A stretch of 64,000 nt of DNA. Origin: Lophium mytilinum (lineage: Eukaryota). Location of the stretch: contig MU004197.1 in NCBI GenBank assembly GCA_010093605.1, positions 1,488,707-1,552,706 of the forward strand, in the 5' to 3' direction. The number at the start of each line of letters is the position of its first letter. Position 1 is the first letter of the stretch. The notes under the pieces are model-generated. The model was given only the letters and a program-made list of their open reading frames with translations, ran no database searches and was not told the origin of the DNA. Shown one piece after another: positions 1 through 64,000 of this stretch. Position numbers and translations under genes: made by a program.

Positions 1-1300
1 TAACTAAGTTCTTTTTATATTATAGACCGCGACTATAGTCTATAATCTTACTTTTTCCTAAGAACCTCTATTAGAACCTTTACCTTTAAAGTAGCTAGAG
101 CCGCGCTTATTATTAAGGGTTTTATAGTTATTAAAACTATTATTATTATCTAAGAGTTCTTCTACGCGTATAGCGCGATTATTAAGATAAGGTACTAGAG
201 ATGCGTCTAATTAATAAGTAGTAAAGCCTAATTTATTAAGTTAATTTATAGAGTAGTATAGGTTTTAAGTAAAGTACTTAGAAAGATAGTAGTAGAAATA
301 CTTATCTTTCTTTATAAGTACTTCTTTATCGCCTTTATAGAGTTTATTAGAGGGGGCCTAGTTAGAGGGAGGTATAATCTTAATATTCTCTTAGGTTATA
401 GAGGCGGTAGCTATAGTTAAAGGGCGTAGAGTATAGTTATAGTTATAATTATAATTATAGTTACGCTAATTATAGTTATTATAGTTATAATTATTGCAAT
501 TAAAGCCTTAGGGCTAGTTATAGTTAAAGTTACTAAAGCTATAGTTATTACTAGGTTATATACTTTTATTAATACTATTATTATAGAGCTATTTATATAT
601 AGCATTAATATACTATAGACTAGTAGTAAAGCCTTTACCTAAAATAGCGCCGGTAATAATATCTAGATAGAGTTTTTACTTAAGATTATAGATATTATTA
701 TAGCCTCTATAGCCTAGAAGGTAGATTATATATAATTTTATTAGTTTCTATATATAGTTAGGTATTATACTACTTATCTAGATAAGCTTATAAAGCTTAT
801 TCTTAGTAGTACTAATCTTATTAAAGTTATTATATTAGAAGTCTAAGAATATAATAGCTTTCTAGATAGTAAGAAAAAGCTAGTAGCTATCTTACTAGGC
901 GCGGAAGCCTTTAAGAGGTATGCCCGTAAAACGCTTACTAAAATAGGTAAGATATAAGAGTTTACTAGATCTTATAGTATAGCTACTATAGTTAACTTTA
1001 TTTAGAAATCTATAATAGAACTTAGAGTACTTATCTTTATTATCTTTAAACTTATTTAGATAGAGCTAGAACTTATCTTCTATATAAGGAACTCTATTTA
1101 GAGTAATACTAAGATTTTAATAATCTTTAGATATCTTAATATAGGGGTCTTAGTAAGGGTAGTAGTAATAGCTTATATTTTATAACTATAAGTATAAGTA
1201 TAAAAGTAAGTATTAATAAGAGTAATACTTATAAGAGTAGTTATAATAATAAGATAGACTATAGATATAATTATAGTAATAAAAAGAGCTTCTATTATTA
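1..1300 (-). mobile_element. Remnant of a second LTR retrotransposon (gag region), RIP-mutated, running off the left edge
   Basis: Minus strand ~345-250 reads KLYKGDKEVLIKKDKYFYYYLSKYFT*NLYYS. Reversing only G>A/C>T changes gives LMKE(G/D)KCFxCxLPGHFARDPxCP, a gag-type CCHC knuckle. Boundaries are uncertain. Confidence 0.45.
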
Positions 1301-3590
1301 GATAAGGGCGGGCTAGAGTTATAGTAACTGCGTACGTGCTCTATAGTGCGGTAAGCTTAATTTTTATTACTTATATATTCTATAGTATAGTAAGATTAAT
1401 TAGTATTATAGCTATTAGTATTATAATCTACTAAGGGGCTATTATCTACTTATACTTCTTCTAATTTAATTACCCTGTTAAGGGAGGTAAGTAGATCTTT
1501 AGCCGCTGTAGTAATAGAGTTTTAAAGTAGTAGAGGTATAATAAAATAGGTTAGATAAAGTACTATAGATATTATAGAAGCGGCTTATATAGTTAGCGCG
1601 GGTATAATAGTATACTAGAGCGTCTATAGTATCTTAATTTTATTTTCTAATATAGTAAGATAAGTATTATATTTATATTTATTCTTAGCTACTTAAGTAA
1701 GATTAGCTATAAGGCGCTTAATAATCTTTTCTTACTCTATAGATTACTTATTAGCTTAAATATAGTTCTTCTACTAGGCTTTAATATCTATATTAAGAGA
1801 AGTAATTATATTCTTATAGGTATAGAGTTTATTTTTATACTCTTCTAGTTTAGTTTTAATATTAAGTAGGTGTTTAAGTTTCTTATATATAGCTTCTAAC
1901 TTATTATTCTTTTTATTATATTTATTCTTAAGAACTCTAATCTTATCTTAGAGGTTATACTGCGCTTTCTAGTTATTCTTATATATTTACTAGAGAATCT
2001 TAGTTATAGCTTAATAGCTTCTAAGAATATAGAAGAAGTAGATAGAGTTAGCTTAGACTTATATAAGAAAGTCTTAAGAGTCTATAATTTTAATTGCGCC
2101 GTTAAACTACTTATTACTAGAAAGAAGTAAATAGTCTAGAAATTTAGTAATATTATTAATAGTATTAAGAAATATGCCTAGGTTACGGCCCTAGCTAGAA
2201 GTATAGTACTTAATAATAGAGCTATAGATTATTAGGTCTAGGGTATATATAGAATTATTAATATTATTATCTTTAGTAGTGTCTTTATTCTAGATAAGCT
2301 AATTTTCTTTCTCTTAAGTAGGCTACTAAGTATTATCTATATATATTATTTAAGTAGACTATTAGGTATCTTCTTTAGTTAGCTTTTAAAGGGGCGCGCT
2401 CTTTAGAGTCTTATAAAAAGACTTAGAGGGCGCGTAGAACTATAGATAAGATAGTAGAAAGTAGAAGGCTAGTTATAAGCTACTACGCCTAGAATATCTA
2501 GGTTCTATTCTAGCGCCTAGTAGAGGCGGTAGATTACTTATTATAAAGAATATAGTAATAGCGCTTAGTAAGGTAGAGTAGTATAGCTATATACTCTTTA
2601 GTATTATATATATAGTTTATATAGATACGCCTTACTAAGCTATTAAATAGCTTAGTAAATAAGAATTAAGGTATAAGAGTTAAAGTAGTAATAGTAAAAA
2701 AGAATTAGTACTAGTTAGAGTATTAATATAACCTAATATTATAGTTATAGTATAGAGAAGCTTAGTATATATAAAGTAACTAGATAGATTAATTTTAAAA
2801 GGTTATATAAAAAGTAGAAAGAGAGGCTTCTAGGTAGAAACTATATACATAGAGAAGAGAGGTATATAGGCGCTAGGCGGGCTAGTATATAGGCGGCGCT
2901 AGGTAATATAATAGGTATAGAGGTAGAAGGCCGGTAATAAATAAATATATAACTAAAGGGTAGAGTATAATCTATTATAGAAAGAACTCTATAAGAATAT
3001 TATTAATTAGGCTAAAGATAGAGCTCTAATTACTAGTATTATTAGCTATAGTATTATTAGCTATAGTATTATAAAGATAGTAATTAATAGTATATAGAGT
3101 CTAAAAGAAGAAAAGAGTTAAAAAAAAGATAAGAATATATAGAAAAAATAAATAATAGCTATTAAGCTTTACTATATAACTTTACTCTATACTAATACTT
3201 AAGCTATAGATTATCTACTAGCGCTAATACTTAAGCTTTAGTCTAGAAAGTATATAAAAAATAGTAATACTAAAATAGTAATACTAAAATAGTAATACTA
3301 TATATAGAGTATATATTAAATAGAAAGGCTATATAAAGTATATACTTAGGCCTTCTTCTCTATCTACTTCTTCTTCTTAACTTACTTCTTTTTAATCTAG
3401 ATATTAGTATTACCTCTCTTATATATATCTAGCTCTATCTAGATTCTATCTATCTTCTCTTTTATATAGTATACTTCTCTAGCTATATAATAGAACTACT
3501 TTTAGATAAAGTAATTATACTAGCTTAGCTTAATAGTAGCTCTTAGAAAGTTACTAAAGTTATAATAGAGTAGATAGAGGTAGTAGTAAT

Positions 3591-3811
3591 TATTATAGCC
3601 GTAATGTAACCCTTATCGTAATACATTCCTATTATAGGTAACGGCGTTACGTGGCCTCTATTACGTGCCACCGTTACCTAACCACGCTTAGCGCTAGCCT
3701 CGCCTACCTCTCGGCCGGCGCTCCGCACCCTACTCTCTCTTTTTATAGCTACTTTATTATATACTTAATACTATCTAGTTTTCTATTATAATTTTATATT
3801 ACACTATAATA
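3591..3811 (+). repeat. 5' LTR
   Basis: Aligns without gaps to 11650-11870; the differences seen are C/T or G/A transitions. Termini TATT...AATA are consistent with RIPped TG...CA. Confidence 0.95.
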
Positions 3812-4899
3812 TAAAGTAGCTACCCTTCTAGCTTCTAGAAGATATTAAAAGTACTTTTTTTATCTACCTATCTATATATATATATACTGGCGCCCCTATA
3901 GCTACTAAAATTTAATTCCTATAACCTTTATTAATAAGAAACTAATATAGAAGAAAACCCTATAATCTTAGAAGGCCCTATAACCTTATAGTAAGAACGC
4001 TACACCCTATTATCTATACCTAACGCGCAGGCCCTATAAACCTACTTACTATCGCGCCTCTACCCGCGCACGCGTAAACTAACTAAAACTAGCGTAGTTA
4101 TTATTATTTACTAATTAGCTCTACTGCTAAGAACGGCGCTAGGCGCTTACTACTAAGAAGCGTACTAGCTACGCCTACTTACTAGCTTTTATAAAGGCCC
4201 TATAACCTTTCTACCTATACTAATCTTTTTCTTTATCTATCTACTAGGATACTATCTACTATTACCTAACTAGTAATAGTTAACTAGCGCAACCCTTTAA
4301 TACTAGTTTCTTCTTATTTAAGACCCTATAAGTAGAATTAACTGCCTATAATACTAAGTTATAGTAAATATACTACAGCGCATTTAAAAGCTCCCTCTAG
4401 CGGTGTATACACTAATAAGAGTAGTAATACTAACCTATATCCTGCCCTTAATAGCTAAGCTACCTAGTTAATACTAGCCTCTAACTCTTAGTAAGTATAA
4501 TAAGAGACCTAATACGCTAAAGCCTTATATAAAAAGGCAGGTAAATTATCTTAATATAGTATTAGTTCTACCCTAGAGTAGCTAGCCGCTTATAGTAAAC
4601 TCTATATACTAAAGGCTAGTACTATTAAACTAGGTGCAGCCGTAGCCTATAGCCGCCTCTAGCTAACTACTATTCTCTAGCGCAGTAAGCGCTCTCTTAA
4701 TCTAGAGAATAAAGAGTTCTATATTACCTCTAATAAGAAAGATAATAAATAGCTAGACTAGAAGCTTAATAAACTTAATAAAAAAGATAATACCTAATTC
4801 TAGTTAGCTATAGACCTCTAGAAAGTAGTCTACTTTACTTAAGGCGACCTTCTTAATATATAGAATAATAATGTTCCTGCCAGCCTAGTCCTTTTATTT

Positions 4900-6700
4900 A
4901 TTTAGGAAGCCTAGCGCACTAAGAACTATAATAATAACCTACCTCCCTTAGTATAGAGCCCCTCCGGGCTAACTATAGTTATATTATTATAACCTAACCC
5001 GGAGTTACCTATACTAGGCGCATTAGAACACCGCAACTTTAACTATTATAAGTTATACTTTACTATAATAGCCGAAGGTATTATATTCCACGTTAATTAT
5101 AATAGAATAGCTAACGCCGTTAATATTAACCTTAACTCCGCTAAAGTATTCTATAACGCAGTTTCTAAGTACTATAAAGATATATACTATAGAGTTACTA
5201 TATTCTAGTAGAACCTAGAATTACTTTAAGAGGACTACTAAGCCCGGGATATAGAGTTAACTACTCTTTATAACTAGGCTTAAGACCTAAATAAGATCTT
5301 ACGCTTGCAAGCTAAAGTCGCCTAGCTAAATAAGAATATTGCGCGTCTTTAATTAGAAAATAAGAAGGCGTATACTAAGTATAATTAATAGTTTATAATA
5401 GAATATAAGGCTTATAAAGCTAAGATTCTTCTACTTAGTAAAGCACGCCTAGAGATTAAAGCTCTCTATTAAAACATTGCTATAGCGTAATAGAATTTAA
5501 ATTAACTATAAACCTAGCGTAACTACTTTAAGAATCTTAGTCTTATATATAAGCGGCAGTATACTAACTTAAAAGTAAATAGAATAGTAATATTAGCGCC
5601 CGTATAAGTACGCCGCGCTGCCGCTGCTACCGCAGGCAATCTTAACTACAACTTAGCGGACGATAATAATAATAACGCTAATTACAACAACTTTGCTATT
5701 ATAGATAATAACGCTATAGCCTAGATTACCTATCTATAGCTTAATAGAGACTATAAGCCTAAATTCTATAACCTCTAGAAATTTACTAGTAAGAGTAATA
5801 AGTACTAATACCTATCTTAGAAGAGCTATACCTACGCTATCTTCTAATATAAAGGGCTGGCCTACCTAGATAAATAGAGTAAAATAGAATACATTAAGTT
5901 ATACTACGTTAATTACGCGGAATTAATTATTCGCGGCTATACCTAGTTTAAGAAGCCCTTACTAAATAAGAACTTTAAGACTCTTAACTAGATATTTACT
6001 TATATAAACCTATATTTTACTATCTTTAATAAACCCGCGTATATAGATAATATTCTCTATAGTAATAGAGTAAAGATAAAGAACTATAAGATATAGAATA
6101 TATATATATTACGCTTTAAAGAAATAACTAACATTAATAATAAAAATAAGATACTCTTTACTTCTAAGAAGGGATAGCTTAAATATCTTCTACATCCTAA
6201 GCTTAGCTGTTAGGTATTCGGCAGCGCTAATAGCTACTAGAATTAGCCCACACTTATAGCTGCGGTATTCCGCGCTAAAGCCTTTCTTTAGAATAGCGCT
6301 TAGTATAATACTATCTAACCTACTTAATTATCTAGTTTCTATAATAGCTATATAAACAACTATAATAGCTATAGTAATAACTACTTAAGTAACTACTAAC
6401 TAAATAACTACTAGAACCGCCGACCTAAATAGAACTATAGATAGAAATTATCTACTTCTAATAACAATAGTAAGAATTAAGGTAACTACGCTATTTACCT
6501 TCCTCTATTAGTTATATTAGTTCTACGCACTAAGAGCTACTACTTCTACTATATTAAGAAAGGTTACTAAGCTAATAACTCTAAGCGCTCTTATGCTAAT
6601 AACCCCCCTCTATCTAAGCGCAAGCTAACTAAGCGCCTATCTAAGGCTAAGAGCAGCCTTAACCTTAAGCTCTCTATAATCTACTATATTAATAAGGATA
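4900..6700 (+). pseudogene. gag remnant of the Gypsy element
   Basis: Degenerate knuckle near 6541-6595 (YFYYIKKGY*ANN, interpreted as CFxCxEKGHxAND before RIP); lies upstream of pol. Bounds are approximate. Confidence 0.6.
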
Positions 6701-6999
6701 GTTTTAATAACCTAATATCTATTAATAGTAATAGAGAGGACCTTACTATTATTACTTACGCTAATAAACTCTTATCTTCCAGCGTCCTTAGCGATAGCAG
6801 CAGCCCCGATAATAGTAAGGGAGAGGGTTTTATATAGGCTCTAACTATAGTTATAGATAGAGCTATATAGAATTCTTTCTAAGTACTATTATAGCCTGCA
6901 TCTAAGAGTTAGAACGGCCGCCTTCTAAGCCTAATAAAATCCAGCTATTAGCTTACTCTACTAACTTAACTTAAGATATTACTTATAGTAAGCAGTTAA

Positions 7000-9900
7000 A
7001 TTTTAAGTATAGAATTTATATATCTATTAGTATAACTAATAGCTGCTGCCTTATAGACACGGGCTACTTCTACTTTATATTTATCTTATAATTATACGCT
7101 AAAGTTAATAAGCTAATAATACTACTACTAGCTACTTCTATTTCTCTACGCTTAGCTAATAGTATATCTATAAAGCTTGTAACCTATAAGGCCTAGCTTA
7201 CGCTATTCTTAGAAGCTTACACGGAGAATATATAGTATTATATTACTAACCTTAAGGGCTATAATATTATCTTAGGCATACTATAGTTTAAGAAACATAA
7301 GCCTAATATTATATAGGGCGAGCACGCTCTTAATTTTAATAAGGACTTCTACTATAATTATTATCTATATATAGATAGATACAGACGCATATAGAGTAAT
7401 AGTAAAGACTATAATATTATCTAAGTAGGTAAGTATATATATAATACTATACTTTAAGAAGTCTTTAATAAGTATTAAAAACTTAGCCTAGAACTAGATA
7501 AGGTAAAAGATATAATAGCAGCCTACTAAAAGCTCTAGTGCAACGGTAAGAAAGACTATATTATCTAACTCTAGGATAATAATTAGGTAAAACTATAATA
7601 AATAGAGGATTATAAACGCTATTAGCCTTAGCCTATAACTTATCCTCTATAAATATCTACCCTAGAAATAGATCCAGCTCTATATAGCCTTGCTAAACTT
7701 AATAATATCTTTAATAACGCGTAGATAGCTGCTTTTACCGCTAATATATTTACTATTAACCCTTCTAATTACTAGAAGTTCTTTAAGAAGATAAATTAGC
7801 CTCTAATTACTAATAAAGAGATTAAGGAGTTACTTTCTAATTAGCTACACTATATAGTAGATGCATAGGATCCCTATAAAGCTAATAAGCTTCCACCTTA
7901 TTAACTAATAGACTATGTAATTAACGTCCTCCCTAATTTTAAGCCGCCTGCCCGGAAAGTATACGGCCTTTTAAGAGATTAAGCCGCCATTATTAAAGCC
8001 TTTATTAATAAAATGCGCGCTAAAGGTTTTATTTATCTAAGCTCCTCCTTCTATGCTGCACTAACCCTAGTTATTAAGAAACTAGGTAGAGGACTCCGCG
8101 TTTATATTAATTACTATAGTCTTAATAAGATTAGCATTAAAAGCTGTAATATACTACCGCTTATAAAAGACACTCTTATACTACTAGCTAAAGCTAAGTA
8201 TTATACTAAGCTTAATGTAATTAGTGCATTTAATACACTTAGAATTAAAGAAGGTAATAAGTATAAAATAGCTTTTCTTACGCGCTGGGGACTATTTAAA
8301 TTTATAGTACTTCCGTTTAGACTATATAATGCACCTAGCTCTTTCTAGGCCTATATTAATAATACCTTATAAGAGCACCTTAATAACTTCTATACTATAT
8401 ATATAGATAACGTCTTAATATATAGTAATATACTAGAAGAATATAAGGCGCATGTTCTTATAATTATTACTAAGCTCCGCAACGCTAGCCTATTTCTTAA
8501 CATTTATAAATGCGAATTCGCCGTTAATAAAGTTAAATATCTTAGTATACTTATTAGCGTTAACGGCGTTTAAATAGATCTAGCTAAAGTCTAGACTATA
8601 CTTAACTAGCTAACGCCATGGAATCTTAAGAACATCTAGGCCTTTCTAGAATTCTATAACTTCTACTATTACTTTATTATAGACTACTCCGCGTTTATAG
8701 CTCTACTAATAACGCTAACCTCTACTATATAAAAGAGTTTTAAGTTTCTATAGCTAGATAATAGCGATAAAGCTAAGGCCTTCTATAATATTAAGAAATA
8801 TTTTTGCGTAGCTCTATAGCTTATACTATAGAACCCCAACTATAATACCTAGGTTAAATATAATTCCTCTAACTATATAATAGCCGCCGTGCTATTATAG
8901 GTCTAGCCTAATAGAACGCTTTATCTAGTTACCTTTATATTATAATATATAATACTATAATAGATTAACTACGCCATCTATAATAAAGAGCTTCTTGCTA
9001 TAGTACTCGCCTTTAAAGAATAGAGACTAGAGCTCGCCGAATAAGAATAGAAATATAATAGCCCTATTAATATTATTTTAGATTATAAGAACCTTTAAAT
9101 ATTTATAACCTCTAAGCGCCTTAATTATTAACAAGCTTACTAGGCTAAGTTTCTAGCTAAGTTTAACTTTAAGATTATATATAAACTAGGTAAGTAGAAT
9201 AAAAAGCCTAACCTGCTAACCTAATAACTAGGTAATAAACTAGCCCTAGGAGATAATAGGTATAAGTATTAAGAATAAGTTATACTAAAGCTATCTAACT
9301 ATAAGCTAGAAATGTATTACGCTATTAAGCTTATATATATTCTTACTAATACGCTTAAATATACTCTAGTTAAACTAGCCGAGATAATATATAACTTTAG
9401 CAAATTTAATTACCTAGATAATAATAATAACGTCTAACTAGTAGTAGTTACGCGTATACGCCCTCCGCCCGCAGCTCTAGATAAGCTAAATAACTCTAGA
9501 CCACGCGTTTACATAAGGGGCCGCCCTAAGAAATTAACTACGCCTATAGCTTCTTAAATAGCAGCTACACTAGATAAGATAAATAACTCTAGCTAAGCTC
9601 GCCTATAAGGACGCCCTAAGAAAAATAAGACACCCCTAGTAGATAAGCTATATAATTCTACTATTAAGAAACTGCCTATAGATAATAAGCTAAATAATTT
9701 ATCTTATAAAATAGTTTTTATAGGTAATTAAATTCTTTAAAGGATCTAAAAGTATTCTAAAGGCAACCCTATTATATAAGCTATTAAGTACGCTAAACGC
9801 CGTAACTAATAATAACTGCCTGCGCAGTTCTATTAAGATTATTACTTATAAATAGAACTAGGCGACTGTAAAGTTATTAATAACCTCCTCTATATCTGTA

Positions 9901-11350
9901 AGCGGCTCTACGTTCCGGACATTAAATAACTACGCACTTATATTATACGCTTAATGCATAAACCTAAACTAGCTAGACACGCTAGAATAATATTAACTTA
10001 TGCACGACTTTATAAGCACTATTATTAGCCTTAGTTAACGTTCTTTATTAACTAATACGTTGGCGCCTATTTCGCCTGCAAGAGATTAAAGCACTCTTAA
10101 GAGGGTAAATAAGAACTACTTCGCCCTCTACCTATTCTAGATAGATACTAGCACTATATTTTAATTAACTTTATTACTCCTCTACTAATCTATAAATAAT
10201 AGGGTTGCAAGCTTAAATATATTATAGTAGTAGTTAATTAGTTCTCTAAAAAGAGGAAGTTTATAGCTATAGACTCTATAGAAGCTAAAGACGTTACTTA
10301 GGCGTTTATTAAATAGATCTAGCGCGAAGAAGAATATCTATACTCTATTGTTTCTAACCGCGGACTATAATTTATATTGCACTTTTAGAAATAACTATGC
10401 GCCCGAGTTAGAATAAAGCTAAAACTTTCTACTACTTTTTATCTAGAAATGGACGGTTAGACTAAAATTATAAATATAGCGCTTAAATAGTATCTACGCG
10501 CCTACATTAACTATAAATAGGATAACTAGGTAGATCTTTTACCTATCGCTAAATTTAAAGTAAATTTAGATAAGATAACTACTAGCATGTCCCCTTTTAT
10601 TACTATAAAAGGATATAACTCTTACTCTAGTCTTAAACTAGCTAATAACTCCGTAGTTAAAGAACTATAGAAACCCCTAAGAGAAAAAGCTAACGCGCTT
10701 ACTAAGTAACTAAATAATCTTTACCTCTTCCTTTATAACAAGTTAATATAGGTTTAAGCTAGATAAGAAGAATTTACTAATTAAAAATAAAAGCCGGCTA
10801 TAGAGTTTAAAGTTAGTAACTAAGTTATACTTAACGCCTGTAATATTAAGACCTAACGCCTAAATAAGTTACTTAACTATAAATAGCTTAGTCTATTTAA
10901 GGTTACTAGAGTTATTAATAACGCCGCTTATAAGTTGTCCCTGCTATATACTATAAAGGGAGTCTTTAACGCCTTCTACCTATAGCTACTTTATTATATT
11001 ACGCATAAACTATTAGAAGGTTAGATCTAGAAAGAACCTAGACCCGTTAAAATTAATAAAGAAGGCTATAAGTAATAGAATATTAATAAAATTATTAACT
11101 TATATATTAATAAGGCTATACTTAACCTAGCTATAAACTAAAAAGGCCTGCTTTAGTATAAGATTCTCTATACCAGTCACCCTAAATAGAACGCTAATTC
11201 TTAATAGAAGTTCTATACTAGTATTACTAACTACTATAATATTATTATAGACTATTACTATATCTACCTAAAAGTAAAAGGACCTTATAAGTTCTTCTAG
11301 AAATCTAAACACTAGAAGCTACTACTCGCTCTAATTATAATAACGCTCTA
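7000..11350 (+). pseudogene. pol remnant (protease, reverse transcriptase, RNase H, integrase, chromodomain)
   Basis: ORF 8013-8348 is RT-like (GLRVYINY, KIAFLTRWGLFKFIVLPFRLYNAP). YIDN at 8400-8411 is the RIPped YxDD. RNase H-like NYAIYNKELLAI at ~8967-9002. Integrase SIVSNRGL*F at ~10344 and MDG*TK at ~10450. Chromodomain-like segment at ~11076-11220. Many TAA/TAG stops. Confidence 0.92.
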
Positions 11351-11649
11351 TAGATAACGCCTATTCCCTGCCTTACTAACCTAACTAGCACTAGTTAGCT
11401 AAGCTATTATTAACTATATTAAATAACACTGCACCGCGTAGACTGCGCAATAAAGCTTAGTAATGCACGTAAGATTAACTATATTACTAACCTTATATCT
11501 AAGGCTTAGTAAGTACCTACTATAACCTAGAAGAATAATAAGCCCTTTATATAACTATAAAATTAACTAAAGAAGAACTACTCTATAGTAAGTATATATA
11601 CTAGAATAGAAAGGCTGCATATATATAGCTTTCTTTTAGAGGGGGGTAG

Positions 11650-11870
11650 TATTATAGCTATAACGCGACCCTTATTATAATATATTTCTATTATAGGTAA
11701 TAGCGTTATATAGCCTCTATTACGTGCCACCGTTATCTAACTACGCTTAGCGCCAGCCTTACCTACCTCTCGGCCGGCGCTCCGCGCCCTACTCTCTCTT
11801 CTTATAGCTACTTTATTATATACTTAATACTATCTAGTTTTCTATTATAATTCTATATTATACTATAATA
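11650..11870 (+). repeat. 3' LTR
   Basis: Copy of 3591-3811, preceded by the purine tract at ~11638-11646 and followed by GTAAT. Confidence 0.95.
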
Positions 11871-13187
11871 GTAATAGTATTAGATTTATATCTTTAAAGT
11901 TATAAATATTAACTCTATTAGGTTAAAATTAGAGAAGTATAGCAGTAGATAGTATACTATATAGCCTTACGCCTAGATTACTAGTATAAGGGCTTTATTA
12001 GTATATATTTCTATATTATCTAAAATAATAACCTTAAAGCGCCCTTTAAACTTACCTTTAATTACTAGTAGAAAAGTAGTAATAACCTAGCTATAGAATT
12101 TCTTAGTATTAAAGTAGCCCTTTTATATATCTATATATAGTAGCTAACCTTCTATACTTATTACTATATATATACTCTATATCTTTCTATATATTATATT
12201 TATATTATACTATACTAGGCTTCTAATAGGCGCGTATATATAGTAGCACTAGCTAGTCTTTTTATTAAAGATAGACTTATTAAGAAAGATAAGATTCTCT
12301 AGATTATAGTAGCTAGTAGCCTTAAGGTACTTCTTCTATAGCTTCTTACTAGTATAGTTTAACTAGTATTAAGCCTCTTTTTTACTTTATCTATTTCTCT
12401 TAATTATATATAATACTATTAGCTATAAAGCTTTAATACTATACTCTAGATTAAGCTATATTATAATTTTATTTTAGTTATACTAGCCCTTCTTTAAAAG
12501 CTACTAAAGTACTACTATTTTATCTACTATTATAAGCCTTCTTAGCTATTCTATCTAGATAAGATTTAGCCTTATAGGTATACTATACTAAAGTATATAG
12601 TTTTATATATTATAAACTATCTATAAAGTAATATAAATAGTATTAGTAATAAAATTAGTAGGCTAATTAAGCTAGAGAAGTTAGATAATATCTAGGTACT
12701 AAGAAGTAGATAATAAGTACTAATTCTAGTATTTAGTTTAAGCGCTAGCTATAAGAAGAATCTAGTAAAAGATTAAGTTATAGTTCTATACTAGAATACT
12801 AGAAAAAGTTAGTATATAGGCTCTAATATATATATAAAAGGCCTTACTAATAATTAATTTAGATATAATAAAATAGTATTAAAAATTATTAATTTCTATA
12901 CTATAATTCTATATATACTTATATAAATCTAGGTAGTATATATAGGGACTAGCGCTAAGCGCTAAACGCTTATTTAAATACAATAAATGCGACACTTATG
13001 CTAGCCTTGTCGCAACTTTAAATACGACCCTAAGAAATTCCTAGCCCTAAGTCTACGTCAGCTCTAAGTCTACGTCTCTTGTGCATGATCAGCTTGTTTA
13101 ACAGAGGTCTTTAGAGGCGCACCTATCTACACCTAAGCTAGAACTTTATTTTGCCTAGAATTTCTACAGTCTAGCAAGTCAGGCGCC

Positions 13188-16138
13188 ATGATAGAACCGA
13201 AGAGCACAGATGAGCGGCAGCGCGCCCATGACGCGCCGGCAAGAGAATGGTCCAAGTATGTCGACGAAGTTATGACTGGCTTCGGGGAATGCGACATCAG
13301 AAAAGACGAAGGTAAGACCGCGGCATCTCGAGAAAGTATGTTACGATCCAATCACTTTTAGTGTGAATGCCTCGACGAGAAAAGGCTATCCTTCGCCGTA
13401 CCCGAAGCTAAATCCATGGGAGCAGCGACTCTTTCTGGAAAATTCGATATACCAGCTCTGATTGCAAATTATTCTGTAGCCCTCAGAAACGCTCCAAGCA
13501 CCTACTTCGAAAAGGATCGCGGCCCTCTTGCGGAGTTTGATCTGGAACGACTCGAAGACGTTAGTCGCATGATAGATGCCTGCAACGAGAAGCTTCATGG
13601 CGTTATGAAGGATCTCGACAGCAGGCTCACATCTGTACCTTCACGAATCAGAGAACCCAACCCATTCAGCTTTTCGAGTCACCTGTCTTACTTGAATAAG
13701 ATCCGATATGACAAGGAAGAGAAGTTGTCCGACAAGATCCTAGGTAGTGTCAATATGCGGCGTCTAGAGTCGAGGCCTGTCCAATATGAAATGAAGCTAG
13801 CAATACGCCCGTATGGGATGGCTGGTGAGCAAGCTCCGAAATCGTCGACCAATGTTCCCATGCCAGCCAACACATTAGCTGGTGCTAAAAGCAACTCATC
13901 ATCGCAACGACAGGCCTCTTTTGCACGAAAACAAGACGAAAGAGACTCTGTGCATCATGGTCACAAAGATCCCAGCGGACTGACGCCCTTATGGTTATCC
14001 CAACCCCAGCTTCATTTTCAGAAACCCTTGTCAACAACAGTCGTGTTCAGTACCCACGGAAAGAACTATGCTGCAACTACCGAGAAGCCACGTGGTCGTG
14101 AGCTTCCCCAGAGTCCTACCAGAGAGCCCCAGGCCAGCGTTGTGAGCTATACCCAGCCGAAATCTCGGCAACAAATGATGTTCGAGATGGATATGAATCT
14201 AGCTCCAGGTCGACCGCCATACTCTGAACGACGAAACCGGTTTCTTGGAGCCCCTGTTGCGCCTTCCAACCAGAGTACTCTGGAGGCATCTTCCAGCAGG
14301 GCTCATGAGATAGCGCGAAAGCTTAATCTTGGGTCAGAGGCCAAAACGCGTAGCCGGGATTTTGGCCCAAGGAGCTCTATTAGAAGAACTCGCTTACTAG
14401 CGGAAAACCAACACGATCAGTTCTCAAGTGAGATCGGAGAAAAACGAATGGGGCAAGGCTCGGATCATGCGATGCGTCGAACTGTTTTAGTGTCGCCGAC
14501 TCGTGACAGGAGGTCGAAAGAACCAGATCTCTTCTTAATCAGCGGCAAAGATATCTATCGGCCATCTCATATGGAAGATGTTGAAACCGACGACCTCGAG
14601 GAACTATTGATAGATATCATTTCTGAAAAGATCATCGGTCCTATCTTCTAGGAATTTCTGATTTGCATTCGGTGCTGTCACATCATTTTTCGACATACAT
14701 GTTCCTCGCCAGTCGCTAATGTGCCAAGTTCATCGGGAAACCATGGAACCTATACCACGTCGCCATCTGCGGGCACCTTGCCAGAGTCTTCAATGAGGAA
14801 AAGGGGTTGGTTAAGTGGCAATCAGAACGGTTCTGGGAGTGGCAAAGAGGAATCGGAAAACGACGACGACGATAATGAAAGAAGAGGGAAGAAGAAGGCG
14901 AAGAGTTACAATGCTGGAAGCCAGCCAAAGCGGCGACTAAAGTGCCCGTTCTTGCAGAGGGAATCGGAAAAACATCGACGGGCAGCCTGAAGAGGGGGAG
15001 GTTTCGTGGACATGGCTAAATTGAAGTAAGTCTCCCTATGTTTTCCCAACCCCATACCGTTGATTAGATGGGCGCTCACGATCTTGAACAGAGGTCATCT
15101 CAAATGTGTCCATTGTCAGCCACTACGATGCCACCGATGCTGGGAACAAATGGAATCCAAGGCGGCATTTCGGACACACCAGCAAAAGGACGTAGCCTGT
15201 GAGAAGGTCGCGCAACCAGACGACGAGCGCATCAGTCCTGAAACATAGAAACTCCTTGACTTCAAGAGGGCACCATATGCGCTTTTGAGCGACGTTCAAG
15301 ATAAATGGGCCTACATGTATCAAAAGCTCTTTCCGCAAGATGAAGAGATACCTCCACCTTGTAAGTTGCGGCATTTTGCGTCAACATTTTCGGATGCAGT
15401 GAGAAATACTGACTAGAATTAGTTGACGACCATCACATAAACGGTCGCTGGGAAAGGCTGCTTCCACAATTTCTCTACGAAGAACTGACTGAAGAGCTTG
15501 ACCCCATACTGGCTCCGCTTATGACGAAATTCAAAGAGCGAATCCCCAAGATTATCTTGAAATGCAAAAAGCAAGTTTGTCCACAGTCCGAAGATGCAGA
15601 TACAACATTGTCTTTCGCCGGTATAAATGCAGAGAACCAACTTTTCGTTGATACTAGCGCCACCGGCGTAATTGAGAGAATTAATGATTCCCTCCAATCA
15701 CTTGAGTCGCTCTACAAAAACAGATTACCAAGTCCGACGGAAGAATGCTCTACTGATCCCGTCCGGCCAAACCGCATCCACCCACAGTCCTCCAATAGCA
15801 GTATCAGTAGCTTAAATCGCCAAGCTCACTCCTCAATCCCGACTGCAGCTCGGGATACTCCTCCATTTATTCGTTCTAGCACTCTGGGTACCAGCAGTTC
15901 CCTCGTGAAACCTATGTCAAACGATGCGCCGGGATTTGGTTCCGGTTGCCTTGGTTCTCCGGGGTTCCAGCTTTCGACCGCGGCTTCTGAAAACTATAAC
16001 ATTTTCGTTCCAGGTGATGGGAGCGTTGCCCAAAGCTGTCGCAGATCCCCGTTTTACCTTGAAGACGAAGAAGGATGGGATTCTTATTTCGACGTAGCTC
16101 CCGACTTTGATTTTTCTCAGTATTTACAAGACTTTTGA
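13188..16138 (+). pseudogene. Interrupted gene for a fungal Cys/His zinc-finger-like protein (LKCPF...GF..MAKLK..HLKCVH...RCHRCW...H)
   Basis: ORFs 13416-14651, 14721-14990, ~15092-15248 and 15521-16138 join via read-through and GT-AG introns (~15026-15091, ~15361-15422). In-frame stops: TAG 14649-14651, TGA 14988-14990 and TAG 15246-15248, possibly also TAG 13359-13361. Confidence 0.7.
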
Positions 16139-16346
16139 TGGATATGCAATCTGTTCCGACAATTTCCCCGAGCGTCCTTTGATTTTTTATTCTGAAGAAC
16201 CTGTCGAGGTGAGCCGATCGGCTAGGCGAGAGAACCCGATTGTATCGACAACGTCGCATGTGGTTCAGCATTGAAAAGGACGTGTTAAGGTCGGTGCAAG
16301 ACTTTGTACTCTTAGCTCTGGCTATTTTATAGAATTTGAACCCTAT

Positions 16347-17292
16347 CTACCCCCTGAACCTTCCCACTGAGACTCTCCCACTTCGCGTCCCCGCCGATAC
16401 CCGGCTCCATCTCCCAGCAGGTAGCTCGTGAATCTCACTCTCCGTTTCCATCTCCCACAATTCACCAAGTCCGGTCTCCACTGGTGTCTTTTCACCTGGG
16501 AGCTCAGGGATTAGGTTCAGAGGCGTTTTTGGTGCATCATCTAGCTCCACTTTATCCCAGGTTCGCGGCCGGAATTGGAGGTATAGGAGAACGAGCGCGA
16601 TGATAATGAGGAGGGCGAGCGCGCCGATGACGCTAGCAAGGGCAATCATCGTGTCCGGATGGGAGGATGTCGGGGACTTGATTGTGTACGGAGTTGAGGA
16701 GGGTGTGGATGGGGTGAAAGAAGGGATTGAAGATGGATTTGAGGCGGCGGACGTTGTGAAAGACGGGACTGATGTGGTTGATTGGCTTGCAGCAGCGGGA
16801 GTAGCAGCAGACTCGAGTTCTGCTAGTGAGACTGCGGCAGAGAGCATGATTGAAGGAAGAAACGAAGGCTCCAGTGCCGCGGCGTTGTCGCATGTACCCA
16901 TTGCATTGCAGCGGTATGCGAGGGGGGCAGCACTTCTGCTCAATGCCACACGATGGTAGTCTGGTCGCCTGGGTGGGATCATTATAGTAATAGTGAATAG
17001 GGTTTGAAGAATAGAGAGTCGAGTTGAGGTGGGTAGCGTCGCACGATATCGGTTGAATCCTTGAGCACACTAAACCTGTGGGGCAGCAGATGACTCCAGA
17101 ATCGATATTATTCGGTTTGATTGTCGTGCAGGTAGCCCCTGATGGGCAGCAACAGGGATCTGTGTAGCCGGAGGCTGCCGTATATAGACCACAGCTGGTG
17201 AGGGAGCTATCGAATAGACCTATTTTGGTAGCCGATGTGTAAGAGTTGAAGAGAAGAAGGATGATGAGAATGACAGAGGAGATTAAGTACAT
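16347..17292 (-). pseudogene. Signal peptide + Cys-rich domain + Ser/Thr stalk + single-TM membrane protein, frameshifted
   Basis: Hydrophobic N-terminus; CCCPSGATC...CCPTGLVC...CCP domain in one frame; S/T stalk, TM (IALASVIGALALLIIIALVLLYL) and ELP/EME tail in another. Removing one base from the G6 run at 16922-16927 joins them as CCPLAYRC. Could be an assembly error. Confidence 0.75.
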
Positions 17293-17536
17293 TGTGATAT
17301 CGATCGTAGGTAATTAGAAGGTAATATAAGAAAAAAGTCTTTGAGAAGAGAAGTGAGAAAGACAAAGCGAATGCCTGAAAATAGAAAGGGGAAAAGAATC
17401 GCAGCTAGGAGCGAAAGGGAGGTTTATAAGGATATTCCTCCCATGCTCTACGCCTCCAGCTGAAGATATTTTAAGCCCTTAAACGAACGCCTGATTTCAG
17501 CCTTGTGTACAGCATATGAAGAAGACTCCGCGCTGA

Positions 17537-18000
17537 CTAGTTATTCCTAGGAGACGTAAATTTCGCATACTTGATCGTTTTGATAGGTTGGGCTGGGGGC
17601 CGGCGCTTACAAAGAATGCACGTGAGCAGCCGCCTTCGTCGCAACCGCGGTGGTTCGGTATAATCCAGCTCAGCCTTGCTCCAGCTTTGCGGCTGTATTT
17701 TCTCTTTCTCATGTCGAGTCCGTCTAAGAATAAACAGTATGCCACAGATGACTGTGATAACCAAGGTAGTTAGAAGGGAGAATGCACGGATGACACACTG
17801 ATAACTACCGTCCGTTTGCTGGTGCTGGAGGAGGAAGTGCTGGATGAGGCGGGAGACAGCTCGAATGGGAGAGGAGTCGAGGCTAGCGAAAGGGATAGAG
17901 TTGATAGTGCAATGGCGGGTCTCGTAGCATTTGGCTTCGAGACGAAGATTATCCAGGTTTCGATGCTAGGAGTTTTGACTTGCACGATGACCCCGTAGGC
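17537..18000 (-). pseudogene. Degraded S/T-rich single-TM protein gene, similar in architecture to the neighbour
   Basis: S/T-rich segment (17770-17985), then in another frame TM-like VITVICGILFIL, RR and WSKAELD (compare WDKVELD in the 16347 gene). Frames are broken and the 5' end was not found. Confidence 0.45.
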
Positions 18001-18775
18001 ATGCGCGTAGTCTTCACTAGTTGGCTAGCAACAAGTCCTAAGACCATAATCAGCGTCAAAGTTGACAGGCTTGCAATATGTAGTACCTGAAGAGCAGCAA
18101 AACTGAAGAGAGAATTGAAAGAGTCACTGCGGTAAACGAAGACTGCGATATTACCGCAGAAAGCTACGCAGGAGAGGATAGCATCAATATAATGACCAGA
18201 ATGATGAAACTGATTGAGAACCTTATAGCAAGGATCAAATGAGCGGGCAAATGTTGTCTTGGAAGTGAGATAGCCGTGGGAATTCATAACTTTAAGGTAT
18301 ACAGAGCGGCAAGGACAGGTACCTGCAACTCTCTTACAGTTGAAGCTTACTCCGCGGAAACTCTTCGTGCACATGGAAGCCTCATTTCCCATCGACAATC
18401 TGCAGCTTCGCCGTGGCTCGATTGAGATGGGGGCCAGCGCTTAGAGAGGCAAAACAGATACAGCTGTGCCACCCCGCGAAGACTATATCGCGAGACCGCC
18501 TTAAATGGCAGATTCTACGATAAATTTGTTAATATTACGAATGGACAATATGTCACGGCAATATAAGCAGTAGCCAATAAGTATGTACAAACGCGCATAT
18601 GAGGAGGTAATGTACCTTTTTGAACCGTTCATGAATGTGTAACTCTATTTGGGAAGTTCAATACTCTGGAACCCATCTACGGCTCGTCTCATTCGTGTTA
18701 CACTGCTCGGGGCTATCTGATACACCATGCAATGCTGCACGACTACGAACTCGATGGATTTGATAGTTTGGCGGG

Positions 18776-19751
18776 TCACCTCTCTGTCTGAAAAGCGCGG
18801 ACATACTCCTGCAACTCTTCTCCTCCCAGTCCAAGCCAGGCTCCAAGGAAAGCCTCGAGCTTGCACTTCTCCAACTTCTTCTCCTTCAAGAGAAGAATCA
18901 CCTTTTCCATCTCAACCGTCCCTGTAACACGGAGATTCTTGTTGGGTAAGTCTTCGACGATGACCTGCTGCACACACTCGATATCCAGCTCCACGGCCAG
19001 GCAGAACACCTGCGCAAGATCGTAGACCGGTGGACTGTAGATCACCCCGTTCGCATTCATTGCCTGGAGCTGACCGGTGTAGAGCGCGTGGATAAGCATC
19101 TCTACAACACGATACTGGGCGTTCGGTAGTTGATATAGGCCTCGTGACGCTACTGCAGCTGCAGCAAAATGAGCCGCATGTTTAGCTAGTCTCTGCTCGA
19201 TTTCCGATGCGATATTGGAAACAACAAGGTCTAGCACTTCTACCCTGTTGTTTGCCTCGAGGCGCCACAGAACAGAGCGGTTGCTGTAAGACTCTGGAGG
19301 TTCAGGTCCCGTCTCTTCGCGGGCAAACACCTCCAGCGTCGCATCTCGCATCACCCGAAGGTCAGCTATTGTACCATCTAGCGGTCCGGTGATGTTGCTA
19401 TGCGGGATTATACTCTTGCTCAAACCACATACGATCTCGCAATTGAAGTGGCCACTGGTGTATGCGAGGTCCCTGAAACATTTTCCGGCCTTGGGTAGGT
19501 CGTTCACCTTGGCGAGAGTGTCTCTGAGTGAGGCTTCGATCCTTACAAACTTAGTAGATTCGAAGTGCTTAGCAATGACGGAAGATTTGCGAGTGAGGAA
19601 CTCTTTGTAAGCAAAGAGCTTCTCATGACGTGGACCAATCTCGAGGACGACGATGGTACGGTAGAGAGATGGGAAGGGGAGATCTCGTGGATCCATGGCA
19701 TCTTTGTCGGATGCGCGTATCTCCTTCGATCCCACGTTCATAGAAGAGTTC
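18776..19751 (-). CDS. BTB/POZ-like protein with a large insertion in the domain (paralog 1)
   Basis: IVVLEIGPRHEKLFAYKEFLTRKSS ... LPNAQYRVVEMLIHALYTG ... LAQVFCLAVELDIECVQ match fungal BTB features. Start (19751 or 19697) and introns are uncertain. Confidence 0.65.
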
Positions 19752-20417
19752 ATATCTTGAATAGGGAGTGTTATGTGGCAGGTTGATGAAGGGTGGTGTG
19801 TGGGGTTTATTGCTGCCGTTGGGTTGAGTGAGGTCGAAGGAGGAAAAGGTTGATGGAGGGGGCCGTAATATATGTACAACAGAGCATTATCCGCTGGTGA
19901 CTTCACGGAGTGAGCGAAATAACAATTGCCAGGATAGGACTTTCATAGTTCAACAGAGAATTGTCGTTGTAGTCGCCTGGTCTAACCGTGTGACCCTCGA
20001 GTTGCCGCCAACTCCTTGCTTTGTGAGAGTGCAAGAGAGGCTTCCCGCTCAGAACCTGTAGCTCGGCGCTCTGGTCATCTAAGCTTTCTATATCGACGCC
20101 GCACAAAGAGTGGATAGGGATGCACATTGATCATCAGCCCGAGCGGCGTCTGAAGGGCTTTCTCAGTCTCACATATGGCCTCCCATCACGTCACTGGAGT
20201 CAGCTTCTTGAACTATTACATTCCCAAATATCACTGGAAGACCAGCCTTGGTATCTATGAATGCATACCGAAAGCCACAGTATAGGAGTTCTAGCTTCTC
20301 AACCTGTGACTGCACGCCGCACAAAACCTGGGAGCAGAAACTACTCCATGGAACTCCTGGCACCACCGGAGTCCTCACCTTTAGCTATTAAGGCTACTAA
20401 GAATCTAGACCAGTAGC

Positions 20418-22415
20418 CTAACAGTTCTTAGGCTTCTTGGGCGTCCCCGGCATAACGTCGGTCTTCCTCGGACGTCCAAACCCCCTATAGACCGTCTTAC
20501 CGGGCGGCAGCCCCGCCGTCTCCTCCGCAGCTTCTGTGATATGTCTAGGCACGTCCTTGTTCTTCTTCAGCGGCGATTTAGCTTTGCCCTTCCGCTCGAT
20601 TGCAGCAGCGCTACGAGTTCGGGGCTTCTTGGTTGGTGTGGTGGTTTTGGCCGGCTGGCCCTCGGAACCGCCGTCGTCATTGCCACTGTCAGAGTCTATG
20701 GCTTTCCGCTTCTTGCACGATCGGATTATACTATCCAGTTTCTTGATCTCGTCGGGGCTCAACTCAGAGAATTGTTCGTGGCATCTAGGTAGTGATTAGT
20801 ATGTTGGTTTCTATTCGAGAATGACGGTCAGGCTTACGAGGTATCCGTATGGTTTTTCTTCTGAGATGTGCTAGTAAACTGCGCACTGCACTCATCGCAG
20901 CGGAAGACCCTTCGGGGTGTGGAAGCCGCGACGTCAAGATCTGAGTCCCAGATTGATGAATCATCGTCTAGCGCAGTAGTGTCCGGTACTGGACGGCAGA
21001 ATAGCTCCTTCTCAATAGTTCGGCGACGCTGCTTAGCCACTAGCTTTGCTATGAACTCTTCAAACATGGGTTTGTGCTCCTTAAAGATGAGTAGCTTCGT
21101 CTTCGTAGCACGTTCGGTGATGTTCTCGTGGTCACTAGAAGGTTTGATATAAGCATTTGGGGATTTGGATTTACCACGAGGGGGAATCTTACGTTTCGGC
21201 GACGTGCTTCAGGACATTGGACATGCTAGTCATGTGTGTCCAGCAGTCGTCACAAATCATGCTGAGAGCTTCACTATTGGCGCACTTATCTATATCTGCA
21301 CTGTCGACGGCCTTTAGAGAGAGCTCCTGGCCATCAGGGCAGACGCTAAGTAGCTTGGCCAACAGGTTGCGCAGCAGCCAGTCGAGCAATCTCTTCGCCG
21401 GACTACCGATCTTTGCAGCAGCGAGCGCAAAGAGGACATGGTAGAAGGGCGTGGGCCCGGTCCGTTCCTCCAAGAAGGATTCCACGACCATCTGTTGGAC
21501 AGACATGATACCCAGCTCCACGGCAAGGCAGAAGACCTGGAGGCGGTCGTAGGGCATAGTATCCTTGAACATGTTTCGCGCATCCATAGTTTGGAGGCGA
21601 CCAGTATAGAGAGCGTGGATAAGCATCTCTGCAATTCGAGGTGAAGTACGCGGAAGTCGAAACTGACTCCCTACAACATCTCCGGCTTCTTGTGGATTGC
21701 GGCAGTGTTGATCAAGTCGCTTCTTAACTCCCTTGATGAGAATGGCAACAGCATTGTCGAGGATGTCAAGCTCTTTGTGGTCTAGCAAGTCGTACAAGAT
21801 GTAATCCCCCTGTCGCGTGGGTGGTCTTGCCGTGTCTAGCCCGTCTGCATCCGATTGCTCGGTATCTGATTGCTCTGTATTCGATTCTCGTGTATCCAAT
21901 CCCCACTTCCAGTCGTGCTCATGGAGAGCGTCCACTAATTCTTGTCTCAACGGGCGAAGATCGGCGGAGGTTCCAATGAGTGCCGCCGGGGCTAGACTGT
22001 CATTTTTCCAGATCGCACGTCTGAGGATGCATTGAACGATCTGAGTTGAGTTAGCGAGGGCAGTGTGCATCGACGATACTTTGCGACCCACCATTAAGAG
22101 TCCGCAGCCGCATAGGGCCGATCTGGGTAGCTCCTCCAACTCAGAGAGCGATTTTCGCAGCGACTCTTCGATCTTGGAATGAAGTTGGGTGGATGCAATA
22201 AGCTTCCCAACTAGCGATGACTTGCTTGCAAGTAGCTCCTTGTGGACAGGATACGTGCGCTCATCAGGACCAACCAACAGGGTCAAGACAGTCCGATAGA
22301 GGTACGGGAAGCTGAATATCAAGTCAGCGAGTGGATGGCGCAGAGCAGCGCATCAAGGCTATTTTCCTCATAGTAATGAAAGACGGAGAAGACTTACTTA
22401 CGGTTCGTCAGCCAT
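20418..22415 (-). CDS. BTB/POZ-like protein with C2H2-type zinc finger and AT-hook-like tail (paralog 2)
   Basis: Spliced model MADEP|FPYLYRTVLTLLVGPDERTYPVHKELLASKS...EMLIHALYTG...|...CDECSAQFTSTSQKKNHTDTS|CH...RGFGRPRK. GT-AG introns at ~22312-22401, ~21136-21192 and ~20785-20837 join ORFs 21189-22322, 20834-21067 and 20418-20762 in frame. Confidence 0.75.
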
Positions 22416-23093
22416 GATAGGCAAGGCTGTTGAGGGATTTTGGTCGTCCATCAGGCTTGGTGGTTGGAGTGTTGACGGTAAAGTTGGTGTTCTGTGTTAG
22501 AAGTACGAAGTGCCGGAGCGCATGAGGAGAGGACTTTATATGCTAGGCTGCCGTAAACGGGCCACGAGATATAGAAGTGAAAGTTGGTGCTGCCTCGGCG
22601 ACATCATCACTTTAACGGGCGCGTGATCAAACGGCGTGAACTCCGGCTTGAAAACGTAGATTTTCTTTCTCAAAGAAATTTGATCCTACATCGCTCCTTT
22701 ACGACAGAGACTCAGGGGGTGAAGGGTCTGGATGATGAAAGATATCTGAACATATAGAACGACGCATCATCTGGCTACATTCTAAGCTACGGATTCTCTG
22801 AAACATGCGTGAACAGTTTCTCACAGTGGGCTCCATGGTTTATGCTTCTCATGCGGCAGCTCCCTACCCTACGTCGGACAGTGTGTGAGCAGTCACCATT
22901 TCATAACTTCGTTTTTATCTTAAAAGATCTATCATAGTCGATAAGAGAATCTATGAAAGACAAAATTTGACATTTTTCCAACCCTATAGTCCGCCCACAA
23001 GCTACTCATGATCTAGTAACCAAGCAGAGCGGCCCTGTTGGCGACGTCGGCTTACCCGAACTTGCCGCATCAACCATCAACGTTAGTAATGCC

Positions 23094-23892
23094 TCACGGG
23101 AGACTGTTGAACTTCTTGTATCCCACACCCTGGACGAATGTCTGCAACCACGGGCCCTGCGTCTCGGCTTGAGCCAACTCCCAGAAGAGATTCGCATGAG
23201 CGTCGCCGTCAACGCGGTATTTGGGCGATCCGTCTGCCTTCCTTTCGTCGGCATAGTAAAACCTTCACGTCGTTAGTCTCCTTTTTCGAACTGGATTGAG
23301 GACTTACTTGTATCCACGGTCCTTGTACGCGGCCGAGGCCGCCCAGATCATGTGAGCGGCGCCTGACTTGCCGATGCCCTGGGAGATAAATCTCGGGAGG
23401 ATGGCGATGTTGAGGACATTGCCGGTGTAGATGAAGGTGCGCGAGGCCGATGCCGGAAGCTGTGCAAAGCCCGAGACAGCCTGTTGCGCGGCGACAAAGG
23501 CACTGTGAATGTTGATGGTCGTGTCACGACTGAAGTCGGCAAAGGAGAGGGCGAAGGGGTCGTCGGCAGGGGTGAAGGTACTCGCGCTAACTGTGACGCA
23601 TCAGCCTCCAGTCGGCTGGCGACGGTACCGTGGGGGACGAGGGATTACCATTGTAGACGACGACACTGGGGATGCCGAACACCTTGTTTACCTTGGCGAA
23701 CGCATTGACCACATCATCGGTCTTAGAGAAGTCGCTCGGGATGTTCAGCTGGTTGTCGGTACTGTCGGCCTCTTTCAAGGAGCGGGAGGCGATGGCGACC
23801 TTGTAGCCCTTGGAGGCAAAGGTGCGGGCGACGGCCTGGCCGATATTGGGGCCTGCGCCAAGGATGAGGACGACAGGGGATTTGGCGGCCAT
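23094..23892 (-). CDS. Short-chain dehydrogenase/reductase (NAD(P)-binding Rossmann fold)
   Basis: VVLILGAGPNIGQAVARTFASKGYKVAIASRS; VVVYN; FIYTGN; FYYADER; two GT-AG introns; TGA at 23094-23096. Confidence 0.9.
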
Positions 23893-23982
23893 GATCTGAT
23901 GCTGGGTCGACAAAGGATGAATTACTTGGCAGTATTTCTTATTTTGAAACTGCGTCGAAGTGGGGGGAAGTTAGGGGCAAGT

Positions 23983-24379
23983 TCCGCCGAGCACGAAGCC
24001 TTCTTATATGTTGATCTCCTCAGGCCATGGCACGTCATGGCTGTCTGTAATGCAACGGCAGACTCCTGAAGTGCGCAGGATGATAAATGGGAAATAGGAG
24101 AATTCAAATTGAAATGCCCGATCGTTAGTCTCTCGCTTAATCTCTCACGTGATCCGCCGTCATGCTCACCAACCACAACTTCCGCCGAGCTCGGGTTCAT
24201 GACTCCGCCGAGCTGGGGTGTATGATTCCACCGAAGAAGACAGCGTATCCTGTTGCCGCGTACGGTACGGTACGTGCCCCTGTAAATAACCGTACGAGCG
24301 CGTATTGCGTACGAGCCAGCAAAATCCGCTCTTACTCTTCGATGACAAACACATTCGGCTGATAAATGGCTTCGGCGGA
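23983..24379. promoter_or_regulatory. Repeated TCCGCCGA motif in the divergent SDR-GST promoter
   Basis: TCCGCCGAGC at 23983, 24181 and 24204; TCCACCGAAG at 24227; inverted TTCGGCGGA at 24371. Confidence 0.5.
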
Positions 24380-24490
24380 CAAATAGTTTGGCACCTTTCT
24401 ATATTCTATTTATTATCTCGGGCATTTCAATTTTAGTCTTACATCTCCCATTCAATACTCCTGCATACACTCCCACCCCAGTCCAGCAAC

Positions 24491-25165
24491 ATGTCTCTCA
24501 AGCCAATCACTCTCTGGGGCCACGACAGCGGTCCCAACGCCTGGAAGGTGGCCATGATCCTCGAGGAGCTCAACATCCCTTATACCGTCAAGATGATCGA
24601 GTTCCCGGACATGAAGAAGGAACCATACGTATCGATCAACCCCAACGGCCGTGTGCCTTCAATTGAAGACCCGAATACGGGCATCACGCTGTGGGAGTCA
24701 GGCGCCATTATCGAATACCTGGTCGAAACCTACGACAAGCAACACAACATCAGCTTCGCCCCAAGCTCGAAAGGTTACTTCGAAGCGAAGCAGTGGCTGT
24801 ACTACCAGGTATCTGGCCAGGGCCCATACTTCGGACAGGCCATTTGGTTCACCCTCTACCACCCCGAGAAGCTCGCCAGCGTTGTCGACCGCTACGTCAA
24901 TGAGATTCGTCGTGTCTCTGGCGTCCTCGATCGCGCCCTGCAGGATAAGGAATTCCTCGTCGGCGGCAAGTTTAGCTATGCCGATGCGGCGTTCGTGACG
25001 TGGTTTGCGATTGTGCCCCTCTTCGCTGACAGGGTCAACCTCGATAGGGACTTCCCCGTCCTTAACGCCTGGTTGGAGCGCCTCAAGGCCCGTCTGGGCA
25101 TTAGAAAGATCCTGCAAGATCGAGATGCGGCTATAGAGGCCACGAAAAAGCGTGCTGGGAGTTAA
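24491..25165 (+). CDS. Glutathione S-transferase, Ure2p-like class
   Basis: Intronless 224 aa; GPNAWKV, INPNGRVPSIED, LWESGAII, QWLYYQVSGQGPYFGQA, KFSYAD. Confidence 0.95.
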   Translation: MSLKPITLWGHDSGPNAWKVAMILEELNIPYTVKMIEFPDMKKEPYVSINPNGRVPSIEDPNTGITLWESGAIIEYLVETYDKQHNISFAPSSKGYFEAKQWLYYQVSGQGPYFGQAIWFTLYHPEKLASVVDRYVNEIRRVSGVLDRALQDKEFLVGGKFSYADAAFVTWFAIVPLFADRVNLDRDFPVLNAWLERLKARLGIRKILQDRDAAIEATKKRAGS

Positions 25166-25685
25166 AGGGAGTTTGTGCCACGAAATGCAGATGTGAGTTG
25201 AATGGTGGTGCCGCGCCTCGGCGGCGACATGATCGTTTTGATGGGGTTGTAAAATATTCAAAGGTGGCGACTTCTAGTTGGGAGTGTAGATGTCTTTTCT
25301 CATGTGAATTCATATCCTAAATTACTTTCTTGCGATACGTTTTCCGCGGATAGATAGTCTTGATAAATGAAACAGACATTTGATGGATAAAAGCAAAGGC
25401 ATCATCTAGCTGCAATCTTTTCTAGACCACAGAGGCATTGAATTTCATATGAATAGTCTCTTTAGCAGCTTTCTAGTGGAGAAAAATTTATACCGTGCTT
25501 GGTTTGATGGACTGGATGCTCTATGATGACGTGGGGAGTAGGAAGGAGGTTGAGAGAAAGTTGAGAGCGCCCAATTCCGGCGAGTCAGGTAGCGGGGCAT
25601 AGCGGGGGCGCTTTTTTCTGGCGGCGACGTCAATTTCAACCTCACCTCGTCCCTCCACAACACCACGAGACGGAACACCATCAAC

Positions 25686-27396
25686 ATGGAGTACGATACA
25701 AAGACGCGTATGTGGTAGTATTCTAGATACTATGTAGAGTCTAATTAGCTTCCAGCGCCATATCACACCTCCAACAAGACCTCTTTCGCCTACTTCTCCG
25801 CCCGCGACCGATGGCCCGTCATAATTGTGAGGCGCCTCAAATGTCATCAAAGTCGCGTCAGAGCGCTAATATTAAGCAGACGCAAGCCATTGACGATGTG
25901 TATCGCGCAACGACTGCTGCCACGGACCCCGATACCGTGACTGAAGGCAAAGGGCTGATAAATGCGCTGGCGAAGCTCAAGCATGAGCTGCAGCATGACC
26001 GTCTTTTGACGTACGTCGCGCTTTACAATCTTCTATGAGTACTCTAACTAGGATATAGTCCTCTTCCGGATGATGGGTACTCGGATATTGTAAGCTATAA
26101 CAAAGAGCTCGCCGCTCTCGAGAATCCCACCTGGTTCAACGTCCCCTGGCTATTCTCCGAATGCTACCTATACAGGCATGTCTCTTGGAGCTCTCCTGAC
26201 AGCATTGAATATAGCTAAATAGCACAAGACAGGCGCATGAGTACCCTCTTTGCCCTTTCTAGGAAATGGAAGTCTTACGACATCTTCGCGCGACAGAAAC
26301 TCTCCACCTTCAAATCTTCCCGCCCTGCCGTCGTTGAGTTGGCAACGCACTACAGAGATATCGTCGCGAAGCTGGGGACAGGAAACAATCTCGCAGGGGA
26401 AGAATTGGAAGCGGCGGAGAAGGTGCTGTTCATGGAGATGTGCGAGATCTGCTTGTGGGGTAATGCAACGGACCTATCCCTCCTGACGAATCTCTCGTAC
26501 GAAGACATCCAGAAGCTTCAGGGATCTTCCGCGCGGAAAGATGCCCAGGCGAACATCGTTGCCAACGATCTGAATGCCGCATTTGCCATTCTTCGAGACG
26601 CGCAGAAGAAGGACAAAAACGCTGAACGACGCGTTGACATTGTTCTGGACAACGCTGGCTTCGAGCTCTATGTTGACCTTATCCTAGCCGGCTACCTTCT
26701 CTCTTCCGGACTTGCAACCACTGTTATCTTGCATCCAAAATCGATTCCCTGGTTCGTATCGGATGTGTTGCCCAAGGACTTCCAAGACATCATCCAGGCG
26801 GTGCAAGATCCGCAGCGACTGTACGCGCCCACGGCCGATGACGACGACAACTACCGCAACACCTACAAGCCGCTACCGGCGAAGGAGAAGGAGGACATCG
26901 AGTTCTTATTCCAGAACTGGACTAGCCATGTTGCCGAGGGCCGTCTCCTCATTCGCCCAAATCGCTTCTGGACTGAGGGCGGGAGCTTCTGGCGACTTCC
27001 GACGTCTGACCCTAGCTTGTTTGAGGACTTGAAGGAGAGCGAACTCGTTATCTTTAAAGGTGATCTCAATTACAGGAAGTTGACAGGTGATGTAAGCGCC
27101 CACCATATACTACCCTACCGCTTTCTCATTGTAAAAATACTGACACTGACCCAAACAACTAGGCTGCGTGGGACCCCACAACCCCGTTCCCTACTGCCAT
27201 CGGCCCTCTAGGCCCTGGCTCTGGAATGCGCACTCTAGCTTTGCGCACTTGTAAGGCCGATGTCGTGGTCGGGCTACCAGAGGGCGAAGATGAGCGCTTG
27301 CGGAACATGGAAGGCGGTGGCGGCGACAGTGGAGCGCGAAAGTGGGCGTGGAGCGGTAAGTGGGCTGTTGTGCAGCTTTGCGATGGCAAGGCTTAG
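25686..27396 (+). CDS. ARMT1-like / DUF89 damage-control metal-dependent phosphatase
   Basis: RWPVI, WFNVPWLFSECY, LWGNATDLSLL, DIVLDNAGFELYVD, PWFVSDV, IFKGDLNYRKL, LRTCKADVVVGL, WSGKWAVVQ; several GT-AG introns; TAG at 27394-27396. Confidence 0.93.
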
Positions 27397-27827
27397 TGCA
27401 GGCAAAATGAGGTCAAAGTGAACCCCCCGGGGCGCCTTGATCATGAGAAAAGGTGTAGAAAATAGATAGACATAGACGGTCAGAATGTAGGTTCGTGTCT
27501 TCATATTTATAATTCCGTGTTCAAATCTCAACGTCAAAATCCCCAAGTCTGGATCAAAACCGTTTGGAAAAGAGATAGGTTGAATATGCCCAGGGTTGCT
27601 CCAAGAGCTTTTCAGGGCATGCAATTTCCGTCTCTTTCGCACTCAATCTCTAGGCTTCGTTCCGTGACATTTTTAGACTTTTACCTCCCATACTCTGGAG
27701 TGGCTTCAAAGCATTTTTAAACCCTTCGAAAGTCACATCAGTCGCATCTAATATCTGAGTCACGTCAATTATATCACGCACATGAAGAATAACATATCAT
27801 ACTGTTTTGATTTCATTCTATCGACAG

Positions 27828-27960
27828 TCGCTCGCCCGCGACGTCTAGGGTATTGCATGCCCGAAGAAGCCACACAAACCCGTCCATGAACCGATCGCTC
27901 GCCCGCGATACCCAGGGTATTGCATCCCTCTATGGAGACACAAACCCTTTCCCCATCCGT
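27828..27960. repeat. Imperfect ~68-bp tandem duplication downstream of gene A
   Basis: TCGCTCGCCCGCGA...AGGGTATTGCAT...CACAAACCC occurs twice, at 27828 and 27896. Confidence 0.8.
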
Positions 27961-28179
27961 TCATAGACCCACAACGCCAGGGTCCCTATCGCTCATAATC
28001 ATTATATCAAGAAACAAGAACAAAAGGAAAAAAAACATAGGCCGTTAATACCTCCCTCGCAACCAATCTGTGGGAGTAAGTACAAGAACGGAAATAAAAC
28101 TTATCAGCTCGGGCCTCGGCCTCAGCATACGTTCGAAAGAAAAGAAAAGAAGTTCTCGCAACCACACCATATCATACGC

Positions 28180-30519
28180 CTACCACCACTGCCTCACACG
28201 GCGTTGGAGGTTGGAAACCCCCGAGGGCGCCTTGTAGTCCTGCGGTGGCACATACCCCCACGGCACAGCAGCAATCGGCACGACCGGCTCCTCCATCTGC
28301 GGCACGAGACCATATGGCCCCTCTACTGCCTGAACAGGGACGAAGCGTGGCTCCTCCATCGCCTGAATAGGAACGAAGCGTTGTTGCTGCATCTGCGGCA
28401 TAACACCATGGGGCCGCTCCGCCGCCTGATTAGCGACATACTGCCGCTGTCGCTGCACCATCTGCATCCGCTCTACGTACTCGTCCTGCTCAACACCCCA
28501 ATAGAAAGGGTTGGGAGGCGTCGCGGGCGCGGTGACGAAGGGGTCAGGAGGAGTGGGATTGTACGGGTCTGAAAACGGGTGCGCGGTCATCGAGACGGCA
28601 GGGCGCATGGAGCCCCAGCCCGGAGCCTTTACGGCACGTCGGGGAGGTAGTGGAATGCCCGGGATAGTGACGTGAGGGGGGGAGTAGCGGGTAGAGGGAG
28701 TGGGTGGGTTGAGGCGCGAGGGGCGCACGAAGCGTGGCGCGCGGTTTGCGCGGACCTTGGTGGAGGGGCATGGTGTGGGTGGCAGAGAGTCGTAATCCTT
28801 CACCCATCCGACTGGCCCATTGTTCTTCATATTGAGAACAAGTCCGCGCGCTGGTGGGATAGTAAGGCTGTAGGAAGGTGGGTTGGCTGCTCCGCCGACC
28901 GTGGGCTCGTGCGTGATGAAGGGGTCGTCGAGGCCTTCAAGCCCGTGGCTCGCCAAGCTGGGGTCAAAGTACTGGGCTGGAACGGCCTTGGTGGCCTTGA
29001 TTGGAATGGGCTCGCCGGTCTCAGCGTTGGCTGTGGCCTTGGCGGCCTCCTTTGCGACGCGAGCCTTGAACCAGCCCTGGTTATCTAGACGATCGCTGGA
29101 AGACGGCGGGTGGGCCTCGTCATGCGACGCCACGGCCTCGATCCTAGGAAGAACTAGAGCGGGTTCGGCCTCGTCCAGCTCAGCCGGAGCATGAGCCTCC
29201 TCGGCGTTGGAGGAACCATAGAATATGGCAGCGATTTTGGGATCGATATCCCCAATTTCTTTGAGATCGGTTTCCTCAGGCTCGGAGATCGCAATCGCGC
29301 TTAGCCCAAGGATTGAAGACACGTCAGAACAGGCGTCGTCGTCATCATGTGTGTCGTCTTCCGCCTCCTCGTTTCCGGTCATCCACGCTTCGACAACCTC
29401 ATCACAATTCGACGACCTCTTGGGAAGCGCGCCCAGGAACCAGCGCTTCAACGGACGGACGTAGACCTTCTCAGTTCGGTCATCATGCGCAAGAAGCAAC
29501 TCGTTTTGCTCCTCCCAGAGCTCATTGTACCGAGTTTCCCAGCACAAGGCGAGACGTTCGTTTTCTTCATAGTTGTCGGCGAGCATCTGGTCTCGGTCTT
29601 CCTTGAGATCATTCACCTCCTTTTTGAGGCAGGCGATTTCTTCGCGAGCGTCCTTCATCTGGGCACCTCGGATACTATACAACTCCTCTTGGAAACCCAA
29701 TTCGTCTTCGTGATGTTCCTTCCAGAACTTGGTGAGGCGTTGAATCAATTCGTCTCGAGGTTCCTCTTCCTTGAGATCATTCACCTCTTTTTCGAGGCAG
29801 GCCACCTCATCCTGGGCATCGTCCAGCGCTTCAGCCAGAGCGTTCGCGCGGCCCGCATTCATGGCAGCTTCTTCCTGCGCAGTCTTCGCGTTTTGTTGGA
29901 CTTCTGCGAGAAGACGTTGCAGCGCGGTGATTTTGGCATCCTTGGTGGCCGATTCTTCTCGCATCGCGTTGTTGTGTCCGGCGTGAATGATAGCCTCTTC
30001 TTTCTTCTCTTTGGCATTCTGCTCGGCGGCCTTGACAAGGTCGCGCAGGATCTGGACTTCACCTTCGAGCTCGTAGGCGTACGTGGCGTTGTATGCGAAA
30101 GGACGAGACAGCAGCATAGCTACAGCAGATACGGAAGAGGCGGATGAAGGAAGGCGGTGATGGGGAGGGGACCAGAGGCTAGATCGCACCGCGTTCTTCG
30201 ACGAATTGGTGGAGTCCTGGCGGGGGGACGCACCCATGGCTTGAAGCGCCAGCCGAACATCTACAGGATTCTTGGTTAGCCAATGCGGGTTTGTGCTGTC
30301 TATGCAGTTAGAAGGCCACTTACTTCGCTCGGCAATCTTCTCTACTGCCCTGGAATAGATAAGTCCAGTCTGGTCGACGGCGGCTTTGGCAGAAGTCGCA
30401 GTCGTGCCGCTCATATTTGGACTTTTCTTCGGCGATGGGCGAGGACCAGTTTCATACAAGCCGACAGAAGCGAGGTACGCGACTACCTCATCGGGTGGTT
30501 GACGGTTGGCGCTCGACAT
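28180..30519 (-). CDS. Array gene A: orphan, N-terminal helix motif + coiled coil + Pro-rich tail
   Basis: Long ORF; likely start MSSANRQ at 30519; predicted 63-nt intron 30261-30323 (GTAAGT, GCTAAC, TAG); heptad-rich middle; paralogous to B. Confidence 0.8.
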   Translation of the reverse strand: MSSANRQPPDEVVAYLASVGLYETGPRPSPKKSPNMSGTTATSAKAAVDQTGLIYSRAVEKIAERSKWPSNCIDSTNPHWLTKNPVDVRLALQAMGASPRQDSTNSSKNAVRSSLWSPPHHRLPSSASSVSAVAMLLSRPFAYNATYAYELEGEVQILRDLVKAAEQNAKEKKEEAIIHAGHNNAMREESATKDAKITALQRLLAEVQQNAKTAQEEAAMNAGRANALAEALDDAQDEVACLEKEVNDLKEEEPRDELIQRLTKFWKEHHEDELGFQEELYSIRGAQMKDAREEIACLKKEVNDLKEDRDQMLADNYEENERLALCWETRYNELWEEQNELLLAHDDRTEKVYVRPLKRWFLGALPKRSSNCDEVVEAWMTGNEEAEDDTHDDDDACSDVSSILGLSAIAISEPEETDLKEIGDIDPKIAAIFYGSSNAEEAHAPAELDEAEPALVLPRIEAVASHDEAHPPSSSDRLDNQGWFKARVAKEAAKATANAETGEPIPIKATKAVPAQYFDPSLASHGLEGLDDPFITHEPTVGGAANPPSYSLTIPPARGLVLNMKNNGPVGWVKDYDSLPPTPCPSTKVRANRAPRFVRPSRLNPPTPSTRYSPPHVTIPGIPLPPRRAVKAPGWGSMRPAVSMTAHPFSDPYNPTPPDPFVTAPATPPNPFYWGVEQDEYVERMQMVQRQRQYVANQAAERPHGVMPQMQQQRFVPIQAMEEPRFVPVQAVEGPYGLVPQMEEPVVPIAAVPWGYVPPQDYKAPSGVSNLQRRVRQWW

Positions 30520-31369
30520 TGCGTAAGAACGCTGCTCCAAGGTTTGATGAGAGTAGCGGAATGTAATAATGTCGGAAGATAAGAGGGCGGTGGAAGGTTG
30601 TGGTGCAATATCTAAACAACTGTGTGGACGGTGGTGTGTGGGGTGGGCATCCAAGTAGTTGTGTGATGTAGTTGAAAGGTTCAGGGTTTCCCGCAGAAGA
30701 GCTAACTTTATATACACCTGCCAGGTCGAGAGAATTCACTCTCCGGGAGTGGCACGTTTTGTCCGTGATGAAAGTCGCAGTCGCGCCAGGGCGGGTTTAC
30801 TGTTTACTACGTCGTTTTCTTACAAAGCTCTAGGCGCCATTTTGCGGAGGTGAATTCAAGGCGTATAGTACTCGTAGAAAGCACGTTGCTTTATCAATTC
30901 TCCCCTATCACTCTCAATTAGATCACGTACGGGAAGATATGTTGTTCATATACGCATTCATTCAATCTAGTCCATAAGCGAGTCGCTCTTCGGCGACATC
31001 CAAGGTATCGGTACTCGACTTCAGGGGACGAAACCCAAACCCATAGTTCATGCCATACGCCAAAACTCCTGTAATGATTCCCTCGCAGCCATTCTATAGG
31101 ATCTGAAAAAATAAGAAGCAAACGAAATCAAACAAACATCTGCCCATACTACTCCTCTCGTGACAGGAGTAAAAGACGCAAGTTAAGGAGCAAACTGCAA
31201 ATGTTGTCTGCGTGCCAGTGACAAGATGAAGTCTCATGGTTATATCACGCCGCGTCGATACCCCAATACCGCCCGAAGACTAACGGCGCTGAGGCTTACT
31301 TACCAACAAACATTGGTATAACATAGTCATGCTTTTGCGGACTGATACCCCACACCAAGGGTGCTGCAG

Positions 31370-33469
31370 TCACAGGTGCCGCTGCGAAGAAGGTACTGCG
31401 ACGGGTGCAGCAATTGGCGCTGTGATGATGGTGCTCCTTTCGAACCCGATGGGGACACGGTATGGGCTACCAAAGGCGCTGACTTGAACCCGTCCATTTG
31501 CTCGTTGCTTGATCCGCTCTGCTTTTGAGGTCTGGCTACCACGAGAGCTGGTAAATGTGGACACGATGGGTTGACGGTTGCGTGCCCGGCCAAGATTGAT
31601 AGCATAGCTGCTCATTTGATAGGCAGTCTCGAGCCTCTCTACCGACCATGCCTCATCGGTGCGGGATGGTAGTTTTGGAACCATAGGAAGCTCCGAGCGG
31701 TCCGGAGGGTAGGTATCATACCGAGGGGGAAAGGCAGGTGGAGCTGAAGACGGAGATAGAGGAGGAGATGGAGGAGGAGCGGGAACAGGAGAGCAAGGAG
31801 CAGATGGCATGGACATGGCGTCGATATACGCGTTCGCGTCATAGAGCTGATCATGCCCAGGCAGCCTGGGGCGGACATGTTCTGCCTCAGCTTGCGCTGC
31901 CTCGCGACGCTCCTTTTCGGAGGCCTCTTCGTCCAGCTTCTCAAAGTGTTCCCTGATAATGTCGGGGACGTCCAGACCTTCAACAATCGGGTTGCGCCAC
32001 TGCCAGAATTGCAAGAGCAACTCGTTTTGCTCCATGATGCCGTTGCGTTCTTTCTGGGTCAATGGAGTCGCTGGACGCATGGGGCCAGTGTATGGGGCGT
32101 CACCTGTCGTCAAGACTTGCACACGGCCGTACTTGGCGACCGGCAGGCAATTTTCGACGGTGTAGCCGATTGGGAGATTGTCATAATTCTCGGTCTCCAA
32201 AAGCTGAACCACCTTCGGTTTCGGAATGACTGGCTCTTGATCTCGGCGCAAGCATTGAACTAAATCCCAATGTGCTCCGGTCGTACGCATGACCTCTGCA
32301 TGGTTGGAGACAACAAGGTTCTCGTTCTCGACCTGAAGGGTAGAGATTTGTTGTCGAAGCTGAGAAATCTCAAGATCTTTCTCGTCGATTTCTTGCTGCA
32401 TAACCGATGTCGCCTTATCATCGCTGATGGGTACACCAGCCAATGCCAGATCTGCACGATCCTTCTGCAACTTGTGTAGGCCCATGAACATCTGATTAGA
32501 CTTCCGAAGGCGTGCGTTCTCCTCGTCCTTCTCCTTCCGGAGCTTCGTCAAATCCTCTTCGAGGCCGCAGATCTCGTTTTGAACGTCTTCAAGTTCATCA
32601 CACTTGGCATTGAAGTGCCCCGCGCTCATGGTGAGTTGATCTTGCAGGTCGGAAATTTGCAGTGAGAATTCCTGGACCTGCCCTCGAAGTATAGCGAGTT
32701 CATTATCTTCCTCGTGCATCTTCTCTTGCATATGACCAATATGCGTGGTGCTGATGACCGCGTGCTCCTCATGCTCGCCCAATGTCTTCTTCAGTACCTC
32801 GAGTTGCTCATGAAGGAGCTGGACCGCTCCGTCCAGCTCGAAGATGTACCACATTGGCACGTCCGCAGGTGCTGAATGGTGGACGTTGCGAGCATGTTGA
32901 TGGTGGCTTTGTTGGTTGTCTGGTGGTGAATGTCCAGATCCGACGCCAGGGTCATGAGGTCGGCCCTGGTGGTTCGTGGGTACGTAGCCACGAACACGAG
33001 GATATGGCGGAGGGATGGCGACGGCCTCGTACTGGGGCTCGAGGAATAGAGATACAGACGAGGCCGACGACGGAGCGCACTGAACCGAGGACGAATTGGA
33101 ATCGGTCGCCACCGGGGAGGATCCGGTAGAGGATTGGATATAGATCGTATAGTTCGCCCCGTTCAAGATTGGCTCTAGGTCTGGATGATTGTCAGCGGAA
33201 GCGCGATCTGCACGATTATGAGGCGACCTACACTTCCTAGCTTCTTCGGCCACGGACTCTTTGTACATCTTTGCAGTGGCTTGGACGGCCGCGGCGGAGA
33301 GACCGCTATCACCTCCTATCGTTGGGTGATGCTGGCGCTGGCGCTGACGACCTCCTACAAGCTGTGAGACAAAGCGGCAATCAATGTTTCGTCCACGAGT
33401 TGACTTACTGAAGGCATCTGCAACGGGCTGGGAAGCCGCACGGCGATCAGCAGCATGGGAACGCGACAT
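31370..33469 (-). CDS. Array gene B: orphan, N-terminal helix motif + coiled coil + Pro-rich tail
   Basis: 699-aa ORF; predicted 51-nt intron 33181-33231 (GTAGGT, GCTGAC, CAG); shares ELxGxVQ, AGxxNA and EQNELLL with A. Confidence 0.8.
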   Translation of the reverse strand: MSRSHAADRRAASQPVADAFSKSTRGRNIDCRFVSQLVGGRQRQRQHHPTIGGDSGLSAAAVQATAKMYKESVAEEARKCRSPHNRADRASADNHPDLEPILNGANYTIYIQSSTGSSPVATDSNSSSVQCAPSSASSVSLFLEPQYEAVAIPPPYPRVRGYVPTNHQGRPHDPGVGSGHSPPDNQQSHHQHARNVHHSAPADVPMWYIFELDGAVQLLHEQLEVLKKTLGEHEEHAVISTTHIGHMQEKMHEEDNELAILRGQVQEFSLQISDLQDQLTMSAGHFNAKCDELEDVQNEICGLEEDLTKLRKEKDEENARLRKSNQMFMGLHKLQKDRADLALAGVPISDDKATSVMQQEIDEKDLEISQLRQQISTLQVENENLVVSNHAEVMRTTGAHWDLVQCLRRDQEPVIPKPKVVQLLETENYDNLPIGYTVENCLPVAKYGRVQVLTTGDAPYTGPMRPATPLTQKERNGIMEQNELLLQFWQWRNPIVEGLDVPDIIREHFEKLDEEASEKERREAAQAEAEHVRPRLPGHDQLYDANAYIDAMSMPSAPCSPVPAPPPSPPLSPSSAPPAFPPRYDTYPPDRSELPMVPKLPSRTDEAWSVERLETAYQMSSYAINLGRARNRQPIVSTFTSSRGSQTSKAERIKQRANGRVQVSAFGSPYRVPIGFERSTIITAPIAAPVAVPSSQRHL

Positions 33470-35216
33470 CTTGACGTGAGCTATTCTGCGGGTTGGTAGT
33501 GCTGCGATCTAAAATGCTGGAAGGATGAGGTGTTGGGGTTGGTGATGACTGTGTTGGGATACACAAACAACAGTGGGTGGTTGAAGTGGTTGTGAGTGTG
33601 ATGGAGCCTCGAAGTCCTGCCTCGGGCGTGCGAAATATATTTCCTGCCAGCCCGAGTGAATCCACCTTTGCTGATGATTGTCAAGCGTTTCACGTGATGG
33701 AATACCGGCCCTCTGTCCTCACATACGCAACATTGTTCAAGGATATGATGGGAATTGTTTAGATATATCCCCAAAGTGGCTCGAATATACAGCCATAATT
33801 GTTCAGGCATGATGGACGATCTGTCCAGCGTCCGTATTATGTTACCTTAGCGGGCAGATTCTTTGGACGACTCCCTCTGATACTATACTGTTAAACTTCT
33901 TACTCTCAGTCTAAGACATCTTCTGGGCTCCATAATCCACGCTCAGCGTGACGGTAGGTACTTTTACATGCTTTTGCGACTGTCCAAGCCCCAATTGATA
34001 CATCTAATGTATAGATTAAGATGATTGAGTTCAAGTAAGATTAAGTAGTGATGTTGCCTTCGTGTGAACAGGTGTCATGCACTACCATGACTGAACAATG
34101 AAAGTCCTACTGCGCCTGCATCTCTCAAAACTGTTTATCTACGTATCTTTCCATATCACAAACTTATGATACATTGTGTGAATTATTGGCAACCCAAGTG
34201 TCGTGATGTGGAGTATAAACGTATCACTTTGAGACTCAATCTGTAGTGGAGCAGGCCAGCGCCCACAAAGGACTGCAAGCGTACTTGACGAGATCAGAAA
34301 AGGATAGACAGGCTGCAGCGATTGTTCTGTGTGAATTGCATCAAGCTGTCTACTAAGTAGATTAAAAAGAGCAAAGGTAAAAGAAGAGCGAAGGCAAAAT
34401 AAGGACGAAGACGGACAGGACATCCATCAATCTGCGTAACAGAGCGTAAATCAAGGCATACTTGCTTCTAACCATGTGCTAAGCCCGCGCATTCATACGA
34501 GTTTGGGCATCAAATAGGTAACTGTTTTAATGATTGTCTTTCCTAATGCTACCAGCTACTGTATGTATGTAGTATAAACGCCCTGAGAATCGCCGGCCTC
34601 TATGTTGCAAGAGTAACGTTCGCCATACGTGCCGGAAATCTTAGCGTCAACCATGTTACTAACAGCGTCAAAAGTTACTATAGCTACTGCCCCTGGATAC
34701 TTTGCAGGGATCGTGCACGTGATGTATACATTTGCTGTAAGAACCCGTTCCAGCAATAGATCAAGCGAATGGTAGGCCTGCCTGGGGTTTCTCCTTAGTG
34801 TATGTAGGTCGGCCAGATTCTTTTAAAGGGTCGTCAGATCTTATCGTCGTAGTTCATGCATCACGTGACTATTAATATCACACCTGTTTGATTATGATTA
34901 TCAACCTGTCCTTAGGTTTTGGGGCTATAGCATAGAGCCTCTCTTAAGTTTAAAAATAACTCAACGTTTGAAACTGTAAAGCACGAGGAAACCAGCGTGC
35001 CGAAGTTATCCGGTAGATGAACAATGAGTCATTGTCAAAATAATTTAGGTCTAGTGGTTCCCGCGGTTGGGATAGGTTCGCTCAACACTTTATTAATGGG
35101 GGCCAAGTCAGCTTAGTCAGATGCTAATCTGGACGTACTTATAGCCAGCCAGTTACTCACTTCTCAAAGTCTCATTCATGAAACGCTTCTAACACTACCG
35201 AAACTACTCTATAAAA

Positions 35217-35752
35217 ATGGCTGTCGGCGGCTGTTTCTGCGGGCACGTTCGAGTCGAATATAATGGTCAACCTCTGACATCGGCTAGTAAACCCCGGGAT
35301 TCAGTGCTTCGGTGAACTTACCTAATTTGATTTTCCTTCAGGTACTCTGCCACTGTCACGATTGTCGTAAGCTTACCGGGTCACCCTACACGTACAACTT
35401 CGTCGTCAAAACCGCAGATCTAAAGATCTCCGGAAGTCCGAAAGAAGTGCCAAAAACAGCGGACAGTGGAAATCCTATCAAGAACTATTTCTGTCCTGAC
35501 TGTGGTTAGTATTACCAGATTGAACTTGAGAAGGAAGTTTTGACGAAATTGCTAGGCACGCCGCTTTTTGGACACAAGATCAAATCTGACGGAGAACCTG
35601 ACGATACTACGGTCGTCCGAGCAGGAATATTTGATGACGACGGGATTTTGAATGAACGGAAACCTGAGGCAGAGATTTACACTGATAGACGACTGGAGTG
35701 GTTAAGTCCCGTCGAGGGGGCTGCGCAAATTATCGGTTATCCGCAAACTTGA
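35217..35752 (+). CDS. GFA / Mss4-like zinc-binding protein
   Basis: GGCFCGHVR, LCHCHDCRK, YFCPDCGTPLF, PEAEIYT..RLEW; two introns, the first apparently GC-AG (35283-35341). Confidence 0.88.
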
Positions 35753-36501
35753 CTTAGTGATTGAGTTTGGCACTTGGCGGCATGTCGTTTGGGCTACTGT
35801 TGCATAACATTGAAGACGCGAAGGTGTGATATATCAGGAAGCATGATTGCTCCTGTGATCTGTGAGTTGGAAGGGGCCGAATGGGAGCATGGGAGAAGCG
35901 TGTGTGCATTAGTTTGGTGTTGTTAGTGCACAGAGTCATAGGTTACCGTTTGCCAGCGTTTACTCAGCGGTCTCGAGGCAACATCCCCCGGTGTTTGCTC
36001 TATGTCGAAGAAGTTCAACCTACACTAGATCGATTGTTGATTTCATTCATTCAATTAATTAGCTCTTTTAATCCATTGACCGAGAGAGATATCTCCCTTC
36101 GACTCCAGGATCCAGGACCTGATTGGCAAAAAATCCTAGCGGACGGCAATATATGACCGTAGTTACCTGGAGGTTGTTGCATGAGTTCTGGTTCCTAGAT
36201 CTGTATCGTGTTTCCTAGAAGTCACGTTAGACACTCGTTTCTCAATCACGTTATAAAAGGACGAAGTTAAACGTCTCATGTCATATGACAAATTTGATTA
36301 TCTAGCTACTCGCAAGAGAAAAGAAGGGTATCATAAAGCGATGAAGCCGCCAATCCGCAATCGAGGCCTCTATCGCGCTGGAACAATTCGCCTGAACAAT
36401 GCCGCTCGCACACATTCTACTCGTAGTATAGTAGAACAACAGGAAAAGAAAGAAAAGGGATCGTTCGCTAATCGTGAAAAAACATCATTCGCGCATTAAA
36501 C

Positions 36502-38867
36502 TCAGAAGAAACGAGATTTCGGCGGTAGGGGGCCCGGAGGACTCGCCATGCCCGGTGCAGTAGGTGGGGCCATAGGTGCTTGTGCAAATAGCGAGCTGAT
36601 TGGAAGTCCCGAGAATCCCAATCCGTTCACCCGTCCGCATCCAGGGGTAGCACCTTGTCCACCGACAGTAGGTGCCGGACGGCTAGTGCCAGTGACGCCG
36701 TTGTCCAAGGACCCTGGGTGTCCGCCGGAGATAGAGACTGGGCGCATTGTTCCAGTTGCCGGACCAAGAGAATCGAAAGAAAAGGTGTTGTATTGCGCAG
36801 GGCGGTGGGTGGCCCCGAAGTCCCCGGAGCAGTCCCCGTCTGGGAGAGTATCTGCAAGAAGGTCATTAGCCACAGGGCGTCCAGCCCCGAATCCAATGGC
36901 CGCTGCGCGAGGGGCACCAAATGGGTTGAAAGCGGCCTGGGAGCGATAGTTGTGTGTAATCGCGGTGCGGACGTTTCCAAAAGCAGTGGGAGGCTCAACA
37001 TCCGGCACTGCGTCTGCGTTGAGATTGGCAAGTGCAAATTGTTGTTGGTGAAGGTTGCCCGAGGGGAAGGCGAGGGCTGGTGCGGGCATTTGGATCGCGG
37101 CGTGATGTGTGGCATGATCGGTGGTAAGGGTGTTAGGGATACTGCCGGGAGCGATGATGTCGGCGACAACTTCGCTATACTGTGACTGGGACTCAGCCCC
37201 ATACGGGAGGCGGTCCTGATGCTCCTGCTGGGTGATGTTGTGCTGGATAGCGTCGGGAGACGTGATAGGAACGGGCAGGTCGGAGACTTTCATGGTGTCC
37301 TGAATAGCATCACGAACCTCATTCGTGGTATCTTCTTCTGGATCAGCACCTGCAACAGCGTCCTGTTTCGGCTTAGCATCCTCTCCTGGCTCAGCTTTTG
37401 CAGCCGCAGCCTCCTCTTGCGTGACGATGATAGAGTCGGTGATAGAGCTAACTGCGCTCTCGGTCAGTTCATGCTCCGATTCCTGACGTTCGCCGTCCCT
37501 CAGTCGCTTAGCAAGGGTAGGGGTATTATGGTAGGTGAAGTCGTCCCCAGGGGCGGGACGGGGTGCGACGTTCCAGATCACCACAGGATCCTCTTTTCCG
37601 GCATGATCTCGCTGACGAAGCTGCTCCCACAGCTCCACGATCTGCTCTTGTTGCTTCGCTTTCTCCTGATTCAGCTCCGCGAGTTGTTCATTCTGTTCAT
37701 TGACTTGCTGCCGAAGCTCGCGCATTTCCACGCGGCCCTCCACCAGCTGTTGACGATACCTCGTCACCACCTTCACGACGCCTTCCTTCTTCTCCGAGAG
37801 TGTCAGCTCACCCACGGATAGCTCGGTGTCGTCGTCCTGATTGTAGCAGCAGTCTTTGATCTGGTCCTCCAATTCGTCGACCAAGTCCTGCAGGTCGTTA
37901 ACGTTTTGGATGTTGGCGTTAGCCAGCTTCAGGTTTTTGTCTGCTTTCTTCTTCAGCTTGCCACACTTGGCCTCCAGCGCCGGGCAACGTGGGCACATGG
38001 GCGGCACCGGCTCTTCCTCATTCTTTGAGACGGATTGATGGCCGTCTCGGATAGGGGTCTGAGACTCGTAGCTGCGTTCCTTGTCGGGTGATGGTGGTGC
38101 AATAACAATGGTCTTGGTCTCGGGTTTGTCCTTGGTTCCAGGGCAGACTTCGTTGACGACATGAATAGTGTCCGTAGTATTGACTACGGACGAGCGCGGG
38201 TTCTCGTTGCCTATACCATCATCGATTAGAGAGACCAGGGTGAGCTCATGTTGATTGTATTGCGTACCCTGTGGTAGACCAGACTGAGGGGTGTCCGGAT
38301 CCAAGACGCGTATGCGCTCTCCCTCCTCTGGTGAATGATCGTAAGAAGGAGGTGCAGTCGCTGACGACGGGGGCTTTGGGGAGCTTGTGCCAGAGCTAGG
38401 CTGAGGAGTGGACTCCGTGGTGACTGTAGCGGATGCGCCGAGAATGGAAAGGTATTCGGACACGTCTATGTTTCCTGTTAGATCAAGTTGAACTGTAGTA
38501 GGGGATGGGGCTTACGTTTGGAGACTTCTTTCTTCACGCATTCTTCTACCAGGGAGCTCTGCTTCAATACTTCCTCCCTCACGAACTTATCTACCAAGAA
38601 ACCAATGCCCTGGCGCGCGGCAGGAGTGAAAATATCGGCAGAGCTCTGTTGATTTTCTGCTCGTTGGGCCGCTGCGATACGCGCCTCCATGACTTCCGAC
38701 ATAATGCTCACTACCTCTTGCGTATGGTATGGATGGGACGTAAGCAATTCCCGGCCCAACATCTTGGCTTTGCGTTGTCGAGGAGGGGGGACGTTCATAT
38801 TCTGCGACTTTGCGATGTCGTGCGGGAAATCTAGTGGGATAGAAGAAGAGAAGCTAGAAGAAGACAT
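36502..38867 (-). CDS. Array gene C: orphan, coiled coil + disordered Gly/Pro-rich tail
   Basis: ORFs 38478-38906 and 36502-38463 are joined by a 50-nt intron 38466-38515 (GTAAGC, CTAAC, TAG). Post-intron HVSEYLSILGAS resembles A's NVRLALQAMGAS. Confidence 0.75.
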
Positions 38868-39698
38868 GCTAACAAAGTGGGAGGTGATGAGGGTGGATAG
38901 GTACACCAGAGATGGTGGTGGTGTTGCCAGGTGTGGTGTCTAGGTGTGATGAATCCTCGAGGTTCTGCGTTCGGGGCGAGCTTTTTACGCCCGTCAAATT
39001 GGCTGGATTCACTGTCTTGACAGCCTCCACGCGTATCACGTGTGGTGTGCCTGTGTGCCTGGTCCTTTGGCGGCGCCTGCTGCCGGGCGTCGGGCGCCGG
39101 GCGAGTTATAATCGATACAGTGTGTATTCACTTATTCAATGTGCATACCTTTGGGCATCAAACTCTCGATGTCACTCTACGCGTTAGTTATGGCTTTGGT
39201 GGTATATTGGGGACTAAGGAGGTTAGACGACGTGGAATGTGCATAGAACTTGAAACGACGGGTCTATAATGAGAGAATCAAATATACAATCTCTACCAAA
39301 CGGAACACATTCATATTTGATGTTGTCGTAAGTTCTGGACTATCGGGGCACATTCTCCTGCTCTCCAAGTTTGCAACACGCCTACAAGCTTCCACACAAT
39401 GTCAACATCGCTAATGGCTCGGTTCGATACAGCTAATCCTGAGTTCTGACCTTCAGATCATATTCCATATATTCCGGTGGATCAGGGCCCCTCAAACATC
39501 ACTGGCCAGATGGCAAGAGAGCAAACACTTCTATCACAATTCAAAGGGTATAGAATTGGGACCTGAATACGTATATACGTCGGCCTGAGCCCTCATACTA
39601 CCGATGCAGCTGAACCGTTTTGAATATGGACTAATGATGAAGAAGCGCTACAATTGATCAACGAACTGATCAAAACGTATGAAGAGAGCGCATAATAT

Positions 39699-41969
39699 CT
39701 AGAGTTCATCCTCATCGCTCTTATCTTCTGTCTCTTCGTCAGACTCTTCGCCATGGCTCTCATACTCCGTCTCTCCGGCAGACTCTTCATCATCGCTCTC
39801 AAATTCTGTCTCTTGGGCAGACTCTTTACCATCGCCCTCTTCTTCCACTTGTTCCTCCTCCAGCTCTTCATTGTTCGCCTCCATGTGCTCCTCCGACGGC
39901 GTCTCAGTACTTCCCTTCACTTCGGGCCCGTCGTAGGCTTTGTAGCCCGTCGGTTTATATCCCTTGTAGATGGCTGGATTGACAATCTTGTGCCTCGCTT
40001 TATCCATTCCCGAAAGGATTATGTCGAGCAATTTAGAGATCTCTTCTGCCGAATACTCTTCATTCGATCCGTAGCCCCCAGAGACTATTTCACGCGCAAT
40101 GTTCTCTTTGTTGCTGAGCAAGAGTCGCAGGCGTTCCTGCAGACGTTCTTGCTCTCTCGGCGTTGAGTCCTTCACGTCCTCAGCATCCCTGAACCAGCCG
40201 ATTCCACCACGGAGGGCCAATGGGTCATCGAAAGGAGCAGGATCAGCATCTGGATCCGGGTCGTTGTCCGGATCATGCGATGGAGGGGAGGGGAATTCGC
40301 GGCCGAATTGGATGAACGAAGACACCTCCTGAGCAACCTCCTCATCAAGCCCCTTCAGGTAATCGACTGTGTCCCGCTCATCGATTTCCTCCTCTAACTT
40401 GTCTTGCATGTAGTTAGATTCCGGACCGAGCTCAACCTTAGCAACGTCGAGGAAGCCTTGGAAGTCTTCCAAGTACCCCTTCCAGCGCTCGGCCTCCTTC
40501 GTCTTTTCTTCAAGTTGCTCATTCCTATCCGCCAACATTGCCCGGAATAAGCGAACCTCGGAACGGATGCGCCTCAACGCGGTCTTCGCCTCCGCCCGCT
40601 CTTCTAGGAACAGCGCGGTTTGGGCGTTTGCCTCATGGATAATGTGATGTTTCTCGTGATCCATCTTCTGGTGGTCTTTAGCGAGGAAGTCGCACGCCTT
40701 GTCGCATTCGCGAAGCTCTTTCTTGAGCTCATCGTTCTCCTTCTTCAGCTGATCTTTCTCCTTCCTCAGTCGAGTGTAGTGACCTCTCAGCTCGCGTAGC
40801 TCGACGGGCGCTCCCGGCCTTGGCAACTTTGCGAAGCTTGCGCGGAGTGCGTCTTCCTGCTCTTCCTCAATCGCCTTCGCTTGCAGTATCTCGTCCACTT
40901 TGGCTTTAGCTGCCAGCGCATCAGCCGTCTCTTTCCTGGCCGTGATGAGTTCCTCTTGAAGAGCGTCATATTTGGCTTTTGTGACTAGCGCCTCGCGAAG
41001 GACATCGGAGTTGTCGCAGGCGAGAGGAGTACTAGCGGTGATGGAAGATGGAGGGGTATCGATACTAGGTCGAGGGCGAACATTGCCAGTATCTAGACGT
41101 CCAGCAGTATTAGTAATGAAAAACGAGACTTGCGGTCTGCTATGGGCTAATGCTTACCGATTATAGCGGAGTCCACAGCCTTACCAAGAGTGAACGGAGA
41201 CGCTGACATCGAGGCGCCCTGCTTTTGTGAAACCGAGCTGCATGGGCCCAGGCTCGACGTGTTTGAGGACGTATCGCTTCCATTTCCCGGTGAAGTCGGG
41301 CGAGACTGTACAGAAGACTGACTAGCCGCAGAAAATGGGGGAAGCCACTGATGGTCGCGATAGTCGGAGGGTATATTAGGGGGTGTATTCGAGGGAGTGG
41401 CTACGCTTCCACGCAACTGGCGAAGCAGTCGGACTTCAAGTGCCTCGGGGGGTGAGGGGGTGTTCTTCCTGAGTTCGCGACGAAGCCGCGCCTCCAGAGA
41501 CTCTCCTAGCTCTGTTCAGTCCCATAGATGTTGACAATGATTGCGTGGAACACTTACCAATGTGCAGCATTGCCTTCAGCTGCTCAGCAGGATGATCTGA
41601 TACAGCTGATGGCGGCTGAGCTTTAGTCCGGTAAGCTGGCGGCTCATCCATGGGGCGGCGCATGGCCTGGGTCCCTTGGAAAGGAGGCATCGATACGTTT
41701 GGGGCTGAGGATGTTGCTGGCGCGTCCCCAAATTGAAGACGAGTTCCAGAGGTAGTGGTAGACGGATGAATAGCCTCGATGGCGTCGTGGAGGTTGAGAC
41801 CGCTTGGAAAGTGACGCATCAAGAAGTTGTCGTCTACGATAGCTGCTGACCGGAAGGTAGGCTGGAGCATGGATGCTGGAGGAGGACGAGCAGCCTGAGC
41901 GGCGCGATGCTCCGCCGCCATCGCAGCCGCTGCGTTGAACCGGGGGTACGCGGGAGCAATAAATGACAT
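39699..41969 (-). CDS. Array gene D: orphan, coiled coil + acidic repeat tail
   Basis: Introns at ~41512-41557 and ~41094-41157 (alternative donor possible) join ORFs 41436-41999, 41147-41416 and 39699-40898; the tail has ~13-aa E/D/S repeats. Confidence 0.7.
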
Positions 41970-43605
41970 CGAGACACTAATATGGATATGTACTAACAAG
42001 TGAGCAACACGATTACTCAGGATGTGAGTGGTGGTTGTATGTTGAGGTTCTCAGGTGGGGGGTGTCGATGAAGATGAAAGTTCTGGCTCTTCCGGTCGGC
42101 GCGGGGAGTTTATGTCTGGTTTCCCGAATCTGTTCACCACGTGACTTTACGGGCACGCTAAGCTAGAGAGCTGGCGTAAATGCCCAGGCGGACCCCGGTT
42201 GCCAAGCGACTCCACGTGACGTCACGACATCGGGAACAATATCGCTCCGAACACCCTATACTACTCCCTTTCCTCCTCCCAGTTGTGGTTTCTCAAGTGG
42301 CCCGATATTTTAAAAAAAGTGGTGTGAGGGACTCAGCTGTGCAAGATCGAGGCTAGTTCCAAGATGTCTTTACTTTCGTCTGCTTCGTCTTCGGATCTCC
42401 ACGTGGAACGTTGTATACTGGATCTTATCGGAATTTCTTTTGTCGTATATAAGTTTTGATCAAAGATAACATTCTAGTTAGCACAAGTCCTCCATGTGGC
42501 TCATCGTGCGTTGTTTGTGAATGCTACTGCTGAAATGGCCCAGACATGACGATAATTGAATCCGAGTCATGATGGGAATCTCTGTGTTGTTTGAGCGTTA
42601 GCTCTCATATTGGCGGAATATATTCAGCATCATCGCCACGGATTGTGCCCCCAGTATCATTTTCCATAACGGCAGATCGCAAGACTTACGCGCCAGTCGC
42701 CAGATTCCCATCCTGGTACGGGTTCCTGGCCGTTGCTGATATATAATAGACACCTCACCACTGTACATATTTCGTCTTGTCGAGCTAGAGGTAAAAGCTT
42801 TCAATCTCCGTGATTGATTGACGGGACATATCGGACCGGTGTTAGCTATAGCGTCGTAAGAGACAAGGGTTTCTGGGTTAGGACTGGGATCTGAGCCCTG
42901 GGGTGTTTGACGGCTTGGTAGAAGTTGGTTCGCAAGCTAAAAGCTTTCTTTGATTAGACAGGGCTGGCATTCGGTTCAAGCTAATAGGTGGCTGTAGAAC
43001 CCTCGCACTGTCAGGTTTGCTACCTTGGGTGTAGAAAATGAAAACTACTGCACGTTTTCAGTGAATGGGTAAGCTACTTGTAGGTAAAGAGCTTAATCTG
43101 GGCCTCACTCGCGACATAGAAAGGGGCTGACACGTGATCAGATGCTTGTTCGGGCAAGTCTTCGCAGGGTGCAAAAGGTGTGGAAGACGGAGAGGGTTGC
43201 GCCTAAGTTGTAGCCAGTTTAACTGAAACCTTACTTCCCATGGTTAAACCGCCATGGCAATTTTGGCCGCAACCTCTCTGCCTTCCACATCTTTTGCGCA
43301 CAGCCAAGACTTTCCCGAACAAGTAATTGGTTCCAATTCCACCACTGGTAGTATGCCTCAATGCCTCTACTCTAAGCAATCATATCTTGTTCTCGGGCAT
43401 ATCTATGAATATTGCCATGCACCTTTCATGCGCGCCGCAAGGTACCAGCAAACCGCACCCATGGTCCTTCCCTACACCACATTGGTACGCGGCTAGGATT
43501 GCTAGATTGATATGATGGTTTTGTGTATGCTCTTCACAGGCACTTGTTCAGCAGGTCATAGCCGATGTTATCATCCTCCTCATAGTTTTCAGAGTCTTCA
43601 TCAGG

Positions 43606-44789
43606 CTATGAGTCGGACGAATCATACTCTTTGTCCTCATCGTAGTACCTGTCCACGCTCCATCTCCGGCATAGCGTCGATCTGTGATAAACCTCCCTCT
43701 CGGGTTTGCCATCGAATCCGATCGTCAGGCGATCAGCCATGCTTTGTCCTTCGGAAGGTAGAGGCGCTTGCTCTTTGTTGACCGGACTATCCACAGAAAG
43801 GCTTCGCATATCAGACTGTGAACTCTTGTTTTCGTCGAGCTTGGTGTGTTCAGATAGGAGAGTATGGGAAGTATCCTTGACCGCGTCAATCTCCTGGGGC
43901 TCGGTTCCGAAGAGTGTTTCGGAATGGGGTTGCTGTTGAGGAAGATGTGCCGCAGAATGAGCCCTGGATGATTGTTTGATTGCAGCGGTCACAATATCGT
44001 TAAGAGTTTCCTCGGCATCCATCTCCTTATTCAAGGCGTCCGCGAGATCTCGCTCAGCTCCATCGTGCTGGCGCATAGTCTCTTGGACACCATCAGCTGA
44101 TGTGGAGGGCAGTGGTTGGAACTTCAAGTTAACAGCATGGAGGTCAATTACTGCATGAGCAGGCGCGCGATCGAGCGAGTTCGCCTGCGCCTTCATTGGA
44201 GCGAAAGAGCAAGCTCTTGGGTTGAGAAGTGAAGTCGAAGCTTTGGGTCGTACACTCTCAGCGTGGATATCGTCGTTGGTCGAATGATTCATGCCAGGCA
44301 TGAAGGGACCGTCGAGATGGACTATACATAAGTGAATCAGTATATGATAATAGCGTGATATTTAGTATGCTACTTACGGTCTTTCGGCGGAAGCTTCAAG
44401 TCCTTGTCCGTCTTCGCCAAGAATTCAGCTATGGATAGCTGTCTGAGGCTTGAAGACGACGGAGTAGCTTCAGCGGCGCTGTCCTGAGAGGCTGATTCCG
44501 CTAGTGCTGATGTCGACGTGGACGAAGGACGCGTGGAAGGGGTTGACTCAGCGCATCGGCCGCGAGCGCGATAGTCAGTCTGGTGAATGGAAGAAGCAGA
44601 TGTAGCATCTTCGTCTTCTTCAGCAACTTGAATCAACGCTACATCAAGAATGATCAGCTTGGGGGGAGGAAACGTCAGCCTAGAGGCGAAGTTACCTTGG
44701 TAGGCTAGACTTTCGATCGCCTTCTGGAATCGACCACTCGTGTATCGAACGAGTGCCGGAGGGAGCTTCTCGCACGTGGTGGGCGGCAT
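43606..44789 (-). CDS. Array gene E: orphan, N-terminal helix motif + disordered region (possibly C-terminally truncated)
   Basis: Predicted introns 44639-44695 (57 nt) and ~44322-44376 give one frame; it ends at a TAG followed by more acidic coding-like sequence. Confidence 0.65.
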
Positions 44790-46299
44790 GGTGAGTGGAA
44801 ACAGATTATCAGTGGAAGGTATACCTACTTGACAGGACAGAGGTGGGGTAGTGTGCAGGGGTCAAATTGGGTAGGTGTGGAGGGCGCCAAATGTTGGGCG
44901 CGGAGGCGGAAAAGTCTTGTGGAGGTAACGGCAAAGTTTGACGAAATGATGGAGAGAGAAGACGTTATATATGCGAGGAAGATTTGGTAAAAGTAGCTCC
45001 CACGTGCCCTTTCCAGTTAGTAAAAGAAAATTACTCTCCAAAGTTTGTTTCGATACAGCGAGAAACAGCAGGTCGTTCCGTGGAAGGTACCACTTATCAC
45101 AGTGGTTACTATTTTAGCCGTTGTGGTGAAACCTAACAGGCCACTTGCACGGCCGGCTTCTTCAGACTCTCTGTGCGCCAATGATATTCATTTCATCTCT
45201 CTTTGATGATTTCACTCATTGCGGAGATTTGGTGGGGAGTTCCAGAACCGTGTTTTGCAAATTACCGTTGATACCTTCTAGAAACTCTTTTCGCCCCCAG
45301 CGAACATAATAGCACATCTTGACCTGTGTCAATGAGCCCAGCCGCGCCCCTCCTCGTGTCCAACCTTTGAGGCCAGGCCATTCACTCACGTGGCGAGACT
45401 CATGTAACTAGAGTCCCGTTCTTCGCCATAAAGATTGTTATACCTTCCTCTACCAAACACCTACTCTATAAACCGATATGACATTGCAAACAATGTAGCC
45501 ATACCCTCAAAAGCTCCTTCAAGTATCCCCAGAATACGTGTAATGTCAAGAAAAGAGGGACCTGGAGGTTGGAAGATTACCTAGCTATAGCTCTGGGTGG
45601 AATGCAAACTGTTCATCACGCCAGATCTTCTTGTTTCTAGTGTATCTGGCGTGGTGATACCAGCATAGACATCCCTCAAAATCCGTGCTAGTATGGAATA
45701 AACGAAGGAAATCGCCAGCTTCGGGCATAACAAAGAAACCAAAATAGTGAAAGCAGACGTAGAAATCCTTCCGAAAGAAGGAATGGAGACAAGGAACTTG
45801 CAGTATTGTAGTATAGCCACAGCAAATCATGTAAACCATTCATTTGCGCATCTAGAGCAAGAAGAAAATGTCCTCTTCCATACGCAAAGCAATCGTTGCA
45901 AAGTGCTACGGGCGTAGGCGACTCGTCACACCACGCTCTCTTGTACATGTACATACCTTTGTGGCACCTATATATACACTTAGATATCTCAATACACACC
46001 TCATAGTTGCACCGCGATGCAATAGAAAGCTACCACAGCAGAATGATCAGAGCAAGGGACGGGTGACGTTTATACGCAATTAACATCTGTCAACACTAAT
46101 ATGTATATCAAAACCTAACGCGCTACGCAGGTACACCTAAACCACAGAAGCATCGCAAGAAATGTTCAATCAAAACAGAATGAGCAAAACAGAATTAGCA
46201 AAATAGAATAAGGTAGGACAAAACAGCAAAACAAAAAGAAATCTTCCAGCTAGAAACACCATTTTTTATTCTTCTCCCTTGACCCATCAACAGCGCCAT

Positions 46300-49200
46300 T
46301 TAATTTGCCTTCGCTCTCCTAGCAGCATTGTGCGAGCTCTGATTATCACACAGCACCACCGTGTGCTTTGCAGCTTCCTTTCTACGCTGCTGCACCGCTG
46401 CAATATGGGCAGTGTCTGACTTCGCCATGTCGACTCCCCAGTTGCTCCAAGTACTGTTCGGAGCAAGTCGCTCGGTGAGGGGTTTGCGGACAGTGGTGCG
46501 TCCGAGTGCTTCTGTCTTCGAGTAGTCGGAAGTTGTGAGGCAGGCTGGCGCGGCTCCACGCTGGGGTTTCGTGGTGGGTCGATTCATAGATGTGTTTGTG
46601 GTGTTTGCGCTCTTGCCCGAGCCTGGGGATTTCCGAAGTGGTGGTAGGCCTTGAGTGCCCTTGAAACCTGGAATAGAGGTTGAAACAGGGCGGGGTTTCC
46701 GGAAAGGGAGGGAGGAAGCCACCAAGCTCTGCTTTTTAGGTAGATCAGAGGTCGAAATAGACGCCTTAGCTTTGTGATTCGCAGGCGGAATATAGGTCTG
46801 AACAGTGGGACGAGCAGCCCTAGAACCAGTCTCAGCAGCCTTAGGCTGGGAGGTAAGAACTTTGGACTGGACAACCAGCTTCGGGGTAGACCTATCAGCA
46901 GTAGAAGAGGCAAGCTTGATGCCATACTTGGCACACTGATTATCGTAACGGCCTTTCTTGGGGCGTGCGGACTTCTTCTGTGTGAACTTCTTAGGCTGCG
47001 ACTTCACAACGGTAGCAGGTGCGGCAACGGGGATTGGCTTCTCTGAAGCCTTGGTGGAAGCGGGCGCTGATTTTGGCTCGCGAAGGTGAGGCGGGATGAG
47101 CCTGCGGGAAACTTGCTCAGAGGGAGTGAGAATCGGCTCACGCGACTTCTCTCCAGCTACGGAAGAGACGACTGGAGTAGAAGAAGAACTGCTGACGGAA
47201 TGGTTCCAGTCAGTGCTCTTCCCACTCTCCGAAGTGCTGTCATCAATGACGCTGTCGTGTTCTGAAGCCTCCTCGCACTTTTCAACAAGACGATGAGAGA
47301 ACTTCAGATTTTCGGGGACTTCGTTTGGCTGGAGTTTGGTATTCGACCCTTCCGGTACGGGCCTCAGAGAGCGTTGAAGCCATTGAAGATACCCCTCCGA
47401 GGAGACGGTGGCGGAGAGCCTCGCGAGGGGTAGAGAGGGTACCTCGTCATTAGGAGGATGAGATTCGCAAACAGGAGATATTGCCGCTGCAGGCAAGTCG
47501 ATGATTTCTTCTGGATCCTCTTCAAACGTCGGCTTATCGTCCCACAAAGTCATCGCACCTGGAGGGATGGCGTCCTCCACATCCTCCCACCAGTCAAAAC
47601 TGATGTATTTACGTAGTTCAAGCCTCTCAACATCCTCGGAGGCCACCACCATTTCGCGTGCTTGAACGGGTGCCACCAATTCTTCGTCGTCTTGCGCATC
47701 GCTAATGATGGATCCGCGGCCTGCTGGCTTTGAAAATCCACGTTTGTAAAAGTCTTCAACAGCTTTCCGGACTCCCCGACAGAGATCCTCTGGGATATCA
47801 TCAAGCAGGTCGCCGAGGAAATTATCGACTTTGGCGGTGAGAGAATAAACGACGGGGACTTTGGCTGAAGAGGAGACCTTGACGATTCCTTCTCCGTGGT
47901 CGAAGAACTCGGGAGTCGAGGCGGGGTGTAGAGTCTCGATGACTGAGACCGTGTCGATTCCGCACGCGGTGGGTTTAGAGCTGACTGGGTCATTTTTGGC
48001 TAACATATGACCAACGGAAGCCTCAAAGGCGGCCCCGTAGACATTCTCGAACGGCAAGGTCGTGGTGTCCTCTTGGCGAAGCGGTTCGTTTTTGGCTAAC
48101 ATTCGACCAATGGAAGCCTCGAAGGCGACCCCGTAGACATTCTCGAGAGGTAAGGTCGTAATCTGCTCTTGGCGAACCGGTCCATTTCTGGACAACATGT
48201 GGATCACGGAGTCCTTAAAGGCTGATCCGGAGAGGTTCTCAAACGGTAGGGATGTCAATGTATTGACCCGAACAGTGTTCAGGTTGGGCAGAGGATCTGT
48301 TATGCATGAGCATTACCATCAGAGAATTTGTGTCTATGTGACTTACCGAGCTGCACGATATACTCTTGAGTATTCTCTTCGACGGTGAGGTCAGTCTTGT
48401 TAGGCTGATGTGTGACAGCCTTTTTTTCCTCTTCGAGAGGGCCAAGTGGCTGGGAGCTCTCCTCGTGTTCCGTCTTCTCCTCAATCTTCGTCTCATGGAG
48501 ACCGAGATCGCAGACAACTTGTTTAAGGACGAGGTCGTCCTGGAGAGTCCCTATATGACCAGCCTCCCCATGAAGGTCCTCCTCGGTGTCGCCTCGAGAA
48601 AGCACGCAGACGGCAACATTTTGAGCCTCAGAGAGGCTGTCCTGGGATGCTTCGGTGGATACCACCATGGTGGGCTCGAGATCGTCATCATTCTCGACCG
48701 GGACGGCAGCTTTGGATTCTGCATAGTGTGTCAGTGCGATAGAGGAGAATACATAGTTTGCTAGCTTACCTTCACGAGCGTTGATCACATCCAGGGTCTC
48801 CACGGTTGTAATAGAGTCTTCATCTGATTCGTCCATTGTTAATGCACTGTACTGGACACCCAGTCCGAGGCTAAGCACTTACCTTCAGTGGGCGTAGAGG
48901 AGCGCTCTGTAGTATCCTCGGAGGATATTTCCCGGGCCAAGACGACGACTCGTTCTACGCACGAAGAACGGGAATCTTTAGAGCGAGTGATCTCCACTGG
49001 CACAAACTGTACCACTCCATGGAGAATTTCGGTCTCAGCTTTGGTTGCAGAAAGCTGCGCACGAGCAGTCTGGCTGCCAGTTTGCTCGACCTTGACCATG
49101 TCCGTCTGGATAGAAGTCTGCTTTGAGCGATCTCGAACATTGAGAGGCGTCGACTTCTCACGACACTTGGCCTTGGTCATGGAACGAAGAACATGCGCAA

Positions 49201-49528
49201 AAGATGCTAAGAGGAGGTTAGTTTTAGTGAATAGAAGTGAGTGAGAGGGATTCTTACAACTCTGAGAGAGCTTCTCAACAGCCTTATCATATTCTCTCAT
49301 GGTGTATGCCATCAATTCGGATGGCAAATGACCTGGGACTAGTAAGCTTCTACATCATGAAGACTGGTATGATTGGTGAAAGGCATTACCCTTCTTCATG
49401 GTCGAATCCTTGTGTTTCTTGCCAGGCTTGGGGTTGGAACGGTCTTTGGAGGAGGTAGGATTTGAAGAAGCCTCCACAATCATCTTGACAGGGGGAGTGA
49501 TAGGTGAGCGAGTGGAAGAAGTGGACAT
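46300..49528 (-). CDS. Array gene F: large disordered orphan with helix motif, 32-aa repeats, IPPHLR/YIPP motifs and basic tail
   Basis: Five GT-AG introns (including 49207-49257) join ORFs 48839-49327, 48300-48878 and 46300-48258 with a first exon MSTSSTR starting at 49528. Confidence 0.75.
47985..48260 (-). repeat. Three 96-bp (32-aa) coding tandem repeats in gene F
   Basis: TSLPFENLSGSAFKDSVIHMLSRNGPVRQEQI / TTLPLENVYGVAFEASIGRMLAKNEPLRQEDT / TTLPFENVYGAAFEASVGHMLAKNDPV. Confidence 0.92.
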
Positions 49529-51039
49529 GGTGGTTCAAGAGAAATTTGATATGAGACAGTCGACAATTCGGTTAGGAATTCCTGGCAGGAGACAGATATC
49601 AGTTTGCAGGAGGATCAAAATCTCCACGTCGGATGTTGAAAAGAAGCTGAGCTCGAGGAGAGGGAAGGGGTTTTGTATGCAAAGAGAGATCGGTGCACGG
49701 GCAAGTACCGTAGATGGTACCGCTCACGACCGTAGTAGGTACCGCCAGCGACCGCCAGCGACCGTAGATTGGACCGCAGAGTATGGAACGGCGAGCTCTC
49801 ATTGGTGGGGTACGAACAAGGAGGAGTGAAAGGTGGATTTGATAGTTGTTGCGGTACTTTACACGGTGAGATTCTTCAAAGTCGTGTGATAATGTTGATT
49901 ATTACCACTAACTTACAACAGGGAAACTAACTATGATGATTGTAGAAATCATGACTTTGCGTGGACATTGTCATCAACGCTGTCCGTCAGCTTATAAATG
50001 TATCATTCACTCGGTTCACCCTTGGTTGGAAAATATGTTTGACATCAAGGGGCTAGCAAATGTGAGCTTTGGTAGCGTCACGAGTTTGTCGGTTTGGGAC
50101 GTGTAATGAAAATTACAAGAAGTCGCAAGAAGAGGATACGCTGTGTGGAAATGATGTTTCGTAGCAAAGTCGGTAGCTTGTAACTCCTGGTTTTACAGCC
50201 GCTACATACATGATAGCGAGCGTCTTGATTTTAGACTTGCTGTACAGCAAGCTGAAATCTCTGACTAGCCATGTATCTAATAATTATCTCGTATCGTATG
50301 AGTGATTCTATACAGAGCCCGGGGAAAGATATTTTTCAACAAGATAGAATTGCACCAGCACAGCTATTTATAAAACAAACTATTGTTAACATAAGGCAAG
50401 GGAGGCAGTCATCAGGAGTAACTATATGTAGTGCAAAACCATAGGACGCATGAAGAAGCAAGAGTAGGGGCAGGCATCTATCAACCACTCTACTCTATAT
50501 ATACACGACGGGACAAACAGGCTCCCTAAAAGCAAACAATTTAGGTTTGCAAATGGAAAAGGTTTATGAGGAAGACTTATTGCCATATGAAAGCTAGCAC
50601 AGTGGTAAAATTCTAATGCATCCTCGTCTGTGTCTACGAAATCAAAACTTCACTCGTCTTCTCTTCCGCTTGTATCACTCAACTATGTTTCCATTCTACA
50701 GATATCGAAGTACTAACTTGCTGTCGCTTAATCCACATACGTAGAGAATAGACCGCGTGTCCCATTTGCTCTCTCTTTACCACCCCGATCTTCCTTGATA
50801 TACGTCAATCTGCTCGATCATACGCCACGAAGTATCATGAACATCCAAAGAATTGATTTGGAGTCATAGTTCTGCATATTGAAGACAAAGTTTGGTGAGA
50901 TTTGAGTACACCGATAATCATACGTTAATAATGCTACCTAAGGGCGTGAACAGCTACTAGAAAACAGGGACGCAGAACATTCCGTATTAAAGAGCCCCAT
51001 GAACAGGCAAAAGGAGCAGGCGAAGAAAGGCCAGTCGAT

Positions 51040-53415
51040 TCAGTCAGTCCACTCTGCGTCCTTGGTGTACCGAGTGTTGATGTCGTACTCAACCTTCTGC
51101 GGAATATACGAGGCCATCTTGGCTCTCACTTCTGCATCCTCACTCTGGAAGGCGCTCAACCAAGCAGCCCCGCGTTCTGTCTGCTGTCGCGGCCTGGCCT
51201 TTTTCGAGGCCGCCATCCTGTCTGCTTGGACCTTCGTCTGCTGAGCAGCCTTCTTGGTCATAGGGGCGGACTTCGTAGCAGCGACTGTCTTAGTCGCAGT
51301 AACTGTCTTCATAGTAGCGACGGGGCTCTTGTGGTGCGAAGCGGCACCAATGCGAGGACCCTTTGAATACTGGTGAGTGATGGGCTTGGTTGGGCAGTCT
51401 CGGGTCATATGACCCTTCTCCTCACACTGGAAGCATTTGCCCTCCTTCATCAGGCGAGCACGGCGCTCTTGGGACTGCTTAGGGTTCATTCGAGGACAGT
51501 TAACGTGACCTAGAGTGATCTTCGACGCCGAACCTGCGGGACGCGTCGTCAGGCTCGTTGACGGGGCGAGGGCTTCGTAGTCACGTACTGGTGGTGGAGC
51601 CGAGTCTGCCTCTGGGGTGGGCTTTGATGCGGGAGGAGAGATGGGATTGCCTTTCGTGACAACTGCCTCGGAAGCGGGCTCTAGAGGCAATACTGCAACC
51701 GGAGTCTTGACTTCGAGCGTCCTTGGTCGTACCCTCAAATTCGGAGGGATGTACATGGAGGAGGTCGGGCGCTTCTTGATGGGCTTCGAAGTGTACAAAG
51801 TAGCCAAGCTCTTCGTGTTCGTACCTTCGTCGACCGGGCTTAGATCTTTGGCCTCTACCGTTCCTTCATTGCTGGCATCTTCATGGAGAAGTGCTTCTTT
51901 ACCTTCAATGGAATTTTCCTCCACGACTGTCATATTGTAGTCAGAGATCTCCTGCTTAATCTTGGCAGAGACCGTCTCGATGGACTCTTGAGGAGCGTCT
52001 AGAGTTGAGGTCAAGATATCATGTACAGGAGTAGTTCGAACTCCTTTCTCGCCTTTGAGTTTAGCCTCTAAGTGGAGAGTAAGCAGTGGATCTACTGGAG
52101 GGGTAGAAGAAATGGCCTTTGTGGCTTTGGTGTCAAGAGACTGCTCGACTAGGGGGGACGACGGAATGATAGGCAAAATAGCTGCAGTGGTAGCCTCGCC
52201 TTCATTGGTAATCCTCTGTTCGGATTCGACCTCGAGAAGAGTGGCAAGAGAGCCGATCGGTGTTTTGACGCGAACAGGTTGAGAGACCGTCAAGATTAAT
52301 GCGGGAGTAGACGAGAGAGTAGAGATGACAATATTGTCCTCATGTAGGGAAACTTCCTCCGACGCAGAATCAGACTCTGGGGTGGATGTGTCCGCAAATT
52401 TCGGAGAATGAGTGGCGTCATTCGTAGCCTCATGGTCGCGGACCTGCGCAGTGTCATCTTGGCTGCTGAGCATTGAGTCAGCTAGCCGTGTTGTAGTAGC
52501 AGCGCATTGCTCAATTGGGGACAAGAGAAGTGGCTCGTCCTGCAGAACCACATCCTCGCCACATGAGACATCAATCCGCTCGTCTCGTCCGCTTTCAGAG
52601 CTTTTGATCAAGTTGCGTAAAACCATAATTGCGCGGTCCATTTCGTCCAGAGCATCGATTTGCCTGCGGACGACCAAGGCTGTGTCGTTAGAAGCGCTTT
52701 CCAGCCCTCTCCCACTCCCGGCATTGTCGTTGTCTAGTACATTTTGGTAGTATTTGATCTCTGCCATCTGCTCGCAGAACTTGGCGAAGCTGTGTTCGAG
52801 GCTGGCGGCCTTCGTCGTTTCGGATGATCCCAAATCGACTTTCTCAGTTTCCGGTGCTGCGATTTGGACCTCGACTGGTTGTCTATTGTGGCAATCCTTC
52901 GACATAGGAGGGTTTGCCGGAGATTGAGACATAGGTGCGGAAGTAGGCGAAGTCTCCTCCAGTACTGCAAATTGGCGAATTAGTACACTTCTCTGAAAAT
53001 GATCTCAGTTAAAAAGCTTACCAACTGCTACATCTTTATTCTCAACTATAGGCCGATTGGGTCTACCCATGCTGAGTAGAAGCGACAATGGAGACATTGA
53101 ACGAGGCAAGCGGGTCGCCTCCGGAGAGCTGGGCTCGGAAGACTTCGAAGACGTCTTCGAATTAGAGCTGAGACGGGACTTCGAAGAACCACGCGAAGAG
53201 TTCGGCTGAGAATCTTGCTTCTCAGCAGCTTCAGCAGCCTTAGATAGTAGATCTAGACACGCATTAGCAACAATGTCGAGTGAATCGAAAAGATAACAAG
53301 CGGTACCTTTCTTGGCTTTCTTGTCTTGCGCGCGCTGTAGACTGTTCCTAGTGATTAAAATAAGGGAAGTTGGGAGTCGAGAAATAGACGTTGGTGGACG
53401 GTGCGGAGAAGGCAT
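51040..53415 (-). CDS. Array gene G: disordered orphan with helix motif, YIPPNLR and CCHC zinc knuckle
   Basis: Start MPSPHRPP at 53415; introns 53253-53306 (54 nt) and ~52965-53021; CFQCEEKGHMTRDC at 51394-51435. Confidence 0.8.
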
Positions 53416-54152
53416 TGTGGCGAACAATGCAGAGCAAAAGGGTGTTGACAGATGGAAAGATACACTGGGCAGTTATAGGACACGCCAAAGACTTTTGGAA
53501 GCTCAGGGTGGTGGGGTGGGGTAAAAACTGTAGTGCAGTGTGTGTGTGAGGAAGGAATGTCGGTCGACGGTTCGATGAGGCATTTTGTAAATAGTAGCTC
53601 TGAGATCTTAGGGTCATGTGACCTAATTGGGCAGGTAGTGAATCGGTTGCCTTGCAGTTGTAGAAGGTCAACACGGTGGGAAGTAAACCACCATGTGACC
53701 ATTCATGGAGCTGATACCTAGGGTACTCCGCACAGTGCTATCTAGCCAGCAAGAAATGGGTCTAAGTACATCAATTCTTCGCTATCAGGTCTTATGCATT
53801 CTAAATACAGTGGAAAGGCTGATGAGCTGCGAATTAGACTCCCTCTTATCTATCCATGTACCGGCTAGCCAGTGCACTCCTTACAGTGGTATGAAGCGCA
53901 TAAGAGCAGAGCACAAGTAGTGAGTTATCCGCACGCCCAAATCTATGACCTAGTAATGTTTACAGAACCACCTCTTTGCAGATGGGAACACAGTGTATCG
54001 TGAGATTTTGTACATACATTGACGCTAAAGAAGCTAATATTAGTCTCTAAGCTGTTAGACAGAGTGTGAAGTAGAAAACACGAGGTTACCCTGGGGCCCT
54101 GTTGAACCGATCCCTTAAAACAACCACAACACAAAAGATGAAGAAAAAAGCC

Positions 54153-56266
54153 TTACTCAACCTTTCCACGGACCCAACCCATAAGGGTAGCACCATCAGT
54201 TCCGCCAGAAGAATACGGCGACTCGTCGTCCGAATCATCATCCACATAATCCTCGCCACATCGCTGAGCGTACCGTCTATCCTCAGCCTTCGCCTGGGCA
54301 GTCTTCTCCCTGACTACACCCAAACCAGCACCCTTAGGGCGAGTGTTGACCTCAATAGGGCCGAGAATACCTTCGCCTTCTTTGCCGAGGCCTTCGCCCT
54401 CTTTGTAGCCCATTTTCGCCATCAACTTCATTGTAAAAGCGCTCATTGCAGGTTTTTCCTCGATAGGTTTAGCTTTGGGTGGGAGGCGTTCGGACGAAGC
54501 GTGCATGCTCCGCGACAGGCCTTTGAAACCGGGCTGTGAACCTTCATTGGATACAACAGATTTGGAGACGCCCTTCAGAGTAAGCGGCGGAGATGGTGAT
54601 ATCCGCTTTTCGTTGCCGTACCTCAGATGAGGCGGAACACTAGCCTTCACAGCCTCAGAAGCTTCGTAAATCTTGGAAGGTGCTGGGGCAAACGCCGGCT
54701 TCCACGTCTGCGCTGGGCGTTGGAAGCTAGAAGAGGTGATCGTATCGTTTTGGCTGGTAGGAATTGGAGGCGAAGTAGGTTCAGAGGTGGTGTCCTGCGA
54801 GCAAAGCTCGGGCAGAGACAGCTGTTTTGGCGTTGTGGAAGCAATCTTCTTGGCCCAAGGCCTCAGATGCGGGGGTAAATACCGCGTGTCATCAAGCACC
54901 GCATTGAGCCGGGCGGTAGAGCGCTTGATCTCAGTCTTATAATCCACGCTATTGTCCGTGGTCTCAACGTCGAATCCACGTTCCGCCGTCACTGATCGGT
55001 TGGTAAAGCTATCGCTAGGCTGCGAGAGGTTTGTACCGTCGTGCAAGGTCGTAGAGAAGTCATCGGAGGAAACACTAGGAGTGGTGGTGTCCTCTGCCTG
55101 GCTATCCATGATTTCAGATGCTTGAGCAGAGATCTTGCCGATATGTTCCAGGTGCTCGACGTCAATAGAGATGGTGTCTTCCTGTTCAGCGCATTCGTGA
55201 TCAATGGCTAATTTGGATATCTCGATGTCGACACGGATATGTTCCGGCTGAAACCCCTCGCCTTCGACAGGCGTGGTCATTTCAGCCAGATTAGGGAGAG
55301 GATTTGACGGAAGTTCGGAGACTGCCGAAGAGTCATCAGTCGCTGTAAGAGTGTGAATTAGTACTAATGTACAAACCTGAAATCGGGGATACTGCTTACC
55401 CAATGCTGCAAGACGTTCGGAATCGGTCTTATTGTCGCTTTCAATATCCTCAGTAGAGGCCTGTTGGAGTGGCTCCTCGACCTTCGGTCTGTTTTCATCA
55501 TTGCCCTGCTGCGAACCAGAGTTCCTAGGGTAGATTGACCGCCCCGAGGAGAAAGATTGCTCCGAGGATGGCGTTGGAGAAGTTTCAGTTGGAGAAGTTT
55601 CAGTTGGAGAAGCTTCCGGCTCTTCTTCGTTAGTTGAGGATGATTCTCCTGCTTCCTCGTCATCGTCATCGGAAGCTTCAGCAAGCTGAAGAAGTGCTAC
55701 ATCGAGGATAGTTAGCACTGAAAATTTGGACGCAGGGTAGTCTGTTCCACCTTGCATGGCGATCTTATCGATGGCCTCGTCATAAGACTTCTGCACAAGC
55801 TTGACAAACTCTATCGGAAGGCCAACATCGCGACACAATATACCGAGGAGTGCCGAGGACGCGTCCTGCTCGCTTCCCTTTTCGAAAGCGGCAACAAGGA
55901 GAAGTACTGCGATCACAATGGTTAGAATAAATGATACAAAGGGGAGGCGACTGTACCTTTGATAAGAAGCCTCTCCACGGCTTTTTCGTAGGCCTTAGCC
56001 TGTGAACCAGCGGCAACGGGAGGGGCTCCGGCAGTCTGACGCATCATGCAGCGCTGAAACGTTGGATCTGCAATCTGTGAGCCCATGCGTAAGAGAAGCG
56101 CTTGTATTGACTAACTTTGAGAAAGATTCCACTTCGCAGAGAAGAAGCTAGTAGGGGAGTCCGGTAGGACGACGGACTCGCTTCGAGCAGCTGGCTCGAG
56201 CATATTGCCGAAGCGAATGGAGGCCAATCTGGCATCAACAACGCGCGAACTAGCAGAAAAGGGCAT
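54153..56266 (-). CDS. Array gene H: disordered orphan with two helix motifs, two PPHLR motifs and C-terminal G-patch
   Basis: Start MPFSASS at 56266; introns ~56068-56115, 55907-55956, 55697-55750 and ~55343-55399; G-patch KLMAKMGYKEGEGLGKEGEGILGPIEV..RPKGAGLG. Confidence 0.8.
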
Positions 56267-57875
56267 TGTGGCGAAAACGGATGTTGTTGGAAGCCAACCT
56301 GGAGTGTGTTGAGGCAAGTATTCTCGGGGTGGGGCGTGGGAGGTCGAATACTTTTCGGAATCGGGGCCGTCCAAAAGACGTCATTCACTAACTTATGTGG
56401 AGGCGGCAGGCAGCGAGAGCGTGCAGTGTCGGTTTCATAAACACTTGTAACCGATAATTACGTTCACCAGGAAGGTACGACATAAGTTTGGGCGCCCTCT
56501 TAGCACTGCTTGGGGTGCACCTATGGGCATCTGTTCCTCTAAATCCGATGCGAAGGTCGATGCAGTGGAAATTAGGCGGCTTTCTGACTAGCTGAACATC
56601 TCATAGCTGGGTTACCCTACACGGTCGCATCGAGCGATCAAGATTGGAAGACGGGAGTCCTATATCCGGGTGCCCAGACTTGCGTCCTAGTACGGTACAT
56701 AGCTTAGCAGTCTTATCACTGACAGCTGTATTGCATGGCAATCCGCCTTCGAGTAGCACGTAGTGACACCTCAAAGCGCTATTTCCGAAACAAGCCAACG
56801 CGGCGACGCCCTCCATGGCCCAATCCACACCTATATCACGCTATATCTTCCACCCCACATGCCAACCACCAGTCTTCTTGGCATTACGCCTCGGGAAGCG
56901 GTTGAACCATTCGTTAAGCCAATATGGCTGTGTTCAACCTCTTAGTTTGCTTTGCAGCTGTCGTGTAGGTGCGGATGGAATGATACCAGCTCTGCGTAAA
57001 TCGCAACATCATTGATAAATGAAAACTTAGACGGGACATTGAAAGCACCAGGAAGATGAGGGACGAGGGTACCACATCCTAGAGATATGGTGTAGAAAGC
57101 ATGAGAGTATCAAAAAGACATTAGATTTCATTGATAGACAGTCCTCGGAAAGAGGCATCGAGAAGAAAGCATCATAGAGACGAGAAGAGACTTAGAAGAG
57201 GGACGGGTGCTAGCTATTCCCGAGCAGAACTTCCTGAGGAGTATGAGAAGAATTTGAAGAGCTGTGAGATGGATCGAAGCACGGCGGTAGAATCGGATAG
57301 CTTAATGGGTCTCAGGATATAGTGGCGCGGAAAAGAGGGGTTAGCTTCATACGTTGGTTTTTGAGGGAAGAATAGGGACATGCTCAAGGTCGTACCAGTT
57401 TGCTGCAGCAGTTTGAGCCATCTTATCGACAGCTGTCTGCCGTGTAGCTGAGAAAGAAGGGGAGAGATGGGATGAGATGAGGTTGGAAATGCTTGGCAGC
57501 GCACGGGCCCACAACCCTGGATTATCAGATGCAAGATTCACAACTCCCTTCATATAGCATGTGACCTGCACATATACCATTCGACTGTATTGGGAAATGG
57601 TAAATAATGCACAGTTCTCTGTCTTCATAAGATATTAGAGGAAAAGCAATCTCACCCGACGCCTCCAATCCCTGAAATAAATAATCCCAATCTCTCAAAA
57701 GGGAGTAAAGCAAACGCCTACAAACCCCTTCCGACCCGGTAGCACCCGATGGGCAAATGGGCATGTGATGATTCTCCGTAAAACTTGTCTTTGGAAGGTG
57801 CAAGGAAATGGAATAATGGAACGGCGACGTTGCAGGGAAGGTTGGCGGACCGGAACGAACCCCGCAATCGTCCAC

Positions 57876-58718
57876 CTACGCCTCGTTGAATAGCCGCGCC
57901 GTGATGTCGCCCATGTATGCCTCCTCCAGCTCGTAGTCCTCGCCGCCCATCTTGTCGATGCCGACGTACTCGAAGGCGCCGACAACGCCTTCGACGTCGA
58001 AGCCCATGGCGACGAAGCGGTCGATGAGATCTTTGTTGTAGCCGTGATAGCTATTCCAATTAGTATAGCTCTGCGAATGGGGTTCTGATAAGTGACGTAC
58101 GCAGCTAGCTTCGCCTTCTCCTCGTTCTGCTTCTGCATGGCCGCCTTCTGCTTGATGGTCTCCGCTGTTGCCCCTCCACTCCCCTCGCCCCGCTCCCTCT
58201 TGGGTGCTCCGGCGTATTTTACGGACCAGTCGCGGGCAACGTGCTCGAACTCGGCCGGGTTCTTCAGCAGCATACCGGCAACCTCGGCGTCTTGTGGGTC
58301 TTTAGGTTCAGGCGTGCTTAGTAGGGATTGTAGGGATATGAGGGCGGATTTTATTGTAAGGACGGGCGACCATTGGGACGATAACGTGTCGAGGCAGATG
58401 GCTCCCTGCGATAACCGTTTAGTTCTTGTTTCCCCCACCAGATTGAGGGATACGTACTGTCTGACTGCTCACGTTGGGATGCCATATCTTGGTGTCGAAC
58501 TTCATAATTGGCGGACGGAAAGGGTACTCTGCTGGCATCCGGATGTCAACGTAGAAGACACCGCCCTCGTACGGGGTGTCTGGCGGCCCCTTGAATTGGC
58601 CCCGCAGATGCGAGAAGTCATCGCCAGCGCCTGCAATGTCGACAATGATCTGCGAGAGGTTGTCCTGCTTGATGTCGGCAATCTCCTTCTGGATCCGACG
58701 AGCACGATTGGAGCTCAT
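57876..58718 (-). CDS. UBC1: Ubiquitin-conjugating enzyme E2 with C-terminal UBA domain (Ubc1/E2-25K)
   Basis: [55 protein letters not shown]-like [13 protein letters not shown]; two introns. Confidence 0.93.
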
Positions 58719-59456
58719 TGTGGCGACGAGAGTGGGTGTTTGGAGTTGTCGCAGTGAAAGTGAAGAAGGAAGGAGGGGTCGCTCGGAGGTTTAAAGTTGA
58801 AGAAGGCGGAGTTGTAGGCAGCAGGTTGCACTTGGCTGCTACGGGTCAGCCTGCTGAGGACGAAGGCGGCAGCGAGGCTATTGGTGAGTCAAGCGGCCGG
58901 GTGCTACCTCTCAGCGGCACGGGTGGGGTGTTGTCGGGGCTGTGAGCCTGAGGAAGGGGAGCGAGGCCGAAGAAGTCGTCAACGTTTGGTGCCGGCTTGC
59001 AGGTGAATGTCGTGGTTATTGGAGCTGGGAGCTTCAGCGTGTTCACCGGCGGCGTGGTGGGGCTGTGCCGGTGAGCTATTGGCAGCGAGATGTATATACG
59101 GTAGTCTGAATGGCACTGTTCAAGGTGAGTAGAGACGGAAATATGAAGATACAGGGAGGAGCAGAGCAGTCGGAGGCTCTTCTAGCTGTCTCGCGCGATC
59201 TCCGACGTGGCCGGCTGTCGACCATCGCTTTGGGCAAAGTGAGGCGGGCGTTTAAGGTTCGGGTCACGTGCTGCTTCTCCGAGAGCTTCGATGACATTCG
59301 CGTCCCAGCGAGGCGACTGAGCTTCCTACCGCATCTCCATTACCAACACCGCCCGCATCCCTCAACCCCCGAATCCTCCATCAACCGCGACGTTCAGTAG
59401 AGCTGTATCTGTCGCCTTGAAGTCGCTTTCATCGCTGTCGCACCCACGCAGCCATC

Positions 59457-61057
59457 ATGGTGAGATGGCCTTTCGCCGCAAACCCCCGAGTTCTCGTCAC
59501 TAACCTCATATCAGGGTGCTAATCAGTCCACCGGCGGTGGGCCCCCAGGAGCAGGAGACGGAAAAGACAAGAAGGACGCAAAGGTATGACCCATCTGCGA
59601 ATTCCAGCGCTCATGCTTCAGCTGCCTCTATCGGAGTCTCTAGCGCTACTTAAGGCCACAATACTGATTAGGATATGATTATAGAAGGACAAGCCAAAGT
59701 ACGAGCCTCCCCCACAACCTACGACCCGCATCGGCCGCAAGAAGCGCAAGCAGGCTGGCCCAAATGCCGCCGCGAAGCTTCCGACCGTCTACCCTACCGC
59801 CCGCTGCAAGCTGCGGTACCTGCGGATGCAACGTATCCACGATCATCTGCTTCTCGAGGAAGAGTATGTCGAAAACCAGGAGCGTCTCCGAAAAGCAAAG
59901 GTCGTCCTTACCGCCCCAGCGACGGCGGGCGGAGACTCAGATGCGATGGATCGGAACGCCGACGAAAGGTCGCGCGTAGACGACATGAGAGGCAGCCCGA
60001 TGGGTGTCGGAAATCTGGAGGAACTCATCGACGACGATCATGCAATCGTTTCCAGCGCCACCGGACCCGAATACTATGTTTCTATCATGTCTTTCGTTGA
60101 CAAGGACCTCTTAGAGCCGGGCGCCAGCATTCTCCTCCACCACAAAACGGTATCCGTTGTCGGTGTCCTCACGGACGATGCCGATCCCCTCGTTTCGGTC
60201 ATGAAGCTGGATAAGGCGCCAACAGAGTCTTACGCGGATATCGGTGGTCTGGAGCAGCAAATTCAAGAGGTCAGAGAGGCTGTCGAGCTTCCTCTACTCC
60301 ACCCTGAGTTGTATGAGGAGATGGGAATCATGCCTCCAAAGGGTGTCATTCTGTACGGTGCGCCGGGTACTGGAAAGACGCTGCTAGCCAAGGCCGTAGC
60401 AAATCAGACGAGTGCCACTTTCCTGAGAATCGTGGGAAGCGAGTTGATTCAGAAATATTTGGGAGACGGTCCTCGACTGGTGCGGCAGCTGTTCCAGGTT
60501 GCTGCCGAGCACGCCCCTGCCATCGTCTTCATCGACGAGATCGACGCCATTGGAACGAAGCGATACGAGTCTACATCCGGTGGTGAGCGTGAAATCCAGC
60601 GGACCATGCTGGAACTTCTCAACCAGCTCGACGGTTTCGACGACCGAGGGGATGTCAAGGTTATCATGGCCACCAACAAGATCGAGACTCTGGATCCCGC
60701 TCTTATCCGTCCTGGTCGTATCGATCGAAAGATCTTCTTCGAGAACCCTGATCGTAAGATTACCACGCCTTCATATTGTAGATACAAACACTAACTTATC
60801 CCACAGAATCCACTAAGAAGAAGATCTTTACTCTCCACACCTCGAAAATGTCCCTCAACGTCGACGTCGACCTTGATGAGTTCATCAACCAGAAGGACGA
60901 CCTCTCCGGCGCCGATATTAAGGCCATCTGCTCCGAAGCCGGTCTAATGGCGCTGCGAGAACGCAGAATGCGCGTCAACATGGAGGACTTCCGCTCCGCC
61001 AGGGAGCGCGTCTTGAAGACGAAGACGGAGGGCGAGCCCGAGGGTCTGTACTTGTAG
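59457..61057 (+). CDS. RPT2: 26S proteasome regulatory AAA-ATPase subunit 4
   Basis: M|GANQS N-terminus (myristoylation-type), [15 protein letters not shown], Walker [25 protein letters not shown]-terminal PEGLYL; three introns. Confidence 0.97.
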
Positions 61058-61531
61058 ACGGAGAGAGGGAAGAACGGCGGAGAGATGCTTTTCTACAGTT
61101 CTTGGCGAGCTTAGGCTGTCTGTATCAGTAGAGGACATCTTATCGAAGCACAAAGGCGCTGTGCCGTAATTTAGATCGGCGGTGACGAAGTCTGCCTGCT
61201 CTCCTTCGGTGGTTGCATCCGTGATGATATAAACTATGCTTTTTCTCCACCTTCCATACTAGATCATCCGCCCTCTGACCACCCCACGAGCTCATCGTTT
61301 ATAGTGCGTACAGTATCCATCCCGCTCCTCACACGCATCTAGTTCTCCACCCCACGCATCGACTGCTCCAATCACCCTTCCTCGACCAAATCCCGAAACG
61401 GCGGGAATACCCGACGCTAGCGGACTCTCGTTGTTTGACGCAGCCTGACATCACTCACGATCAACCCTACATTTTACTATCAACCTCAAATCGGGGGGTA
61501 TGTTCCATCGACTGCGGACGCACATAATAAC

Positions 61532-62302
61532 ATGACAAGCCGCACACACAAGAGCCTTGACGACGCGGACGCGAAGGAGGCCGGGTGGGAGGCGGCGAGA
61601 GGCGCGGGGGTGGGTGCGATGAAGGTGCGTGCAGTTCTTTAGCATCTATGAGACCTGTTCGAGTCCGAATTCTCGAGGGTGTTTCGTATTATTTCATGTC
61701 TCTCTACCAGCTTCTTTTCTCCTACTGTAGCCTCCTTTTCCATCTCCATGAAAAACACAGAAATTCATAAAGCTCTCCGAGGAGATGTCACGCGACCCGC
61801 TTGGGCCCTTTCCTACAAATCTTCTTTGCACCACATCCCATAAGCAAAGCCCGAGAATACGTTTTCTAATGACGGGATGGATTAGTGGGGCGCTTTCGCT
61901 GGTCTCTGCGGCGTCACGGCGTATACGTTCTCGCCGGTGTATCGGGGGTTGACGGTGCAGTTTAAAGTGTACGTTCGGCTTCATATCAAAACCCCCCTCC
62001 CTCATTGATATCCGACTTTTCTTTACTCTATCCATTCATTTCTCTACCACCATCCTCCCTCCCTAGCATGACCGCCAGACGTTGACCAACTATCCAGCTA
62101 CATCCAAATGGCCTTCATGATCGTCGGCTCCGCCGTCGAAGGCGACAAGCGCATGCTCGCCTACGAACACCGGCTGCGGCACCAACGCCGGCAAGCACGG
62201 GATCTGGAGCTTTGGAGGCGGTATGAGGCAGGGTTCGAGGAAAGGGGGACGCCGGGGGTGGGTGGGGAGGGAGGCGTGCATCGAGTTGAGGAGGAAAAGT
62301 GA
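61532..62302 (+). CDS. Small putative membrane protein of unknown function
   Basis: Exons ...EAGWEAARGAGVGAMK|WGAFAGLCGVTAYTFSPVYRGLTVQFKV|YIQMAFMIVGSAVEGDKRMLAYEHRLR with GT-AG introns ~61625-61884 and ~61969-62097. It resembles a conserved fungal hypothetical family from memory; the true start may be upstream. Confidence 0.65.
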
Positions 62303-63290
62303 GGGCTGGGAGGGTGGGGGTGGGGGTGGGGCGGGGAAAGCAAGGAGGTCAATTCGAGTATAAGAACTTGGATTCGGAGATTTCTACAGCTCTCGTGATG
62401 AAATGAGGGTCTGGGGCGAGGATAGAAGGGTGGCTATGTGTGTTAAGAACGGCGTGTGTTTGTACTGCTTAAGTAACGCTTCATAATTCATACTTTGTTA
62501 AGACCTCTCAGATCTTCGCAGTCGAGTCTAACTGCTCGGAGCTCCTGAATTCCTTTCTTCGATCTATGTTACCTTTCAAAGTCTCACGAAATCGTCTTGT
62601 ACGGTCAAACTGAAACCTCACCTCACCTCCCACAATCCCTACATAGCCCTTTGACATCTGATGCCAATTCATTCCAAAACCCTAGATTTATATCCAGCCT
62701 CTGTCAATCTTAACATTGCCTCGTGAAACCTCGCTACCTGAAGACCGCACATACACCCTCTAAAATCCTACCTCGACATCGCCTGCTATCCCACACGCAC
62801 ACTCGCCCCTGGATCCCCCTAGCGCCGAAACCCCGCGTCAAGTCAAGTTATTAGACAAGAACCAGTCCCTCTGCCCTCCCACCCATCCCGGAACGCCTCC
62901 CCCCCCCCTATTGGTTCAGACATCGTTTGGGATCGAAATCGTTGCTTGCTATAAGTACATTCATCATCCTCTCTTAACACTTTCCATCCGTCTAAATCAC
63001 TATACAGCGCACAAGTATTCGTTTCAAAACACAACAGTAAACATATTTCCATCTATGATATCCCCACTTCCTCAGGCTTGCTCGTGAAATGTACAAAAGC
63101 CTTGTGTGTATACAAAAAAAGCAAAACCAAGGTATCTCATCTCACACGTACCACCCTTGCATGTAAATACCCAAGAAGCCCTAATCCGGTCCGTTTCCAT
63201 CCCATCATGGTATCCAAAACGCCGTAACCCGCAGATCTAAGAATCCCCCGGCTTTTTCATATTCCAAGCGGCTCCCTTTTCGTTTTTTAG

Positions 63291-64000
63291 TTAGGAGAAG
63301 CGCTTGTGATCCCACCCGCTATGCCCACTCGTCGCCTGCCCACCCGCACCCGGATCCCACCCACCATCCCGATTCCACCCCAGCCCATTCTCGCCAAAAC
63401 TCATCTCCAGCTCCTTCTCAAACGCGCTCGCCTCGCGCACCTGCGCAGGGGACGCTTCAACGACGGACTCCAGATGTTTCCCCGCCCGGTCGCCCATCCC
63501 GCCCCACTCCTCCCCCCTTCCGACCCTTTCATCTTCGTCACCACCAACCAACCACTCCCCCAACTCGAGCTCTTTCTCCGCCGTCGGCGTCCGCTCACTC
63601 CTCACCCTCTCCACTACCCGATTAAGATCCGTCGCTGTATCCGGCCTCTCAAACTCCTCCTCATCAACCTCCAACTCCGTGCTCAGTCCCATCTTAATAT
63701 TATAATTCCGCCCGAGATACTGCTGCAGCCGATACATCTGCCGTCCCCAGCTCTCGTCCACCAACCGTAACGCGGCGTTAATATCCTGGTCGCTGAGCAG
63801 CATACTCGGCGGGGCTTTCGCGCCGTGATGGGAATGCGGATGCGTTTTCGACCCTGACGTTAGTAGTTTCGATTTCGTGTATTTCGACAGCGAGGAGATG
63901 GTGGTGGAGGAGCGACGGGGTGGTTCGATGCCCCCGTCATCGCGCATCTGCTTGACTTGGTCTTCGGTTTGCTTGAGCGCCATTAGGCGGCTTTCTTCCA
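63291..64000 (-). CDS. 3' part of a hypothetical protein gene, truncated by the window end
   Basis: Open frame of more than 230 codons running to the window edge; no domain recognised. Confidence 0.6.
   Translation of the reverse strand, partial: EESRLMALKQTEDQVKQMRDDGGIEPPRRSSTTISSLSKYTKSKLLTSGSKTHPHSHHGAKAPPSMLLSDQDINAALRLVDESWGRQMYRLQQYLGRNYNIKMGLSTELEVDEEEFERPDTATDLNRVVERVRSERTPTAEKELELGEWLVGGDEDERVGRGEEWGGMGDRAGKHLESVVEASPAQVREASAFEKELEMSFGENGLGWNRDGGWDPGAGGQATSGHSGWDHKRFS

Follow-up and report, generated by a model that had tools for sequence, protein, structure and literature searches.

Do genes whose products differ over most of their length but share one short block constitute a family, and what might such a family do? 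The locus that raises this question lies in a 64,000-nt window of the Lophium mytilinum genome (the whole stretch of DNA analysed: GCA_010093605.1, contig MU004197.1, positions 1,488,707-1,552,706 of the forward strand), in which gene models place eight co-oriented genes, A to H, on the minus strand from 28180 (stop of A) to 56266 (ATG of H). These ends coincide with the span 28180..56266 that had been singled out in an earlier note made without database searches. Coordinates throughout are positions in the window, and every feature of the array described below is on the minus strand. In the models all eight frames are open, over 356-1003 codons, with intact splice signals. The eight co-oriented genes have one composition class in common. 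The array is flanked by ordinary genes (GST, ARMT1-like, Ubc1-like, proteasome ATPase), and a heavily RIP-like repeat block is found 14 kb off.

The shared element is a module some 23 residues long (consensus LPxxΦxxxTxxxYx[KR]A[VI]E[KR][LI]xxx), present as 23 codons in A (30325-30393, residues 43-65 of the model), B (33233-33301, residues 39-61), E (44697-44765, residues 9-31), F (49259-49327, residues 49-71) and G (53308-53376, residues 14-36), twice in H (H1, 55958-56026, residues 64-86; H2, 55752-55820, residues 116-138), and in a weak form in C (38517-38585, residues 95-117). The eight peptides quoted in the earlier note are exact minus-strand translations; the block is not at the extreme N-terminus, however, but starts anywhere from residue 9 to residue 116 of the models. 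A Pfam search of the block gave no match, and as far as Pfam shows it is absent from described families. Under ungapped leave-one-out BLOSUM62 sum-of-pairs scoring, with the window's remaining 48,508 six-frame 23-mers as background, the copies in A, B, E, F, G, H1 and H2 were each equalled by 0/48,508 background 23-mers, and that in C by 35/48,508. In a cross-subgroup comparison with E/F/G/H1/H2 as reference, just 1 of the 48,326 background windows scored as high as A, 1 as high as B and 228 as high as C. MAFFT, to which the intron position was not supplied, gave a single common register to the copies in A, B, E, F, G, H1 and H2 and to that of an outside relative. A sliding leave-one-out HMM gave a divided result, ranking E, F, H1 and H2 first (7.5-9.5 bits) and A seventh but missing B, C and G.

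An intron interrupts the gene at the same codon behind every copy, as had been claimed: in 8/8 a single base separates the block from a GT, a CTRAY-like branch site and YAG come next, and the frame after splicing stays open for 82-693 codons. These phase-1 introns measure 63 nt in A (30261..30323), 51 in B (33181..33231), 50 in C (38466..38515), 57 in E (44639..44695), 51 in F (49207..49257), 54 in G (53253..53306), 50 in H1 (55907..55956) and 54 in H2 (55697..55750). Six of the eight (all except C and H1, whose frames require removal of the intron) are stop-free with a length that is a multiple of three; those of A and B are modelled from splice signals and homologous position only, that of G is absent from the public protein P0151, and the predicted relative P0002 supports both H junctions, being continuous across H1 and without the residues that H2 would encode. 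At their 3' ends the introns of E and H2 are alike in DNA sequence. When the window's 109 candidate phase-1 introns were scored for the block, the eight members reached 138-294 (self included) and the top non-member -41. Beyond the intron, E, G, H1 and H2 continue with xLLxxAE and an acidic run.

Phase 1 is not confined to the module introns. The remaining introns modelled in B (B1, 33355..33408, splice signals only), D (41506-41557 and 41093-41157), E (44322-44377), F (49333-49389, 48824-48882 and 48297-48346), G (52965-53021, removed in P0151) and H (56068-56115, splice signals only; 55343-55399, skipped by a contig of run X1) are also in phase 1, which brings the count to 18/18 for the array versus 2/8 in the flanking genes (Fisher one-sided 1.2e-4), the control being just eight introns, read by eye, of the Rpt2-like, SDR-like, Ubc1-like and ARMT1-like genes. 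Splice signals are the sole basis for 6 of the 18 (A1, B1, B2, E1, F2, H0), and in five of those six the intron could also be read through as coding sequence. Restriction to the 12 best-supported introns (nine needed for frame or stop removal and one each from P0151, P0002 and the X1 contig) leaves 12/12 against 2/8, or about 7e-4 by hand arithmetic. The available text of PMC4317165 describes an excess of phase-0 introns in Neurospora genomes. Because all introns are in phase 1, all 10 internal exons are symmetric, and their duplication, skipping or swapping would keep the frame.

Outside the block the proteins vary: A-D contain long stretches of helical or coiled-coil-like character, and E-H have disordered tails with different small modules. 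Gene A (28180..30519, 758 aa model, 1 intron) has a helical, coiled-coil-like region and a proline-rich tail behind the block; it is a paralogue of B (31370..33469, 664 aa model, 2 introns) by blastp (8e-15 over 188 aa, above reversed-sequence controls), and B has weak, sub-threshold Pfam coiled-coil matches (ATG16, 24 bits against a cut-off of 33.7). Other blastp matches beyond the block (A-C, 0.004; B-C, 0.08; E-G, 0.04) are not above controls, the best reversed match reaching 6e-5. Since only A-B beats controls outside the block, whole-gene paralogy between A-D and E-H rests on 23 residues and one intron. The read-through ORF of E matches H at 1.2e-6 in blastp. Gene C (36502..38867, 771 aa model, 1 intron) carries the weakest block of the set. 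Gene D (39699..41969, 717 aa model, 2 phase-1 introns, acidic tail) has no block: the weak match reported for it dissolves on scoring, its intron-anchored 23-mer (-109) being equalled by 23% of windows and its best window anywhere being at chance level, so that position, strand and intron phase are its ties to the family. Nor does the shared promoter attributed to the array hold up, as the best upstream 7-mer, found in 5/8 regions, was reached by 9 of 100 shuffles.

Thus the core of the earlier observation stands, namely that these genes, though diverged, form an array in which a helix-coding block is kept constant, a homologous phase-1 intron recurs and the rest of each protein varies, whereas the membership of D by sequence, the promoter and the absence of known domains do not. 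The array is very probably a real, lineage-restricted tandem family of paralogous genes, of which A, B, E, F, G and H are members and C is a probable one; D is in the array by position and gene structure only. Lineage restriction, also proposed before, agrees with the lack of a Pfam match for the block and with an HMMER scan in which H found one relative of its N-terminal part among 1.84 billion representatives.

The domains that had been overlooked are in G and H. Gene G (51040..53415, 754 aa, 2 introns), whose model equals P0151 letter for letter, contains a C-x2-C-x4-H-x4-C (CCHC) knuckle at 51394-51435, which makes the lack of any known domain doubtful there. For H (54153..56266, 634 aa model, 4 introns, two block copies) the claim is wrong: Pfam identifies a G-patch (54.2 bits, E 1.3e-14; about 54312-54446) within a C-terminal end (54156..54500) whose last ~95 residues match the N-terminal end of TFIP11/Ntr1-type proteins, from the initiator Met-Ser of the latter onward. 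This end is 76% identical to residues 2-52 of P0004 over 51 aa, and 57-67% identical to P0003, P0004 and P0008. The disordered part of H keeps 31-40% identity in a relative. The X1 contig covers 54040-55683 of H and runs from 55342 directly on to 55400, leaving out 57 nt that start with GT and finish with AG when read on the minus strand; in the library searched, H is represented by an 85-aa identical fragment and the full-length protein is absent. Motifs of the YxPPxLR type, a class described in the portions available of PMC3510515 and PMC11251518, occur in F, G and H: YIPPNLR in G (51733-51753), YLPPHLR (54861-54881) and SVPPHLR (54621-54641) in H, and near-matches at 47080-47100 and 46774-46794 in F (46300..49528, 1003 aa model, 4 introns), which also has three tandem 32-residue repeats. 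Two matches to YxPPx[ILMVA][KR] were observed against 0.0185 expected (0/2000 shuffles reach two), and four to xPPxL[KR] against 0.30. Gene E occupies 43606..44789 (356 aa model, 2 introns).

Predicted structures suggest what the module might be. AlphaFold2 models give a helix at residues 35-61 of P0002 (pLDDT blocks 84/85/78) and at residues 16-49 of G (pLDDT 80-96; 496 of its 754 residues fall below 50), and Atlas pLDDT values of 0.41 and 0.43 likewise predict mostly disordered proteins. In the AlphaFold2 models the two halves of the module make up a single unbroken helix, 27-34 residues long, that runs through the exon junction, the remainder of the protein being disordered. The module's hydrophobic moment does not exceed that of shuffles (P 0.16-0.62), which gives no support to an amphipathic docking helix.

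The reading that we prefer, at a probability of about 0.55, is that the array encodes disordered adaptor proteins, probably linked to RNA, of a lineage-restricted family shaped by exon shuffling. Its two halves differ in strength: origin by duplication and exon shuffling is rather likely, and a function as RNA adaptors is tentative, drawing on three small modules in 3/8 genes. Because similar members adjoin (A beside B, E-H together), we infer that tandem duplication of whole genes enlarged the array; exon duplication and fusion would have made later additions, and long divergence would have left the module alone recognisable. The module may act as a common docking or assembly helix through which different tails reach the same partner or site, with the recognisable tails (G-patch, CCHC knuckle, YxPPxLR motifs) being directed to RNA and A-D contributing long helical scaffolds. 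The RNA-granule or scaffold alternative offered in the earlier note would fit these three modules better than the conflict system that it also proposed. The G-patch of Ntr1 activates the DEAH helicase Prp43; H may at most work like such a G-patch helicase cofactor, and is not a TFIP11 orthologue.

Four other explanations were weighed. That helical, charged N-terminal stretches merely look alike once lined up on first introns is scarcely credible: the HMM did miss B, C and G, and C is weak in every test, but 7/8 blocks outscore every other window, the remaining candidate phase-1 introns peak at -41, the MAFFT register emerged unaided and the cross-group tests hold, so that chance resemblance fails for A, B, E, F, G, H1 and H2. 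Decaying old tandem duplicates without present function, with the block as a last remnant, would account for the extreme divergence, the largely disordered predictions and the missing full-length H in the library; intact frames and splice signals in 8/8 genes, a spliced contig over H, the identity kept in its disordered part and motifs above shuffle expectation make this quite improbable. Little more probability attaches to a role in conflict, be it meiotic drive, allorecognition or anti-transposon defence, with an invariant effector or interaction helix at the N-terminus joined to variable recognition parts. A tandem, fast-diverging array with one H N-terminal relative in so large a scan, and a RIP-like repeat block at 14 kb, would suit it; against this, Pfam finds no HET, HeLo, Goodbye, SesA, NACHT/NB-ARC, WD/ANK/TPR, nuclease or toxin family in 14 ORFs, nor, with E allowed up to 10, in the N-terminal ORFs, such modules as are recognisable belong to an RNA-linked housekeeping type, and the neighbours are ordinary genes, which leaves the proposal unsupported.

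The most serious rival, though an unlikely one, holds that only a 5' cassette of module exon and phase-1 intron is shared, spread by exon shuffling or gene conversion among genes that are not whole-gene paralogues. Significant A-D versus E-H similarity is indeed limited to the block, uniform phase 1 is the condition for shuffling, H combines a duplicated module with a fused foreign gene end, and the E and H2 introns have common 3' ends in DNA. However, neighbours resemble each other (A and B over 188 aa; F, G and H through the YxPPxLR-type motif), as tandem duplication predicts, the eight genes are co-oriented and of one composition class, and no single uniform cassette is visible, since the distance from block to start varies and an upstream intron may be present or absent.

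Several known systems invite comparison. The end of H resembles the N-terminal residues of TFIP11/Ntr1 (Spp382)-type proteins including the G-patch; in H, however, the G-patch is C-terminal, behind two modules and ~380 disordered residues, and Pfam finds no GCFC domain, whereas G-patch and GCFC occur together in 5/5 top matches tested. YIPPNLR of G and YLPPHLR of H match exactly the ELM class LIG_eIF4E_2 (YxPPxΦ[KR]), which the text available from PMC3510515 places in DDX3X/Ded1, eIF2A, eIF3g, NOM1 and TDRD3; near-matches are in F and H, the matches fall in predicted-disordered regions, and these proteins have no homology to the array genes beyond the motif. Direct eIF4E binding by such motifs is left open by the authors in the portions available of PMC3510515 and PMC11251518. 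Fungal STAND/NLR proteins (HeLo, Goodbye, SesA) are alike only in being lineage-specific genes with a constant N-terminal part and a variable remainder; membership was rejected, as no such Pfam family, NOD or repeat domain is present. Animal multidomain proteins are built from exon-shuffled 1-1 modules, and the array likewise has symmetric exons (10 internal), a module duplicated in H and a foreign end fused to it; theirs are intron-bounded folded domains spread genome-wide, whereas here, in a fungus, a single helix is split by an intron, the introns are 48-65 nt and the spread is one local array. Introner-like elements of Dothideomycetes, as far as the available text on them goes, concern the same fungal class and introns recurrent across genes. 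Unlike them, the module introns are not near-identical copies (4 of 187 alignment columns invariant), and for introns at one homologous codon inheritance by gene duplication fits better than insertion.

The array at 28180..56266 comprises eight co-oriented minus-strand genes, for which models were built by hand: A (30519-28180; 758 aa, one intron), B (33469-31370; 664 aa, two introns), C (38867-36502; 771 aa, one intron), D (41969-39699; 717 aa, two introns), E (44789-43606; 356 aa, two introns), F (49528-46300; 1003 aa, four introns), G (53415-51040; 754 aa, two introns) and H (56266-54153; 634 aa, four introns). The outer limits of these models coincide with the span given in the earlier note, and the helix family described there is real and more structured than its author saw. 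With both introns removed, the G model agrees letter for letter with a public protein of 754 residues (P0151, 'hypothetical protein BU16DRAFT_566664 [Lophium mytilinum]'), which is the sole match in a word-based protein search with G. Gene F contains three head-to-tail 96-nt repeats of 32 residues each (47987-48274), the second and third 84% and 60% identical to the first, which are an internal expansion within its large exon; at the 3' end of gene D, 39-nt periodic repeats (39706-39846) encode an acidic C-terminal tail.

The eight peptides quoted in the earlier note are all exact minus-strand translations. They form a block of 23 residues present in A, B, C, E, F and G and twice in H (copies H1 and H2). 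Each copy was scored ungapped with BLOSUM62 against the other copies, leaving out itself and the sister copy within H, with every 23-residue window in the six-frame translation of the window as background. None of 48,508 background windows scores as high as A, B, E, F, G, H1 or H2, and 35 score as high as C; a sampled version of the test gives z of 4.8-6.3 for the seven copies and 3.0 for C. Because the peptides could have been aligned on first introns, an intron-anchored null was built from candidate phase-1 introns of either strand, 109 in all and 45-74 nt long, with the frame open for 23 codons upstream and 40 downstream; here the eight members score 138-294 (self included), against -41 for the best other candidate. 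Across subgroups, A and B are each equalled by one of 48,326 background windows when scored with a matrix of E, F, G, H1 and H2, and C is equalled by 228; in the converse test, E, F, G, H1 and H2 are equalled by 1-9 of 48,326. Given longer contiguous translations, MAFFT placed the blocks of A, B, E, F, G, H1 and H2 and of an outside relative in one register unaided. Recovery by a block HMM was partial: in a sliding leave-one-out scan of 80,254 six-frame residues, E, F, H1 and H2 rank first (7.5-9.5 bits) and A seventh, and B, C and G are missed; the evidence for B and G depends on the fixed register supplied by the intron. The copies in A, B, E, F, G, H1 and H2 are secure, and that in C is probable.

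Two features formerly ascribed to D, a weak block match and a promoter common to it and the other genes, do not hold. Its intron-anchored 23-mer scores -109, which 23% of all windows equal, and its best window anywhere scores 13, about chance level for 695 tries. The best exact 7-mers in the 600 nt upstream of starts are shared by five of the eight regions, a count reached by nine of 100 shuffles, and longer shared words do no better. Blastp at E up to 0.1 matched D to no member. With neither block nor blastp match, D was rejected as a family member on sequence, and it belongs to the array by place, strand and gene structure only. Elsewhere in the array, paralogy of A and B extends over 188 residues of their helical region (blastp 8e-15); no other pairwise blastp match exceeds the reversed-sequence controls (best control 6e-5). 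Members that resemble each other lie side by side, A beside B and E to H together. Matches of 10-mers between members were dropped, the top scores of at most 39 lying within the shuffle range of 34-42, as were short single matches unless part of the YxPP pattern, which had its own test.

The phase-1 intron that the earlier note placed at the block is borne out by the sequence: it lies one base after each copy, with a GT donor and a CTRAY-like branch site 13-20 nt before YAG. The module introns of A, B, C, E, F, G, H1 and H2 measure 63, 51, 50, 57, 51, 54, 50 and 54 nt, respectively, and splicing leaves frames open for 82-693 codons. Independent support is available for three of the eight, those of G, H1 and H2. 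The intron of G is removed in P0151, as in the model. A predicted 290-aa protein (P0002), found by scanning all 1.84 billion representatives with HMMER, matches the N-terminal part of the H ORF (E 4.4e-27, 40% identity); it reads ..K-A-LLLVAA.. directly across the H1 junction, at which 50 nt must be excised from the window's sequence to keep the frame, and it lacks the residues that the H2 intron stretch would encode. Excision is needed for frame in C as in H1; in A, B, E and F, the evidence for the module intron is its splice signals and its homologous position. A contig of sequencing run X1, guessed to be RNA, joins 55342 to 55400 on the minus strand, skipping 57 nt with GT..AG ends, and confirms a fourth intron of H; within 36501-56500, X1 covers 54040-55683 and two 44-nt pieces with four mismatches each near 43254-43318, and reaches no module intron.

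The closest module copies are E, G and H2. The last 20 bases of the E (44639-44658) and H2 (55697-55716) module introns, from branch site to acceptor, are alike at 16 of 20 positions by hand count; the first exon bases after both introns share TTGCTGAAG, the corresponding bases in G being CTGCTGAAG, and the E-H blastp match is raised to 1.2e-6 when read through the intron.

All 18 modelled introns of A-H are in phase 1. Twelve of these are well supported, nine being required for frame or stop removal, while P0151, P0002 and the X1 contig support one each. Control phases were read by eye from conserved protein continuity for eight introns of flanking genes (proteasome ATPase 0, 0, 1; short-chain dehydrogenase 1, 2; Ubc1-like 0, 2; ARMT1-like 2), leaving out a ninth, the second intron of the ARMT1-like gene. 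Phase 1 is found in 18/18 array introns against 2/8 controls (one-sided Fisher P 1.2e-4), or in 12/12 against 2/8 for the well-supported set (P about 7e-4, by hand arithmetic), although introns copied from a single ancestor are not independent, which brings the actual number of events closer to 10. A study of Neurospora genomes describes an excess of phase-0 introns there (PMC4317165). Because all array introns are in phase 1, all ten internal exons are symmetric, and the frame would survive the duplication, loss or exchange of any of them.

Of the 18 introns, 11 have a length divisible by three, and eight of those contain no in-frame stop (null mean 2.66, P 0.002). Both properties are combined in six of the eight module introns (null mean 1.28; reached by none of 5000 simulations). 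These translatable introns are not simply mis-called coding sequence, because three of the eight stop-free introns (G1, the first of gene G; H2; and the X1 joint) have outside support. They may reflect selection for harmless or useful retention, or origin from coding sequence.

The earlier impression that the array contains no known domain stands for the block, which has no Pfam family, and not for H. The H ORF carries a G-patch (Pfam PF01585) at residues 522-560 of 613, at 54.2 bits against a cut-off of 22 (E 1.3e-14). Its HMMER scan returned 517 matches at E up to 0.001; among the best 150 of these, only P0002 has its best stretch outside H ORF residues 399-612. Among the matches listed, the best full-length proteins have a G-patch at their own N-terminus. 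Five out of five such relatives tested (P0003, P0004, P0008, P0009 and P0010) combine a G-patch with GCFC, and one also has TIP_N, which is the architecture of TFIP11/Ntr1. The similarity of P0004 to H (76% identity over 51 residues) begins at P0004 residue 2, and H has Met-Ser at the matching spot. From these sequence comparisons, H is read as a fusion of a module-bearing gene with the 5' end of a TFIP11/Ntr1-type duplicate. A full-length H protein is absent among the matches listed from the 1.84 billion representatives, its neighbour G being in the public set, and among those matches the end of H is covered only by a fragment of 85 identical residues (P0001); the public annotation may lack H or have it split.

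Small candidate RNA-linked modules occur in F, G and H. In G, the spacing C-x2-C-x4-H-x4-C of a zinc knuckle is present, scoring 19.3 bits with zf-CCHC (PF00098) against a cut-off of 20.8 and matching a retroviral nucleocapsid chain by phmmer (E 2.8e-4). The pattern YxPPx[ILMVA][KR] (ELM LIG_eIF4E_2) is matched exactly by YIPPNLR in G and YLPPHLR in H, with near-matches in H (SVPPHLR) and F (LIPPHLR, YIPPANH) and two YxPP sites in A. These two exact matches compare with 0.0185 expected from shuffles, none of 2000 of which reached two; likewise, xPPxL[KR] occurs 4 times against 0.30, and YxPP 5 times against 0.75. The G motif, around residue 518, lies in a disordered region with pLDDT below 50. 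The YxPPxΦ[KR] class is described in translation-linked proteins, its direct binding of eIF4E being debated (PMC3510515; PMC11251518).

All eight proteins are polar, S, T, P, G, Q and N together making up 32-41% of their residues. AlphaFold2 models of G and P0002, based on shallow alignments, both show one long helix at the block, as the earlier note had supposed. In G, a single helix spans residues 16-49 (pLDDT 80-96) and runs through the exon junction at 36/37, with 496 of 754 residues below 50; in P0002, helices are predicted at 2-15, 21-30 and 35-61 (pLDDT 72-85), of which the last spans the junction, with 138 of 290 residues below 50. The ESM Atlas's own models of P0002 and G have mean pLDDT of 0.41 and 0.43. 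On these predictions, the module, which begins at residue 9 to 116 of the A-H models, is best seen as a single long helix towards the N-terminal end of a largely disordered protein; it is not called amphipathic, since its hydrophobic moment is not above that of shuffles. Foldseek comparison of the P0002 model with the PDB gave generic three-helix matches, the best at E 3.1, and no solved fold below 3. Structure matches in the ESM Atlas for P0002 residues 1-75 are small helical bundles at TM 0.46-0.70, values of little meaning at such short length, and feature matches for G are all below 0.8.

The constant helix with variable tails had been taken to suggest a conflict system. Pfam scans speak against that reading, revealing no HET, HeLo or NLR part: 14 ORFs searched at E up to 0.01 contain no HET, HeLo, Goodbye, SesA or NACHT/NB-ARC, and at E up to 10, P0002, the N-terminal stretches of E, F and G and the inter-module exon of H yield nothing relevant and no allorecognition domain. 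A word-based protein search with the H ORF found no match, but its words came from the first 500 residues and its targets were 337-1073 aa long, so it was blind to the G-patch and to the 290-aa P0002; the same kind of search with P0002, confined to longer proteins, also found none. Metagenome scans with P0002 and with a P0002/H alignment confirmed no locus. By comparison with Pfam and the PDB, the helix family is new and narrow.

The window is fungal in character, with introns of 48-67 nt and CTRAY-type branch sites; Lophium mytilinum is a Dothideomycete of the order Mytilinidiales. The array is flanked by ordinary genes on both sides: on one, a GST (24437-25165, plus strand) and an ARMT1-like phosphatase (about 25.7-27.2 kb, plus); on the other, a Ubc1-like E2 with a UBA domain (about 57.7-58.8 kb, minus) and a proteasome AAA ATPase (about 59.4-61.1 kb, plus). 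The second intron of the ARMT1-like gene (26170-26235, plus strand) cannot be placed with a GT donor; with a GC-AG intron some 57 nt long, the protein would again be continuous as expected. Positions 1-13000 are AT-rich (GC 0.29) and, by the usual thresholds, strongly RIP-like, with TpA/ApT of 1.83 and (CpA+TpG)/(ApC+GpT) of 0.18, compared with 0.76 and 1.17 in the array and 0.69-0.76 and 1.12-1.20 in the rest of the window; this AT-rich block probably consists of degraded repeats. Genes B and C are separated by an unusually long stretch of about 3 kb (33500-36500), with a lower GC of 0.447, no ORF of at least 100 codons and ratios that are not RIP-like. A Pfam search with the 429-aa ORF at 13362-14651 gave no match. 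Upstream of the array, a tandem pair of minus-strand paralogues (18779-19942 and 21192-22352; blastp 1.6e-35) has sub-threshold BTB/POZ matches only (E 0.07 and 0.006) and, when searched with the block HMM, shows no relation to the helix family.

The sequence shows a common helix-coding module with a homologous intron, uniform phase 1, and in H a duplicated module together with a fused G-patch end. Tandem whole-gene duplication would have come first, and remodelling of exons and long divergence later. The module would be a common docking or assembly element serving different tails, and H, by analogy with the textbook relation of Ntr1 to Prp43, is predicted to be a cofactor, either recruiting a Prp43-type DEAH helicase or competing for it. 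A more novel and improbable reading, to which we assign a probability of roughly one in eight, is that the module intron is a family-wide switch, regulated retention choosing between a docking and a non-docking form, and that the array is still being remodelled by exon shuffling, having captured the helicase-activating end of a spliceosome-disassembly factor. Retention of the module intron would not destroy the protein, because six of the eight are stop-free multiples of three; according to the AlphaFold2 models, it would insert 17-21 residues in the middle of an otherwise continuous helix.

Fungal orphan genes are usually dismissed as unrelated and unexplained; here, a conserved intron position and a 23-residue block can unite eight orphan genes in one family. 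The array is a compact natural example of gene assembly in a fungus, with visible steps of tandem duplication, symmetric-exon duplication and apparent fusion with the 5' end of a gene for an essential splicing factor. If the improbable switch reading is true, the uniform phase 1 (18/18) would mark a rare fungal gene family built, and still being remodelled, by exon shuffling. Should RNA data bear out the uniform phase-1 structure and the translatable module intron, the locus offers a test of exon shuffling in fungi with tiny introns, and of whether intron retention makes alternative proteins or only silences transcripts. Practical value is modest, the species being little studied and the function putative.

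Introner-like elements are near-identical introns across genes, whereas the module introns of the array and their flanks are invariant at only four of 187 columns, and only those of E and H2 share a similar 3' end. Among the matches listed, the G-patch of H is closest to that of the TFIP11/Ntr1 (Spp382) family; in that family, GCFC lies downstream of the G-patch, whereas H has no GCFC at E up to 0.01 and its frame stops about 50 codons after the G-patch. The array resembles the 1-1 modules of exon shuffling, in that its introns are likewise all in phase 1 and its block occurs in proteins with no other similarity above controls, a pattern that may stem from shuffling or from divergence. The events that would have built the array (tandem duplication, symmetric-exon shuffling and gene fusion) are known in kind, and their combination is unusual in a fungus with tiny introns.

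Follow-up and report, generated by a model that had tools for sequence, protein, structure and literature searches.

Ded1-like YxPPxLR motifs in a tandem family of mostly disordered Lophium mytilinum proteins: a candidate docking site, proposed to be inherited and partly decaying

Three adjacent genes, F, G and H, in the window analysed here (a 64,000-nucleotide stretch of Lophium mytilinum contig MU004197.1) carry four in-frame copies of PP[HN]LR (Table 1), which quite possibly represent an inherited, partly decaying candidate motif by which disordered mRNP or granule scaffolds would dock eIF4A or the initiation machinery. The initial annotation of this region had reported six sites resembling the N-terminal motif of Ded1/DDX3 helicases, and a six-frame scan recovered all of them on the minus strand, inside long open reading frames. 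The resemblance is real: in the same genome, Ded1 contains YIPPHLR, eIF3g contains YVPPHLR and Sgd1/NOM1 contains YIPPSLR, which fits the published pattern. That pattern, YxPPx[ILMVA][KR], is taken from PMC3510515, where it is ELM LIG_eIF4E_2 and its carriers are DDX3X/Ded1, eIF3g, eIF2A, NOM1, TDRD3 and CDV3. Recurrence of a Ded1-like motif in the array stands for two of the six sites, the G site and H site 1, and not for both F sites, H site 2 and the A site, in which the Tyr or the ΦR end is missing. A second segment of A, YVPPQDY, departs from the pattern as well.

Table 1. Features of the array, with positions counted from the first nucleotide of the window
Feature	Positions	Strand	Description
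Genes A-D	28180..41969	-	coiled coil and disordered tails
A site	28669..28686	-	YSPPHV with a following T; lacks a basic residue
Gene E	43533..44789	-	N-terminal module as in other array genes; in-frame TAG near acidic tail; no PPHLR
Gene F	46300..49528	-	model, 6 exons, 986 aa; same length as database protein P0003
F site 2	46774..46794	-	YIPPANH; no LR; ortholog YVLPALR
F site 1	47080..47100	-	LIPPHLR; no Tyr; ortholog SLPPHLQ
Gene G	51040..53415	-	model, 3 exons, 754 aa; same length as database protein P0005
G site	51733..51753	-	YIPPNLR, residues 518-524; full YxPPx[ILMVA][KR] match
Gene H	54153..56266	-	own model, 5 exons, 634 aa
H G-patch and following helix	54220..54445 (approximate limits)	-	PF01585, E 1.1e-14; copied from SPP382/NTR1/TFIP11 gene
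H site 2	54621..54641	-	SVPPHLR (six-frame scan); no Tyr
H site 1	54861..54881	-	YLPPHLR (six-frame scan); full YxPPx[ILMVA][KR] match; covered by contig of RNA run X3; not in annotated ortholog

Dinucleotide shuffles give 0.41 matches to the DNA pattern for PP[HN][LF][RS], whereas the window has five, a count reached in none of 100 shuffles. Four of the five are read in the frames of genes F, G and H, and the fifth (45222-45235) falls in a 63-codon intergenic frame. Over the 2374 codons of F, G and H, four in-frame PP[HN]LR copies compare with about 0.014 expected by hand calculation from the genome-wide pattern rate, a post hoc figure that involves paralogous copies, is uncorrected for proline content and hence provides no true p-value. 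Across the genome and counting all frames, the PP[HN][LF][RS] pattern is not enriched over its reversed control (497 against 481 matches), nor is the pattern matching 84 times (67 for the control). Nine of those 84 matches read YΦPP[HN]Φ(R/S), and for five of the nine the reading frame is a long or known coding one (G, H, Ded1, eIF3g and ornithine decarboxylase); a pair within 3.2 kb is expected by chance about 0.5 times among 84 any-frame matches (hand calculation). The ornithine decarboxylase match lies inside the enzyme domain and is taken as chance. The lack of genome-wide enrichment and this chance match speak for a neutral explanation, on the whole unlikely, in which a disordered, proline-rich ancestor had a single chance PP[HN]LR that was duplicated and is now drifting, its likeness to Ded1 being meaningless.

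Paralogy, which can account for the recurrence, also favours neutral inheritance. F, G and H are shown by their common N-terminal helix and intron position to be diverged paralogs, and the motif-carrying genes are therefore not independent. The GT donor of the common intron occupies one alignment column in all eight units given, after the common helix; the N-terminal module is clear in A and B (BLASTP of A against B, E 2e-12) and weak in C, and is not shown for D. The earlier description of the motifs as embedded in otherwise unalignable sequence is thus accurate around the sites, where flanks have no protein or DNA similarity among F, G and H, but not for the N-terminal exon and intron, which can be aligned. 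The Arg codon is AGG in G and in both H sites, and the sharing of this presumably minor codon hints at common descent of the sites. Capture of motif DNA from DED1 or eIF3g was rejected as unsupported, there being no similarity beyond seven codons. Duplication can in itself yield motif recurrence, so that convergent mimicry is not the sole route to it; on the other hand, the persistence of four to seven residues in three genes without flank similarity is hard to explain without selection.

Evidence from the one related species available is divided, and the expectation that orthologs would conserve the motif half failed. In the one F ortholog (P0004, 42% identical), both sites are off pattern: site 1 keeps PPHL within a poorly matching stretch and has Gln in place of Arg, at the position equivalent to Arg27, which matters more in Ded1 than Tyr21 does (PMC7343385), and site 2 keeps Y.xPA, with LR. 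Other F blocks are far better conserved than the motif sites. The annotated H ortholog (P0008, 290 aa), in an annotation that may be truncated, stops at the motif position and has neither motif nor G-patch; its AF2 model is of low confidence (mean pLDDT 47.6), with one helix at 21-60. A dispersed family member on C22 likewise has no PP[HN]LR. Degradation or absence of the motif in both orthologs found is what neutral drift would leave behind, whereas the PPHL kept in the F ortholog and the other RNA-related modules of the same genes count against drift. Searches for further relatives recovered only F itself and its ortholog among 7999 scored candidates, only G itself and no G ortholog among 8000, and no match to H residues 1-440 among 7998; two metagenome scans confirmed no F relatives among 597 and 252 candidate stretches, and neither F nor its C-terminal block yielded a useful lead in the ESM Atlas. 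The known range of the gene family so far is a pair of related Dothideomycete genomes, and a literature search found no publication on them.

The motif-bearing proteins are largely disordered. F, which has conserved SFDWWED and C-terminal blocks, reaches a mean pLDDT of 0.38 in its ESM Atlas model. G, for the most part disordered, contains helices and a CCHC knuckle, the PF00098 match of which (E 0.0014) falls short of the curated cut-off. The G site lies in a predicted coil, pLDDT being below 50 across residues 491-556, in an AF2 single-sequence model that is weak evidence for disorder. A retrotransposon Gag origin of the G knuckle was unsupported, since the search of its own genome led instead to a cellular gene with several knuckles and to the family member on C22. 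H comprises two N-terminal helix modules, an acidic and Ser/Thr-rich disordered region, the two PPHLR sites and a C-terminal G-patch. One H intron (55343-55399) is spliced out in one probable RNA run (X3), which does not cover F or G and says nothing on their expression, and two in-frame intron stretches of H are missing from P0008, as in the gene model. A profile of the N-terminal helix had a best PDB match of only E 0.65, and Rfam returned nothing in the window.

The H G-patch (PF01585, 54.5 bits against a cut-off of 22) is shown by sequence comparison to derive from copying of the genome's own SPP382/TFIP11 gene. H residues 439-512 are 66% identical to the product of that locus (L002, on G000:C12), the similarity extends to the DNA level, and many third-codon-position differences, read by eye, leave the frame intact. 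Of 529 HMMER matches to H, the best stretch reaches the G-patch region in 149 of the 150 listed, P0008 alone lying outside. Like Spp382/Ntr1/TFIP11, the cofactor of Prp43/DHX15, H thus holds a G-patch region in its C-terminal 75 or so residues; unlike it, H ends about 50 residues past the G-patch without the GCFC domain present in L002, and has its G-patch attached to the C-terminal end of an unrelated, disordered protein. The combination in one protein of YLPPHLR, a second PPHLR and an in-frame Ntr1-type G-patch with many third-position differences from the SPP382 codons, the presence of several sites per protein, and the activation of DEAH helicases by G-patches described in PMC7132122 would all suit dedicated Ded1 mimics or decoys, competing with Ded1 or eIF3g while the H G-patch ties up or retargets Prp43, so that translation or RNP remodelling is reprogrammed in one developmental stage. 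Such mimicry is very doubtful: it is not conserved in the relative, no flanking sequence derives from Ded1 or eIF3g, and full eIF4A binding by Ded1 takes a second segment, residues 51-57 (PMC7343385). The earlier proposal that these proteins recruit or mimic translation-initiation or RNA-helicase partners is partly supported, in that the H G-patch and G CCHC knuckle fit an RNA-related role, but the recurrence on which it drew is explicable by duplication.

The partner of YxPPxLR is itself disputed. The claim that the motif binds eIF4F components is supported for eIF4A in yeast, in that Ded1 residues 21-27 (YVPPHLR; PMC11917139) contribute to its binding, R27A having a stronger effect than Y21A (PMC7343385); it does not extend readily to eIF4E, for which the case is weak even with DDX3X, NMR having detected no direct binding of the DDX3X peptide (PMC11251518), and eIF2A-eIF4E binding does not need the motif (PMC3510515). 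A direct binder of the DDX3X peptide thus being unsettled, and the core conserved across the array copies being PP[HN]L rather than Tyr or Arg, the site might be selected for another partner or property, such as a proline-motif reader of the SH3, WW or GYF type or self-association as a condensate sticker. This is very unlikely, given that the best-studied instances of the motif are translation factors (PMC3510515). Like those carriers, the G site and H site 1 conform to the pattern, and the former lies in a predicted disordered stretch; the known carriers, however, are deeply conserved core factors, whereas F, G and H are lineage-restricted paralogs without helicase, RRM or MIF4G Pfam matches and with a motif poorly conserved in the one relative available. 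No DEAD or Helicase_C match was found in the array frames or in P0003 and P0005, and none of the 43 DEAD matches of the genome falls inside the window. YVPPHLR acts as a sticker in LAF-1 and is reportedly mentioned in phase-separation papers, a point for the condensate alternative.

Docking remains the preferred reading. On this view, F, G and H would come from an old tandem family whose largely disordered proteins diverged while gaining and swapping short modules, and a single ancestral YΦPPxLR would have spread through gene and intragenic duplication. Amid diverging flanks, the motif would have been retained as a weak, redundant docking site, most likely for eIF4A, as in Ded1 21-27, and the F, G and H proteins would then be mRNP or granule scaffolds. 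We propose that the copies decay because selection is loose, Tyr having been lost in F site 1 and H site 2, LR in F site 2, and the motif changed or lost in the relative. Counted for docking are the excess of in-frame PP[HN]LR, the five coding-frame YΦPP[HN]Φ(R/S) matches, the paralogy of the genes, the AGG codons, the RNA-related companion modules, the PPHL of the F ortholog and the Y.xPA and LR at its second site, the splicing of H and the part of Ded1 21-27 in eIF4A binding; counted against it are the off-pattern F ortholog sites, with Gln for the key Arg, the better conservation of other F blocks, the motif-less H ortholog and C22 member, the failure to find a G ortholog among 8000 candidates, the chance ornithine decarboxylase match, the chance expectation for close pairs and the dispensability of the motif for eIF2A-eIF4E binding.

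A broader reading, quite unlikely as it stands, would make the array a lineage-specific toolkit of disordered adaptor proteins in which RNA-metabolism docking modules are shuffled onto the common N-terminal helix, with H bridging a DEAD-box and a DEAH-box helicase in a stage-specific mRNP or granule programme. Its modules would be the Ded1-type YxPPHLR for eIF4A, the Ntr1-derived G-patch for Prp43, a PAM2-like site for poly(A)-binding protein, and the CCHC knuckles; the PAM2-like site is LLNPRACSFAP of gene E (44198-44226), named for its likeness to the PAM2 consensus. The array resembles the general class of chimeric new genes and lineage-specific tandem arrays in its co-oriented paralogs, common intron, rapid divergence and captured housekeeping-gene pieces, and differs from it in that its captured or retained pieces repeatedly point to RNA metabolism.

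With eIF4E unbound in NMR and eIF4A supported in yeast, natural carriers that lack a helicase core and include variants without Tyr or Arg would be of use in defining the partner of the motif. The array shows fungal genes newly assembled out of housekeeping-gene pieces, and even if the motif were neutral, an undescribed, narrowly distributed gene family would remain.

Eight co-oriented genes, A to H, with models assembled by hand, form the array on contig C17 of this fungal assembly (43.4 Mb, 49 contigs). The modelled lengths of F (986 aa) and G (754 aa) equal those of the database proteins P0003 and P0005, the second exon of D reads open, and a protein search with F returned its Lophium mytilinum entry and one relative, from Mytilinidion resinicola. 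For the border genes, the names UBC-like and Rpt2 are presumptive, being our own reading of the open frames. Elsewhere in the window, an AT-rich block looks like RIP-mutated repeats, two adjacent frames form a second small tandem family, and an inverted repeat is possibly a small non-autonomous DNA element.

Features of the array locus and of a dispersed family member
Feature	Position	Strand	Observation
AT-rich block	1-13000		26-33% GC over 1-12000; no ATG frame of 150 codons
Related frame	18776-19753	minus	MLIHALYTG block; weak BTB match (E 0.05)
Adjacent related frame	21189-22094	minus	MLIHALYTG block
Array genes A-H	28180-56266	minus
Array border, one side			ARMT1-like gene; PF01937 domain match
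Array border, other side			genes for a UBC-like protein and a proteasome AAA subunit, the AAA call from a domain match
Inverted repeat, intergenic	~43090-43325		73.5% over 185 bases; arms found again on several other contigs
E, in-frame TAG	43606-43608	minus	within acidic tail; then 24 further open codons
E, PAM2-like LLNPRACSFAP	44198-44226	minus	1 match vs 0.02 expected; pattern chosen after site seen
F, C-terminal ~90 residues	~46330-46600	minus	best-conserved block, ortholog alignment
F, SFDWWED	~47570-47600	minus	best-conserved block, ortholog alignment
F, 96-base tandem duplication	47991-48198		in frame; absent from F's ortholog
H, run X3 (probable RNA) contigs	54040-55683		identical to H; one run, low depth
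H, intron	55343-55399		57 bases
Dispersed family member	L115:1000-3205 (G000:C22)	minus	same N-terminal helix/start and intron; coiled coil

The motif carriers F, G and H are paralogs. Ahead of a phase-1 intron, A, B, E, F, G and two units of H all carry a helix that fits LP..L......Y.KAVEK.., and the GT donor falls in one alignment column in 8/8 units aligned, C being the weakest. No read shows any of these shared introns spliced out; the F and G introns match the database proteins, and the intron of H unit 2 fits a gap in the ortholog. A and B are also related across their coiled coils (BLASTP E 2e-12). The member on contig C22 combines a block in common with E (E 2e-10) and a CCHC knuckle like that of G, a mix indicating that the array family shuffles modules; its sequence holds no PP[HN]LR, and a gene for an STE3 pheromone receptor is found within a few kb of it. 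The G-patch of H and the next helix share 66% identity with this genome's SPP382/TFIP11-type gene, with similarity visible in the DNA, and this stretch was thus copied from a housekeeping gene. The array proteins are not TFIP11 orthologs. In contrast, no likeness to DED1 or eIF3g was found in the flanks of the PPHLR sites. The Arg codon AGG, common to G, H1 and H2, gives a weak hint that these sites may descend from one copy. The tandem repeat in F is a recent internal duplication in the family. The TAG in E, where run X1 shows no other letter, is a recent nonsense change or a case of readthrough.

All six sites proposed in the initial annotation (F1 LIPPHLR, F2 YIPPANH, G YIPPNLR, H1 YLPPHLR, H2 SVPPHLR and A YSPPHV) were recovered in a sequence scan of the window. 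The pattern PP[HN][LF][RS] occurs there five times, against 0.41 in shuffles (0/100 of which reached five), with four matches in the reading frames of F, G and H and one intergenic; counted over every frame of the genome, it yields 497 matches and its reversed control 481, and it is therefore not common as such. The four in-frame matches compare with about 0.014 expected by hand in the 2374 codons of F, G and H, a post hoc figure that ignores proline richness and paralogy, and despite this the excess of in-frame PP[HN]LR is large.

The SLiMPrints pattern YxPPx[ILMVA][KR], equivalent to ELM LIG_eIF4E_2, has significant human matches that include, in the accessible text, DDX3X/Y, eIF3g, eIF2A, NOM1, TDRD3, CDV3 and ZC2HC1A (PMC3510515). 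The proposed Ded1 likeness narrows accordingly: the array sites look like this motif, and by sequence two of the six, G and H1, would belong to it, F1 and H2 lacking the Tyr and F2 and A the ΦR end (Φ, hydrophobic). Across the genome, YΦPPxΦ(R/S) matches 84 times when any frame is allowed, compared with 67 times for the control. Eighteen of the 84 were hand-picked and read (all nine whose fifth residue is His or Asn, plus nine more); 12 lie in short or alternative frames, some of which could be short exons, and six in long or known coding frames, namely Ded1, eIF3g, Sgd1/NOM1, ornithine decarboxylase, G and H. G and H are thus in select company. That the array proteins, which do not belong to the Ded1-family helicases, act as dedicated Ded1 decoys is a long shot. 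Chance in-frame matches do occur in this genome: that in ornithine decarboxylase, which sits within the enzyme domain, and the roughly 0.5 pairs within 3.2 kb expected by hand calculation among the 84 any-frame matches weigh against reading the G and H pair as docking sites.

The check on orthologs proposed by the initial annotation gave a mixed picture. The F ortholog (42% identical) reads SLPPHLQ at F1, where the kept PPHL stands out from its immediate flanks, and YVLPALR at F2; neither F site fits the pattern, although both versions of the second could descend from a full motif. SFDWWED, which resembles DWAEEED at the start of this genome's eIF3g, and the C-terminal residues of F are far better kept than the motif sites, and searches made with these blocks found no known family. 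The H ortholog P0008, its accession three numbers from that of the F ortholog and its contig equal in length, aligns up to just before H1 and ends there without motif or G-patch, an annotation that may stop short; a protein search found no G ortholog. This comparison is the main evidence against a functional motif, and a neutral relic is an unlikely but serious reading. H itself is probably expressed and spliced, the X3 contigs covering both its sites and skipping its intron.

The PAM2-like site in E was scored against what we take to be the PAM2 consensus. The accessible text of PMC4466420 does not give that consensus in full. What a YxPPxLR-type motif binds is unsettled in the literature, and in the accessible portions of the papers that follow it is termed not well characterized (PMC8262696). 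The Ded1 segment, named YVPPHLR (PMC11917139), spans residues 21-27 and helps to bind eIF4A jointly with segment 51-57, R27A having a greater effect than Y21A (PMC7343385); the DDX3X 38-44ala mutant loses co-purification with initiation factors, while a DDX3X peptide showed no binding to yeast eIF4E by NMR (PMC11251518), and in eIF2A the motif is dispensable for eIF4E binding (PMC3510515). A different partner, or a role as condensate sticker, is accordingly conceivable but improbable. Our tentative preference, which falls somewhat short of an even chance, is that the array proteins would serve as disordered scaffolds in which the inherited motif, kept under loose selection, may offer eIF4A or the initiation machinery a weak, redundant docking site. 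The paralogy of the carriers, the module capture, the clustering and the splicing of H are shown, while that selection, the binding partner and any granule role are what we infer. A literature search on the motif and on such an array, mostly outside subscription journals, found no paper on the family. The feature is real and its motif known, in carriers hitherto undescribed and with a putative function.
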